NCBI GenBank assembly: GCA_951406725.2
Contig: OX597818.1
Location: forward strand, 51,770,001 to 51,834,000
Reading direction: 5' to 3'
DNA length: 64,000 nucleotides
Source of the DNA: Octopus vulgaris
Lineage: Eukaryota
This document shows positions 1 to 64,000 of the stretch, piece by piece (positions within the stretch are counted from its first letter, which is position 1; the number at the start of each line of letters is the position of its first letter). The position numbers and the translations under genes were made by a program. The notes under the pieces were generated by a model. It was not told where the DNA came from. It was given only the letters and a program-made list of their open reading frames with translations, and did no database searches.

Positions 1-2763
1 ACCCAAGCCAAATAGCAAACCTAAATAGTCAACCCAAATAGCCAACCCAAATAGCCAACCTAAATAGCCAACCCAACTAGCCAACTAAAATAGCCAACCC
101 AAATACCCAAGCCAAATACACAACTGAAAAAGCAAACCCAAATAGCCAACACAAATAGCCAACCCAAATAGCCAAGCCAAATACACAACTCAAAAAGCAA
201 ACCCAAATAGCCAACCCAAATAGCGAAGCCAAATAGCCAACTCAAATAGTAAAACCAAATAGCCAACCAAAATAGCCAACCCAAATAGACTAGCGAAATA
301 GCTAAGCCAAATAGCCAACCCAAATAGCCAACCAAAACAGCCAACTCAAATAGCCTAGCCAAATAGCCAAGCCAAATAGCCACGCCAAATAGTCAACCCA
401 AATATCCAACACAAATAGCCAAGCCAAATAGCCAAGCCAAATAGCCAAGCCAAATAGCCAACACAAATAGCAAACACAAATAGCCAACACAAATAGCCAC
501 CCCAAAAACCCAACCCAAATAGCCTCGCCAAATAGCGAAGCCAAATAGCCAACGCGAATAGCAAACCCAAATAGCCAACCCAAATACCCTAGCCAAATAG
601 CCAACCCAAATTGCCAAACAAAATTGCCAAGCCAAAGAGCCAACAAAAATAGTCAACGCAAATAGCCAGCAAAAAAGCCAAGCCAAATAGCCAACCTAAA
701 TAGCCAACCCAAATAGCCAACCCAAATAGCCAACCTAAATAGCCAACCCAACTAGCCAACTAAAATAGCCAACCCAAATACCCAAGCCAAATACACAACT
801 GAAAAAGCAAACCCAAATAGCCAACACAAATAGCGACGCTAAATAGCCAACTCAAAAAGCAAAACCAAATAGCCAACCCAAATAGCCAGCCCAAATAGAC
901 TAGCCAAATAGCTAAGCCAAATAGCCAACCCAAATAGGAAACACATATAGCCAACCAAAATAGCCAACCCAAATAGCAAAGCCAAATAGCCAACTCAAAT
1001 AGCAAACCAAAATAGCTAACCCATATAGCCAACCCTAATAGAAAACGAAAATAGCCCACTCAAAAACCCAACCGAAATAGTCAACCCAAAAAGCATAGCC
1101 AAATAGCCAAATACCCTAGCCAGCCCAAATAACAATCCAAAATAGCCAACTCAAATAGCTAACCCAAATAGCCAAGCCAAATTGCCTAGCCAAATAGCCA
1201 AGCCAAATAGCCAAGCCAAATAGCCAACCCAAATAGCAATCACAAATAGACAAACGAAACAACCAAGCCAGATAGCCAACCCAAATAGCAAACCCAAATA
1301 GCCAACCCAAGTAGCCAACCTAAATAGCTAAGCCAAATAGACAACCCAAATAGGCAAGCCAAATAGCCTAGAAAAAAATCCAACCCAAATAGCCAAGAAA
1401 AATAGCCAAACAAATAGTCAACCCTAATAGCCAACCCACAAAGCTAACCAAAATAGCCAACCGAAATGTCAACCCAAATAACACATCCAAATAGCCAACC
1501 CAAATAGCTTAGCCGAATAGCAAACCCAAATAGCCAACAAAAATAGCCAAGCCATATAGCCAACCCGAATAGCCAAACATAATAGCCAACCTAATATGCC
1601 AAGCCAACCGAAAGCTAACCAAAATAGCCAACCGAAATGTCAACCCAAATAACACACCCAAATAGCTTAGCCGAATAGCCAACCCAAATAGCCAACAAAA
1701 ATAGCCAAGCAATATAGCCAAGCAATATAGCCAACCCGAATAGCCAACCCTAATAGCCAACCTAATATGCCAAGCCAAATTGCCAACCGAAATAGTTAAC
1801 CCAAATAGCCTAGCCAAATAGCAAACCAAAATAGCAAACCCAAATAGACAAGCAAAATAGCCAACTCAAATAGCCAAGCCAAATAGCCAAACCAAATAGC
1901 CTACTCAAATAGCCAACACAAATAGCCAACCCAAATAGCCAAGCCCATTAGCCAACCCAAATAGCGAAGCCAAATAACCTAGCCAACCCAAATAGCCAAC
2001 AAAAATAGCCAAGCCATATAGCCAACCCGAATAGCCAACCCTAATAGCCAACCAAATATGCCAAGCCAAATAGCCAACCGAAATAGTCAACCCAAATAGC
2101 CTAGCCAAATAGACAAGCCAAATAGCAAACCCAATTAGCCAAGCCAAATAGCCAACCCAAATAGCCTAGCCCATTAGCCAACCCAAATAGCAAAGCCAAA
2201 TAACCTAGCTAACCCAAATAGCCAAGCCAAATAACCTAGCCAAGCCAAATAGCCAACCCAAATAGCAAACCCAAATAGCCAACCCAAGTAGCCAACCCAA
2301 AGGGCCAAGCCAAATAGACAACCCAAATGGGCAAGCCAATTAGCCTAGCAAAAAAATCCAACCAAAATAGCCAAGAAAAATAGTCAAACAAATAGTCAAC
2401 CCTAATAGCCAACCCACAAAGCTAACCAAAATAGCCAACCGAGATAACCTACCGAAAATGTCAACCCAAATAACACATCCAAATAGCCAACCCAAATAGC
2501 TTAGCCGAATAGCCAATCCAAATAGCCAACAAAAATAGCCAAGCCAAATAGCAAACCGAAATATTCAACCCAAGTAGCCTAGCGAAATAGCCAAGCCAAA
2601 TAGCAAACCCAAATAGCCGAGCCAAATAGCCAACTCAAATAGCCAAGCCAAATAGCCAACCCAAATAGCATACTCAAATAGCCAACCCAAATAGCCAACC
2701 CAAATAGCCTAGCCCATTAGCCAACCCAAATAGCGAAGGCAAATAACCTAGCCAACCCAAATA
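1..2763. repeat. 13-bp tandem satellite/minisatellite, consensus CCCAAATAGCCAA, about 210 diverged units; runs off the left edge
   Basis: Continuous CC(C/G)AAATAGCCAA periodicity; the W/L/G-rich ORFs at 60-2147 are its translation artefacts. Confidence 0.97.
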
Positions 2764-3130
2764 GGGCAGCGGACTCGCGGTCATAGGATCGCGGTTTCGA
2801 TTCCCAGACTGGGCGTTGTGAGTGTTTATTGAGCGAAAACACCTAAAAAAAGCTCCACGAGGCTCCGGCAGAGGATGGTGGTGATTCCTGCTGTACTCTT
2901 TCACCACAACTTCCTCTCACTCTTACTTCCTGTTTCTGTTGTACCTGTATTTCAAGGGGCCGGCCTTGTCACTCTCTGTGTCACGCTGAATATCCCCGAG
3001 AATTACGTTAAGGGTGCACGTGTCTGTAGAGTGCTCAGCCACTTACACGTTAATTTCACGAGCAGGCTATTCCGTTGATTCGGATCAACTGGAACCCTCA
3101 TCGTCGTAACCGACGGAGTGCTTCCATTCC
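2764..3130 (+). mobile_element. tRNA-derived SINE family A (octopus OK-like), head slightly 5'-truncated
   Basis: Head GGGCAGCGGACTCGCGG...GGTTTCGATTCC (B box) and centre (GCTCCACGAGGCTCCGGCAG, CTCTTTCACCACAACTTCCTCTCACTCTT) are shared with the copies at 60841-61104 and 61140-61432; family name from memory. Confidence 0.75.
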
Positions 3131-3184
3131 ATACTAACCGTAACCATTAATAAATAAAACATATAGTAAAACTAACACAACGAT

Positions 3185-3257
3185 TGAAGAATCCGGGTAT
3201 CGATCCCGGTACCTCTCGCATGCAAAGTGAGCGCTCTACCATCTGAGCTAATTCCAC
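3185..3257 (-). pseudogene. tRNA-Ala(TGC) pseudogene
   Basis: Ala body with acceptor-stem (2:71) and anticodon-stem mismatches. Confidence 0.8.
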
Positions 3258-3558
3258 ATCCGCTGCTGCTCACCTTTTCTTAATAGTATATTAATAAACG
3301 TATCAATATTTATTCATAAACGCGTCATGTTGGCAGAATGGTTACCTCACCGGGTAAAATTGCGTCGCAGTATTTCGTCTGTCTTCATCTTCTGAGTTCA
3401 AATGCTACCGCCGTCATTCTTCAGGGGACGATAAATGAAGTACCAGTTGAGCATTAGGGTCCATGTAATCGACCAACCCCTCCCCCCGAAATTGCTGGCC
3501 TTGTATCAAAATTTGAAATGAAACAAAATATTAGAATTCACAAAATACTTCGGTAATG

Positions 3559-3631
3559 TGGAGAATCCGGGTATCGATCCCGGTACCTCTCGCATGCAAA
3601 GCGAGCGCTCTACCATCTGAGCTAATTCCCC
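3559..3631 (-). tRNA. tRNA-Ala(TGC)
   Basis: 73-nt cloverleaf GGGGAATTAGCTCAGATGGTAGAGCGCTCGCTTTGCATGCGAGAGGTACCGGGATCGATACCCGGATTCTCCA with G3:U70 and A73. Confidence 0.92.
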
Positions 3632-3849
3632 ATCTCCTGCTGCTTCTGCTTTTCTTATCTATTAATACTTTATTAAGAAAAGTGTTAATACTTTGTTAAT
3701 AAACGCGGGGAGCTGACGGAACCGTTAGCACTCCGGGCAAAATGCTTTGCGGTCAAGCTCGACTTTGCCTTTCACACTTCCAGGGTCAATAAAATATATG
3801 CTATTTGAGCTCTGGGGTCGGTGCTATCGACATAACCCGCCCTGTGGAG

Positions 3850-4402
3850 GGAGCCAGTCGATTATATCATCCCTAGTACGCAAGTGGTATTTATTTTATC
3901 GACCCTGAAAGGATGAAAGGCAAAGTCGACCTCGGCGGAATTTGAACTCAGAACGTAAAGACAGACGAAATAACTATTTCTTTATTACCCACAAGGGGCT
4001 AAACATAGAGGGGACAAACAAAGGCAGACATAGGTATTAAGTCGATTACATCGACCCCAGTGCGTAACTGGTACTTAATTTATCGACTCCGAAAGGATGA
4101 AAGGCAAAGTCGACCTCGGCGGAATTTGAACTCAGGACGTAAAGACAGACGAAATACCTATTTCTATTTCTTTATTACCCACAAGGGGTTAAACATAGAG
4201 GGGACAAACACAGACAGACATAGGTATTAAGTCGATTACATCGACCCCAGTGCGTAAATGGCACTTAATTTATCGACCCCGAAAGGATGACTGGCAAAGT
4301 CGACCTCGGCGGAATTTGAACTCAGAACCTGTGTCGGTGACAGACGAAATACCGCTAAGCATTTCGCCCGGCGTGCTAAAATTTCTGCCAGCTCTCCGCC
4401 TT
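3850..4402 (-). mobile_element. SINE family B (OR2-like), head-to-tail trimer
   Basis: Three iterations of GAAAGGATGAAAGGCAAAGTCGACCTCGGCGGAATTTGAACTCAG; one full head at the right end; homologous to 6381-6619. Confidence 0.85.
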
Positions 4403-4749
4403 GGAGTGTAACTTATATAATCGTCTCCCTGATGTTTCTCAATGAAGACACATAATGTTGCTAAAAAGACTCAGTTCGAACCGATCCAGTTGTCCCATGA
4501 CAATAGACGTTCCACTCTGGTCAAGCAAACTTTATTCTAATAAATCTAAGCCTAGCTTATCCTATTCAAATAAATCTAAGCCTAGCTTATTCTATTCAAA
4601 GCAAAAAACTTATCCTAGCAAGATATATTTGAGAGTTATTTAGCTTGTCGTCTGCCATATAACAGACGATTCATTGACCAATGAAAATGTATTCCTTAAA
4701 CAGTAACAGGTGTATGTTTGTGTGTAAAAGTATGTATGTAAAAGTATAT

Positions 4750-5166
4750 AGGCGCAGGAGTGGCTGTGTGGTAAGTAGCTTGCTAACCAGCCACATGGTT
4801 CCGGGTTCAGTCCCACTGCGTGGAATCTTGGGCAAGTGCCTTCTGCTATAGCCCCGGGCCGACCAATGCCTTGTGAGTGAATTTGGTAGACGGAAACTGA
4901 AAGAAGCCTGTCGTATATATGTATATATACATATGTATATGTATGTGTGTGTTTGTGTGTCTGTGTTTGTCCCCCTAGTATTGCTTGACAAACGATGCTG
5001 GTGTGTTTACGTCCCCGTCACTTAGCGGTTCGGCAAAAGAGACCGATAGAATAAGAACTGGGCTTACAAAGAATAAGTTCCGGGGTCGATTTGCCCGACT
5101 AAAGGCGGTGTTCCAGCATGGCCACAGTCAAATGACTGAAACAAGTAAAAGAGTAAAGAGTAAGAG
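4750..5166 (+). mobile_element. SINE family C (OR1-like): tRNA head, CORE-like segment, internal (TA/TG)n, AAGAGT tail
   Basis: GGCGCAGGAGTGGCTGTGTGGTAAG...GGTTCAGTCCC...CTTGGGCAAGTG...CAGCATGGCCACAGTCAAATGACTGAAACAAGTAAAAGAG; eight copies in the window. Confidence 0.88.
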
Positions 5167-5548
5167 TATGTGTATCTGCGTTTGTATTTGAATGTGTCTA
5201 TTTCTCTATCAGGAAAGCCTATAAGTCATGTGTCTGTTGTAGAGGGCTGACCTTGATCAAAACAACATTAGTGTTTATAGTATAGTATCAAGTTAATAAT
5301 CATGGTCTCAAATTTAGCACAAGGCCAGCAATTTTGATGGTGGGTTATGTCGATTGCACCGACCCCAGAGCTCAAATAGCATATATTTTATTGACCCCGG
5401 AAAGGTGAAAGGCAAAGTCGACCTCGGCCGCAAAGCATTTTGCCCGGAGTGCTAACGATTCCGTCAGCTCCCCGCGTTTATTAACAAAGTATTAACACTT
5501 TTCTTAATAAAGTATTAATAGATAAGAAAAGCAGAAGCAGCAGGAGAT

Positions 5549-5621
5549 GGGGAATTAGCTCAGATGGTAGAGCGCTCGCTTTGCATGCGAGAGGTACCGG
5601 GATCGATCCCCGGATTCTCCA
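5549..5621 (+). tRNA. tRNA-Ala(TGC)
   Basis: Intact cloverleaf, one T-loop substitution; inverted paralog of 3559-3631. Confidence 0.88.
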
Positions 5622-5900
5622 CATTATCCAAGCATTATGTTAATTCTAATATATTTATTTTAGTTATTATGTTTCAAATTTTGACACAAGGCCAGCAATT
5701 TCGGGGGGAGGGGTAGGTCGATTACATTGACCCTAGTGCTCAATTAGTTCTTCATTTATCGTCCCTTGAAGAATGAAAGGCTAAATCGACCTCGGTAGCA
5801 TTTGAACTCAGAAGATACAGACGAAATACGCGACGCACTTGTTAATAAACCATTGGCACATTTATTAATATAGTACTAAGAAAAGCCGCCAATTGCGGTT

Positions 5901-5974
5901 GGGGAATTAGCTCACATGGTAGAGCGCTCGCTTCGCATGCGAGAGGTACCGGTGATCGATACCCGGATTCTCCA
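5901..5974 (+). tRNA. tRNA-Ala(CGC), possibly a pseudogene
   Basis: CTCGC-TTCGCAT-GCGAG anticodon arm; G15C change and 1-nt insertion in the T stem. Confidence 0.55.
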
Positions 5975-6380
5975 AATTATCTAATAATATTAGCTCTACT
6001 ATATCTGTTTTAGTTATCCTGTTTCGAATTTTGGCCAACAGTTTTGGGGGAGAGGTAAGTCGATTGCGTGGACGCCAGTGCTCAACTGGTACTTCTTTTA
6101 TCGACCCTTGAATAAATCTAAGATTAGGTCATCACGTTTAAAACCAAAATCTTATGCTTCACCAATAAACCTACTTTTGTTTTCAATAATCTATTAATTG
6201 ATTTCATTTTTATTTACTTTGAAAATTCTGAGATTTAAAAACAAAATTTATATTCGGTGCTCCAGCATGACCGCATGAAACAAGTAAAAGATTAAAGAGT
6301 AAAAGTAAACGAATAACAAAACCGATGAGCACAATTCGGTGCATTAGCTCAGATGATAGCGCGCTCAGTTGGCATTCGAG

Positions 6381-6619
6381 AGGCGCCGAGCTGGCAGAAA
6401 CGTTAGCACGCCGGGTGAAATGCTCAGCGGTATTTCGTCTGCCTTTACGTTCTGAGTTCAAATTCTGCCGAGGTCGACTTTGCCTTTCATCCGTTCGGGG
6501 TCGATTAAATAAGTACCAGTTACGCACTGGGATCGATATAATCGACTTAATCCGTTTGTCTGTCCTTGTTTGTCCTCTCTGTGTTTAGCCCCTTGTGGGT
6601 AGTAAAGAAATAGGTATTT
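6381..6619 (+). mobile_element. SINE family B, full length, inserted in a degenerate tRNA-Ala
   Basis: GGCGCCGAGCTGGCAGAA...GAGTTCAAATTC...GCCTTTCATCCGTTCGGGGTCGAT...AAAGAAATAGGTATTT; preceded by a tRNA-Ala-like 5' half at 6338-6380. Confidence 0.88.
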
Positions 6620-7092
6620 GTTCCTAGACGTTGCAATAAAGCTGCTTATGTTAATAATTTCCAGTCTGTTGGATACTCCAATAAATGTACTTTTGTTTTT
6701 AATAGCATGTACTCCAACAAATGTACTTTAATTGTTAAATTCCAGATTTATAAAAAGACTTTACGATATAAATAGGAGAAAGACACGATCACAAACAGGG
6801 ATATTATCTTAAACGTTAGAGCGTACCCTTTGCCTGACAGAGATAGCGGGATCGATGCCCAGATTCTCCAATAAAGTAACTTTTGTTTCTAATATCATGT
6901 CTGTTGCTTTCATTTAGTTTTGAAATTCGGAGATTTTATTAACTTTGATATATATATATATCAGTCAGCGGGGAGTACTAACAGGTGAATTAGCTAAGAT
7001 GGATTCTCCAACCTCCAATAAAGCTATTTTTTGTTTTTAATATCGAAAAGAGCAAACAAAGAAAACTGTAAATAAAAACTCTAGTGTTTTAC

Positions 7093-7095
7093 ATA

Positions 7096-7165
<70 letters not shown>
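7093..7165. repeat. (TA)n microsatellite
   Basis: Direct observation. Confidence 0.95.
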
Positions 7166-7167
<2 letters not shown>

Positions 7168-7213
7168 TCAATAAATGGTGAGGTTGTGTTGACCGCACGT
7201 GGAGAAATGATAA

Positions 7214-7742
7214 GTAAGGAAAAATTTTTTAAAAATGCAGAATGCTCAAATGAAAGAAAATTTTAATAAAATGAGAAATTGATAAAATATATAAATATAT
7301 ATTTATTCAACCGGTTTTCGTCATTGTATGACTTGTCAAGAATATTTATGTTTTAAAAAGTTTTTTCTGTCCTGCCAACATGCTGAATTAAACCACACAA
7401 CACATGCTCTTAATCCCTTTGGATCTTAATACCTCAAGGTAATTTTTTCGTGAACATTCATAAAACTCAAGATACACAACGAACTCACAATGTATCGGAG
7501 AACTTATTTTTTAATTTTTGTACATTTTTATCATTATTCTTTTGCAAAAAACAATGCAATTTTCTTTTTTTCCCCTTTCTAATTTCTAAAAAAACTTTTT
7601 AAAACATAAATATTCTTGACAAGTCATACAATGACGAAAACCGGTTGAATAAATATATATTTATATATTTGATCAATTTCTCATTTTATTAAAATTTTCT
7701 TTCATTTGAGCATTCTGCATTTTAAAAAAAAATTTTCCTTAC
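7214..7742. mobile_element. Fold-back element with ~150-bp inverted arms (Penelope-like inverted pLTRs, or a MITE)
   Basis: 7214-7366 is the near-perfect reverse complement of 7588-7742; each arm holds a hammerhead-like motif. Confidence 0.75.
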
Positions 7743-7930
7743 ATATAGTAAAATCAAAACATGGAAAACAACAATGGGACGTACACACAGAATAACGCTC
7801 GATAAAGGTCGAAAAAAGAGAGGGTTTTTTTGACGTTTCGAGCATTTCTCTTCGTCAGAATGGAAAACAGAGAAGTCCAGAGAAAGAAAAATATCTCCAG
7901 CAACACGTGTCTGATTACATATATATGACA

Positions 7931-8085
7931 AGGCGCAGGAGTGTGGTAAGAAGCTTGCATCCCAACCACATGGCTCTGGGTTCAGTCCCACTGCGAAGCT
8001 CATTGGGCAGGTGTATTCCACTAAAGCCACGGCCGATCAAAGCCTGGTGAGTGGATTTGGTAGACGGAAAATAGAAGCCCGTCGT

Positions 8086-8136
<51 letters not shown>

Positions 8137-8400
8137 TATATGTATGTATCTATATATCTAAGTATGTATCTATGTGTGTGTGTCTTTGCGACTGTTTTGT
8201 CTCCTACCAACGCTTGACGTCTGGTGTTGGTGTGTTTATGTCCCCGTAACTTAGCGTTTCGGCAGAAAGGACCGAGAGAATAAATGCAAGACTTTGAAAA
8301 ATAATAAGCCGTAAGGAAAATTTGTTCGAGTGAAACCCTTCAAGGCGGTGCTCCAGTATGGCCGCGATCAAATGTCTGAAACGACTAACAGATAAAAGAT
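7931..8400 (+). mobile_element. SINE family C
   Basis: Same head, core and tail as 4750-5166, with internal (CA)n. Confidence 0.85.
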
Positions 8401-8586
8401 TATGTATTGTATAGAGTAACAACAGGGTTACTATGGTGACGAAATAAACACTTACATACTCCCTTTGCCGAACCTCTTGTTGAGTGAGACGTAAATAAAC
8501 CAACACCGGTCATTAAGTGGTGGTGGTGATGGTGGACAAACACACATACGCACACACAACACACATATATACATACGAACAAGTAC

Positions 8587-8739
8587 ATACACACACACAC
8601 ACACACACACTCTCACACTCTCACAAACACACTCTCTCTCACACACACTCTCTCACACACACACTCTCTCTCACACACACACTCTCTCTCACACACACTC
8701 TCTCTCACACACACTCTCTCTCACACACACTCACACACA
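8587..8739. repeat. Compound (CA)n/(CT)n microsatellite within a degenerate minus-strand family C SINE
   Basis: Direct observation. Confidence 0.85.
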
Positions 8740-9010
8740 GGTATGTATTCTATGCTCAGCCATTGCCGTCTCTCAACACTGAACGCGTCTACAGTATCGC
8801 CTCCATTATTCCCAATGTCAGCTGAAATATTCTGTATTTTGAAGTCTTTCAGCGTTTATGAATTTGCAGGGTTTAGATAAATGATCAATAGCAGAATATA
8901 TTCAGAAAAAAAAAACAAACGAAGTTTGAACTTGTGTGTTAAGTTGTTATTTGAAAAACTGAAGCATACAAGAAACGAAAAAAAAAAGTAGGAAACTTAA
9001 TGACGTTACT

Positions 9011-9083
9011 TGGAGAATCCGGGCATCGATCCCGGTACCTCTCGCATGCTAAGCGAGCGCTCTACCATCTGAGCTAATTCCCC
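9011..9083 (-). tRNA. tRNA-Ala(AGC)
   Basis: Intact cloverleaf, anticodon loop TTAGCAT; T-run terminator downstream. Confidence 0.95.
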
Positions 9084-9362
9084 GTATATGCTTTACATCT
9101 TGCCATTTAAATATTTAAATGCATACTGATTACTCTGCTGTTCGCTATGTTTTACCTATTTTTGACCATTACTTGTTTCATTTATCGAACTAGAGCCATG
9201 CTGGCGCAACAGTTAAAACAATTTAGTAGTTATCTTTTAATTCTGGTATTTATTTATTATTTTCTTTTGCCGAACCGCTGGGTTACGGGATCGTATAATA
9301 ATATCAAACTGAATATCATGCTGTGAAGGAGAACAAAATCAAACTCAAGGACCCATACACCC

Positions 9363-9413
<51 letters not shown>

Positions 9414-10313
9414 CACACACACAGACGCGCACGTGAACACACACACACACACACACACAGACGCGCACGTGAACACTCACGCACACGAATATATATACGA
9501 GGAGCTTCCTGACAATTTCCGTTTACCAATACACTGGTCGGCCCGAGGCTATAATATAAGACACCTAATTGCCAGTCTATGGGACTGAATCTGACACCAC
9601 ATGTTATAAAGCTTTTTAACCTTACAGTTACGCTGTACCTGTATGCATGTATAAAATACATGAGAATATATGTACGCATGTATAACAAATGATAGAGACA
9701 GAAAATGGAATACACGAGAAATTTCATTGCTCATAACGATCGTTTCGACACATCCCGCATCCATCTCTCACCGGTGAGATACTGTACAACTAGTTGTGGT
9801 GCATCCCTCGGTACAGAGGTGTCTCGCATCAGGTGATTTTACAAAGGGTTCCTCGTTAAAAGAACTCTATTTTGTTCGGTTTTAATAAAGCTGTTTTTAG
9901 TAACCATAAGCTTAAGCTGTTTGGCAAGAATGGCGAGGGACAGATTCCACTACGATGTTACAGACGATTGTCTACATGTATTTAGTAGTAAATCAAAGAC
10001 AGGGAGTACATAAGAAAAATAAGAAGAATAAAATATACTATAAGGTAAAAAATGATATGCCTGCAATGACTACCTACAAACGAACTCCGAGTTTGTATGA
10101 TTGTGTGTAGAATACATTGATCAATAAAATTCCAACTTAATCTGATATTCACGTCTTATTTGCAATCTTTACAATTTTACAACTTTACAGTATTGAAATA
10201 AATTAGCACATTTATGCGTTACCCAATCTCCAGGTTTTTGTAGTGATAGGTGTGTCCCACAATTGACAGTTGCGTCAAGTATGGAACACGACTCTCACTA
10301 CATAAGCCTGATG

Positions 10314-10353
<40 letters not shown>

Positions 10354-11159
10354 TGTATATTTTCTCGCCCTGTTTCTTTGTGTTTCTTTCTGTGGAAGAG
10401 CGTAGGCTCGAAACGTTAAAGACTTTTTCACTTCCCGAGCGTTAAACTAATACATTTGTTTGTTGACTACACCACCCGTCTTCGTCGTTTGTTTGTTTTT
10501 GTGAATTCTCCCTATATATATATATATATATTATATTAATATATTATACGACTAAACGCACGCACCCTATTAGTAAGATTGTTCTGTTTATCAAGTTCGC
10601 CTTGATATTAACTCTACGCGATATCTTTCTTTCTTTCTCTCCCATTCCCTTTTTCGTCTTTTTTCCTCACTTAACTTGTCTCTTCCTCTCTCTCTCCCCT
10701 CACTGTTCTTATGGTCTCCTCGCACCATTCCTCTTCTCTCTCTTCCTCTTGCTCCTCCTCCCCATTCCCGTCGTCCATCTGCGACGTACTTCCGTCGTAA
10801 CTGCTATCCCGTCCTTTTTCGCCTGCCTCTAAGGCCACTGGTCGACATCTTCCTCTCTCGTCGTCCACTATAATCCAGCGTTTGCAATATTTTTTCGTCT
10901 GGCGTTAACAGCCCTTCTTATCTTGTTCTCTTGTCCTGTCTCTCACTGTTATATATTTATTTATCCACTGTTTATATATATATTTTTTACTGTTTATATG
11001 TTTATACCGTCTTATTTTTATATACAAGATCTCAGAATAATGATCGCGGAAGGAATCACATATACGTCTCGCTTATATTTATACGTATATAGATGAAACT
11101 ATACGACTGAAGAAGGGATTTTTCGTTGTGCTTATATATGTTTTTTATACATGTATGAC

Positions 11160-11437
11160 GTATATATATTTATACATATATATATGTACATGTAGAGGTT
11201 ATACATATATGATATATATATTTATACATATATATATTTATATATATATGATATATATATTTATACATATATATATTTATACATATATGATATATATATT
11301 TATACATATATATATTTATACATATATGATATATATATTTATACATATATATATTTATACATATATGATATATATATATATACATATATATATATATTTA
11401 TACATATATGATATATGTGTATATATATATATATATA
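11160..11437. repeat. AT-rich 39-bp minisatellite derived from (TA)n
   Basis: Repeating ATATATATATTTATACATATATATATTTATACATATATG (13-aa periodic pseudo-ORF). Confidence 0.88.
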
Positions 11438-12128
11438 CAGACATGCAGGAAGTAAATAGACACCTTTAAGTTTTAAAATTTCTGATCTGAGCGTCTTAAT
11501 ATGGTTTCAGCGGTGTAAAATTTACAGTGTAATTATTCTTTTTTATTCCAGGTGCCATTATATTAAACATCTGCGAAGAGTAACCCTGCCACGCACAAAA
11601 AGTTCAGCAGAACTGTCAGATTTTCAAAGATGTTGTATTATTGGGCAATCTGAGGCTGGTCTTAGCCAGCGAAAAATTGCTGAAAATCTTCAAATTCCTC
11701 TTGCTCCTGTTAATAGAATTATAGTGCAATTTAAAAACCAAGGAAAAGAATTAACAGATTCTTGTTCCTGCCGACCTAGGCCCTCGAAAAGAAGCTTCGC
11801 TGTTTGAAGATTTGTGGAAAACGAACCCCGTTCGAAGGCTTCTGACGTTGCAAAACAGCTAGAAGTTAGTCCAAGAAGGTGTGTTACATATCTGCATAAG
11901 GCTGGTTATTATAGACGAGCAGCTAGAAGAAAACACCCACAAGAGACAATCACAAAGCTCATCAGTTCAATGCCAAAAAGAGATTCTGAATTAAAAACTG
12001 CAAAAGGAATGTCAACTAAATACTAAAGTATGTAGTCCTACCTATCGATTACAATTCAAATGTTCGCTTTGCGTATTAAATAAATGGTTTTGAAAATTAA
12101 AGGTGTCTATTTACTTCCTGCATGTCTG
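11438..12128 (+). mobile_element. Tc1/mariner transposon, internally deleted and non-autonomous
   Basis: TIR CAGACATGCAGGAAGTAAATAGACACCTTTAA at both ends; TA on the left, TG on the right; Tc1 transposase remnants inside. Confidence 0.93.
11586..12026 (+). pseudogene. Tc1-like transposase remnant (HTH domain fused to the C-terminus, DDE domain missing)
   Basis: ELSDFQRCCIIGQSEAGLSQRKIAENLQIP paired-like HTH, a frameshift, LHKAGYYRRAARRK, then ITKLISSMPKR...KGMSTKY* (typical Tc1 C-terminus). Confidence 0.88.
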
Positions 12129-12465
12129 TGTACATACATACATGCATGCATACATATATACATACATGCTCCCACATTACGCACACACAAACAGGTCTAC
12201 ATATTATAAATAAACACTACTATTTGTTTATGTGTGTACATGGCACGCGTATGTGTATGTATCGGCTAAAACATTTAAATCTTCTTTTTTAGGGCTCATG
12301 AAATTGCATGTTCAAATATATTAATAAATAACCGAATGTATTCGGTAACAAAAAATTTTTTAACAAAACAGAAGAATGAACTCGAGAATAATACAGTTAT
12401 TTCGAAACTCGTAACAAGTATTATCAATCAATATATTTAAAAAAAACCATTAAAGCGATTTCGTT

Positions 12466-12538
12466 TGGAGAATCCGGGCATCGATCCCGGTACCTCTCGC
12501 ATGCTAAGCGAGCGCTCTACCATCTGAGCTAATTCCCC
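12466..12538 (-). tRNA. tRNA-Ala(AGC)
   Basis: Intact cloverleaf identical to 9011-9083. Confidence 0.95.
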
Positions 12539-12966
12539 TCGATAAGCTTTACAGTTTGGCATTTAAATATTTAAGTGTACCCTGCTCGTTTTCAATATTG
12601 CTGTTGGATACGCTTCACCTATTGTTTTTCCTTTCCCTGTTACACCTATTGAACTGAAGCCATGCTGGAGCAACATCTAAAAGGAATTAGTCGAGCAGAT
12701 CGTCCCCCGGTATTCATCTTTAATTGTGGTATTTATTTATCCTTTTTCCTTTGCCGAACCCCTAGATTACGGGAATATATAATAATCTGAAACTGATTAT
12801 CAAGCGGTGATGGAGAACAAACACAAACTCAAGGACACTGACACACACACACACACACACACACACACAAGCGCGCGCGTGAATATCGAACGATGACTAA
12901 AAGCAAACGGCATAATCAGCCGACGCTTTAATATTCAAATACTAACAGAGAAGTTGGTTCACCGTT

Positions 12967-13039
12967 GGGGAATTAGCTCAGATGGTAGAGCGCTCGCTTA
13001 GCATGCGAGAGGTACCGGGATCGATGCCCGGATTCTCCA
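12967..13039 (+). tRNA. tRNA-Ala(AGC)
   Basis: Intact cloverleaf followed by a long T-run. Confidence 0.95.
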
Positions 13040-13467
13040 ATCAATGTCATTCATTTTTTTTTTTTTTTTTACTTTTGGTTCTTGTGTGCTTCAGTTTTAC
13101 ATATAACAACATTACACACAAGTTCAAAATTTATCTTTTTCTGAATATATTCGGTTTATTGATCACTGCAAATTCATAAAAGCTGAAAGACTTCAAATAC
13201 AGAATGTTTCAGATGACATGTTTCAGTGTCGAGAGACGGCAAAAGCTGAGCATAGACTACGTACCTGTGTGTGTGTGTGTGTACTTGTTCGTATGTATAT
13301 ATGAGTGTTGTATGTGCGTGCGTGTGTTTGTCCACCGTCACCACCACCACTTAATGACCGGTGTTGGTTTATTTACGTCTCACTCAACAAGAGGTTCGGC
13401 AAAGGGAGTATGTAAGTGTTTATTTCGTCACCATAGTAACTGTGTTGTTACTCTATACAATATATAA

Positions 13468-13880
13468 TATTTTATCTGTTAGTAGTTTCAGTCATTTGAT
13501 CGCGGCCATACTGGAGCACCGCCTTGAATGGTTTCAGTCGAACAAATTATCCCTACGACATTATTTTTCAAAGCCTTGCATTTATTCTCTCGGTCCTTTC
13601 TGCCGAAACGCTAAGTTACGGGGACATAAACACACCAACACCAGACGTCAAGCGGTGGTAGGAGACAAAACAGACACAGAAACACACACACATAGATACA
13701 TACGTAGATATATAGGTACATATATACATGTATGTGCGTATGCATACGACGGGCTTCTACTTTCCGTCGACCAAATCCACTCGCCAGGCTTTGATCGGCC
13801 GTGGCTTTGACAGAATACACCTGCCCAATGAGATTTGCAGTGGGACTGAACCCAGAGCCATGTGGTTGGAATGCAAGCCC
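13468..13880 (-). mobile_element. SINE family C (inverted paralog of 7931-8400)
   Basis: Shares private variants and flanks with the 7931 copy. Confidence 0.83.
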
Positions 13881-13986
13881 ATGTAATCGATTTACACCCT
13901 CACTCGAAATTGCTGGCCTTGTATCAAAATTTGAAACATTAGAACTAAAACAAATATATTAGAATTAACAAAATTACTGGATAATG

Positions 13987-14059
13987 TGGAGAATCCGGGT
14001 ATCGATCCCGGTACTTCTCGCATGCAAAGCGAGCGCTCTACCATCTGAGCTAATTCCCC
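13987..14059 (-). tRNA. tRNA-Ala(TGC)
   Basis: Intact stems, variable-loop G>A; flanks paralogous to the 3559 and 5549 copies. Confidence 0.87.
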
Positions 14060-15269
14060 ATTTCTCACTGATCTGGCTTTTCTTATGTATTAATACTTTA
14101 TTAATAAATGTGTTAATTCTTTGTTAATAAACGCGGCGAGCTGACGGAATCGTTAGCACTCCGGGCAAAATACTTAGCGGCCGAGGTGGACATTGCCTTT
14201 CACCCTTCAGGGGTCAATAAAATATTTGCTATTTGAGCTCTGGGGTCGATGCATTCCTGAAGTACCGTGTTTGAAGCTCGGATTTTCTAATAAAGCTATT
14301 TATGTTTATGTTTATTTATCCTCGATTCTATAATTATGTTTATTTTCATGTTGTTGTTCCATTTGTCCCCCCGACCCCTTGTCTGTTCTTGTATCGTCCA
14401 CCTTAATGGACCGGCTAGGACCGATCAGTTTTTGTTATTTACGTAATTAAAGAAATCACAGAATTTCAAGAGGAAATGGAAATGAAATCAAGTGATACAC
14501 AAGATATTAAAAACAAAAGATTTATTGAAGAATCTAAGCATCGATCCTGAAACCTATCGCATGAAAAGCTGGCGCTCTACCTTCTGATATAATTCCCCAG
14601 TTAGCAACCATTAGTTTTTGTTGTGGATATGAAAATTAACCCCGCTACCCACGGAACTTCAAAAGTAAATGAAAAAAAACTCACTCAAGCTATTAAGAAC
14701 TAAATTAACTACACTGGAGAATCCAGATATCGATCCCGGTACATCACGTATGCAAAGCGAGCGCCCAACCACCTGAGCTAATTCCCCGGATAGTAAATAC
14801 ATATGGCACCCGCTTTGCATGTGAGAGGTACCGGGATCGATAACCGGTTTCTCCAATGAAGCTACTTTTGTTCTAAATAACTTGTATATTACTTCATTTC
14901 ATTTACTTTCGAAATTCCGCGTATTCTTTTTAATTTTCATATACACAACAAAAATATGTATTTACTATCCGGGGAATTAGCTCAGGTGGTTGGGCGCTCG
15001 CTTTGCATACGTGATGTACCGGGATCGATATCTGGATTCTCCAGTGTAGTTAATTTAGTTCTTAATAGCTTGAGTGAGTTTTTTTTCATTTACTTGTCTG
15101 TCTTCGTATCGTCCACTTTTTTTCTTTTTTTTACCTTTATGTTTAATAAAGAAAAGAGATTTTAAATTCCAGGATTTAAAAAAAAATTTCATGTACATAT
15201 CCCCTGGTTTGCAATTATAGGTTTTTGTCATGTACATGAAATTTTTTTTTAAATCCTGGAATTTAAAAT

Positions 15270-15660
15270 CTCTTTTCTTTATTAAACATAAAGGTAAAAA
15301 AAAGAAAAAAAGTGGACGATACGAAGACAGACAAGGGGTCGGGGGACAAATGGAACAACAGCATGAAGATAAACATAATTATAGAATCGTGGATAAATAA
15401 GTATAAAATTCGGATGAAAAACAAAAAGGAATGAAAAAAGCAATTATGAAGTGAGGCACGTGGCCGACCCCACAAACCACATTCCAACACTGAATCCTTT
15501 GGTAGACTCTTTAATTTCTCGCCCAAACAAGTTAATTTACTCTCAACACTCCTGCTACAGTCGTCCATCTTTTCAGAAATATTCCATGCGACAGGTATCT
15601 CCTATCCATCCTTATTTTCCTTTTCATATGGAAAAGGAAAAAGTTCACCAACCCAAGGCT
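15270..15660 (-). mobile_element. L1/Tx1-like LINE 3' end (end of ORF2 plus 3' UTR)
   Basis: Minus strand reads GLVNFFLFHMKRKIRMDRRYLSHGIFLKRW, matching the GLVNF end of the 51.5-52.1 kb fragment; then a UTR with AATAAA. The UTR also occurs at 14312-14402 (+). Confidence 0.7.
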
Positions 15661-16163
15661 GAAGAAATGAAATGAAGTAATAATTATATTAGTGAAACAC
15701 AGCTAATTCCCCGGTAAGGGGCCAGATGTTTTTGTTATGTATATGAAAAAATAATCTCGGAATTTCAAATGTAAATGAAAATGAAATAAAGCAATAAGCA
15801 AGTTATTAAAAATAAAAGTAGCTTTATTGGAGAAACCGTATATCGATCTCGGTACCTCTAATATGTAAAGCGAGCGCTTTAAAGATTAAATGCGTATCAT
15901 GTGCATATGACAAGTTTAATACTAACCCAGAATACCAAAAGAAAATGAAATCAAGTAATAGACAAATTATTAAAGCTAAAGGAAAATTCATTGTAGAATC
16001 CGAGCATCGATTTAGGAAACTGTGGCACGAAAAATAAGCGCTCCACAAACTGACTAATTCCGCAGAACCAACTATAGGTTTTAAAGAATCCGGAATTTCG
16101 AAGCTAAATGTAAAAGAAATCAAGTAGTAGAAAAAACATTAATTAAATCAATAATATCGTCCT

Positions 16164-16236
16164 TGGAGAATCCGGGTATCGATCCCGGTACCTCTCGCAT
16201 GCTAAGCGAGCGCTCTACCATCTGAGCTAATTCCCC
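16164..16236 (-). tRNA. tRNA-Ala(AGC)
   Basis: Intact cloverleaf. Confidence 0.93.
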
Positions 16237-16646
16237 GTTCGGTGATTCTAGACGTTTGTTCTGCATATGAAGTGTTGGAAACAAAGCCGGACTATCAAAA
16301 CTAAATGAAATCAAGTAATAGACGAGTCATTAAAAACAAAAGTAGTATTATTGGAGAATGCGGACATTGATCTCGGTACCTTTCGCGTGCAAAGCGATCG
16401 GCCTACCATCTAAAATAATTCTCTGGTTAGCAAATAAAGGATTTCTCTATGTATACGAAATATTTTTAAAAGATCCCGGAATTTTAAAACTAAATGAAAA
16501 TGAAATCAAATTATTGGCAAGTTATTAAAAGCAAAAAGAAACTTCATTGAAAAGTACAGGTATTGAACTAGGAAACTCTCGCATGCAAAGCGAGTGTTCT
16601 ACCATCTGAGCAAATTTCCCGGTCACTGACACAATGTGTATCATAT

Positions 16647-16870
16647 ACTCTTTTACTCTTTTACTTGTTTCAGTCATTTGACTGCGGCCATGCTGGAGCA
16701 CCGCCTTTAGTCGAGCAAATCGACCCAGGGACTTATACTTTGTAAGCCCAGTACATATTCTATCGGTCTCTTTTGCTGAACCGCTAAGTGACGGGGACGT
16801 AAACACACCGGCATCGGTTGTCAAGCAATGCTAGGGGGACAAACACAGACACACACACACACACACACAC

Positions 16871-16910
<40 letters not shown>

Positions 16911-17056
16911 TACAACAGGCTTCTTTCAGTTTCCGTCTACCAAATCCACTCACAAGGCATTGGTCGGCCCGGGGCTATAGCAGAAGACATTTGCCCAAGG
17001 TGCCACGCAGTGGGACTGAACCTGGAACCATGTGGTTGGTTAGCACACAGCCACTC
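16647..17056 (-). mobile_element. SINE family C
   Basis: Reverse complement of the 4750 element. Confidence 0.87.
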
Positions 17057-17333
17057 GCATACGAGAAATTCAAAACAAATACGGAATATCAAAACTCATT
17101 GAAATAAAGTAATTTAGAAGTTATTAAAAACAAAAGTAAGTTCATTGGAGAATCCGGGCATCGATCATGGTACCTCTCGCATGCAAGGTGAGCACTCTAC
17201 CACCTGGTCAGCGTTTACAGGCTTTTGTTATACACATATAAATTTTTTTTAAAAATCCATTGTGTTTTAAAACTAAATGAAATCAAGTAACAGACGAGAT
17301 ATTAAAAACGAAAGTAGCTTCACTGGATGGTCT

Positions 17334-17406
17334 GGGGAATTAGCTCAGATGGTAGAGCGCTCGCTTAGCATGCGAGAGGTACCGGGATCGATGCCCGGAT
17401 TCTCCA
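17334..17406 (+). tRNA. tRNA-Ala(AGC)
   Basis: Intact cloverleaf, locally inverted relative to its neighbours. Confidence 0.93.
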
Positions 17407-17586
17407 AGGCAGATACTTTTGATTTAATTAATGTTTTTTGTACTACTTGATTTCTCATGAAAGCTAATTGCCCGATTAGTGACCAATGGTTTATGAAAAT
17501 TTAAAAAGAAAATCCTCAGAATTTCAAAACTATATGAAAATGAAATCGAGTAATAGACAAATTATTAAAAACGAATTACACGTCGT

Positions 17587-17659
17587 TGGAGAATCCGGGT
17601 ATCGATCCCGGTACCTCTCGCATGCAAAGCGAGCGCTCTACCAACTGAGCTAATTCCCC
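17587..17659 (-). tRNA. tRNA-Ala(TGC), D-loop AGTTGG isodecoder
   Basis: Intact cloverleaf. Confidence 0.93.
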
Positions 17660-18015
17660 GGTTAGGAATCAAAACTTTTTGTTATGTATATGAAAATAAA
17701 AATAAACCTTGAATTTCAAATATAAATGAAATGAAGGAAAATACAAGTTATTAAGAATAAAAGTAGCTTCATTGGAGAATCCGGTTATCGATCCCGGTAC
17801 CTCTCACATTCAAAACGAGCGCTCTACCGTCTGAACCCGGTCGCTGACAGAATTTGTTATGTATACGAGAGTATCTGAGATAATTCCCCAGTTAGCAACA
17901 TAATTGTTTTTTCTTATACGAAAATTTGAAAAAAAAATCCTGGAATTTTAAAATTAAAGGAAAATAAGGGCATTCTTTCGATATAACTCGACAAAATCAA
18001 AACACTTTACTATAT

Positions 18016-18088
18016 TGGAGAATCCGGGTATCGATCCCGGTACCTCTCGCATGCTAAGCGAGCGCTCTACCATCTGAGCTAATTCCCC
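18016..18088 (-). tRNA. tRNA-Ala(AGC)
   Basis: Intact cloverleaf. Confidence 0.93.
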
Positions 18089-18195
18089 AGCCGGCAAACT
18101 TCGGTCGTTTGTTGTGCATATGAAATGCTGGAAACAAAGCCGGAATATGAAAACTAAATGAAAGCAAGTAATAGACAGCTTATTAAGATCGGAAG

Positions 18196-18598
18196 TAAGT
18201 TAAGTTAATTTTTTGGCTCAAAAAGCAAAAAGCAAGTAGGAGGACATGGAGTTATGTACAGGGTGGTGTTCATGCAAAGAGTTCAGGCCACTTCTGGTCA
18301 AGGGAGACTTTGAACCGAGCGGCCGTCGACATCTTCACCATCTCGTCCGGCAGCTTATTCCACGGATCCGCAACCCGGACGGAGAAAGCCCCTCTCCTTC
18401 GATTGAGATGAAATCATCACAGATAGAGCTTTTCGGAGTGACCCCGCAGCCGACGCTCTGAAGCAGGAGTGAAGAACAGCCCTTTCGAGAGGTTACACTT
18501 TCCGCTCATGATGTTGTGAGCAAGAATGAGATCTCCACGGCGTCGTCGTTTTTCTAGAGAATAAAGGTCGAGCGTCTTCAGCCTTTCTTCATAAGACA
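18196..18598 (-). mobile_element. CR1-type LINE, 5'-truncated 3' end
   Basis: SYEERLKTLDLYSLEKRRRRGDLI...LRGH...FSVRVADPWNKLP...FKVSLD is the classic CR1 ORF2 C-terminus; (AACTT)n tail. Confidence 0.92.
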
Positions 18599-18685
18599 TC
18601 CGGTACGTCTCTATCATGCAGAACGAGCCTTCCACCACTTGAGACAAACTCCCGGTAAGCGACTATCGGTGTTTGTGATGCATTC

Positions 18686-18876
18686 TTTTTTTTTTTTTTC
18701 AGTTTTTTGACTGCGGCCATGCTGGAGCACCAGCGTTGGTGGAACAAATCGACCCCAGGACTTATTCTTTGTATGCCTAGCACTTATTCTATCGGCTACT
18801 TTTGCCGAACTGCTGAGTTACGGAGACTTAAACACACCAATATCGGTTGTCAAACTATTGTGGGAGGACAAACGCA

Positions 18877-18944
<68 letters not shown>

Positions 18945-19116
18945 TACATATATACGACGGGCTTCTTTCAGTTTCCGTTTACCGAATCCACTCACAAGTT
19001 TGGTCGACCCGAGGCTATAGTAGAAGACACATGCCCAAGGTGCCAAGCAGTGGGACAGAACCCAGAATCAAGTGGTTGGTAAGCAAGCTACTTACCACAC
19101 AGCCACTCCTGCGCCT
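18686..19116 (-). mobile_element. SINE family C
   Basis: Full head to tail, internal (CA)n. Confidence 0.87.
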
Positions 19117-19959
19117 ATATGTATATGAAAATTACAAAAAAAAAAAAAAAAATCGTGGAATTTAAAAAGCAATTGAAATCGAACTCAAGTAATTGACAAG
19201 TTATTGAAAACGAAATTAGTTCCAGTGGAGAATCCGGACTTCGATCCCGGTACCTCTCAGAAGAAAATCACTTTTGGAGAATCCGTGTACTGATCCCGGT
19301 ACATATCGCATGCAATCTGCACGTTGTATATTCTGAGCTAATTCTATGTTGAGCAAACATAGGATTTGTTATGGATAAGAATATTTAAAATAATCCTCGG
19401 AAATTCAAGAGAAATTGCGAAAGACTTCAAGTAATAGACATGGGGGAGAATCATAGCATTGGTACCGTCACCTCCCACATATAAAGCGACCGATCTACCG
19501 TCTGAGATAATTCCTAGGTTGGCGCTCAAAGGATTTTGTGATATCTATGACAATTTTTAAAAAATCCCGAATTTCATAACTAAATTGAAATGAAATAAAA
19601 TATAAATTAAGAACGGAAGAAGATTCGTTGGAGAAACTGGGTATAGACCGCGGGACCTCTCGCACGCAAAGTGAGCGCTCTACCATCTGAGATACTTCCC
19701 CGTCTGAGGGAACAGACGTTTGTTATGCATACGAAAACTTGAAAACAAACCCGGAATATCAAAAGTAAATGAAATAATGTAATAGACAAGTTATTAAAAA
19801 CAAAAGAAACTTCTTTTGAGAATCCGGGCCCGACCCCGATACTTCTCGCACGAAAGACAAGAGATCTACTACCTGGGCTAATTCCCAAGTTAAGAGCCAA
19901 ATTAAGAGGCTTTTAGTAATATATATATGAATATTTAATAAAATGAAAAAAAGTCTTAA

Positions 19960-20032
19960 TGGAGAATCCGGGTATCGATCCCGGTACCTCTCGCATGCAA
20001 AGCGAGCGCTCTACCATCTGAGCTAATTCCCC
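19960..20032 (-). tRNA. tRNA-Ala(TGC)
   Basis: Intact cloverleaf. Confidence 0.93.
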
Positions 20033-21084
20033 GGACAACTACCTTGGACGTTTGTTGTGCATATGAAATGTTCGAAACAAAGCCGGAATATCAAAACTAA
20101 ATGAAATCAAGTAATAGACAAGTTATTAAAAACAAAAGTAGTATTATTGGTGAATGCGGACGTCGATCCCCGTACCTCTGGCATGCCAATCGAGCGCACT
20201 ATCACTTGAGCTATACTACCCCCTAGCGGCCGTGGATGTTTGTAATACATATGAAAACAAAATCGCAGAATTTAAAACGTATATGAAAATGAAATCAACT
20301 TATAGGCAACTAAATTAGTTTCACTGGAGATTCCCGGACATTGATCCTGGTACCTCACACATGCAAAGCGAGGGATCTATGAAAGGACCAATTCGCCGGT
20401 TGGTGACCCCCGGCGTTTGTTACGTATATTTTTTATTCTTTATGAAAAAGGAAAAAAAAAACCCCGGAATTTTTAAAAGTAAAAGAAATGGAATAAAACA
20501 AGAGTTATTAAAATGAAAGGCAGCTTTCCTGAAGAATCCGGGAATCGATATCGGAACCACTCGCACACAAAGCGAGCGCGTTACCCTCTCAATTATTTCC
20601 CCACTTAACAAACAAGAGTATTTTTTATGTATATGAAAATTTGAGAAAAAACCTGGGAATTTCAAAACTAAATGAAAATGAAATGCAAAAAGAAACAAGA
20701 TATGAAAACAAAAGTAGCAATACTGGAGAATCCGTGAGCTGATCCCGGTTTATATCCACATAAAAAACGAGCGCCCTATATTCTGAGCTAAGTCTACGCT
20801 GAGTAAGGTTTCCCAACCCTGGAAATTCAAAAGAAATTGAGAAAGATATCAAGCAATAGGCAAATTATTAAAAACAAAGCAGCTCAGTTGGAGAATCATG
20901 GCATTGATACCGACACCTTTCGCAATCAAAGCGGGCGATCTACTGTCGGAGCTAATTCCCCGGTCAGTGACTGAGCTCGTATCATGTGCTTTTGCTTTGT
21001 ATATGAAAAGTTAAAATCATCCCAGATTTAATGACAGAGGTTTTTTCTTGTGTATATGAAAATTTTCAAAAAAAAAAAAAAATC

Positions 21085-21247
21085 GGGGCAGGAGTGGCTG
21101 TGTGGTAAGTAGATTACTTACCAACAACATGGTTCCAGGTTCAGTCCCACTGTGTGGCACCTTGGGCAAGTATCTTCTACTATAGCCTTGGGCCGACTAA
21201 GGCCTTGTGAGTGGATTTGGTAGACGGAAACTAAAAGAAGCCCGTCG

Positions 21248-21281
<34 letters not shown>

Positions 21282-21544
21282 TGTATGTATGTATGTATGT
21301 ATGTGTGTGTGTGTATGTGTGTGTGTGTGTGTCTGTTTGTCCCCCAACATCGCTTGACAACCGATGCTAGTGTGTTTACATCCCCATAACTTAGCGGTTC
21401 GGCAAAAGAGACCGATATAATAAGTACAAGGCTTCCAAAGAATAAGTCCTGGGGTCGATTTGCTCGATTTGCTCGATTAAAATGGCGGTGCTTTAGCATG
21501 GCCGCAGTCAAATGACTGAAACAAGTAAAAGAGTAAAGAGAGTA
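21085..21544 (+). mobile_element. SINE family C
   Basis: Head, core, (TATG)n and AAAGAG tail. Confidence 0.87.
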
Positions 21545-21965
21545 TTTGGAAAGAAAATGAAAATGAAATGAAACAAGAGATAAGATATGAAAGCAAAAGT
21601 AGTATTACTGGAGATATCGCATGTAAAGCGAGTGCCCTACATCCTGAGCTAATTCTATGCTGAGTAAACATAGGTTTTGCTATGTATATGAATATTTTAA
21701 AAACCTTGGAAATTCAAAAGAAATCGAAAAAGATATCATGTAATAGACAAGTTATTAAAGACAAAGCAGCGCCATTGGAGAATGATGGCATTGATAACGG
21801 TAACTCTACTATGTAAGTTGAGCACTCTGCCGTCTGAGACAAATTCCTGGTGAGCGTTAGAGTTTTGTTATGTACATGAAATGTTTTTTAAATTCCCGAA
21901 TTTCAAAACTAAATGAAAATGAAATATAGCCATTAACAAATTATTAAAAACGAAATAAGATTGCT

Positions 21966-22038
21966 TGGAGAATCCGGGTATCGATCCCGGTACCTCTCGC
22001 ATGCAAAGCGAGCGCTCTACCATCTGAGCTAATTCCCC
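21966..22038 (-). tRNA. tRNA-Ala(TGC)
   Basis: Intact cloverleaf. Confidence 0.93.
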
Positions 22039-22789
22039 AGTTGGAAGATTAGGCTGTTTGTTATCCATATGAAAAGTTGAAAACCAACCCGGAATATCAT
22101 AAAAAGTACTTTTGTTCTTTACGTTTTACATTGCGAGAGGGACCGGTGTCGAATCCCGGATTCTTCAGGAAAGCTACGTTTCATTTTCATAACATTACTT
22201 TCGAAATTCCGGCTTCTTTTGTCATTTTCATATACATAACAAAATCCGTAATTACTAACCATGAAACTGGCTCTGTTGGTAGAGCGCTCGCTTTACGTGT
22301 GAGAAGTAATAAAATCGATATCCGGATTTCACAGAGAAAATAATTTCGTTGTCTGTTACATGAGTTCCTTATACGTTTTAAGTTCTACGATTTTTTTTTG
22401 TTTTCATATGCATAACAAACGTCCATGATTGCTAACTGGGAGTTCAGCTCAAGTGGTAGTGCGCTTATTTGGCATACGAGAGCTAGCGGGATCGATACCC
22501 GGATTCCCCAATAACGCTACATTTGTTTTTAATAACTTGTCTATCACATGATTTCATTCTACAACATTTCATATGTACAACAAACGTTCGATGTAGCTGT
22601 CCGGGTGGATTAACTCAGGAGGTAGAGCGCTCGTTTTGCATGCGAGAGGTACCGGGATCAGTGCGCAGATTCTCCACTGAAGCTATTTTTGTTTTAATAA
22701 CTTGTCTATTACTTCATTTCATTTTATATACATAACAAAAACCTCTGGTCTGTAACCGGGGACATCCCCCATATTGTATGTATACTGTT

Positions 22790-25700
22790 CGCTTTGCATG
22801 CGAGACATCCGGGATCGATACCCGGATTCTCCATTGAAGTTTCTTTTGTTTTTCATAACTTGCCAATTGATTTCATTTACTTTTGATATTCCGGGTTTGT
22901 TTTCAACTTTTCATATTTATCTAACATCAGCATCCTGTGGAAGGGGGAATTAGCTCAGATGGTAGAGCGCTCGCTTTGCATGCGAGAGGTACCGGGATCG
23001 ATACCCGGATTCTCCATTGAAGTTTCTTTTGTTTTTCATAACTTGCCAATTGATTTCATTTACTTTTGATATTCCGGGTTTGTTTTCAACTTTTCATATT
23101 TATCTAACATCAGCATCCTGTGGAAGGGGGAATTAGCTCAGATGGTAGAGCGCTCGTTTTGCATGCGAGAGGTACCGGGATCGATACCCGGATTCTCCAT
23201 TGAAGTTTCTTTTGTTTTTCATAACTTGCCTCTTGATTTCATTGACGTTTGATATTCCGGGTTTGTTTTCAACTTTTCATATTTATCTAACATCAGCAAC
23301 CTGTGGAAGGGGGAATTAGCTCAGATGGTAGAGCGCTCGCTTTGCATGCGAGAGGTACCGGGATCGATACCCGGATTCTCCATTGAAGTTTCTTTTGTTT
23401 TTCATAACTTGCCTCTTGATTTCATTTACGTTTGATATTCCGGGTTTGTTTTCAACTTTTCATATTTATCTAACATCAGCAACCTGTGGAAGGGGAATTA
23501 GCTCAGATGGTAGAGCGCTCGCTTTGCATGCGAGAGGTACCGGAATCGATACCCGGATTCTCCATTGAAGTTTCTTTTGTTTTTCATAACTTGCCTCTTG
23601 ATTTCATTTACGTTTGATATTCCGGGTTTGTTTTCAACTTTTCATATTTATCTAACATCAGCAACCTGTGGAAGGGGGAATTAGCTCAGATGGTAGAGCG
23701 CTCGCTTTGCATGCGAGAGGTACCGGATCGATACCCGGATTCTCCATTGAAGTTTCTTTTGTTTTTCATAACTTGCCTCTTGATTTCATTTACGTTTGAT
23801 ATTCAGGGTTTGTTTTCAACTTTTCATATTTATCTAACATCAGCATCCTGTGGAAGGGGGAATTAGCTCAGATGGTAGAGCGCTCGCTTTGCATGCGAGA
23901 GGTACCGGGATCGATACCCGGATTCTCCATTGAAGTTTCTTTTCTTTTTCATAACTTGCCTATTGATTACATTCACGTTTGATATTCCAGGTTTCTTTTC
24001 AACCTTTCATATTTATCTAACATCAGCAACCTGTGGAAGGGGGAATTAGCTCAGATGGTAGAGCGCTCGCTTTGCATGCGAGAGGTACCGGGATCGATAC
24101 CTGATTCTCCATTGAAGTTTCTTTTGTTTTTCATAACTTGCCTATTGATTTCATTTACGTTTGATATTCCGCGTTTGTTTTCAACTTTTCATATTTATCT
24201 AACATCAGCAACCTGTGGAAGTGGGAATTAGCTCAGATGGTAGAGCGCTCGCTTTGCATGCGAGAGGTACCGGAATCGATACCCGGATTCTCCATTGAAG
24301 TTTCTTTTGTTTTTCATAACTTGCCAATTGATTTCATTTACTTTTGATATTCCGGGTTTGTTTTCAACTTTTCATATTTATCTAACATCAGCATCCTGTG
24401 GAAGGGGGAATTAGCTCAGATGGTAGAGCGCTCGCTTTGCATGCGAGAGGTACCGGGATCGATACCCGGATTCTCCATTGAAGTTTCTTTTGTTTTTCAT
24501 AACTTGCCTCTTGATTTCATTTACGTTTGATATTCCGGGTTTGTTTTCAACTTTTCATATTTATCTAACATCAGCAACCTGCGGAAGGGGGAATTAGCTC
24601 AGATGGTAGAGCGCTCGCTTTGCATGCGAGAGGTACCGGGATCGATACCCGGATTCTCCATTGAAGTTTCTTTTGTTTTTCATAACTTGCCTCTTGATTT
24701 CATTTACGTTTGATATTCCGGGTTTGTTTTCAACTTTTCATATTTATCTAACATCAGCAACCTGTGGAAGTGGGAATTAGCTCAGATGGTAGAGCGCTCG
24801 CTTTGCATGCGAGAGGTACCGGAATCGATACCCGGATTCTCCATTGAAGTTTCTTTTGTTTTTCATAACTTGCCTCTTGATTTTATTTACGTTTGATATT
24901 CCGGGTTTGTTTTCAACTTTTCATATTTATCTAACATCAGCAACATGTGGAAGGGGGAATTAGCTCAGATGGTAGAGCGCTCGCTTTGCATGCGAGAGGT
25001 ACCGGAATCGATACCCGGATTCTCCATTGAAGTTTCTTTTGTTTTTCATAACTTGACTATAGATTTCATTTACGTTTGATATTCAGGGTTTGTTTTCAAC
25101 TTTTCATATTTATCTAACATCAGCAACCTGTGGAAGGGGGAATTAGCTCAGATGGTAGAGCGCTCGCTTTGCATGCGAGAGGTACCGGAATCGATACCCG
25201 GATTCTCCATTGAAGTTTCTTTTGTTTTTCATAACTTGCCGATTGATTTCATTGACGTTTGATATTCAGGGTTTGTGTTCAACTTTTCATATATATCTAA
25301 CATCAGCAATCTGTGGAATGGGGAATTAGGTCAGATGGTAGAGCGCTCGCTTTGCATGCGAGAGGTACCGGGATCGATACCCGGATTCTCCACTGAAGTT
25401 TCTTTTGTTTTTCATAACTTGCCTATTGATTTCATTGACGTTTGATATTCCGGTTTGTTTTCAACTTTTCATATTTATCTAACATCAGCATCCTGTGGAA
25501 GGGGAATTAGCTCAGATGGTAGAGCGCTCGCTTTGCATGCGAGAGGTACCGGGATCGATACCCGGATTCTCCATTGAAGTTTCTTTTGTTTTTCATAACT
25601 TGCCTCTTGATTTCATTTACGTTTGATATTCCGGGTTTGTTTTCAACTTTTCATATTTATCTAACATCAGCAACCTGTGGAAGGGGGAATTAGCTCAGAT

Positions 25701-28700
25701 GGTAGAGCGCTCGCTTTGCATGCGAGAGGTACCGGATCGATACCCGGATTCTCCATTGAAGTTTCTTTTGTTTTTCATAACTTGCCTATTGATTTCATTC
25801 ACGTTTGATATTCCGGGTTTGTTTTCAACTTTTCATATTTATCTAACATCAGCAACCTGTGGAAGGGGGAATTAGCTCAGATGGTAGAGCGCTCGCTTTG
25901 CATGCGAGAGGTACCGGGATCGATACCCGGATTCTCCACTGAAGTTTCTTTTATTTTTCATAACTTGCCTATTGATTTCATTTACTTTTGATATTCCGGC
26001 TTTGTTTTCAACTTTTCATATTTATCTAACATCAGCATCCTGTGGAAGGGGGAATTAGCTCAGATGGTAGAGCGCTCGCTTTGCATGCGAGAGGTACCGG
26101 GATCGATACTCGGATTCTCCATTGAAGTTTCTTTTGTTTTTCATAACATGCCTCTTGATTTCATTTACGTTTGATATTCCGGGTTTGTTTTCAACTTTTC
26201 ATATTTATCTAACATCAGCAACCTGTGGAAGGGGGAATTAGCTCAGATGGTAGAGCGCTCGCTTTGCATGCGAGAGGTACCGGGATCGATACCCGGATTC
26301 TCCATTGAAGTTTCTTTTGTTTTTCATAACTTGCCTATTGATTACATTCACGTTTGATATTCCGGGTTTGTTTTCAACCTTTCATATTTATCTAACATCA
26401 GCAACCTGTGGATGGGGGAATTAGCTCAGATGGTAGAGCGCTCGCTTTGCATGCGAGAGGTACCGGGATCGATACCCGGATTCTCCATTGAAGTTTCTTT
26501 TGTTTTTCATAACTTGCCTATTGATTACATTCACGTTTGATATTCCAGGTTTCTTTTCAACCTTTCATATTTATCTAACATCAGCAACCTGTGAGGGGGG
26601 AATTAGCTCAGATGGTAGAGCGCTCGCTTTGCATGCGAGAGGTACCGGGATCGATACCCGGATTCTCCATTGAAGTTTCTTTTGTTTTTCATAACTTGCC
26701 TATTGATTTCATTTATGTTTGATATTCCGCGTTTGTTTTCAACTTTTCATATTTATCTAACATCAGCAACCTGTGGAAGGGGAATTAGCTCAGATGGTAG
26801 AGCGCTCGCTTTGCATGCGAGAGGTACCGGAATCGATACCCGGATTCTCCATTGAAGTTTCTTTTGTTTTTCATAACTTGCCAATTGATTTCATTTACGT
26901 TTGATATTCCGGGTTTGTTTTCAACTTTTCATATTTATCTAACATCAGCAATCCTGTGGAAGGGGGAATTAGCTCAGATGGTAGAGCGCTCGCTTTGCAT
27001 GCGAGAGGTACCGGGATCGATACCCGGATTCTCCATTGAAGTTTCTTTTGTTTTTCATAACTTGCCTCTTGATTTCATTTACGTTTGATATTCCGGGTTT
27101 GTTTTCAACTTTTCATATTTATCTAACATCAGCAACCTGTGGAAGTGGGAATTAGCTCAGATGGTAGAGCGCTCGCTTTGCATGCGAGAGGTACCGGGAT
27201 CGATACCCGGATTCTCCATTGAAGTTTCTTTTGTTTTTCATAACTTGCCTATTGATTTCATTTACGTTTGATATTCAGGGTTTGTTTTCAACTTTTCATA
27301 TTTATCTAACATCAGCAACCTGTGGAAGGGGGAATTAGCTCAGATGGTAGAGCGCTCGCTTTGCATGCGAGAGGTACCGGGATCGATACCCGGATTCTCC
27401 ATTGAAGTTTCTTTTGTTTTTCATAACTTGCCTATTGATTTCATTTACGTTTGATATTCCGGGTTTGTTTTCAACTTTTCATATTTATCTAACATCAGCA
27501 ACCTGTGGAAGGGGGAATTAGCTCAGATGGTAGAGCGCTCGCTTTGCATGCGAGAGGTACCGGGATCGATACCCGGATTCTCCATTGAAGTTTCTTTTGT
27601 TTTTCATAACTTGCCTATTGATTTCATTTACGTTTGATATTCCGGGTTTGTTTTCAACTTTTCATATTTATCTAACATCAGCAACCTGTGGAAGGGGGAA
27701 TTAGCTCAGATGGTAGAGCGCTCGCTTTGCATGCGAGAGGTACCGGGATCGATACCCGGATTCTCCATTGAAGTTTCTTTTGTTTTTCATAACTTGCCTC
27801 TTGATTTCATTTACTTTTGATATTCCGGCTTTGTTTTCAACTTTTCATATTTATCTAACATCAGCAACCTGTGGAAGTGGGAATTAGCTCAGATGGTAGA
27901 GCGCTCGCTTTGCATGCGAGAGGTACCGGAATCGATACCCGGATTCTCCATTGAAGTTTCTTTTGTTTTTCATAACTTGCCTATTGATTTCATTTACGTT
28001 TGATATTCCGGGTTTGTTTTCAACTTTTCATATTTATCTAACATCAGCAACCTGTGGAAGGGGGAATTAGCTCAGATGGTAGAGCGCTCGCTTTGCATGC
28101 GAGAGGTACCGGAATCGATACCCGGATTCTCCATTGAAGTTTCTTTTGTTTTTCATAACTTGCCTCTTGATTTCATTTACGTTTGATATTCCGGGTTTGT
28201 TTTCAACTTTTCATATTTATCTAACATCAGCAACCTGTGGAAGGGGGAATTAGCTCAGATGGTAGAGCGCTCGCTTTGCATGCGAGAGGTACCGGATCGA
28301 TACCCGGATTCTCCATTGAAGTTTCTTTTGTTTTTCATAACTTGCCTCTTGATTTCATTTACGTTTGATATTCCGGGTTTGTTTTCAACTTTTCATATTT
28401 ATCTAACATCAGCAACCTGTGGAAGGGGGAATTAGCTCAGATGGTAGAGCGCTCGCTTTGCATGCGAGAGGTACCGGGATCGATACCCGGATTCTCCATT
28501 GAAGTTTCTTTTGTTTTTCATAACTTGCCTATTGATTTCATTTACGTTTGATATTCCGGGTTTGTTTTCAACTTTTCATATTTATCTAACATCAGCAACC
28601 TGTGGAAGGGGGAATTAGCTCAGATGGTAGAGCGCTCGCTTTGCATGCGAGAGGTACCGGGATCGATACCCGGATTCTCCATTGAAGTTTCTTTTGTTTT

Positions 28701-30746
28701 TCATAACTTGCCTATTGATTTCATTTACGTTTGATATTCCGGGTTTGTTTTCAACTTTTCATATTTATCTAACATCAGCAACCTGTGGAAGGGGGAATTA
28801 GCTCAGATGGTAGAGCGCTCGCTTTGCATGCGAGAGGTACCGGGATCGATACCCGGATTCTCCATTGAAGTTTCTTTTGTTTTTCATAACTTGCCTATTG
28901 ATTTCATTTACGTTTGATATTCCGGGTTTGTTTTCAACTTTTCATATTTATCTAACATCAGCAACCTGTGGAAGGGGGAATTAGCTCAGATGGTAGAGCG
29001 CTCGCTTTGCATGCGAGAGGTACCGGGATCGATACCCGGATTCTCCATTGAAGTTTCTTTTGTTTTTCATAACTTGCCTATTGATTTCATTTACGTTTGA
29101 TATTCCGGGTTTGTTTTCAACTTTTCATATTTATCTAACATCAGCAACCTGTGGAAGGGGGAATTAGCTCAGATGGTAGAGCGCTCGCTTTGCATGCGAG
29201 AGGTACCGGGATCGATACCCGGATTCTCCATTGAAGTTTCTTTTGTTTTTCATAACTTGCCTATTGATTTCATTTACGTTTGATATTCCGGGTTTGTTTT
29301 CAACTTTTCATATTTATCTAACATCAGCAACCTGTGGAAGGGGGAATTAGCTCAGATGGTAGAGCGCTCGCTTTGCATGCGAGAGGTACCGGGATCGATA
29401 CCCGGATTCTCCATTGAAGTTTCTTTTGTTTTTCATAACTTGCCTCTTGATTTCATTTACGTTTGATATTCCGGGTTTGTTTTCAACTTTTCATATTTAT
29501 CTAACATCAGCAACCTGTGGAAGGGGAATTAGCTCAGATGGTAGAGCGCTCGCTTTGCATGCGAGAGGTACCGGATCGATACCCGGATTCTCCATTGAAG
29601 TTTCTTTTGTTTTTCATAACTTGCCTATTGATTTCATTTACGTTTGATATTCAGGGTTTGTTTTCAACTTTTCATATTTATCTAACATCAGCAACCTGTG
29701 GAAGGGGGAATTAGCTCAGATGGTAGAGCGCTCGCTTTGCATGCGAGAGGTACCGGAATCGATACCCGGATTCTCCATTGAAGTTTCTTTTGTTTTTCAT
29801 AACTTGCCTATTGATTTCATTTACGTTTGATATTCCGGGTTTGTTTTCAACTTTTCATATTTATCTAACATCAGCAACCTGTGGAAGGGGGAATTAGCTC
29901 AGATGGTAGAGCGCTCGCTTTGCATGCGAGAGGTACCGGGATCGATACCCGGATTCTCCATTGAAGTTTCTTTTGTTTTTCATAACTTGCCTATTGATTT
30001 CATTTACGTTTGATATTCCGGGTTTGTTTTCAACTTTTCATATTTATCTAACATCAGCAACCTGTGGAAGGGGGAATTAGCTCAGATGGTAGAGCGCTCG
30101 CTTTGCATGGGAGAATCCGGGATCGATACCCGGATTCTCCATTGAAGTTTCTTTTGTTTTTCATAACTTGCCTATTGATTTCATTTACGTTTGATATTCC
30201 GGGTTTGTTTTCAACTTTTCATATTTATCTAACATCAGCAACCTGTGGAAGGGGGAATTAGCTCAGATGGTAGAGCGCTCGCTTTGCATGCGAGAGGTAC
30301 CGGATCGATACCCGGATTCTCCATTGAAGTTTCTTTTGTTTTTCATAACTTGCCTATTGATTTCATTTACGTTTGATATTCCGGGTTTGTTTTCAACTTT
30401 TCATATTTATCTAACATCAGCAACCTGTGGAAGGGGAATTAGCTCAGATGGTAGAGCGCTCGCTTTGCATGCGAGAGGTACCGGAATCGATACCCGGATT
30501 CTCCATTGAAGTTTCTTTTGTTTTTCATAACTTGCCTATTGATTTCATTTACGTTTGATATTCCGGGTTTGTTTTCAACTTTTCATATTTATCTAACATC
30601 AGCAACCTGTGGAAGGGGGAATTAGCTCAGATGGTAGAGCGCTCGCTTTGCATGCGAGAGGTACCGGAATCGATACCCGGATTCTCCATTGAAGTTTCTT
30701 TTGTTTTTCATAACTTGCCGATTGATTTCATTTACGTTTGATATTC
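22790..30746 (+). repeat. Homogeneous 183-bp tandem array; each unit is tRNA-Ala(TGC) plus a 110-bp spacer with a Pol III terminator
   Basis: 43 full units plus one partial, nearly identical; TTTT and TTTTT occur 11-20 nt after each 3' end. Confidence 0.97.
22944..30688 (+). tRNA. 43 tandem tRNA-Ala(TGC) genes (roughly half perfect consensus)
   Basis: Starts counted by eye: 22944, 23127, 23310, 23492, 23675, 23857, 24040, 24222, 24405, 24588, 24771, 24954, 25137, 25320, 25501, 25684, 25866, 26049, 26232, 26415, 26597, 26779, 26963, 27146, 27329, 27512, 27695, 27878, 28061, 28244, 28426, 28609, 28792, 28975, 29158, 29341, 29523, 29705, 29888, 30071, 30252, 30433, 30616. Confidence 0.93.
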
Positions 30747-33700
30747 ATTGATAAATGAAGACAAAGCCTGGAATCAAACGTCAATGAGTCTAGACAAGTT
30801 ATGAAAAACAAAAGAAACTTCAATGGAGAATCCGGGTATCGATTCGGTACCTCTCGCATGCAAAGCAAGCATCTGTCATTCCCTTGCTGATTTAAGATAA
30901 ATATAAAAGTTAGGAAAATCAATAAAAAGTTATGACAAGTTATTCAAAAAGTAAAATTATGTTAGAAAATATGAAAAGTTAAAGTATCAAAAATCAAGAC
31001 AAGTTAAATAGAATTCAATCAGTACCTCTAGTACAACGGCTTTATTATGACATATAAATATTGAAATTTAAACAAACCGGAATTTTCAAAAGTAAAGAAT
31101 CAATTGGCCAATTATGATAACAAAGACCATGGAGAATCCGAGGTATCGGTACCTCTCATAGAAATATTGTTATGAAAATTTTTAAAACAAACCGAATTTC
31201 AAACGTAAATGAAATCAATAGCAAGTTATAAAACAAAAGAAATTTGGAGAATCCGGGTATCGATCCCGGTACCTCCTTCGCATGCAAAGCGAGCACCTAC
31301 CAATCTGAGCTAATTCCCCTTCCACCATTGCTGTTATGAAATATGAAAAGTTGATAAAGTAAATAGAAAGTTATCAAAAACAAAAAACCAATTGGAGAAT
31401 CCGGTATTGATCCCAGTACCTCTCGCATGTAAAGCGAAACCACCCTTTTATAATGTTGTTATAAATATGAATTTTAAAAAATGAAATCAAAGTAATGAAA
31501 TGAATCAGTTATGAAAAACAAGAAACTTCAATGAGTCCGGGTATCGATTCCGATGCACGTAACGAATTGATTATATACTTCGGGTTTATATTTAATAAAA
31601 TGAAGGATAAACCTGGAATATCAAACGTAAACGTAGCAAAGATACTTCGAATCAGATCCCGGTACCTCTGCATGCAAAAGCGAGCTACCATCTGGCTCCA
31701 CAGATTTATGTCAGATAAATATGAAATTTGGAATTTCAAAGTAAATGAAATCAAGACAAGATATCAAAACAAAAGTTTGGAGAATCGGTATCCTGCTTAA
31801 CAAAGCGAGCGCTACCATCTGAGCTAATTCCCCATTAAGTCGAATGTTGTTATAAAATTGAAATAATACCAGTATCAAACGTAAATGAAATCCAGAGGCA
31901 ATTATGAAGAGCAAGCATCTTCCGGTACCTCATGCAAGCAGCGCTACCATCTGTTCTTACAGGATATGAAATTAAACAACCTGAATCAAAGAAATGTCAG
32001 AATATGAGAAATCAAAAATTATTTTGGAAAATCCAGATATCTCACATGCAAAGCCAATGTTTGCTATTGTTACTGATGTTAGATAAATATGAAAATTGAA
32101 TACAAACGTAAATAAAATCAATAGGAAGTTATGAAAAACAAAAGAAACTTCAATTGAGAATCGGTATCGATCCCGAGTATTCCCAAAAGCAGCATAACTG
32201 AGCTATTTTGCTACAGTGTTGAATATAAAAAGCAAATGTAAATGAAAAAAGTATGAAAAACAAAAAACATTGGGTATCGATCTCTCGCAGCAAGAGCAAG
32301 CGCTCCCTGAAAATTCCCCTTCCATTCTTGATGTTACATAAATATGAAATGAAAAAAACCCAGAATTTCAAAAGTAAATGAAATCAATTGGCAAGTTATG
32401 AAAAACAAAAGAAAACTTGAGAATCCGGGTATCGATCCCAGGTACCTCCATGCACAGCGCAACCTGATCTAATTCCCCAGGTTGCAGATTTGATAAATAT
32501 GAAAATTGAAAACAAACCCAGATTTCGTAAATGAAAATCAAACAAGTTATAAACAAAAAAGCACTGGAGAATCGATCCCCTTGCAATGATAATAAATATG
32601 AAAATTGAAAAAAACAAATATCCAAAGTAAATGAAAATCAAGAAGTTATGATAAACAAGCCAATGAGAATCGAGTATCATCCAGTACATTAATGCAAAGC
32701 GCGCTATGACTCTGAATTGTTTTATTTGCAATGAGTAAATAAAAAGAAAACGTCAAAAAACAAATGTTGAAACGATGGTACATCTCGCATGCGAGAGGTA
32801 CCGCTTACCATCACAATTCTCCAACAAATTCTGTTTGATATGAAATTTGAAAACAAACCCGGAGATATCAAAAGTATTGAAATCAATAGACAATTTGAAA
32901 AACAAAGAAATAATGGAGAATCCAGAGGCACCATCTGGTAATTCCCCCTTAGTTCATGTTATAAATATGAAAATTTAATCCTAAACCCGAATTTCAAAAG
33001 TAAATGAAATCAGCAATATATGAAAAACAAAAGCTTATTGGAGACAGGATCGATCCCGGTACCTCTCACATGCAAAGCGATGTATGAACATTCTCAGATT
33101 TTAGATATTGTTATGAAAATTTCAAACCCTGAATCAAATGAAAATGAAATTCGAATGAAGTTATTAACAGCTTCAATGGAGAATCGGTTCCAAGTACCTC
33201 TATGAGGTGCTCTAAAAATCTACTAATTCTATAAGTGCTTGTTAGATACATATGAAAATTTAAAAAAACCCGGAGATTTCAAAAGTAAATGAAATGAATT
33301 GGAAGAGACAAGTATATAACAAACAAATTGTCCATTGAGAATCCCCATTCCCGGTTCATTTAGATTATGAAGTGCTAATGTAATTATGCATAAAATTTTC
33401 TGATATTTTATAAATAAAAAAAACTCACGGTGTTTCAAGATAAAATGAAAGCAATACATTAAATAGCTTATCGAATGGAAAACCAGTATCTACATCTGCT
33501 AATTTACAGTTTGATTCATATGAAATTGAACATCAAAGTTTGGTGAATAAAAACAAAACTTCAATGGAGAATGATCGATTCGATCATCTGAGCTAATTCC
33601 CCCTTCTATATATCATGTTATATAAATATGAAATTATAAACCCTAATTATCAACATAAATGAATACAATTATGTAGGAGGATCTACCATCCCCTCCACAG

Positions 33701-36700
33701 GTTGCTGATGTTGATAAATATGAAAATTGGCCGAATATGAAAGTAAATGGAAATCAATACGACAAGATATGAAAAACAAAAGAAACACTCAATTGGAGAA
33801 TCCGGGATCGATTCCGGTACATCGCATGCAAAAGCAACTCTCTACCATGTGAATAATTCTTCATTTCTGTCATTTATGAAAATTCTGTAAATAAAGAGAT
33901 ATGAAAATTACAAAAAGAAACTTCAATTGGAGAATCTGGGAATCGATTCCGAGTACCTCTTGCATGCAAAGCGAGCATCTACCCATCTGAGTTAATTCCT
34001 ACAAATCTTTTAGATAAATATGAAAAAAAAACGTAATTTCAAAGTAAATGATATCAAAAGACGAGATTATCAAAAACAAAAGAAATTCAATTCGGGTATC
34101 GATCCCCACTCTCGCATGCAAACGAGCGCTCTACCAATTGAATATTCCCCGTTACATGTGTCTTTTATGAATTTTTTGAAAACAGCGGAATTTGAAAAAA
34201 AATAAAAATGAAGTCAAGTAATAAAGATATCAAAACAAAAAAGGATCTTTCTGGCCATCTGAATAATTCCCCAAGTGATCTTTTTGTTTGAAAAAATACA
34301 TGAATATGCAAAAGTATGAAATCTGGGCAAGATATCAAAAATAAAAGTAGTTTTAGTGGAGAAAAAGGGAGATCCCACTCTCGAATGCAAACGAACGTTC
34401 TACTATCTATGATATTCCAGTTAGGGATCAGATTGCTTTTTTAAACAAACGGACGTAATGATCAATCGACAAGTTATCAAAACAAAAAGAACTTATGTAT
34501 TCGGTACCTCTCGCATGCAAAGCAATAATTCCCCTGATAAATAAAGTGTGAAAACAAATATATCAAAGTAAATGTATGCAATTATAAAAAACAAAAAAAA
34601 TCCAATGGAGTATCCGAAATTTTCGCATGAGCAATCTACCATCTGAGCTAATTCCACATTTATTTAGATTGAAAAATGAAAAAAACGGTGTAAAGTAAAT
34701 TTCAAAGCTTCGAAGTCCTTCTCAGGATGCAAAGCGAGTTGCAATTTTCTGAGCTAATTCTTTGTTGTATATTTGAAAATTTGAAAACTTCCGAATTGCA
34801 AATATTATAATCAAAAGAAATCTGAAATGTATCGATCCCGAGAACCTCTAAGCTTGGCGCTCTACCATCTGAGTTATTATGTTATAAATATATGAAAAAT
34901 GTAAAATATCAAAAATATAAAAACAAAGAAACTTATTGGAGAATCCGGAGTATCGATCCCGGTACTTCTCGCATGCAAGAAGCTAATTCCCCCTTACGAA
35001 AGGTTCTGTTTAGAAAATATGAAAATTTAAAAACGCGAAACAAAATAGATATTCAGCAAACATATATAAAAACAAAGAAACTTTTCTGGAGGAATTAGCT
35101 CATCCGGTACCTCTCGCATGCGAGAGGTACCCAATTCCCCTCAACAAATATGAAAGTTGATAATAATTAAATAATGTAATCAATGGAGCGGGATATAAAT
35201 GAAAACTTTCAGTGAGTGTATCGATACTCTCGCATGCAAAGCAGCTTACCATCTGTAATTGCATTCCATAGTTGCTGTAAAATGAAAAAATGAATTCAAG
35301 TAAATGAATCAAGTGAAGTTATGAAAAACAAAAGTATGAAACCGGGTATCGATTCGGTACCTCTCGCATGCAGAAGCAACTGCTTTCAGATTCTCATGTT
35401 CTATTTGAAAATTAAATTGGAAACCGGAATTAAATAAAAAAAAACAAGTTATGAAAAATAAAAAAATTCAATCGCTTCGGATCTCTGCAAAAGTGTATCT
35501 GAAAGCTTTCCCCACTTCCACAGATTCTTTTAGTTTATGGATATTTGGGTTTTTTTAAACTAAATATTAAAAACAAACCAATGGGGACCGTAAATCGATC
35601 ATGCAGCATTACTATGCAGGACTAGATTATGAAATTGAAAATTCAAACTAAACTGAAATCAGAACAATATGATTCAATGCGATCGATTTTCTCGCTGAGC
35701 TGCTCTACCATCTGGGCTAATTCGCCTACGAGATGCAAATGTGATGAAACAAAAATGAAATCAATAGCAAGTTCCATGAAAAAAAAGAAACTCATTGGAG
35801 AATCCGGGTATCGCAATTTTAAATATTCAAACTTTTTGAAGTTGAACACAAACCTGATTGTCAATGAAATCAGGGGTGAAATCAATGAACGTAGACCTGT
35901 TCCAGTAAAGCAACGTTATGAAATGTCTTTCACGCTGATCGTTATATATATGAAAATTGCACCCGAATTAAGTAAAATTTGAAAATCAAACAAGTTATAA
36001 ACAAAGAAACTTATGGAGAATCAATTTATCGATCCGGTACCTCTCGCATACAAAGCGAGCAGCAGCACCGGGATTGTTCTCAACCTACACAGATTTATAT
36101 TTAGATAATGAAAATTTAAACGATAAAAACTAGTCCGGCTAAAAATAAGATGAAAAAACAAAAGAAACCAAGGAGAAATCCGGGTATCGATCCTGTACCT
36201 CTCGCTAAAAAACTCCGATTCCTGAATATTCTGATGTTAGTAAATATGAAATGATAACATAAAATATCAAGATGAAAACAAGAGGCAAGTTATCAAAACA
36301 AAAGAAATCAATGGATCCCCGGTCCTCTCTGCAAAGAGGCGCTCTACCGACGAGCTAATTTCTCCGATCTGATGTTACGATAAATTGCAAAATTGAAAAA
36401 AACCGGAATATCAAAAAAAAAAATGAAATCAATACAAGTATCAAAAAAAGAAACTTCAATGGAGAATCCGGGATCGATTTACTCTCGCATGCAAAGCGAG
36501 CGCTCTATTTTAATTGTCTGATGTTAGATAAAATGCGAAAATTAAAAAAACCGGAATTTCAAACGTAAATGAAATCAATAGACGAGTGAAAACATCTTAG
36601 GAGAATGGTGATTCACCTGCATGCAAAGCGAGCGCTCTACCATCTGAGTTAATTCCCGGTTGATTTTGATGTTAGTAAATATGATTGAAAAATGCCTGGA

Positions 36701-38035
36701 ATATCAAACGTATGAAATCAATGTGCAAGTTATAAAAAAAAACTTCAATGGAGAATCTGGTATCGATCCCGGTATCTAACATGCAAAGAGCTAATCTGAA
36801 GCTGGTCTCCCTTGTTATTGATAAATATGAATTGATACAGTCATAAAAATGCCAACCAATGACGGATTATGAAAAACCGCTTTATGGGGAATCCGGGTAT
36901 CGATCGATTCCCGTTCTCGCATACAAAGCGAGCGCTCTACCATCTGAGCTAATTCCCCTTAGGTGCTGATATTGTATATGAATAATTGAAAACAAAGCGA
37001 ATATCAAACAATAAAGTCAAGACTATTATAAAAACCGAAAGCTTCAATTGGATCCGGTATCGATCCGTACCTCTCGCATGCAAGCGACTCTACCATCTAT
37101 AGCACTTGTGATCTTTTTATCTGAAAATTTAAAAAAAGCCGGAATATCGTAAATGAATCAATAGGCAAGTTATAAAAATAAAGAAACTTCAATGATCGTA
37201 TCGATCTACATCTCCACCGAATTACTATTGTTTTCAGTCTGATTTATGTATATGAATAAAAAAACCCGGAATTTCAAACGTGATGTAATAGGCAAGTTAT
37301 CAAAAACAAAAGAAACTTCAATGGAGAATCCGGGTATCGATTCCGGTACCTCTGCAAAGAGCGCTCTACCATCTGGTATTTGAAGGTTGCTGATTTATGT
37401 ATATGAAAATTGAAAAAAACCTGAATTTCAAAAGTAAATGAAATGAAGAGGGCATGTATAAAAACAAAAGAAATTCTGAGAATCCGATATCGATCCAGTA
37501 CCTCTCGCATGCAAAGCGAGCGCCCCAATTCTGAGCTAATTCTCAGGATGCTGATGTTGAATATTTGAAAATTATGCAAAGCCGGAATTGCAAAAGTTGA
37601 AATCAATACAAGTTAAAAAGTAAAAACTTGGAGAATCCGGGTAGATCCAGTTGCCTCTCGCATGCAAGCGAGGTCTACCATCTGACCTAATTATTGCCAA
37701 ATTGCTTTGATATGAAAATTAACACAAACTGAATATAAACGGAAATCAATCCATATAAAAACAAAAGATTCTGGAGAATCCGGGTATCGATCCCGGTACC
37801 TCTCGCATGCAAAGCGAGCGCTACCATCTGAGCTAATTCCCCCTTACAGGTTAACGTGTTATGATAAGAAATACAGAAAAACAAACTTTGAATATCAAAC
37901 TAAATGAAATCATGGTAAGTTGCTGAAAAACAAAAGAAACTTCAATGGGAGAATCCGGGTATTCGATTCCGGACCCCGCATGCAAAGCGAGCGCTCTACA
38001 TCTGAGCTAATTTTACATTTTATTGTATATATGAA
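30747..38035 (-). repeat. Scrambled, indel-rich inverted copy of the tRNA-Ala array (probable low-quality consensus)
   Basis: Fragments of the reverse-complemented 183-bp unit throughout; no two neighbouring units alike and no intact tRNA. Confidence 0.8.
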
Positions 38036-38038
38036 AAA

Positions 38039-38111
38039 TGGAGAATCCGGGTATCGATCCCGGTACCTCTCGCATGCAAAGCGAGCGCTCTACCATCTGA
38101 GCTAATTCCCC
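38039..38111 (-). tRNA. tRNA-Ala(TGC)
   Basis: Intact cloverleaf. Confidence 0.9.
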
Positions 38112-38474
38112 GGTCAACGATTACGGGCATTTGTTATACATATGAGAAGTTGGAAACAAAGCTGGAATGAAATCATGTAAGAGACAAGTTATTAAAAACA
38201 AAAGAAACTTCAATGGAGAATCCGAGCATGCCCTTTGCCATCTGGGCTAATTCCCCATTACGTAACCATTGTTTTTTTTTTATATATATTTACGAAAATT
38301 TAATAAAATTTAATAAATTCCGGGAATGTTATTAAATTTTCGAAAATATATAAAAAAAACCAATGGTTAGGTAATGAGGAATTAGCCCAGATGGCAGTGA
38401 GCTTGCCCGGATTTTATGAAATTGCAAATGATATCATGTAGGAGACAAATTAATAAAACGATAAATAAATTTGT

Positions 38475-38547
38475 TGGAGAGTCCGGGTATCGATCCCGGT
38501 ACCTCACGCACGATAAGTGAGTGCTCTACCATCTGAGCTAATTCCCC
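38475..38547 (-). pseudogene. tRNA-Ala pseudogene (paralog of the AGC gene at 47079)
   Basis: Multiple anticodon-arm substitutions. Confidence 0.8.
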
Positions 38548-38985
38548 GGACAACTGCTTTTCGATGTTTGTTTTGTATATGTAATGTTGAAAACTAAATG
38601 AAATGAAGTAATAGACGAGTTATTAAAAACAAACTAGTCATGACTAGCCAGCGCGGTTGCGCGAGTACGCGGTTACGCGCACCGGGACCACTGTTCGCTA
38701 GTAGTACACGGGAAAAGACCCATAACTTGTCTATTACTTCGTTATATTTTCATTTACATTTGAAATTGTAAGATTTAAATAATAAAAAAAATATATATAA
38801 CAGAAATCTCTGATGTGTCCCCGGGGTGTTAGCTCAGATGGTAGAGCGCTCGCTTTGCATGCGACATGGTAGCAAGATCGATACCCGGATTCTCCACTGA
38901 AGATTCTTTTGTTTGATTTAGTTTCGATATTCTGGGTTTGCTTTAAACTTTTCATATGCATAACAAACGTCTACAGAAGCCAGCT

Positions 38986-39058
38986 GGGGAATTAGCTCAG
39001 ATGGTAGAGCGCTCGCTTTGCATGCGAGAGGTACCGGGATCGATACCCGGATTCTCCA
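38986..39058 (+). tRNA. tRNA-Ala(TGC)
   Basis: Intact cloverleaf. Confidence 0.93.
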
Positions 39059-39378
39059 AGGAAACTTCTTTCGTTTTTAATAATTTGTCAATTGCTATTT
39101 TTCATTGAATCTCGAAATTCGGGAATTTAAAAAAAAATTCATGTGCATAACAAAAGCCAGTGAACGGTCACAAGAGAATTGTCTCGGACGAGTGCTCATC
39201 TTACAACGCGGGACGTACTGGTATCAATGCAACGAGCCACTTTCTTTTTAACACTTGTCCATTACTTGGTATTTTTGTCAATTTCTTTTGAATTTCCGGG
39301 GCTTTTAAAGAATATTCATATACGTAGCAAAACCTGTTTACTCAGCGTAGAATTAGCTCAGAATATAGGGCGCACGCT

Positions 39379-39788
39379 GGATCTTTTCGATTTGAACGGC
39401 AGTTTTTTCATATAATTTCAACGTAACTAAAAAATTTTAAAATTCCTATACTGGTAGAATGTGTTCATAAAACATCTTTTTCTCTTGGCTTTATTGAGAA
39501 AATTCTATGGTTTGTAAGATATTTGTTGTTTTTTTTTCTTCAATTTCTGCAATTTCAACCAATCAATGACGTCTATTGAGGTGAAAACATTTTGTGCCGT
39601 ATGAATATGTCCCTCGTTTAAGAAACAGATTGGGTTTATTTACATTTGTGAAGTAAAAAATATACCCTTCCCCAACCCTAACCCTAAAACAGACTGAAAT
39701 GCAATAGATCGATACTAGGGTCAGAATTATGGGTGACAATTTCTTATGACACTGCTAGAAAAAACTGCCGTTCAAACCGAAAAGATCC
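39379..39788 (+). mobile_element. MITE (TIR GGATCTTTTCGGTTTGAACGGCAGTTTTT) with hybrid flanks
   Basis: 29-bp TIRs; internal CCCTAA repeats; five copies in the window. Confidence 0.92.
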
Positions 39789-40607
39789 CAGGTTTTTTTT
39801 TATGTATATGAAAATTTTAAAATAAATTCAGGAATTTCAAAAGTAAATAAAAATGAAATGAAAAAAGAGACAAGATATCAAAACAAAAGAGAATTACTGG
39901 AGAATCCGTGGGCTGATCCCGGTTTATATCAAATACAAAACGAGCGACCTATATTCTGAGCTAAGTCTACGCTGAATAAACATAGGTTTCCCGGACCCGG
40001 AAATTCAAAAGAGATTGAAAAAGATGTCAAGTAATAGTCAAGTAGTAAAAGCGAAGCAACTCCATTGGAGAATCATGGAATTGATACCGACACCTCTCAC
40101 ATGCAAAGCGTGCGCTCTATCATCTGAGCTAAATCCTCGGTTGGCGACCCCGGTTATTGTTATGTATATGACAATTAAAAAAAAATCCCAGAATTTCAAA
40201 ACTAAGTGAAAATGATATCATGTAACACAAATTTTAAAAATGAAAGAAGTTTCGTTAGAGAATCCCGGTATCGATCCCAGTACCTCTCGCATGCAAAGCG
40301 AGCGTTCTACCATATGAGTTAATTCCCCGGTCAACGATTACAGGCATTTGTTATACATATGAGAAGTTGAAAACAAAGTTGGAATATCAAAACTAAACGA
40401 AATCATGTAAGAGACAAGTTATTAAAAACAAATGAAACTTCAATGGAGAATCCGAGCATGCCTCTGCCATCTAGGCTAATTCCCCATTACGTAACCATTG
40501 TTTTTTTTTTATATATTTACGAAAATTTAATAAAATTCCGGGAATGTTATTAAATTGCAAATGATATCATGTTGGAGACAAATTAATAAAACGATAAGAA
40601 AATTTGT

Positions 40608-40680
40608 TGGAGAATCCGGGTATCGATCCCGGTACCTCTCGCATGCTAAGCGAGCGCTCTACCATCTGAGCTAATTCCCC
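40608..40680 (-). tRNA. tRNA-Ala(AGC)
   Basis: Intact cloverleaf. Confidence 0.93.
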
Positions 40681-41671
40681 GGACAACAACTTTGGACGTT
40701 TGTTTTGCATATGAAATGTTGGAAACAAAGCCGGACTATCAAAACTAAATGAAATCATGTAATAGAGAAGTTACTAAAAGCAAACAAAACATAATTGGAG
40801 AATGCGGACAACGATCCCGTTGGCTCTCGCATGCAAAACTCCCTCTTAGGGACCGTGGATGTTTGTTATGTATATGGAAAAAAATCGTAGAATTTAAAAA
40901 GCATATGAAAATGAAATCAGCGAAATTAGTTTCACAGAAGAATCCGGACATCGATCCAAAGTATCTCATACATGCAAACCGATTTACCAACAGAGCCAAT
41001 TCCCAGGTTAGTCACCAAAGCTTTTGTTATGTATATGAAAATGGAAAAAAAACCCGGAAGTTTTAAAAGTAAATGAAATGAAATAAAACATAACTTATTA
41101 AAATGAAACGTAGCTTTCCAGAAGAATTCGGGAATCAATCCCGGTACCTCTCGCACGCAAAACGAGCGGTCTACCCTCTCAACTATTTCTCACACAAGTT
41201 TTTTTTTTTTTTATGTATATGAAAATTTAAAAATAAATTCGGGAATTTCAAAAGTAAATGAAAATGAAGTGAAAAAAGAGACAAGATATCAAAACAAAAA
41301 TAGCATTACTGGAGAATCTGTGGGCTGATTCCAGAATATATCGCTTAGAAAGCGAGCGCCCTATATTCTGAGCTAATTCTACGCTGAATAAAGACAGGTT
41401 TCCCGGACCCGGAAATTCAAAAGAGATTGAAAAAGATACCAAGTAATAGACAAATATTAAAATAGAAGCAGCTCCATTGGAGAATCATGGAACTGATACC
41501 GACACCTCTCACATGCAAAAAGTGCGATCTATCATCTGAGCTAATTCCTCGGTTGGCGACCCCGGTTATTGTTATGTATATGACAATTAAACAAAAAATC
41601 CCAGAATCTCAAAACTAAGTGTAAATAATATCATGTAACAGATAAATTATCAAAACGGTAAGAAGATTTGT

Positions 41672-41744
41672 TGGAGAATCCGGGTATCGATCCCGGTACC
41701 TCTCGCATGCGAAGCGAGCGCTCTACCATCTGAGCTAATTCCCC
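41672..41744 (-). tRNA. tRNA-Ala(CGC)
   Basis: Intact cloverleaf, loop TTCGCAT. Confidence 0.92.
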
Positions 41745-41933
41745 GGTCAACGGTTACAGGCATTTGTTATGCATATGAGAAGTTGAAAACAAAGCCGGAA
41801 TATCAAAACTAAATGAAATCATGTAAGAGACAAGTTATTAAAAACAAAAGAAACTTCAATGGAGAATCCGAGCAAGCTCATTACCATCTGGGCTAATTCC
41901 TCATCACGTGACCATCGTTTTTTTTTATATATT

Positions 41934-42316
41934 GGATCTTTTCGGTTTGAACAGCAGTTTTTTCTAGCGGTGTCATATGAAATTGTTACCCATAATTATG
42001 ACCCAATCTGTTTTAGGGTTAGGGGTGGGGGGAAGTGTATCTTTTTTTCTTCAGAAATGTAAATAAACCCAATCTGTTTCCTAAACGAGGGACATATTCA
42101 TATGGCACAGAATGTTTTCACCTCAATAGAGGTCATTGATTGGTTGAAATTGCAGAAATTGAAGAAGAACAACAAATATCTTACAAACTATGGAATTTTC
42201 TCAATAAAGCCAAGAGAAAAAGATGTTTTATAAACACATTCTACCAGTATACGAAGTTTAACATTTTTTAGTTACTTAGAAATTGTTAAAAACTGCCGTT
42301 CAAACCGAAAAGATCC
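41934..42316 (-). mobile_element. MITE, same family, opposite orientation
   Basis: Both TIRs present; TTAGGG repeats near the left end. Confidence 0.9.
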
Positions 42317-42373
42317 CCAAGTGCAAATGATATCATGTAACGGATAAATTATTAAAACAATAAGAAAATTTGT

Positions 42374-42446
42374 TGGAGAATCCGGGTATCGATCCCGGTA
42401 CCTCTCGCATGCAAAGCGAGCGCTCTACCAACTGAGCTAATTCCCC
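42374..42446 (-). tRNA. tRNA-Ala(TGC), D-loop AGTTGG
   Basis: Intact cloverleaf. Confidence 0.93.
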
Positions 42447-43161
42447 GGACAACTACTTCGGGCGTTTGTTTTATATATGCAATGTTGGAAACAAAGCCGG
42501 ACTAACACAACTAAATGAAATCACGTAATAGAGAAGTTACACTAAAAACAAACAAAACATAATTGGAGAATGCGGACAACGATCCCGGTGGCTCTCGCAT
42601 GCAAAGCGAGCGTTTTACCATCTGAGCTAATTCCCCGGACAACTGCTTTCGACGTTTGTTTTGTATATGTAATGTTGGAAACAAAGCCGGACTATCAAAA
42701 CTAAATGAAATCAAGTAATAGAGAAGTTACTAAAAACAAACAAAACATAATTGGAGAATGCGGACAACGATCCCGGTGGCCCTCGCATGCAAAACTCCCT
42801 CTTAGGGACCGTGGATGTTTGTTATGCATATGCAAAAAAAAAATTGTAGAATTTAAAAAGCATATGAAAATGAAATCAGCGAAATTAGTTTCCCAGAAGA
42901 ATCCGGACATCGATCCAAGGTATCTCATACATGCAAAGCGATCTACCAACAGAGCCAGTCCCCAGGTAAGTCACCTAAGCTTTTGTTATGTATATGAAAA
43001 TGAAAAAAAATAACGGAAGTTCTAAAAGTAAATGAAATGAGATAATACAAAATTTATTAAAATGAAACGTAGCTTTCCAGAAGAATTCGGGAATCGATCC
43101 CGGTAACTCTCGCACGCAAAACGAGCGCTCTACCCTCTCAACTATTTCTCACACAGGTTTT

Positions 43162-43655
43162 GGATCTTTTCGGTTTGAACGGCAGTTTTTTTAAATAATT
43201 TCCACGCAATTAAACACTTTAAAACTTCGTATACTGGTAGAATGTGTTTATAAAACATCTTTTTCTCTTGGCTTTATTGAGAAAATTCTATAGTTTGTAA
43301 GATATAAATGGCGGTGCCCCAGCATGGCCACAGCTCATAAGCTGAAACTAGAAAAATCAAATCAAAATCAAATCATATTTGTTGTTTTTTTTCTTCAATT
43401 TCTGCAATTTCAATCAATCAATTACGTCCATTGAGGTAAAAAAACAACATTATGTGCCGTATGAATATGTCCCTCGTTTAAGGAACAGATTGGGTTTATT
43501 TACCTTTGTGGAGTAAAAAAGATACCCTTCCCACACCCCTAACCCTAACCCTAAAACAGATTGAAATGCAATAGATCGATACTAGGGTCATAATTATGGG
43601 TGACAATTTCATATGACACTGCTAGAAAAAACTGCCGTTCAAACCGAAAAGATCC
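43162..43655 (+). mobile_element. MITE with 8-bp TSD CAGGTTTT and a nested ~70-bp retroposon tail
   Basis: TSD at 43154-43161 and 43656-43663; insert GGCGGTGCCCCAGCATGGCCACAGC...(AAATC)n at about 43306-43375. Confidence 0.93.
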
Positions 43656-44114
43656 CAGGTTTTTTTATGTAAATGAAAATCTTTTAATAAATTCCGGAAT
43701 TTCAAAAGTAAATGAAAATGAAATGAAACAAGGGACAAGATATCAAAACAAAAGTTGTATTACTGGAGAAACCATGGGCTGATCCCGGTACATACCGCAT
43801 ACAAAGCGAGCGCCCTATATTCTGAGCTAATTCCCCAGCCAACATTTACAGGCATTTGTTATACATATGAGAAGTTGAAAACAAAGTAGGAATATCAAAA
43901 CTAAATGAAATCAAATAATAGACAAGTTATTAAAAACAAAAGTAGCATTATTGGAGAATCCGGGCAAGCTCTCTGCCATCTGGGTTAACTCCCAATTACG
44001 TAACCACTAGTTTTTTGATATATACGAAAATTTAGTGAAATTCCCTGAAATTCAAAACTAAGTGCAAATAATATCATGTAACAGAAAAATTATCAAAACA
44101 ATAAGAAGACTTGT

Positions 44115-44187
44115 TGGAGAATCCGGGCATCGATCCCGGTACCTCTCGCATGCGAAGCGAGCGCTCTACCATCTGAGCTAATTCCCC
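44115..44187 (-). tRNA. tRNA-Ala(CGC)
   Basis: Intact cloverleaf. Confidence 0.92.
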
Positions 44188-45246
44188 AGACAGCGGTTAC
44201 TGGCATTTGTTATACATATGAGAAGTTGAAAACAAAGCCGGAATATAAAAACTAAATGAAATCATGTTATAGACAAGTTATTAAAAATAAAAGAAACTTC
44301 AATGGAGAATCCGGGCAAGCTCATTACCATCTGGGCTAGTTCCTCATCACGTGACCATCGGTTTTTTTATATATTGGATCTTTTCAAAGCATAATTGGAG
44401 AATGCGGACAACGATCCCGGTGGTTCCCGCATGCAAAACTCCCTCTGTTTGATATGCATATGGAAAAAAATCGTAGAATTTAAAAAGCATATGAAAATGA
44501 AATCAGCGAAATTAGTTTCACAGAAGAATCCGGACATCGATCCAAAGTATCTCACACATGCAAAGCGATCTACCAACAGAGCCAGTTCCCAGGTTAGTCA
44601 CCAAAGCTTTTGTTATGTATATGAAAATGAAAAAAAACCCCGGAAGTTTCAAAAGTAAATGAAATGAAATAAAACAAAGGTTATTAAAATAGCTTTCCAG
44701 AAAAATTCGGGAATCGATCCTGGTACCTCTCACACGCAAAACGAGCGGTCTACCCTCTCAACTATTTCTCACACACGTTTTTTTTTTATGTATATGAAAA
44801 TTTTAAAATAAATTCGGGAATTTTAAAAGTAAATGAAAATGAAGTGAAAAAAGAGACAAGATATCAAAACAAAAGTTGTATTACTGGAGAACCCGTGGGC
44901 TGATTCCGGAATATACCGCATACAAAGCGAGCGCCCTATATTCTGAGCTAATTCTATGCTAAGTAAAGATAGGTTTCCCGGACCCTGAAATTCAAAAGAG
45001 ATTGAAAATGATATCAAGTAATAGTCAAGTAGTAAAAGCGAAGCAGCTCCATTGGAGAATCATAGAATTGATACCGACACCTCTCACATGCAAAGCGTGC
45101 GATCTATCATCTGAGCTAAATCCTCGGTTGGCGACCCCGGTTATTGTTATGTATATGACAATTAAACAAAAAATCCCAGAATTTCAAAACTAAGTGCAAA
45201 TGATATCATGTAACAGACAAATTATCAAAACGGTAAGAAGATTTCT

Positions 45247-45319
45247 TGGAGAATCCGGGTATCGATCCCAGTACCTCTCGCATGCAAAGCGAGCGCTCTA
45301 CCATCTGAGCTAATTCCCC
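45247..45319 (-). tRNA. tRNA-Ala(TGC)
   Basis: Intact, one U-G wobble in the T stem. Confidence 0.87.
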
Positions 45320-45573
45320 AGTCAACGATTACAGGCATTTGTTATACATATGAGAAGTCAGAAACAAAGCTGGAATATCAAAACTAAATGAAATCATGTA
45401 AGAGACAAGTTATTAAAAACAAATGAAACTTCAATGGAGAATCCGAGCATGCCCTCTGCCATCTGGGCTAATTCCCCATTACGTAACCATCGTTTTTTTT
45501 TATATTTTTGAAAATTTAATAAAATTCACGGAATTTTATTAAATTGCAAATGATATCATGCAAAAAGATTTGT

Positions 45574-45646
45574 TGGAGAATCCAGGTATCGATCCTGGTA
45601 CCTCTCGCATGCTAAGCGAGCGCTCTACCATCTGAGCTAATTCCCC
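45574..45646 (-). tRNA. tRNA-Ala(AGC)
   Basis: Intact, compensatory A51-U63 pair. Confidence 0.93.
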
Positions 45647-46628
45647 GGACAACTGCTTTGGATGTTTGTTTTGCATATGAAATGTAAACAAAGCCGGACT
45701 ATCAAAACTAAATGAAATGAAGTAATAGACGAGTTATTAAAAACAAAAGTAGCATTATTGGCGAATGCGGATATCGATCCCGGTGGCTCTCGCATGCAAA
45801 ACTCCCTCTTAGAGACCGTGGATGTTTGTTATGCATATGGAAAAAAAATCGTAGAATTTAAAAAGCATATGAAAATGAAATCAGCGAAATTAGTTCCACA
45901 GAAGAATCCGGACATCAATCCAAGCTATCTCACACATGCAAAGCGATCTACCAACAGAGCCAGTTCCCAGGTAAGTCACCAAAGCTTTTGTTATGTATGT
46001 GAAAATGAAAAAAAACCCGGAAGTTTTAAAAGTAAATGAAATGAGATAATACAAAAGTTATTAAATGAAACGTAGCTTTCCAGAAGAATTCGGGAATCGA
46101 TCCCAGTACCTCTCGCACGCAAAACGAGCGTCTACCCTCTCAACTATTTCTCACACAAGTTTTTTTTTTTTACGTATATGAAAATTATAAGATAAATTCG
46201 GGAATTTCAAAAGTAAATGAAAATGAAGTGAAAAAAGAAACAAGATATCAAACCAAAAATAGCATTACTGGAGAATCCGTTGGTTGATTCCGGAATATAT
46301 CGCTTAGAAAGCGAGTGCCCTATATTCTGAGCTAATTCTACGCTGAATAAACATAGATTTCCCGGACCCGGAAATTCAAAAGAGATTGAAAAAGATACCA
46401 AGTAATAGTCAAGTAGTAAAATCGAAGCAGCTCCATTGGAGAATCATGGAATTGATACCGACACCTCTCACATACAAAACGTGCGATCTATCATCTGAGC
46501 TAATTCCTCGGTTGGCGACCCAGGTTATTGTTATGTATATGACAATTAAAAAAAATCCAAGAATTTCAAAACTAAGTGCAAATGATATCATGTAACAGAC
46601 AAATTATCAAAATGTTAAGTAGATTTGT

Positions 46629-46701
46629 TGGAGAATCCGGGTATCGATCCCGGTACCTCTCGCATGCAAAGCGAGCGCTCTACCATCTGAGCTAATTCCC
46701 C
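46629..46701 (-). tRNA. tRNA-Ala(TGC)
   Basis: Intact cloverleaf. Confidence 0.93.
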
Positions 46702-47078
46702 GATCAACGATTACAGGCATTTGTTATACATATGAGAAGTTGGAAACAAAGCTGGAATATGAAAACTAAATGAAATCATGTAAGAGACAAGTTATTAAAA
46801 ACAAAAGAAACTTCAATGGAGAATCCGGGCATGCCCTCTGCCATCTGGGCTAATTCCCCATTACGTAACCTTTGGGTTTTTTTTATATATTTACGAAAAT
46901 TTTATTAAATTTTATAAATTCCGGGGATGTTATTAAATTTTCAAAAATATATAAAAAAAAAACCCAATTGTTAGGTAATGAGGAATTAGCCCAGATGGCA
47001 GTGAGCTTGCCCGGATTTTATCAAATTGCAAATGATATCATGTAAGAGAGAAATTAATAAAACGACAAGAAAATTTGT

Positions 47079-47151
47079 TGGAGAATCCGGGTATCGATCC
47101 CGGTACCTCTCGCATGCTAAGCGAGCGCTCTACCACCTGAGCTAATTCCCC
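47079..47151 (-). tRNA. tRNA-Ala(AGC), D-loop AGGTGG
   Basis: Intact cloverleaf. Confidence 0.92.
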
Positions 47152-47535
47152 GGACAACTGTTTTGGACGTTTGTTTTGTATATGTAATGTTGAAAACTAA
47201 ATGAAATGAAGTAATAGACGAGTTATTAAAAACAAACTTGTCACGACTAGCTAGCGCGGTTGCGCGAGTACGCGCTTGCGCGCACCGGACCACTGATCGC
47301 TAGTAGTACACGGAAAAAGACCCATAACTTGTCTATTACTTCATTATATTTTCATTTACATTTGAAATTGTAAGATTTAAAAAATAAAAATTATATACAT
47401 AACAAAAATCTCAGCTGTGTCCCCGGGGAGATACCCGGATTCTCCACAGAAGATTCTTTTGTTTGATTTAGTTTCGATATTCTGGGTTTGCTTTAAAATT
47501 TTCATATGCATAACAAACGTCTACAGAAACAAGCT

Positions 47536-47608
47536 GGGGAATTAGATCAGATGGTAGAGCGCTCGCTTTGCATGCGAGAAGTACCGGGATCGATACCCGG
47601 ATTCTCCA
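47536..47608 (+). tRNA. tRNA-Ala(TGC), possibly a pseudogene
   Basis: D-stem C11A mismatch; paralog of 38986. Confidence 0.6.
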
Positions 47609-47913
47609 AGGTAACTTCTTTCGTTTTTAATAATTTGTCAATTGCTATTTTTCATTGAATTTCGAAATTCGGGAATTTAAAAAAAATTTCATGTGCATAA
47701 CAAAAGCCAGTGAACGGTCACCAGGGAGTTGTCTCGGACGAGTGCTCATCTTACAACGCGTGACATACTGGTATCAATGCAATGAGCCACTTTTTAACAC
47801 TTGGTATTTTTGTCAATTTCTTTTAAATTTCCGGGGCTTTTAAAGAATATTCATATACGTAGCAAAACCTGTTTACTCAGCGTAGAATTAGCTCAGAATA
47901 TAGGGCGCACGCT

Positions 47914-48352
47914 GGATCTTTTCGATTTGAACGGCAGTTTTTTCATATAATTTCAACGTAACTAAAAAATTTTAAACTTCCTATACTGGTAGAATGTGTT
48001 TATAAAACATCTTTTTCTCTAGGCTATGTTGAGAAAATTCTATAGTTTGTAAGATATTTATTGTTTTATTTTCTTCAATTTCTGCAATTTCAACCAATCA
48101 ATGACGTCTATTGAGGTGAAAACATTCTGTGCCGTATGAATATGTCCCTCGTTTAAGAAACAGATTGGGTTTATTTACATTTGTGAAGAAAAAAAGATAC
48201 CCTTCCCCAACCCTAACGCTAACCCTAACCCTAACTAACCCTAACCCTAAAAGAGATTGAAATGCAATAGATCGATACTATAGTCATAATTATTTGTGAC
48301 AATTTCATATGACACCGCAAGAACAAAACTGCCGTTCAAACCGAAAAGATCC
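47914..48352 (+). mobile_element. MITE inserted in a degenerate tRNA-Ala
   Basis: TIRs; imperfect 8-bp TSD CGCACGCT/CGCTCGTT; the tRNA-like sequence resumes after the element. Confidence 0.92.
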
Positions 48353-48586
48353 CGCTCGTTTTACATGCGATATGTACCGGGAGCAGTTCACGGATTCTCC
48401 AGTAATACTACATTTGTTTTGATATCTTGTGTCTTGTTTCATTTCATTTTCTTTTGAAATGCCCTGATTTAAAGAAAAAAAAAAAAGAAAAATCATAAAA
48501 AAAAACTATGCCCGTTAAGCGAGGAAATAGCTGAAGACTTAGAGCGCTCGCTTTACATGCGAGAGGTACCGGTATCAACTACCGGA

Positions 48587-48817
48587 AGGCGACGAGCTGG
48601 CAGAAACATTAGCACGCTGGGCGAAATGCTAAGTAGTATTTTGCCTGCCGCTACGTTCTGAGTTCAAATTCCGCCGAGGTCGACTTTGCCTTTCATCCCT
48701 TCGGGGTCGATTAAATAAGTACCAGTTACGCACTGGGTCGATATAATCGACTTAATCCGCTTGTTTGTCCTTGTTTGTCCCCTCTGTGTTTAGCCCCTTG
48801 TGGGTAGTAAAATAATA
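48587..48817 (+). mobile_element. SINE family B with 16-bp TSD GGTATCAACTACCGGA
   Basis: TSD at 48571-48586 and 48818-48833, within the T arm of a tRNA-Ala pseudogene. Confidence 0.93.
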
Positions 48818-49334
48818 GGTATCAACTACCGGATTCTTCAAGAAAGCTGCGTTTCATTTTCATAACATTACTTTTATTTCATTTCATTTACTTTTGAAAT
48901 TCCCGAGTTTTTAAAAAAATTTCATATACATAACAAAAGCTGTATTTACTAACCGCCGAATGGTCTCTGTTGGTAGAGCGCTCGCTTTACATGCGAGAGA
49001 TACCAGGATCAATATCCAGATTCTCCAGTAAAACTAATTTCGTTCTTTAATTTCGTTGTCTGTTGAGTTTCTTTTCATATGCGTTTTAAATTCTGCGATT
49101 TTTTTTTTGTTTTCATATGCATAACAAACATCCATGGTCGCTAACAAAGATTTTAGCTCAAGAGGTGGTGCGCTCGTTTTGCATGCGGGAGCTACCGGGA
49201 TCGATGTCCGCATTCTCCAGTAATACTACATTTGCTTTTAATAACTTATCTATCACTTGATTTCATTTAGTTTTGACATCCCGGCTTTGTTTTCAATATT
49301 TCATATGCACAACAAACGCCTACAGCAGGAGTGC

Positions 49335-49407
49335 GGGGAATTAGCTCAGATGGTAGAGCGCTCGCTTAGCATGCGAGAGGTACCGGGATCGATACCCGGA
49401 TTCTCCA
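49335..49407 (+). tRNA. tRNA-Ala(AGC)
   Basis: Intact cloverleaf followed by a T-run. Confidence 0.94.
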
Positions 49408-51469
49408 ATAAAACTCTTTTTTTTTACATTTTAATAATTTCTCTATTACACAAATTTACACTTAGTTCTGAAATTCCTGGAAGTTTATTAAATTTTCACA
49501 TATATATATATATATATATATAACAAAAACCTATGGTTACTAACTGGGGAATTGTCCCAAATGTTAGATAGCTTGTCTTGAGTGCGAGAGGTACCTGGAT
49601 GTTCAGACTCTCAAACGAATTTTCTTTCGTTTTTAATAACTTGTCTATTTGTTTCATTTAGTTTTCATATTCCGGGTGTTTTCAACTTTTTATATGCATA
49701 TCAAACATTTGTAAACGCGGACTGGGAAATTATCTCCGATGGAAGAGCACTTGCTTTGCATGTGCGAGGTACCGGGATCGATACCCGGATCCACCAAAGA
49801 AGCTTCTTTCGTTTTTTATAATTTCTCTATTACTTGATGTCATTTTCATTTAGATTCAAAATGCCGGGATTATTTTGAATTTTCATATACAGAACAAAAG
49901 CAGATGATAGGCATTCAGACACTAATCAGAGAATTAGTTCAGACGGTAGATCGCTCGCTTTGCTTGTGAAAGATAGCTAGATCGATACCTAGCTTATTCA
50001 ATTAAATCTACTTTTAATATCCTTGTCCATTCATTTCATTTACATTTCTTTTCAAGGTTGTTTTTTTTTAAATATATATACACAAAACAAAAGTTTTTGG
50101 TCTGCAGCCGGGTATTTAGCTCAGATAGTAGAGCGCTCACTTTGCACGCGAGAGGTGTTGAGATCGATTCCCAGATTCTCCAGTGAAGTTTCTTTTGTTT
50201 TTAATGGCTTTCCTATTGCTTGATTTCATTTACTTTTGATATTCTGGGTTTGTTTTCATCTTTTCATAGGCAAACAAAGCGAGCGCCTTATATTCTGAGC
50301 TAATTCTATGAGTAGGCAAAGGTTTTACTATATATATGAATATTATATAAAACCCGGAAATTCAAAAGAAATTGAGAAAGATATCAAGTAATAGACAAGT
50401 TATTAAAAGCAAAGCATCTCAATTGGAAAATCATGGCATTGATACCGACACCTCTCACATGCAAAGCGTTCGCTTTACCACCTGAACTAATTCCTCGCTT
50501 GGCGCCCCCAGCTTATTGTTATGTATATGAAAATGAAAATAAAATTCCGGGAATTTTAAAAGTAAATAAAAATAAAATGAAACAAGAGATAAGATGTCTG
50601 GAGAATCCGTTGACTGATCCCGGTACGTATCACATGCAAAGCGAGCGCCCTATATTTTGAGCTAATTCTAAGCTGAGCAAAGTGAGGATTTTGTTGTGTA
50701 CTTGAAAATTTAAAAAAATCCCGGTGTTTTCAAATGTAAATGTAAGTGAAATGAACTAATTAGCAAGTTATTAAAAAGGAAAAGTATATTCATTACAGAA
50801 TCCTAGCACCCTACTACCTGGGGTAATTGCTGGTTAGCGGTCATAGGTTTTTGATATGTACATGAAAATAAAAAAAAAAACTCCAAAGTTTCAAAAGTAA
50901 ATGAAAATGGAATGAAGCAATGGGCATGTTATTAAAAATAAAGTATCCTCACTGGAGATTCAGTGTTTCGAACCCGGTACCTCCTGAATATAAGACGAGC
51001 GTTCTACCACCTGAGCTAATTCCCAGTTAGTGACCATGGTTTTTTACTCTGTATATGAAAATTAAAAAAAGAAAAGCCAGGTATTTCAAAAGTAAAAGCA
51101 ATGAAGTAATAGACAAGTTATTAAAAACAAAAGTAGCCTCCTTGGAGAATCCGGGTATCGAACCCGGTACCTCTCACATGCAAAGCGAGCGCTCTGTTTG
51201 TTGCTGTTATATATGTGAAAATTTAAAAAAAATCCTGGTATTCCGAATGTAAAGGAAAATGAAATGAAGTAACAGACAAGATATTATAAACAAATGCAGC
51301 TGAATTGGAGAAGCCGTGAACGATCCCGGTATCTCTCGAATGCAAAGCGAGCCCTCTACCACTTGAGATGATCCCAAGTTTTGTGTCCATAGGTGTTTCT
51401 GAAGTGTATAAAATTAAAAAAAGAAATCGTTGAATTTGAAACAAATAAAAATCATGTCATGTAATAGAC

Positions 51470-52165
51470 GGTATGCAAGTGTGGTCTCCGTTCTTCAGAC
51501 AATTCTTTCCACGGTTCAACTCGTTTACTGAACTGGGCCCATAGATTAAGTGTAGACAGAAGTTGGGAACTTGGCACGCAGAGTATTGTCAGGCACTCGT
51601 GCTTCTCTCCGAAGCGGGCAACGCCGGCGACAAGGGTTCCACTTCGACCTTTTGTAGAGGGTTAGTAGAGTTTAAATGTGACGGCGTCCTGGGAGAAACC
51701 CTGGGCTTTGATGATAGTCAACTCGCCAGCCTGTACCGAAGAACATTCGGGCGAGGGCCTTTGGACAATTTCCAAAAGCCCCTGGCATGGCAATGTTACA
51801 GAGGTGCCTTACCTGTTCGGGACAAACTCTGTAGGCGTAATGTTTCAGCCACGCCAACTTATCCAAGATGCGGTGAGGACAATGGAACTCTCCTGCACGC
51901 AATTGTGAAATGTCCGAAGACATCGGAACTTATGTCGAACAACTGTTGTCACATCTGAGAAGAGTACAACTGTCAACCGAGTCTATAATTAAGATTGTTC
52001 CACCGTCTTCTTTCAATAGGAAAGAGCAGGCTAGTTTCCTTTGCGTAATAGCTACACTGAAGGAGGTAGTGTGGAAGACGAGAGTGAAAGGGATCATAAC
52101 AGGCACTTTCGTTTCCGGTCTTGGATTGGTGAACTTTTCCATATGACGGTCAGCGTCGTTGAGTA
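51470..52165 (+). mobile_element. L1/Tx1-like LINE ORF2 C-terminal fragment (zf-RVT region), frameshifted
   Basis: LAWQCYRGALPVRDKL...PRCGEDNGTLLHAIVKCP matches the L1/Tx1 C-terminal zinc-finger pattern; continues in another frame to KEVVWKTR...GLVNF. Confidence 0.85.
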
Positions 52166-52172
52166 TGCGGTA

Positions 52173-52807
<635 letters not shown>

Positions 52808-53539
52808 ATGTATATGAAAATTTTTTTAAAAAATGCGGAATTTCAAAAGTAAATGCAAATGAAGCCAAGACTATTTATTAAAATCAAAATTAGCTTCATT
52901 GGACAATCCGGACATCCTTTCTGGCACCTTTCGCTTTCCAAGAGAGTGTTCTACCACCTGAGATATTTCCAGTTTACTGACCATCGGCATTTGTCATGTA
53001 TATGAAAATTTAAAACAAAACCCGGAATTTCAAAAGTAAAGGAAATTAAGTAACAGGTAACTTATTAAAAATAAAAAGCGGATCAATTGGAGAATTCGGT
53101 ATTGATCACAATACCACACGTATGCAAATCGTGCGCGATACCAACTGAATTAATTCCTCGGTTAGTCCAGAAAAGTGTTTGTTATATATATAATAATTTT
53201 TTAAAAATCGTGAAATTTGAAATGTAAATGAAAATGAAATCAAGTTTTTAATATCTTATATATTTTTTGATATCTTATATATCTTTGAATGCAAAGCGAA
53301 AATATATAAGATATTAAAATCTTTATATATATCTTTATATATATATATATATCTTATATTTGTCCTGGGAATCGATCCCAGTACATCTTGCATGCAAAGC
53401 GAAAATTCTATCTGAATCAATTCCCCGGTTAGGGATCAAAGATTTTTGTTATGAACATGAAAATTTCACAAAACACGTAATTTCAAATGCAAATGATATC
53501 AAGTAATAGGCGAGATCTCAAAAACAAAATTTAGATTAT

Positions 53540-53612
53540 TGGAGAATCCGGGTATCGATCCCGGTACCTCTCGCATGCAAAGCGAGCGCTCTACCATCTG
53601 AGCTAATTCCCC
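53540..53612 (-). tRNA. tRNA-Ala(TGC)
   Basis: Intact cloverleaf. Confidence 0.93.
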
Positions 53613-54318
53613 AATTAAGTAGGAGAAGAGTTTGTTGTGTATATAATAATTTTAAAAAAATCACTTAGTTTCAAATGTAAATGAAAATGAAGTCGAATAA
53701 TAAACAGGATATCAAAACCAAAACTAATTTCACGGGAGAATCCAGGAATCGATTCCGGTGCCTCTCGCAGTCAAAGCGGGCAATCTACCATCTGAGCCAA
53801 TTCCCTGTTCAGTGGACGCAACTTTTTGTCATATATATGAAAAAAAATCGGAATTGCAAAAGTAAAGGAAATCAAGTGATAGACAAGATATCAAAGACAA
53901 TATATTTGTCTATTTGTTGTGTATATAATAATATAATAAAAACAATCGCGGAATTTGAAATGTAAATGAGATCAAGTAATAGGCAAGATATCGAATACAA
54001 AAGTAGCTTTATTGGAGAATCAGGGAATCGATCCCAGTAGCTTTCGCATGCAAAGCGATTGTCTAGCATTTGTCGTGTATTCAAAATATTCAAAATATGG
54101 TAAAAAGCAAAAACTCGAATTTCAAAAGTAAATAAAAAAGTAGTTTTATTGGAGAATCTGAGAATCGATCCAAGGACATCTCGCATGCAAAGCGAAAATT
54201 CCACGGTTAGGGATCAAACGTTTTTGTTATGAACATGAAAATTTCACAAAACACGTAATTTCAAATGCATATGATATCACGTAATAGGCGAGATATCAAA
54301 AGCAAAAATTTACATCAT

Positions 54319-54391
54319 TGGAGAATCCGGGTATCGATCCCGGTACCTCTCGCATGCAAAGCGAGCGCTCTACCAACTGAGCTAATTCCCC
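54319..54391 (-). tRNA. tRNA-Ala(TGC), D-loop AGTTGG
   Basis: Intact cloverleaf. Confidence 0.93.
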
Positions 54392-55427
54392 AGTAATCTT
54401 TCAAGAATGTTTGTTGTGTATATAATACTTTTTTTTTAAATCGCTTAATTTGAAATCTAAATGAAAATGAAGTCAAGTAATAAAGAAGATATCAAAACCA
54501 AAAGTTGTTTCATTGGAGAATCCAAGCATACATTCGGTACTTCTCGCAGTTAAAGCGAGCAATCTACCATCTGATTCCCCATTAAGTGGACACTTTCTTC
54601 ATTCATACGAAAAATTGAAAAAAAAAAAAAGGAAAGAAATCCGGAATCGCGAAAGTAAATGGAAAGGAAATCAAGTGATAGACAAGATATCAAAGACAAA
54701 AGTAGTTTTATTGGAGAATCCGGAGATCGATCCCAGCACTTCTCGAATGCAAAACGCGCGTTCTATTCTTGTTATGTATATGAAAATTTTCTAGAAATCC
54801 GGAATTTCAAATGAGATGAAGTAATAGACGATCTATCAAAAACATAATTGGCATTATTGGAGAATTCAGGCATAGATTCCTGTCACACCTCGCATGCAAA
54901 GCGAGCGCTTTACCCTCTGAGCCAATTCCGCGGTTAGTGACCAGCGTTTTTTAGTTGTTTTTATGTATTTGGAAATTTGAAAAATCCCGGAATTTCAAAA
55001 GAAAAAGAAAATGAAATGAAGTTTTAGACAACTTACTCAAAAAAAAAAAAAAAAGATCCACTAGAGAATCCAGACACCGATTCTGGTACCTTTCGCAGTC
55101 AAAGCAAGCATTCTACTACCTGAGCCAAAACTCCGTCTAGTGCTTAAAATTAAAAAATTAAGAAAAAATCGGAATTGCAAAGTAAATGAAAAAGAAATAA
55201 AGTGATAGACAAGATATTAAAAACAAAAGTAGCTTTATTGGAGATTCCGAGAATCGATCCCAGTACCTTTCGCATGCTGAGTTAATTCCCTGGACAGGGA
55301 TTAAACGTTTTTTGTTATGTATGTGAACATTTTACAAACCCTGATTTTCAAATGAAAATGAAATCGAACATTTTCCCACCTGAGCAAATTCCCCGGTTAG
55401 TGACCATAGGTTTCTTTTATTATGTGT

Positions 55428-55484
<57 letters not shown>

Positions 55485-56605
55485 AATCCCTGAATTTCAA
55501 ACGTAAATGAATTTGAAATCAAGTAATAGACTAGTTATAAAAAACAAAGTAACACTATTGGAGAATCCAGGCATCGATCCCGGTACCTCTCGAATGCAAA
55601 TCAAATAGTCTATGTTATGACCTAATTCTCTAGTGCATAAACATAAGTTTCTGTTATGTATATGAAATGTGAAAAAAAAAACTCTCAGGTGTTTCAAATG
55701 TAAATGAAATTAAGCAATAGACTAGATATTAAAAAAGGGAGTGGCTCCACAAGAAAACTTTAAAAAAAACTCGCCTAATTTCAAAAGTAAATGAAAATGA
55801 ATTCAAGCAACAGACAAGTTATTAAAAGCAAAATTAGCTTCACTGGTTAATCCAGACGTCCTTTCTGGAACATTTCACATATAAAAAGAGCATTCCACCA
55901 TCTGAGCTAATTCACCGGTTAGTAACGATAGGCTTTTCTTACGTATATATATATTAAAAAAAAAACCGGATTTCCAATAGTAAATAAAAATGAAACCACG
56001 TAATACACAAGATATCAAAACGAAAAGTAGTTTCATTAGAGAATCCGGGCATTGATTGCGGTACTTGTCGCAGTCAAAGCGAGCAATCTACCATCTGAGC
56101 CCGCAACCATTTGTCATGTGTATGAAAATATAGAATAAAACCGGAATTGCTAAAGTAAATGAAAGTGATAGACAAGATATTACAAACAGAAGTAGCTTTA
56201 TTGGAGAATCTGTGAATCGACCCCAGGACATCTTGCATGCAAAGCGAGCATTCTATCTGAGTTAATTGCCCGGTTAGGGATAAAACGCTGTTTTTATGAA
56301 TACGAAAATTTCACAAAACAGTGCACGCTACCATTTGTCGTGTATTCAAAATATAGAAAAAAAATCTCGAATTGCAGAAATGAAAGTGATAGGCAAGATA
56401 TTAAAACCAGAAGTAGCTTTATTGGAGAATCTGGGAATCGATCCCAGGATATCTTGCATGCAAGGCGAGTAGTCTATCTGAGTTAATTGCCCGGTTAGGG
56501 ATCAAACGTTTTGTTATAAACATGAAAATTTCACAAAACACGTAATTTCAAATGCAAATGATATCAAGTAATAGACGAGATATCAAAAACAAAAAACTAC
56601 TTTAT

Positions 56606-56678
56606 TGGAGAATTCGGGTATCGATCCCGATACCTCTCGCATGCAAAGCGAGCGCTCTACCAACTGAGCTAATTCCCC
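56606..56678 (-). tRNA. tRNA-Ala(TGC), D-loop AGTTGG
   Basis: Intact, compensatory U49-A65 pair. Confidence 0.92.
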
Positions 56679-58985
56679 AGTTGCTGTGCTAGAGTGTTCG
56701 TTGTGTATATAATAATTTTTCTAAAACATTTGCTGAATTTAAAATGTAAATAAAAATGAAGTCAAGTAATAAAGATATCAAAACCAAAAGTTGTTTCATT
56801 GGAAAATCCAGACATCGACCCCGATACCTCACGCAGTCAAAGCGAGCAATCTATCATCTGAGCCAATTCCCTGCTCAGTGGACGCAACCTTTTCTCATGT
56901 ATTCGAAAATTTGAAAAAAAAAAAAAAAACAGAATTGCAAAAGTAAATGAAAAGGAAATCAAGTGATAGACAAGATATCAAAAACAAAAGTAGTTTTAGT
57001 GGAGAATCCGGGGATCGATCCCAGTATCCCTCGAATGCAAAACGAACGTTCTACTATATGAGTTGATATTCCAGTTAGGGATCAAACCTTTTTGTTATGT
57101 ATCTGAAAATTTTCTAAAAATCCGGAATTTCAAATGAGATGAAGTAATAGACGATCTATCAAAAACATAATTAGCATTATTGGAGAATTCGGGCATCGAT
57201 TCCTGGCACATCTCGCATGCAAAGCGAGGCCTGTACCCTCTGAGCCAATTCCATGGTGAGTGACCAGCGTTTTTTTGTTGTTTTTATGTATTTGAAAATT
57301 TGAAACAATTGGAATTTCAAAAGGAAATGAAAATGAAATGAAGTTTTAGACAATTTATAAAAAAAAAATTCTAAAAAAACGTCTTCACTGTAGAATCTGG
57401 GTATCGATTTTGGCATCTGGTGAATCCGGGTATTGATCCGGCATCTCAGGCATGCAAAGCGAGCGTTCTACCATCTGAGTAAATTCTCCGGGAGAGGGAG
57501 CAATAGTTTTTTGTTGTGTATTTGAAAATTTTACAAAGCAGGAATTGCAAATAAAATCGGGCACTCTCCCACCTGAGCTAATTCCCCAGTTAGTGACCAT
57601 AGGTTTCTTTTATTATGTATATGAAAATTTAAAAATCCTCGAATTTCAAACTTAAATGAATTTGAAATCAAGTAATATACTAGATATTAAAAATAAAGTA
57701 GCATTATTGGAGAATCCGGGCATCGATCCCGGTACCTCCCGTATGCAAAGCGAGAACCGAACATCTGAGTTAATTCCCTAGTTAGCGAACTTTCATGTAA
57801 AAATTTAAGAAAAAAATCCTTGAATTTCAGAGGTAAAGGAAAATAAAATTAAGTATTACATAACTTATTCGAAGGAAAGCAGCTTCATTAAAGAATCCGG
57901 GCATCGAGCCCGGGACCCCTTGCATGCAAAGTGAGCGCTTTAACTTATGCGTTAATTACCCTGACAGCGGCGATTCGTGTTTGTTATTGTATATGATCAT
58001 TTTAAAAATATCGCGGAGTTTCAAAAGTAAATGAAAATGAATTCAAGCAACAGACAAGTTATTAAAAACAAAATTAGGTTCAGTGGTAAACCCAGACGTC
58101 CTTTCTGGTACATTTCACATACGAACAGTGCCTCGTACCAATTGAGCTAAGGCTTTTCTTATGCATATGTAAATTGAAAAAAAAACAAAAAAGAAACAAA
58201 ACAAAAAAAAAACCCGGTGTTTCAATAGTAAAATGTCGTAAATAAAAGTAGCTTTATTGAAGAATCCGGGAATCGATCCCAGTAGCTTTGCATGCTGTGT
58301 TAATTGCCTGGACAGGGATTAAACGTTTTTTGTTATGCATGTGAACATTTAACAAACCTTGGTTCAAATGAAACTGAAATCGAACACTCTCCCGCCTGAG
58401 CAAATTCCCCGGGAGTAAGCATATGTTTCTTTTGATATGCATATGAAAATTTAAAAACCCTAAAATTCAAACATAAATGAATACAAAAGGGTCCTCCTAC
58501 CAATTGAGCTATGGCTTTTCTTATGTATATGTAAAAAAAAAACAAAAAAAAAATCGGAATTCCAATAATAAATGAAAATGAAATCACGCAATACACAAGA
58601 TATCAAAACGAAAAGTAGTTTCATTAGAGAATCCGATCATTGATTGCGGTACCTGTTCCAGTCAAAGCGAGCAATCTACCATGTGAGTCATTTAGGTCCA
58701 GTGCCCGCAACCATTTGTCATGTGTATGAAAATAGAGAATAAAACCGGAATTGCAAAAGTAAATGAAAGTGAGAGACAAGATATTACAAACAGAAGTAGC
58801 TTTATTGGAGAATCTGGGAATCGATCGCAGGACATCTTTCATGAAAAGCGAGCATTCTATTTGAGTTAATTGCCCGGTTAGGGATCAAACGCTTTTGTTA
58901 TGAATACGAAAATTTCACAAAACACGTAATTTCAAATGCAAATGATATGAATAGACGAGATATCAAAAACAAAAATTTTCGATAT

Positions 58986-59058
58986 TGGAGAATCCGGGTA
59001 TCGATCCCGGTACCTCTCGCATGCAAAGCGAGCGCTCTACCAACTGAGCTAATTCCCC
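58986..59058 (-). tRNA. tRNA-Ala(TGC), D-loop AGTTGG
   Basis: Intact cloverleaf. Confidence 0.93.
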
Positions 59059-60335
59059 CGTTAATTCAGAAAGTGTTTGTTGTGTATATGATATTTTTGT
59101 TTTTAAAATCGCTGAATTTGAAATATAAATAAAAATGAAGTCAAGTAATAAAGAAGATATCAAAACCAAAAGTAGTTTCATTGGAGAATCCAAGCATGGA
59201 TTCCGGTACCTCTCACAGTGAAAGCGAGCAATCTACCATCTGAGCCTATTCCCCGCTCAGTGAACGCAACCTTTTGTCATGTATACGAAAATTCGAAGAA
59301 AAAAAAAAGAAAACGGAATTGCAAAAGTAAATGAAAAGGAAATCAAGTGATAGACAAGATATCAAAAACAAAAGTAGTTTTAGTGGAGAATCCGAGGATC
59401 GATCCCAGTACCTCTCGAATGCAAAACGAACGTTCTACTATATGAGTTGATATTCCAGTTAGGGATCAAATGTTTTTGTTCTGTATCTGAAAATTTTCTA
59501 AAAATTCGGAATTTCAAATGAGATCAAGTAATAGACGTGCTATCAAAAACATAATTGGCATTATTGGAGAACTCGGGCATCGATTCCTGGCACATCTCGC
59601 ATGCAAAGCGAAGCCTGTACCCTCTGAGCCAATTCCATGGTGAGTGACCAGCGTTTTTTTGTTGTTTTTATGTATTTGAAAATTTGAAACAATTGGAATT
59701 TCAAAAGGAAATGAAAATGAAATGAAGTTTTAGACAATTTATAAAAAACAAACAAAAAATAAACGTCTTCACTGGAGAATCTGGGTATCGATTCCGGCAT
59801 CTGGTGAATCCGGGTATCGATCCGGCATCTCAGGCATGCAAAGCGAGCGTTCTTCCATCTGAGTACATCCCCGAGAGAGAGGGAGCAATAGTTCTTTGTT
59901 GTGTATTTGAAAATTTTACGAAGCCGGAATTGCAAATTAAATCGGGCACTCTCCCGCCTGAGTTAATTCCCCAGTTAGTCACCATAGGTTTCTTTTATTA
60001 TGTATATGAAAATACATAATAGACTAGTTATTAAAAATAAAGTAGCTTATTTGGTGAATCCGGGCATCGATCCCGGTACCTCCCGTATGCAAAGCGAGTA
60101 ATCTACATTATGATCTAATTCCTTAGTGCGTAAACGTAGATTTCTGTTATGTATATGAAAATGTTTGAAAAAAACCATGGAGTTTCAAATGCTTGCATGC
60201 AAAGTGAGCATTCTATCTGAGTAAATTCCCGGCGAGGGGTCAAACGTTGATTTTATGAATATGAAAATTTCACAAAACACGTAATTTCAAATGCAAAGTA
60301 ATAGGCGAGATATCAAAAACAAAAAGTTAGATTAT

Positions 60336-60408
60336 TGGAGAATCCGGGTATCGATCCCGGTACCTCTCGCATGCAAAGCGAGCGCTCTACCATCTGAGCT
60401 AATTCCCC
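60336..60408 (-). tRNA. tRNA-Ala(TGC)
   Basis: Intact cloverleaf. Confidence 0.93.
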
Positions 60409-60840
60409 AGTTGATATGCTAGAGTGTTCGTTGTGTATATAATAATTTTTAAAAAATCGCTGAATTTGAAATGTAAATGAAAAGGGAGGCAAGTAATAAA
60501 CAGGATTTCAAAACCAAAGGTAGTTTCAATGGACAATTCAGGCATCGATTCCGGTACCTCTCGCAGTCAAAGAGAGCATTCTACTATCTGAGCCAATTCC
60601 CCGCTCAGTGGACGCAACCTTTTGTCATGTATGCGAAAATTTGAGAAGAACCGGAATTGCAGAAGTAATTGAAAAGGAAATCAAGTGACAAACAAGATAT
60701 TAAAAACAAAAGTAGCGATATTGGAGAATCTGGGAATCGATCCCAGGACATCTTGCATGCAAAGCGAGCAGTCTACCTGAGTTAATTCCCCGGTTAGGGA
60801 TCAAACGCTTTTGTTATGAATACGAAAATTTCACAAAACG

Positions 60841-61104
60841 CTGTTTCCCGATTACAATACCGTATAGGTTCCCCACCTGAACGGGACGCCGGTCTATCAA
60901 AGGTGAGCTGCAAGATGCAGGAGGAAAGAGTGAGAGAAAGTTGCGGCGAAAGAGTCAGCAGAAGTTCGCCATTACCTTCTGCGAGAGCCGCGTGGAGCTT
61001 AGGTGCTTCGCTCATAAACAAACACACATCGCCCGATCTGAGATTCGAACCCGCGAGCCCTGGTCCGCGAGTCCGCTGCTCTAACCACTGGGCCATGTGC
61101 CCCC
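60841..61104 (-). mobile_element. SINE family A with a full tRNA-derived head
   Basis: Minus strand GGGGCACATGGCCCAGTGG (A box)...GGTTCGAATCTC (B box); central domain shared with the 2764 copy. Confidence 0.82.
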
Positions 61105-61139
61105 ACTTTACATTTTAATCTGTTGTTCAAATAATTGCT

Positions 61140-61432
61140 ACTGTTGTTGCTGTGCTGCTGTGCTGTGCTGTTGAGCGAACGGTCTTCGTCCCAGGGCTCG
61201 CAAGATGGGAGAAGTCCGAAACGTGGTCCTTTGCTATTCGTAAGAGCCGCATAAGAGAAAGCAGGTCGACCCCCGACACCGAGAGCATTGACGGATGGAT
61301 GAATGCGCATCCAGGCTCAGCGGTTGCGTAGGAAGTCGGGGACAAGAAACAGGAAGAAAGAGTGAGAGAAAGTTGTGGCGAAAGAGTACAACAGGGGTCG
61401 CCACTACTCCCTGCCGGAGCTTCGTGGAGCTT
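61140..61432 (-). mobile_element. SINE family A variant, 5'-truncated, different 3' tail ending in (CAGCA/CAA)n
   Basis: Shares GAAAGAGTGAGAGAAAGTTG...CCGGAGCTTCGTGGAGCTT with the other family A copies. Confidence 0.75.
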
Positions 61433-61740
61433 TGTTGTTGCTGTTGATGTTTTTGTTGTTATTATCTTTGTTGTCACCTCGCAGCGAAGGGACCTGTGAT
61501 CGTAAATATGACAATCGCTTCTTAAACTCTCATCTTTCCATCTCTATCCATCCTCGACACTTCTCATACCCTCTCGGTTGCATTCACTCATTTTCCCCTC
61601 TGTACTCATATAAAACAATACACATCAAAATTTATTTACGATAAAACAGTAAAAATAAAGTGAAAAGCAACTAGTTTAAAATCCCTGAGCGAGAAATATG
61701 GGTATTTTTTGGTTATCTCATCCCCATTAAAAAATATTAC

Positions 61741-62165
61741 GGATCTTTTCGGTTTGAACGGCAGATTTTTCTAGCGGTGTCATATGAAATTGTCACCCAT
61801 AATTATGACCCTAGTATCGATCTATTGCATTTCAATCTGTTTTAGGGTTAGGGTTAGTTAGGGCTAGGGGTGAGGGAAGGGTATCTTTTTTCTTCAGAAA
61901 TGTAAATAAACCCAATCTGTTTCTTAAACGAGGGACATCTTCATACGGCACAGAATGTTTTCACCCAATAGACGTCATTGATTTGGTTGAAATTGCAGAA
62001 ATTGAAGAAAAACAACAACAAATATCTTACAAACTATAGAATTTTCTCAATAAAGCCAAGAGAAAAAGATGTTTTATAAACACATTCTACCAGTATACGA
62101 AGTTTAAAAGTGTTTAGTTACGTGGAAATTATTTTTAAAAACTGCCGTTCAAACCGAAAAGATCC
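61741..62165 (-). mobile_element. MITE, same family
   Basis: Both TIRs and a TTAGGG tract at about 61841-61870. Confidence 0.92.
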
Positions 62166-62447
62166 AAATTGCCATTAAAAAATTGGGTTATCTCCCCATT
62201 TAAAAACTGTTGCGACAAGAGATTGGATGAAAAGAGTTAGACCTTTTTGATTCAATACTTCAACACATCGATGACGTTTGGCCTTCTCACTAGGCATGGT
62301 TTGATTTGCTGTAAAAATGTTATGAGATTCAGTAAGATCTCTTTTACTCTTTTACTTGTTTCAGTCATTTGACTGGTAAACTTCATTAAAAAGATGGTCT
62401 TTTAAGAAATATGTTATATACATAATGAAACACAGACGCATTGACGT

Positions 62448-62520
62448 GGGGAATTAGCTCAAGTGGTAGAGCGCTCGCTTAGCATGCGAGAGGTACCAGG
62501 ATCGATGCCCGGATTCTCCA
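62448..62520 (+). tRNA. tRNA-Ala(AGC)
   Basis: Cloverleaf with D-loop AAGTGG and one A-C mismatch in the T stem. Confidence 0.78.
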
Positions 62521-62542
62521 TTAATTGTTATTTAGAATAACT

Positions 62543-62748
62543 TTTTTACTTGTTTCAGTCATTTGACTGTGGCTTTTAGTCGAGCAAATCTACCCCAGGA
62601 CTTATTCTCTATAAGCCTAGTACTTTTATTCTATCGGTCTCTTTTGCAGAACCGCTAAGTTACGGGGACGTAAACACACCAGCATCGGTTGTCAAGCGAT
62701 GTTGGTGGGGGGGGGGGCAAACATATACACACACACATACATGCATAC

Positions 62749-62804
<56 letters not shown>

Positions 62805-62958
62805 CAGGCTTCTTTCAGTTTCCGTCTACCAAATCTACTCATAAGGCTTTGGTCGGCCCGAGGCTGTAGTAGAAGACACTTGCCCAAGGTGCCACGCAGT
62901 GGGACTGAACCCGGAACCATGTGGTTGGTAAGCAAGCTACTTACCACACAGTCACTCC
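62543..62958 (-). mobile_element. SINE family C
   Basis: Reverse complement of the 4750 element with a small deletion. Confidence 0.85.
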
Positions 62959-63344
62959 CTTGATGTTTAATTTTTTTCAGCTTTCATGTTAATTAATCTT
63001 TTCAGTTATGTATGATTTGTTATAAAAATATTATCAGGTTCAATAAGATGTTTTGTCTTTCCACTTTTCATGTTTATTAATTTTTTCAGTTTTTTCTTTT
63101 TTTTTTTTTAGCGTTAAACAAATTGGATCAATTCCATCTCAATCACAGATTATTTAATTCATTTTTTAAAATTAAACAGTTTGAAACTTCGAATACTGGT
63201 AGAATTTCTCACGTAGAACACGATTTACTCTGAACGTTTTTGACAAAAATGTCCTGATTTAGAAGTTATTTCGTGTTAAAGTTGTCGTATTTGGGTAATT
63301 TCAACCAACCAACGATGTTTATTCGGTTGAAGAAAGCTACTGCT

Positions 63345-63507
63345 GTTTCCATAGTAACCAAAGATGCTGCGCATGCGCATAAGTAGCAGAAAGAGATACG
63401 AGAAAGATAATTTACTTTATAAAATCCTTGTTTAATGATTTGACATGCCGATGCCCTCCTCCCCACCGATGATGGGAAAGGCAGCGACCGTGCTGTTTTC
63501 TGATTGG
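63345..63507. promoter_or_regulatory. Promoter-like motif cluster: RFX X-box, NRF1 palindrome, CCAAT box
   Basis: GTTTCCATAGTAAC 63345-63358; TGCGCATGCGCA 63368-63379; CTGATTGGCTG 63500-63510. Motif matches only. Confidence 0.5.
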
Positions 63508-63539
63508 CTGAAAATTCTGAAATTTATCAAGCTTTGAAT

Positions 63540-63860
63540 ATCTGTGTAGCGGCACAAACAGTATGCGCCATATTGGATGAGATTTCGCCGGCAGCCATTG
63601 CCATCTCCGAGACTGGAGCGAGATCTCACCTGCATCCATTTGCCATGCGCGAGATCACAACAAGGCTTGCGATGGCAAACTGAATATAAGGGTCCAATAA
63701 ACAGATTCTCTTTTTCACCGCAAGCGCTTGCTGAACACACGTTCGCTGGCTGGGTCTCCAGGCTAGTCCTGTCTGCACGTCGTATCTCCAGAAGTAATGG
63801 GCCCGCGTTAACGGAGATACGAGACGTACATAGCTTGTGATGGTCTACAGAGAGCGACAC
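63540..63860 (+). ncRNA. Candidate structured RNA, family unassigned
   Basis: At least six nested helices found by eye; G-U wobbles favour the + strand (see findings). Confidence 0.4.
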
Positions 63861-64000
63861 ACATAATTTATTCTGTTTAACTATGTAAATAAAACTGGTT
63901 GTGAATTTGCATATCCACTTGAGACTTCTTTCCTCGCCTGCATGAACCTGAAACAACACAAAGGACAATTTTAATGGGAGGAGGCGATATTCATCCGATA

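What the first reader, a model, noticed from the sequence alone, without database searches (positions are those of the whole stretch)
3185..62520. One tRNA-Ala body caught at every stage of birth-and-death across ~60 kb
Seen: every tRNA in the window is the same Ala body. It occurs as dispersed inverted duplicates, a fresh monomer array, and older 1.4-kb and 2.4-kb higher-order repeats in which only 1-2 subunits per repeat stay intact. Units from 14.4 to 60.8 kb share a homologous spacer. Inference: repeated cycles of tandem amplification, decay and re-amplification, with selection preserving a few copies.
Basis: partly seen in the sequence, partly recalled or inferred. Interest (0 to 1): 0.7.

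Follow-up and report, generated by a model that had tools for sequence, protein, structure and literature searches.

The report
Repeatedly re-amplified alanine tRNA gene array
About 60 kb of a likely animal genome is built from roughly 170 copies of one alanine-tRNA gene unit, most of them broken, and the few intact copies carry extra mutations right beside the gene that likely mark them as still transcribed, while one 7-kb block is likely a sequencing or assembly error rather than a stage of decay.

Summary
Observation largely confirmed. All tRNAs here are one tRNA-Ala body (78 ARAGORN calls; 239 profile hits, 0 in 3 shuffles). From 14.4 to 60.8 kb they sit in a ~190-bp unit with a homologous spacer, as an old decayed array, 1.4-kb and irregular 2.3-2.4-kb repeats, and a fresh 183-bp array. 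They are not SINEs. Three corrections. (1) Decay is bimodal, not 'every stage': 31 intact, 7 intermediate, 67 decayed of 105. This fits one old burst plus local re-amplification. (2) The block at 30.75-38.0 kb is deletion-riddled, mosaic and folds back on the fresh array; it is probably an artefact (no read test obtained). (3) The fresh array is barely purged (20 of 43 damaged). New here: in the 2.4-kb repeats, intact copies differ by 2% in the body but 40% in the 20 nt upstream, against 14% and 8% for decayed siblings. That is the published signature of transcription-associated mutagenesis plus purifying selection, read within one genome. It is absent in the 1.4-kb repeats. A TGC ancestor likely yielded the AGC and CGC copies by wobble-base changes. 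The scan's notes held nothing similar on eukaryote DNA.

The parts
3150..6017 (.). Inverted duplicate of a two-gene block (3185/3559 minus; 5549/5901 plus); intact Ala bodies, TGC x3 and CGC x1, with their own flanks
6338..7002 (+). Small decayed cluster; the unit at 6798 carries the array-type spacer, so that spacer extends left of 14.4 kb
9011..14059 (.). Dispersed intact genes 9011-, 12466-, 12967+ (AGC, G60) and 13987- (TGC, paralogue of 3559/5549)
14400..22900 (.). Old ~190-bp unit array in short blocks of both orientations; mostly decayed; intact copies at 16164, 17334, 17587, 18016, 19960, 21966
22789..30746 (+). Fresh array, 43.6 x 183 bp (73-bp Ala-TGC body plus 110-bp spacer with a T-run 10 nt downstream); 20 of 43 bodies have a stem break or deletion (G53A x11, loss of G51 x5, G1T x4)
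30750..38030 (-). Deletion-riddled inverted arm of about 54 units, mostly fresh-type, with a ~600-bp mosaic patch resembling 56.3-57.1 kb; likely a sequencing or assembly artefact
38039..47900 (.). 1.4-kb higher-order repeats (about 8 subunits, 2 intact), 89-91% alike, mostly minus strand, cut by an element with terminal inverted repeats; intact TGC, AGC and CGC copies
47900..51450 (.). Further old array blocks (plus 48.3-50.2 kb with intact AGC at 49335; minus 50.2-51.4 kb, all decayed)
52800..60850 (-). Irregular 2.3-2.4-kb repeats, 80-87% alike; one intact Ala-TGC per repeat (53540, 54319, 56606, 58986, 60336) with hypervariable leader and trailer
   Evidence: sequence present in independent DNA runs
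62448..62520 (+). Dispersed Ala-AGC body, 5 differences, own flanks
39379..39788 (.). MITE-like element with 31-nt terminal inverted repeats; further copies at 41934, 43161-43655, 47914, 61725. This copy has the left flank of the 47914 copy and the right flank of the 43655 copy
48571..48833 (+). SINE-like insertion with a perfect 16-bp target-site duplication inside a decayed tRNA body (positive control for the TSD test)

Best explanation
This is a cluster of nuclear tRNA-Ala genes built from one ~190-bp unit (gene plus spacer) that likely expanded in one old burst, mostly died, and was later re-copied in blocks and once as a single unit, while about 30 copies were likely kept intact by selection because they are likely still transcribed. 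Shown: one body, a homologous spacer, nested repeats, bimodal decay, and bodies that stay almost unchanged while the 17-20 nt before and 10 nt after them diverge faster than in sibling units. Inferred: unequal crossing-over or slippage as the copying mechanism; RNA polymerase III transcription as the cause of the flank mutations (transcription-associated mutagenesis); point changes at the wobble base turning a TGC ancestor into AGC and CGC copies; a mostly neutral, satellite-like fresh array; and recombination between MITE copies at some block ends. The block at 30.75-38.0 kb is likely a mis-called or mis-polished inverted arm, not a stage of decay.
For: Unit and spacing: spacer homology in 108 of 119 old-array units; 73 of 109 same-strand neighbours lie 150-215 bp apart.

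Selection: paralogous intact bodies differ 2% (8/438 in the 1.4-kb repeats, 14/730 in the 2.4-kb repeats) against 7% and 14% for decayed siblings. Minimum changes over the same 4 repeats are 3/73 vs 22/73, P=1.6e-4. 25 of 37 changes in intact bodies fall at positions 16, 34 and 60, and 4 of 37 break a stem. Anticodon bases 35/36 are changed in 0 of 31 intact vs 26 of 70 decayed bodies.

Flank hypermutation: in the 2.4-kb repeats the inner 5' flank differs 78/197 (40%) vs 25/300 (8%), and the inner 3' flank 36% vs 19%. Matched-repeat tests give P=0.006, 0.0007 and 2e-5 (the sets overlap). Across 10 intact vs 34 decayed lineages, identity to the majority leader is 0.49 vs 0.60 (P=0.011; shuffled 0.44), with no difference in the outer flanks (P=0.81, 0.91). 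This matches the 4-fold and 3-fold excess in the same windows in PMC6130373 (passages).

Burst: 35 decayed lineages differ by a mean of 14.5 of 72 bases, variance 13.2 vs binomial 11.6.

Ancestor: 67 of 70 decayed bodies keep T34.
Against: - No flank excess in the 1.4-kb repeats (11% vs 9%; P=0.47).
- The distance-threshold version of the test was marginal (P=0.037 and 0.048 at 15%) and uninformative at 20%, where clusters merged.
- The strongest signal rests on one lineage of five copies, and pairwise counts are not independent.
- The T-run terminator does not separate intact from decayed copies (28 of 31 vs 57 of 70).
- The -35 to -18 region is not better kept in intact lineages.
- Position 60 is A in 25 of 31 intact bodies but G in 18 and A in 8 of 35 decayed lineages, which conversion among live copies would also explain.
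- The fresh array has fewer distinct variants in the body than in the spacer (8/73 vs 23/80, P=0.018), so it is not wholly unconstrained, or polishing has smoothed it.
- The full-length filter drops the most decayed copies and could narrow the burst peak.
- No expression data.
Confidence: 0.75

Rival explanations
1. Intact bodies stay alike mainly through gene conversion from tRNA-Ala genes here or elsewhere, not because each copy is under selection.
For: Intact bodies sit on several separate spacer lineages, yet 25 of 31 share A60, where decayed lineages are mostly G. T16 occurs in three unrelated lineages. Intergenic conversion of tRNA genes is documented (PMC4981973, passages). The intact copies of the 1.4-kb repeats lack the flank signature.
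Against: Conversion alone does not make the adjoining 17 nt diverge faster than neutral sequence. Changes in intact bodies cluster at tolerant positions. It can act together with the best explanation.
Confidence: 0.15
2. The block at 30.75-38.0 kb is real DNA: a late, deletion-driven stage of decay of an inverted copy of the fresh array.
For: It is in the assembly; some substitutions recur among its units (121T in 12 of 30, 127A in 13 of 36); the mirror-order test against the fresh array is weak (P=0.04); no read-level test was obtained.
Against: Deletion events per substitution are 1.35 vs 0.08-0.21 in nine other blocks, and deletions per insertion 7.5 vs 0.5-1.25 in eight old blocks. Deletions are not inherited: units share 5% on average, with no periodicity. 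A 4-unit patch copies 56.3-57.1 kb mixed with fresh-type letters. The block folds back on the fresh array and is a little shorter than it (7.3 vs 8.0-8.7 kb), as described for nanopore reads over inverted duplicates (PMC7229812, passages).
Confidence: 0.2
3. The units are a tRNA-derived SINE family inserted one by one or amplified as a SINE satellite.
For: A tRNA head with a shared AT-rich downstream sequence; tRNA-derived loci are very numerous in a squid genome and were put down to SINEs (PMC6962438, passages).
Against: An 8-nt target-site duplication was found at 1 of 95 units (null 2.0), and none at 10 or 12 nt; an A8 run lies downstream in 8 of 95. A true insertion in the window shows a 16-bp duplication. 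The head is a complete cloverleaf with G3:U70, and a T-run follows within 25 nt in most units. Dispersed copies lack the shared downstream sequence (1 of 10).
Confidence: 0.04
4. The fresh array and the AGC/CGC switches were favoured by selection for tRNA-Ala dosage or for the full isoacceptor set.
For: Position 34 is changed in 13 of 31 intact vs 3 of 70 decayed bodies, in several separate lineages. The fresh bodies have fewer distinct variants than their spacers.
Against: 26 of 30 changes in fresh bodies are damaging, vs 4 of 37 in older intact ones. Positions 16 and 60 also vary among intact copies, so a raised mutation rate at tolerant sites is enough. The Arabidopsis array was judged to drift neutrally (PMC2886086, abstract and section 17).
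Confidence: 0.15

Closest known systems
Arabidopsis chromosome 1 tRNA Ser-Tyr-Tyr array, 27 triplets (PMC2886086; abstract and section 17 read)
   Same: Tandem tRNA genes with a multi-gene repeat unit and homologous spacers; unequal crossing-over model; functional and non-functional copies mixed; copy number thought to drift
   Different: Here one gene type, most subunits about 20% decayed, several nested repeat scales and inversions, and a second-round monomer array grown from the old one
Transcription-associated mutagenesis at tRNA genes (PMC6130373 and PMC6961574; passages read)
   Same: Conserved body with fast-changing 20-nt 5' and 10-nt 3' flanks in active genes
   Different: Those studies used orthologues and population variants, and PMC6961574 excluded segmental duplicates; here paralogous repeats in one genome give matched live and dead controls
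Turnover and isoacceptor remolding of nuclear tRNA genes in primates and flies (PMC4981973, PMC7919458; passages read)
   Same: Tandem duplication, pseudogenisation, anticodon changes that keep the amino acid
   Different: All three Ala anticodons occur on one body within one array, at paralogous positions
Human 1q23.3 tRNA variable tandem repeat, 7.3-kb unit (PMC4041453; search listing only)
   Same: Copy-number-variable tandem tRNA array in an animal
   Different: Large multi-tRNA GC-rich unit there; 183-190-bp single-gene unit with heavy decay here
Nanopore failure over inverted duplicates (PMC7229812; passages read)
   Same: Missed bases that begin at a fold-back junction and run a little shorter than the preceding arm
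   Different: The sequencing platform of this window is unknown, and the mosaic patch points to mis-polishing as well

Membership tests
Eukaryotic cytosolic tRNA-Ala gene | Cloverleaf and covariance-model match | tested here: met
   Rfam RF00005, 50-64 bits for most intact copies; cloverleaf is the minimum-energy fold in 4 of 4 intact references and not in the 1 decayed one
Eukaryotic cytosolic tRNA-Ala gene | G3:U70 identity pair and NGC anticodon | tested here: met
   Pair 3:70 is G:T in the body; anticodons TGC, AGC, CGC in 31 of 31 intact copies. That G3:U70 is the Ala identity element is recalled.
Eukaryotic cytosolic tRNA-Ala gene | Pol III terminator (4 or more T) shortly downstream | tested here: met
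   28 of 31 intact copies within 25 nt, but also 57 of 70 decayed ones
Eukaryotic cytosolic tRNA-Ala gene | Transcribed and processed from these loci | not testable with these tools
   Only the indirect flank signature
Tandem tRNA gene array (Arabidopsis type) | Head-to-tail units with homologous spacers | tested here: met
Tandem tRNA gene array (Arabidopsis type) | Concerted evolution within species, copy number differing between sister species | not testable with these tools
   No whole genome or relative assembly is held
Birth-and-death gene family | Long-kept copies beside pseudogenes, kept by purifying selection | tested here: met
Birth-and-death gene family | Continuous turnover, giving copies at all ages | tested here: not met
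   Bimodal: 31, 7 and 67 of 105; near-binomial variance among 35 decayed lineages
tRNA-derived SINE | Target-site duplications | tested here: not met
   1 of 95 at 8 nt vs null 2.0; positive control found
tRNA-derived SINE | 3' A-rich or simple-repeat tail | tested here: not met
   A8 within 110 nt downstream in 8 of 95 units; other tail types were not searched
tRNA-derived SINE | Dispersed solo copies across the genome | not testable with these tools
Nanopore inverted-duplicate artefact (block 30.75-38.0 kb) | Missed bases starting at a fold-back junction, arm slightly shorter than the preceding arm | tested here: met
Nanopore inverted-duplicate artefact (block 30.75-38.0 kb) | Mirror order of variants between the arms | tested here: inconclusive
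   Score 16.5 vs null 11.3 +/- 2.3, P=0.04; reversed order 13.6
Nanopore inverted-duplicate artefact (block 30.75-38.0 kb) | Low read quality and no support in accurate reads | not tested
   No read-level result was obtained

The most novel reading that the evidence does not exclude
A single tRNA-Ala(TGC) unit works as a self-renewing gene nursery: one old satellite-like burst seeded dozens of copies, the transcribed survivors mutated their wobble base again and again to supply all three alanine anticodons, and one survivor seeded a new array. The nested repeats record, in one genome, which copies have been transcribed in the germline and at what mutational cost. Many of the very large tRNA counts in cephalopod-like genomes, put down to SINEs, would then be such arrays.
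Probability: 0.3. Interest if true: 0.62.

Novelty: new variant of a known kind. Interest (0 to 1): 0.42.

Why it matters
Each process (tandem tRNA arrays, pseudogenisation, anticodon remolding, flank mutagenesis) is known. What this locus adds is matched controls: live and dead subunits copied in the same duplication, so selection on the body and mutagenesis in the flank can be measured without an outgroup or expression data, in the kind of duplicated region that an earlier activity classifier left out (PMC6961574). It also warns that tRNA gene counts in such assemblies mix unpurged fresh copies and probable assembly errors with working genes.

Tried and rejected
- Whole genome: none is held, so there is no synteny, genome-wide copy count or solo-copy search.
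- Read-level check of 30.75-38.0 kb: no result obtained; the artefact reading rests on internal evidence.
- RNA: no RNA holder listed; this is not evidence on expression. Rows with small shares (0.13 and below) were not used.
- Metagenome scan with a 48-nt spacer pattern: 0 matches.
- Scan notes: nothing at this place. Eight word matches, all described as bacterial or phage repeats or giving no sign of a eukaryote source, were not used.
- Conserved upstream promoter element: suggested, rejected (0.82 vs 0.79, P=0.81). Dispersed copies resemble it in 3 of 10 cases at P<0.05.
- Terminator as a marker of live copies: no discrimination.
- CpG decay as the driver: CpG C>T 0.16 vs other C>T 0.13.
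- Noisy block as an exact mirror of the fresh array: inconclusive.
- Deep branches of the spacer tree are poorly supported and were not used to order events; 8 intact/decayed changes vs 24 in shuffles mostly reflects kinship.
- Protein-coding content: 49 frames of 100 aa or more were listed; 2 were scanned and gave transposon-like fragments below curated cut-offs.
- Literature: no paper on a cephalopod tRNA array of this kind came up. The library lacks most subscription papers, and no supplements were read.
Full report
Observation. ARAGORN tRNA genes, 77 Ala and one 'Ile'; the latter is the same body with 7 changes. Rfam finds 84 tRNA matches and nothing else. A profile grown from the body at 22944-23016 gives 239 hits, against 0 in each of 3 shuffled windows. 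For unit-level work I kept 172 of the 239, dropping the 42 in 30.75-38.0 kb and the weak, 3'-truncated or overlapping hits. Of these, 43 are in the fresh array; 105 of the other 129 are full length and were used for flank tests. The body folds as a cloverleaf and has a G:T pair at 3:70. Microsatellites, a short CCCTAA run and SINE- and LINE-like fragments point to an animal. That the SINE resembles octopus SINEs is recalled and not checked. The stretch 52.8-61 kb is held at 0.49-0.71 of its words by 7 DNA or unlabelled runs from 4 studies under three organism codes; one of these may be the source of the assembly.

Architecture. From 3.1 to 14.1 kb lie dispersed intact genes in inverted and direct duplicates. 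From 14.4 to 60.8 kb the unit is body plus spacer. The spacer beats all 60 shuffles in 29 of 32, 44 of 50 and 35 of 37 old units, against 1 of 10 dispersed ones, and 73 of 109 same-strand neighbours lie 150-215 bp apart. The fresh array (22789-30746, 43.6 x 183 bp) begins in the 3' end of the decayed unit at 22759. The amplified unit therefore likely joins that unit's downstream spacer to the intact body at 22944. The 1.4-kb repeats are 89-91% alike with two intact of about eight subunits. The 2.3-2.4-kb repeats are irregular, 80-87% alike, with one intact copy each. A MITE-like element with 31-nt inverted ends sits at several block ends; the copy at 39379 has the left flank of the copy at 47914 and the right flank of the one ending at 43655, which suggests recombination between copies (inferred).

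Not a SINE. Target-site duplications were found at 1 of 95 units at 8 nt (null 2.0) and at none at 10-12 nt; A8 runs lie downstream in 8 of 95. A real insertion inside a decayed body shows a perfect 16-bp duplication.

Not every stage. Among 105 bodies, 31 have 0-3 differences, 7 have 5-8 and 67 have 10-22. Collapsed to 35 lineages, decayed bodies differ by 14.5 of 72 bases with variance 13.2 against a binomial 11.6, about 0.24 substitutions per site. This fits one old burst better than steady turnover, with the caveat that the full-length filter removes the most decayed copies. The majority of decayed bodies equals today's intact body except at position 60.

Selection. In colinear repeats, intact pairs differ 2% in the body; decayed pairs differ 7% (1.4 kb), 14% (2.4 kb) and 19% (older pairs). 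Over the same four repeats the minimum changes are 3/73 vs 22/73 (P=1.6e-4); in the 1.4-kb repeats 2/73 vs 28/288 (P=0.07). 'Intact' is defined by the number of changes, so their kind is the independent test: 25 of 37 fall at positions 16, 34 and 60, 4 break a stem, and bases 35/36 change in 0 of 31 vs 26 of 70. Counting distinct variants only, damage is 4 of 17 vs 112 of 233 in decayed bodies (P=0.08), so that contrast is weak. The fresh array differs: 20 of 43 bodies are damaged, G53A alone in 11, although its bodies hold fewer distinct variants than its spacers (P=0.018). Some single-base losses in G runs may be sequencing errors.

Flank hypermutation. PMC6130373 (passages) reports that active tRNA genes have about 4-fold and 3-fold more divergence in the 20 nt upstream and 10 nt downstream. 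In the 2.4-kb repeats, intact pairs differ 78/197 (40%) upstream and 36/100 downstream, decayed siblings 25/300 (8%) and 29/150. Tests on matched repeats give P=0.006, 0.0007 and 2e-5 for the -17 to -1 window; the sets overlap, and the 3' flank is significant in 1 of 3. The -17 boundary was chosen after seeing the profile; the 20-nt window was fixed beforehand. Across 10 intact and 34 decayed lineages, identity to the majority sequence is 0.49 vs 0.60 upstream and 0.56 vs 0.68 downstream (P=0.011, 0.012), with no difference further out. Against this, the 1.4-kb repeats show no excess (11% vs 9%), and the threshold-based version was marginal. I infer that most older intact lineages have been transcribed; those in the 1.4-kb repeats may be weakly active or too young to show it.

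Anticodons. 67 of 70 decayed bodies keep T34, so the array ancestor was likely TGC. AGC and CGC occur at positions paralogous to TGC copies: 41672 vs 45247/46629, 40608 vs 19960, 5901 vs 3185. Several independent wobble changes are inferred. Isoacceptor remolding is known (PMC4981973, PMC7919458; passages). A60 in 25 of 31 intact bodies, against G in 18 of 35 decayed lineages, leaves room for conversion among live copies.

The suspect block. 30750-38030 runs opposite to the fresh array from a fold-back junction. It has 797 deletion events for 592 substitutions (1.35, against 0.08-0.21 elsewhere) and 7.5 deletions per insertion. Its 54 units share 5% of their deletions on average, with no periodicity. 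49 of 54 units match the fresh unit best or within 5 points; a patch at 33.9-34.5 kb follows 56.3-57.1 kb subunit by subunit, with fresh-type letters mixed in. Its length (7.3 kb) is slightly under that of the plus arm (8.0-8.7 kb), as described for nanopore reads over inverted duplicates (PMC7229812, passages). The mirror-order test is weak (P=0.04), and no read-level test was obtained. I put the chance of a calling or polishing artefact at about 0.8. If so, the join between the left and right halves of the window is uncertain, though they share paralogous subunits (19.9-21.0 vs 40.6-41.6 kb, 78%).

Comparison and verdict. The nearest described system is the Arabidopsis Ser-Tyr-Tyr array (PMC2886086; abstract and section 17). 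A squid genome paper reports about 17,000 tRNA-derived loci and suggests many are SINEs (PMC6962438, passages). PMC13010820 (passages) supports frequent anticodon variation but gave nothing on such arrays. My searches found no description of a decayed single-gene tRNA array with nested repeats in a cephalopod; the library is incomplete and no supplements were read. This is a new variant of a known kind: real, well structured, mechanistically familiar, and useful as a matched live/dead test of tRNA selection and mutagenesis. Interest 0.42.

Noticed in passing
window 3-2745: 13-bp satellite, about 210 copies, 75% matches, strongly A- and C-skewed; runs off the window start.
   Followed up: no
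window 39379-39788, 41934-42316, 43161-43655, 47914-48352, 61725-62166: MITE-like family with 31-nt terminal inverted repeats, clustered at block ends of the 1.4-kb repeats; one copy looks recombinant between two insertion sites.
   Followed up: partly
window 3856-4401, 6381-6617, 48587-48822: SINE-like family, partly in tandem at 3856-4328, twice inserted into decayed tRNA-Ala bodies; resemblance to octopus SINEs is recalled, not tested.
   Followed up: partly
window 4740-5160, 7931-8400, 13462-13878, 16642-17045, 18685-19120, 21070-21548, 52176-52810, 62540-62977: A second interspersed family of about 400 bp with an internal AC/AT microsatellite, at least 8 copies, 66-90% alike.
   Followed up: no
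window 14715-15043 and 15093-15335: Two identical decayed bodies in opposite orientation (14715-, 14971+), a sign of a recent short inversion-duplication, next to a 243-bp near-perfect palindrome (90.7%).
   Followed up: no
window 11460-11807 and 51545-51958: Open frames with weak matches to a Tc1/Sleeping Beauty-type HTH (E 7e-4) and to zf-RVT of a LINE-like element (E 2e-5); both below curated cut-offs.
   Followed up: partly
window 48205-48250: Short interstitial CCCTAA run inside a MITE-like copy.
   Followed up: no
window 22944-23016, body position 54: All 31 intact copies outside the fresh array, and the array's majority unit, have A at T-loop position 54 whatever the anticodon; recalled as usual for some eukaryotic Ala tRNAs, not checked.
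   Followed up: no

Follow-up and report, generated by a model that had tools for sequence, protein, structure and literature searches.

Background

The tRNA-Ala gene clusters of silkworm and spider silk glands are tissue-specific and tied to the Ala-rich fibroin. Tandem arrays and large clusters of tRNA genes are known from other lineages. In the SYY array on chromosome 1 of Arabidopsis (tRNA-Ser/Tyr/Tyr), 27 three-gene units carry methylation and are expressed in root cap cells alone; such short tandem tRNA units undergo unequal crossing-over and concerted evolution (PMC2886086, PMC7544208, PMC12308677). The copy number of this array likely fluctuates under drift (PMC2886086). The human 1q23.3 tRNA VNTR consists of 9-43 GC-rich units of 7.3 kb with less than 6% of tRNA sequence and a CTCF site (PMC4041453). 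The clusters of zebrafish chromosome 4 comprise 5227 tRNA genes in heterochromatin with near-complete CpG methylation, and tRNA gene copy number is no predictor of tRNA level in this species (PMC11574265). Entamoeba has long tandem arrays with up to five tRNA genes per unit (PMC2652664). No cephalopod precedent for an array of the kind described below was found in the literature searched (mostly non-subscription papers, main text only).

The array and its units

We analysed a window of 64,000 nucleotides from Octopus vulgaris (contig OX597818.1, positions 51,770,001 to 51,834,000). TRF identified a tandem repeat of 43.6 head-to-tail copies at positions 22789..30746 of the plus strand (period 183, 97% matches). 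Each unit consists of a 73-nt tRNA-Ala(TGC) gene and a 110-bp spacer, in agreement with the original prediction of 43 units. With the Rfam tRNA model, 43 of 43 genes exceed the cut-off (47-62 bits), and ARAGORN assigns 40 of them to Ala(TGC). The commonest gene folds into a cloverleaf with the pair G3:U70, and positions 3 and 70 carry no substitutions in any of the 43 genes, which combine the Ala anticodon with this pair, as in eukaryotic cytosolic tRNA-Ala genes (Pol III type 2). The first full gene (22944..23016, plus strand; 62.2 bits) is of the canonical type, with G3:U70 and an A54-type T loop, and is identical in sequence to 10 genes elsewhere in the window and in flanking loci. This gene is followed by a T4 run at +12 and a T5 run at +17 (23027..23036, plus strand), which recur in the other units and are the likely Pol III terminator; both the Ala pair and the T-run had been predicted. 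The left edge of the array is a degenerate tRNA (22758..22832, plus strand): its 5' half is scrambled, and its 3' half opens the array.

The units are nearly identical, as was originally noted (98.6% identity to the reference unit, mean pairwise difference 2.5%), and 30 of the 42 full units are distinct. However, the idea that each unit is a complete Pol III cassette does not hold: the canonical gene sequence is present in only 21 of the 43 genes, and these canonical units are the only ones in which the stems and both promoter boxes (A and B) are intact. The substitution G53A, disrupting the B-box pair G53:C61, occurs in 11 genes, and G1T in four, three of which also have G53A. Five genes are short of one G in the GGG run, possibly due to a read error, and five have other changes (C11G in one gene). 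There are 8 distinct substitutions in the 72 bp of the gene part compared to 30 in the 111 bp of the spacer (p=0.02), and thus the gene is subject to a degree of purifying selection or gene conversion. A higher-order repeat of 14 units is visible in the array but not significant (p=0.16).

A 29-mer from the spacer has 39 forward and no reverse exact matches genome-wide, all within the array. This confinement does not fit a tRNA-derived SINE, for which dispersed copies with a body and tail would be expected.

The surrounding Ala-only cluster

The array lies inside an old Ala-only tRNA cluster (3184..62521, unstranded) with Ala-like copies, related spacers, and blocks of 0.5-2.7 kb that have been duplicated and inverted. 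Outside both arms (the second, inverted arm is described below) the window contains 134 Ala-like copies, 32 at 95% or above and 102 decayed. The median spacing of the copies outside the array is 190 bp, and 77 of 118 neighbour spacings fall within 150-220 bp. Almost all tRNA calls made by ARAGORN across the window are Ala (77 of 78), and genes with the anticodons AGC, TGC and CGC share one gene body. The array spacer matches older cluster spacers at up to 88%. The array is the newest amplification within this cluster. Neither CpG decay nor CpG excess is seen in the old copies (0.162 vs 0.154).

At least 29 TGC genes occur in the genome outside the array: 24 of the array type, counted in 100 of the 105 matches, and five of a second, dispersed type. 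A tRNA-Cys locus on C12 contains 13 tandem genes, one gene per unit, with a period of 149-167 bp (one 259). Thus the array design is not Ala-specific.

Intact cluster genes outside the array have the flank signature of active genes in a synteny-based test (26.7% vs 7.7%); the p-values of this test are optimistic, since the seven block pairs overlap, and that "intact" genes diverge little is a circular result. In the 5' flank of the array itself, 7 of 15 alleles fall in the inner part (-1..-15 vs -16..-60, p=0.057). This result, in favour of Pol III transcription, is window-dependent, another window giving p=0.01 against it. The inner flank does not differ from that of the Cys array, which looks active (Fisher p=0.49), and hence the array may be transcribed.

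One possibility is that binding of TFIIIC or Pol III makes the array a chromatin boundary or a satellite block, the tRNA product being incidental. Its B boxes are indeed dense, one per 183 bp, TRF found 210 copies of a 13-bp satellite 20 kb away, and the human 1q23.3 VNTR has been implicated as a boundary (PMC4041453). On the other hand, the B-box pair is broken in a quarter of the units, the spacer contains no conserved motif beyond those of the surrounding cluster, its 29-mer is confined to this locus, and both flanks consist of similar tRNA cluster, so that a boundary here would not evidently have two different domains to divide. Such a structural role would be improbable.

Copy number

The number of units was estimated from the depth of short-read contigs. 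These estimates are rough, as summed contig depth is not itself a copy number, depth ratios are open to distortion by library bias and unitig overlap, and the estimates draw on 76-80% of X1 and X6. In run X1, possibly the source sample, three single contigs matching unit types found once among the 43 have depths of 800, 858 and 1054, that is, 12-15 fold the depth of the unique flanks (61-74). The G53A contigs have a depth of about 6500-6900. The ratio of summed spacer depth to single-copy depth at five places is 355-767 in X1, 9-232 in X6 and 25-97 in X5. The assembly appears to be collapsed at the array: the depth points roughly to 400-650 units in X1 and to roughly ten-fold fewer in the two other runs. 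Some individuals likely have hundreds of units.

This is the opposite of what would be expected if the clean array were an assembly expansion of one or few units, an alternative that the original prediction had left standing and that the depth contradicts. It is true that a faulty assembly adjoins the array, that five neighbouring units have identical sequence, and that the right half has 0.9 variants per unit vs 3.4 in the left half. However, most full units are distinct, variant alleles are carried by short-read contigs far above single-copy depth, and head-to-tail joints are confirmed in an independent run, X12, where one 213-nt contig returns upon itself after 183 nt. We consider an expansion by assembly extremely unlikely. 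The same cyclic contig was rejected as evidence of transcription, since X12 is RNA by guess only and the contig fits low-depth DNA equally well.

Among the runs compared, G53A is abundant in X1 only. It is about single-copy in X2 and was not observed among the contigs aligned at that position in X4 or X5.

In X5, which represents a second organism, a 456-bp contig spans the left edge (22391-22839) with 8 differences, and several of the unit alleles are shared. The array is therefore likely older than the split between the two. In the contigs of X1 and X6 the match ends near 22724 and positions 22772-22803 are uncovered; this was not counted as evidence. The original suggestion of a very recent expansion thus survives in part: the size of the array likely changes fast, although the array itself likely predates the split.

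The suggested boost of GCA decoding finds no support, given the 29 or more other TGC genes, the seemingly ten-fold variation in copy number and the Cys locus of the same design. A more specific version is a selected dosage array, quiet by default and activated in a single somatic tissue or at a single stage to supply tRNA-Ala(UGC) for an Ala- or GCA-rich secreted protein, after the pattern of the Arabidopsis Ser/Tyr cluster in root cap cells and of the silk-gland Ala genes. Somatic expression would leave the germline unmarked, a silent tandem cluster can serve a cell-specific role (PMC12308677), and the 21 perfect genes with terminators, the lower variability of the gene compared to the spacer and the active-gene signature of intact genes elsewhere in the cluster are all consistent with this reading. 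On the other hand, copy number seems to vary about ten-fold among runs, and X1 carries a B-box-breaking allele at about 100 copies; no distinct tissue-specific isodecoder is present, as the array gene is the same as in 10 other copies; the Cys locus repeats the design; and tRNA expansions in oyster did not match proteome composition (PMC9679248). We consider a selected dosage array unlikely. It is also unlikely that the locus is a macrosatellite of 70-120 kb, possibly palindromic, with several hundred working, tissue-specific tRNA-Ala(UGC) genes whose number sets alanine decoding capacity. If it were, some individuals would have ten times as many Ala(UGC) genes in the array as in all other places and others far fewer, so that a wild invertebrate would provide a natural dosage series with a tenfold range.

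The inverted arm

Directly after the array there is an inverted, deletion-rich arm of about 50 units (30747..38039, minus strand) with 66% identity, which the original prediction did not mention. At its end, sequence and block comparison reveal a perfect tRNA-Ala(TGC) gene (38040..38111, minus strand); homology with the paralogous block 46629-48353 stops exactly at the 3' end of this gene. The arm extends for 7.3 kb after 8.0 kb of the clean arm, and 24% of the reference bases are missing.

The arm contains 2191 deletions, 342 insertions and 680 mismatches, so deletions are 6.4 times as frequent as insertions, whereas the natural flank is balanced (334 deletions, 367 insertions, 542 mismatches; 68% identity). 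The ratio of indels to substitutions is 1.24, whereas natural decayed copies have 0.05 (p=2e-61); the ts/tv ratio does not differ from that of these copies (p=0.29). The errors are private to each unit (4 of 7166 non-array 31-mers recur), the arm begins and ends abruptly, and its matching bases follow the present-day unit. Short-read cover of the arm is low and patchy in all four runs, missing cover not being counted as evidence, and its summed depth in X1 is mostly 0-34 vs 36-94 for single right-flank contigs.

This is analogous to a failure described for nanopore reads of inverted duplicates, where quality collapses immediately beyond the point of inversion and bases are missed or miscalled (PMC7229812). 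The arm is similar in position, in missed bases, and in having a length close to that of the preceding arm. The letters of the arm likely represent this base-calling failure and are not genomic, the sequencing platform being deduced solely from the error pattern. An old, truly decayed array, correctly assembled as written, would agree with the natural inversions and decayed copies common in this cluster, with the near-equal identity of arm and flank and with the similar ts/tv; the dominance of deletions, the privacy of the errors, the abrupt limits and the agreement with today's unit make it very unlikely.

As the arm fits the nanopore failure, the right end of the array and the count of 43 are unreliable, and 43 is the assembly floor for the number of units. 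The assembly probably retains only the left part of the array, continued by a nanopore fold-back arm. The contigs alone do not distinguish a true palindrome from a chimeric read. We lean towards a chimeric read that was wrongly joined to the right flank; that a second, inverted arm truly exists and was badly read is a possibility to be taken seriously. The joint at the fold point is absent among 15 of 46 joints listed. Comparison of diagnostic alleles between the arms was too noisy for a mirror test, and the far end of the arm does not mirror the left flank.

Evolution of the locus

The unit, its variants and their kinship to the cluster units of about 190 bp, the head-to-tail joints and the Cys counterpart are direct observations. 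The array is probably a tRNA-Ala(TGC) VNTR shaped by unequal crossing-over under weak selection per copy, inside an old Ala-only cluster. One cluster unit would have been duplicated and then amplified through unequal exchange, leading to true array sizes that may differ about ten-fold among individuals, with perhaps 400-650 units in X1. If the extra copies are surplus, broken alleles such as G53A would be free to drift, in this case up to some 100 copies, and units once abandoned would decay as the 102 older copies did. Some units are probably transcribed, with an output probably not proportional to copy number. The original suggestion of a tRNA gene turning into a satellite fits the homogeneous units, the gene-breaking alleles at high copy and the older decayed copies.

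If the size estimate holds, individuals of a single species differ by hundreds in the number of genes for one anticodon. The importance of tRNA gene dosage could then readily be tested in an invertebrate without CpG decay in its old copies. The locus displays birth and death of tRNA genes together, with decayed copies next to the fresh array and to intact genes that look active. This assembly gives tRNA counts that err both upwards and downwards, since the array is collapsed and the adjoining 7.3 kb are likely base-calling noise.

Comparison with known systems

The silk-gland systems also consist of clustered tRNA-Ala genes, whereas the octopus array has no distinct isodecoder and many broken copies. 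Arabidopsis SYY is similar in having tandem tRNA units that are surplus to dispersed copies, and its size differs between sister taxa; it has three genes per unit and is methylated, whereas the octopus array has a single gene in each 183-bp unit, probably hundreds of such units, and old copies without CpG decay. The human 1q23.3 VNTR combines tandem tRNA genes with wide variation in copy number between alleles, as the octopus array seems to do, but the octopus unit is 40 times shorter, is 40% tRNA, has a single anticodon and contains no known insulator motif. Zebrafish is another animal with very many clustered tRNA genes; the octopus array, on the contrary, is a single locus with a single unit. 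The Entamoeba arrays are similarly long and tandem, but they account for nearly all of the genome's tRNA genes and their spacers contain STRs, whereas the octopus has ample copies outside the array and a spacer without STR. With its homogeneous head-to-tail units at one locus, the octopus array belongs with the known tandem arrays of tRNA genes and is probably a VNTR.

Tandem array of tRNA-Ala genes

The original prediction of a tRNA-Ala(TGC) array was borne out. The array occupies positions 22789-30746 on the plus strand, has a period of 183 and 43.6 copies, and contains 43 tRNA matches (Rfam), with anticodon TGC (ARAGORN). The commonest array gene contains the G3:U70 pair, is predicted by folding to form a cloverleaf, and has T4 and T5 runs downstream. 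The claim that each unit is a complete cassette was too strong, as this canonical sequence is present in only 21 of 43 genes. The remaining genes carry G53A (11/43), G1T (4/43, three of these also with G53A), a GGG run lacking one G (5/43), or other changes (5). G53A disrupts the G53:C61 pair of the tRNA B box and alters the predicted fold. Among the full units, 30 of 42 are distinct, with an average pairwise difference of 2.5%. At 30071-30141 and 22789-22832 letters of the variable loop are swapped, turning the T-arm/acceptor hairpin into a longer perfect palindrome, which looks like template switching; the left-edge palindrome (22789-22832) is also found in run X5.

Region 21500-24500 was partly present in 18 of the 24 sequencing runs listed, and assembled contigs of six runs were compared. 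A 213-nt contig of run X12 cycles back by 183, confirming the head-to-tail units in an independent study. In run X5, from a second organism (organism C), a 456-nt contig spans the left array edge with 8 differences, and the unit alleles at positions 105, 113, 121, 173 and 182 are shared. Thus the array is likely to be older than the split of organisms A and C, judging by these sequences. A contig of run X1 matches 22391-22724 exactly and then continues with 131 further letters, and organism C follows the assembly through the edge; the left edge (22725-22808) is possibly polymorphic.

An assembly expansion is contradicted by the contig depth in X1, which is many-fold single copy and points to a collapsed array in the assembly. 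X1 contigs of the unique left flank, which match without a difference, have depths of 61 and 74. Single contigs fitting unit types seen once in 43 have depth 800, 858 and 1054, that is, 12-15 times single copy, two of the three being placed to unit types by inference from the number of differences. Depth scaling yields about 370-650 units (70-120 kb) in X1, which may be the source sample. The ratio of summed spacer depth to single-copy depth, which does not equal copy number, is 355-767 in X1, 9-232 in X6 and 25-97 in X5. The direction is firmer than the copy numbers, since it is supported by single contigs too, not by summed depth alone. Contigs with G53A have depth about 6500-6900 in X1 and near single-copy depth in X2; G53A was not seen at its position in X4 or X5 contigs.

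Alanine-only cluster around the array

The entire window is an alanine-only tRNA cluster, as 77 of 78 ARAGORN calls are Ala. Beyond the array and the adjacent inverted arm there are 134 Ala-like copies, of which 102 are decayed and 32 retain at least 95% identity. Neighbours on the same strand are spaced 150-220 bp apart in 77 of 118 cases. The older spacers are similar to the array spacer (up to 88%), and blocks of older copies and spacers are duplicated and inverted. The SINEs of the window presumably resemble octopus elements. What ARAGORN called a tRNA-Ile(TAT) at 38475-38547 is an Ala body in decay (90% identity) whose anticodon region has changed.

A 32-base Ala core has 105 exact matches genome-wide. 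Among the 100 matches listed, 97 fall in contig C5 (51.55-52.06 Mb), and 41 in the array; outside it there are 24 TGC, 32 AGC and 3 CGC genes in all. A second Ala gene type, with the ordinary T loop (T54), is scattered in 6 copies, of which 5 are TGC. With at least 29 other TGC genes (24 + 5), the array amplifies an already supplied gene. These two gene types were observed in window 3184-62521 and loci L023 and L024. The clustered body with the A54-type T loop occurs with all three anticodons, AGC, TGC and CGC, and repeated anticodon switching is suggested in genes of this type.

Comparison of syntenic block pairs shows divergent sites next to intact genes at 35 of 131 positions in -1..-15 vs 51 of 662 outer ones, whereas decayed genes show no hyper-divergence (19/215 vs 79/1167). 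Hyper-divergent inner flanks mark transcribed tRNA genes, according to PMC6130373; since intact genes match this pattern, the old cluster is probably active.

The one-gene tandem design is not alanine-specific, since tRNA-Cys(GCA) forms 13 intact tandem genes with a period of about 155 bp at L041:5257-7312 (G000:C12:25259257-25261312). One C12 region takes 31 of 36 tRNA-Cys matches; the 38 tRNA-Gln matches are more scattered. Variation of the L041 units is concentrated in -1..-15, a mark of active genes. Locus L026 contains an older, decaying 177-bp Cys array.

Other local repeats include a 13-bp satellite with strong strand skew (3-2745; about 210 copies, 75% matches), continuing past the left window end, and eight degenerate telomere-type hexamers within the cluster (48205-48250), likely part of a dispersed repeat. 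Other young tandem repeats, without tRNA calls, lie near the Ala locus: L006:1349-4133 (362-bp units, 99-100%) and L047:5527-8842 (17 copies of 191-bp units). The Ala region seems prone to tandem amplification.

Inverted arm

Immediately after 30746 and up to 38039, the array unit continues on the minus strand, an arm missed by the original prediction. Compared with the real unit, its approximately 50 units show 2191 deletions, 342 insertions and 680 mismatches beside 6343 matches; the corresponding counts for a natural flank of similar identity are 334, 367 and 542. In tRNA matches the arm has an indel to substitution ratio of 1.24, and naturally decayed copies one of 0.05 (p=2e-61), with no difference in transitions/transversions. 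Only 4 of 7166 non-array 31-mers of the arm recur. For nanopore reads, PMC7229812 describes that after an inverted-duplicate junction bases are skipped or called wrongly for about the length of the preceding arm. Given this likeness and the deletion-heavy, private errors, the arm is probably a base-calling failure.

Behind the failed base calls there may be, as the slightly likelier case, a mis-join to the right flank: homology of that flank with a paralog breaks off exactly at the tRNA end (38039), the left flank is not mirrored by the arm, and a clean minus-strand unit is absent genome-wide (39 forward and 0 reverse exact matches of a spacer 29-mer). Or there may be a true palindrome, with a real inverted second arm that was read badly, as inversions are common in the cluster. 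One example, at 14663-15095, has perfect 142-nt arms, 149 nt apart, carrying degenerate tRNA-Ala copies, and may itself have arisen by inverted duplication not long ago or be a minor artefact.

Function of the array

Distinct substitutions are scarcer in the array gene (8 in 72 bp) than in the spacer (30 in 111 bp; p=0.02), suggesting that the gene part is under some selection or is converted by its identical neighbours. G53A, breaking the B box, is present at about 100 copies in one individual, by contig depth. The two inner flanks together contain 8 of 30 flank alleles, under the active-gene expectation (p=0.01), but the upstream -1..-15 stretch is borderline enriched (7/15, p=0.057). The Cys array has 12 of 19 alleles in -1..-15, across 9 of 12 upstream stretches (p=0.0005); the upstream result for the Ala array does not differ from it (Fisher p=0.49). 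No CpG excess was observed in decayed Ala copies. Taken together, these observations make it probable that the array is a surplus tRNA VNTR drifting in copy number. A tissue-specific dosage role is unlikely, and a structural role even more so.

Comparison with known systems

Silk-gland tRNA-Ala clusters feature a distinct isodecoder, which is absent from the octopus array. No comparable cephalopod array was found in the literature searched. The octopus array stands apart by its minimal unit of a single gene, by a copy number likely in the hundreds, and by a variation that is likely tenfold. In zebrafish, tRNA levels are not predicted by thousands of clustered genes (PMC11574265). Isotype expansions are recorded in oyster and clam, including 465 tRNA-Ala in a clam, those of the oyster being without matching proteome bias (PMC9679248). 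The Arabidopsis Ser/Tyr array evolves by unequal crossing-over, its size likely under drift (PMC2886086), and is described as silent (PMC7544208) and as active in the root cap (PMC12308677). The octopus array belongs to an already known kind of tRNA-gene array, probably working like this Arabidopsis array (PMC2886086) and the human 1q23.3 tRNA VNTR (PMC4041453).
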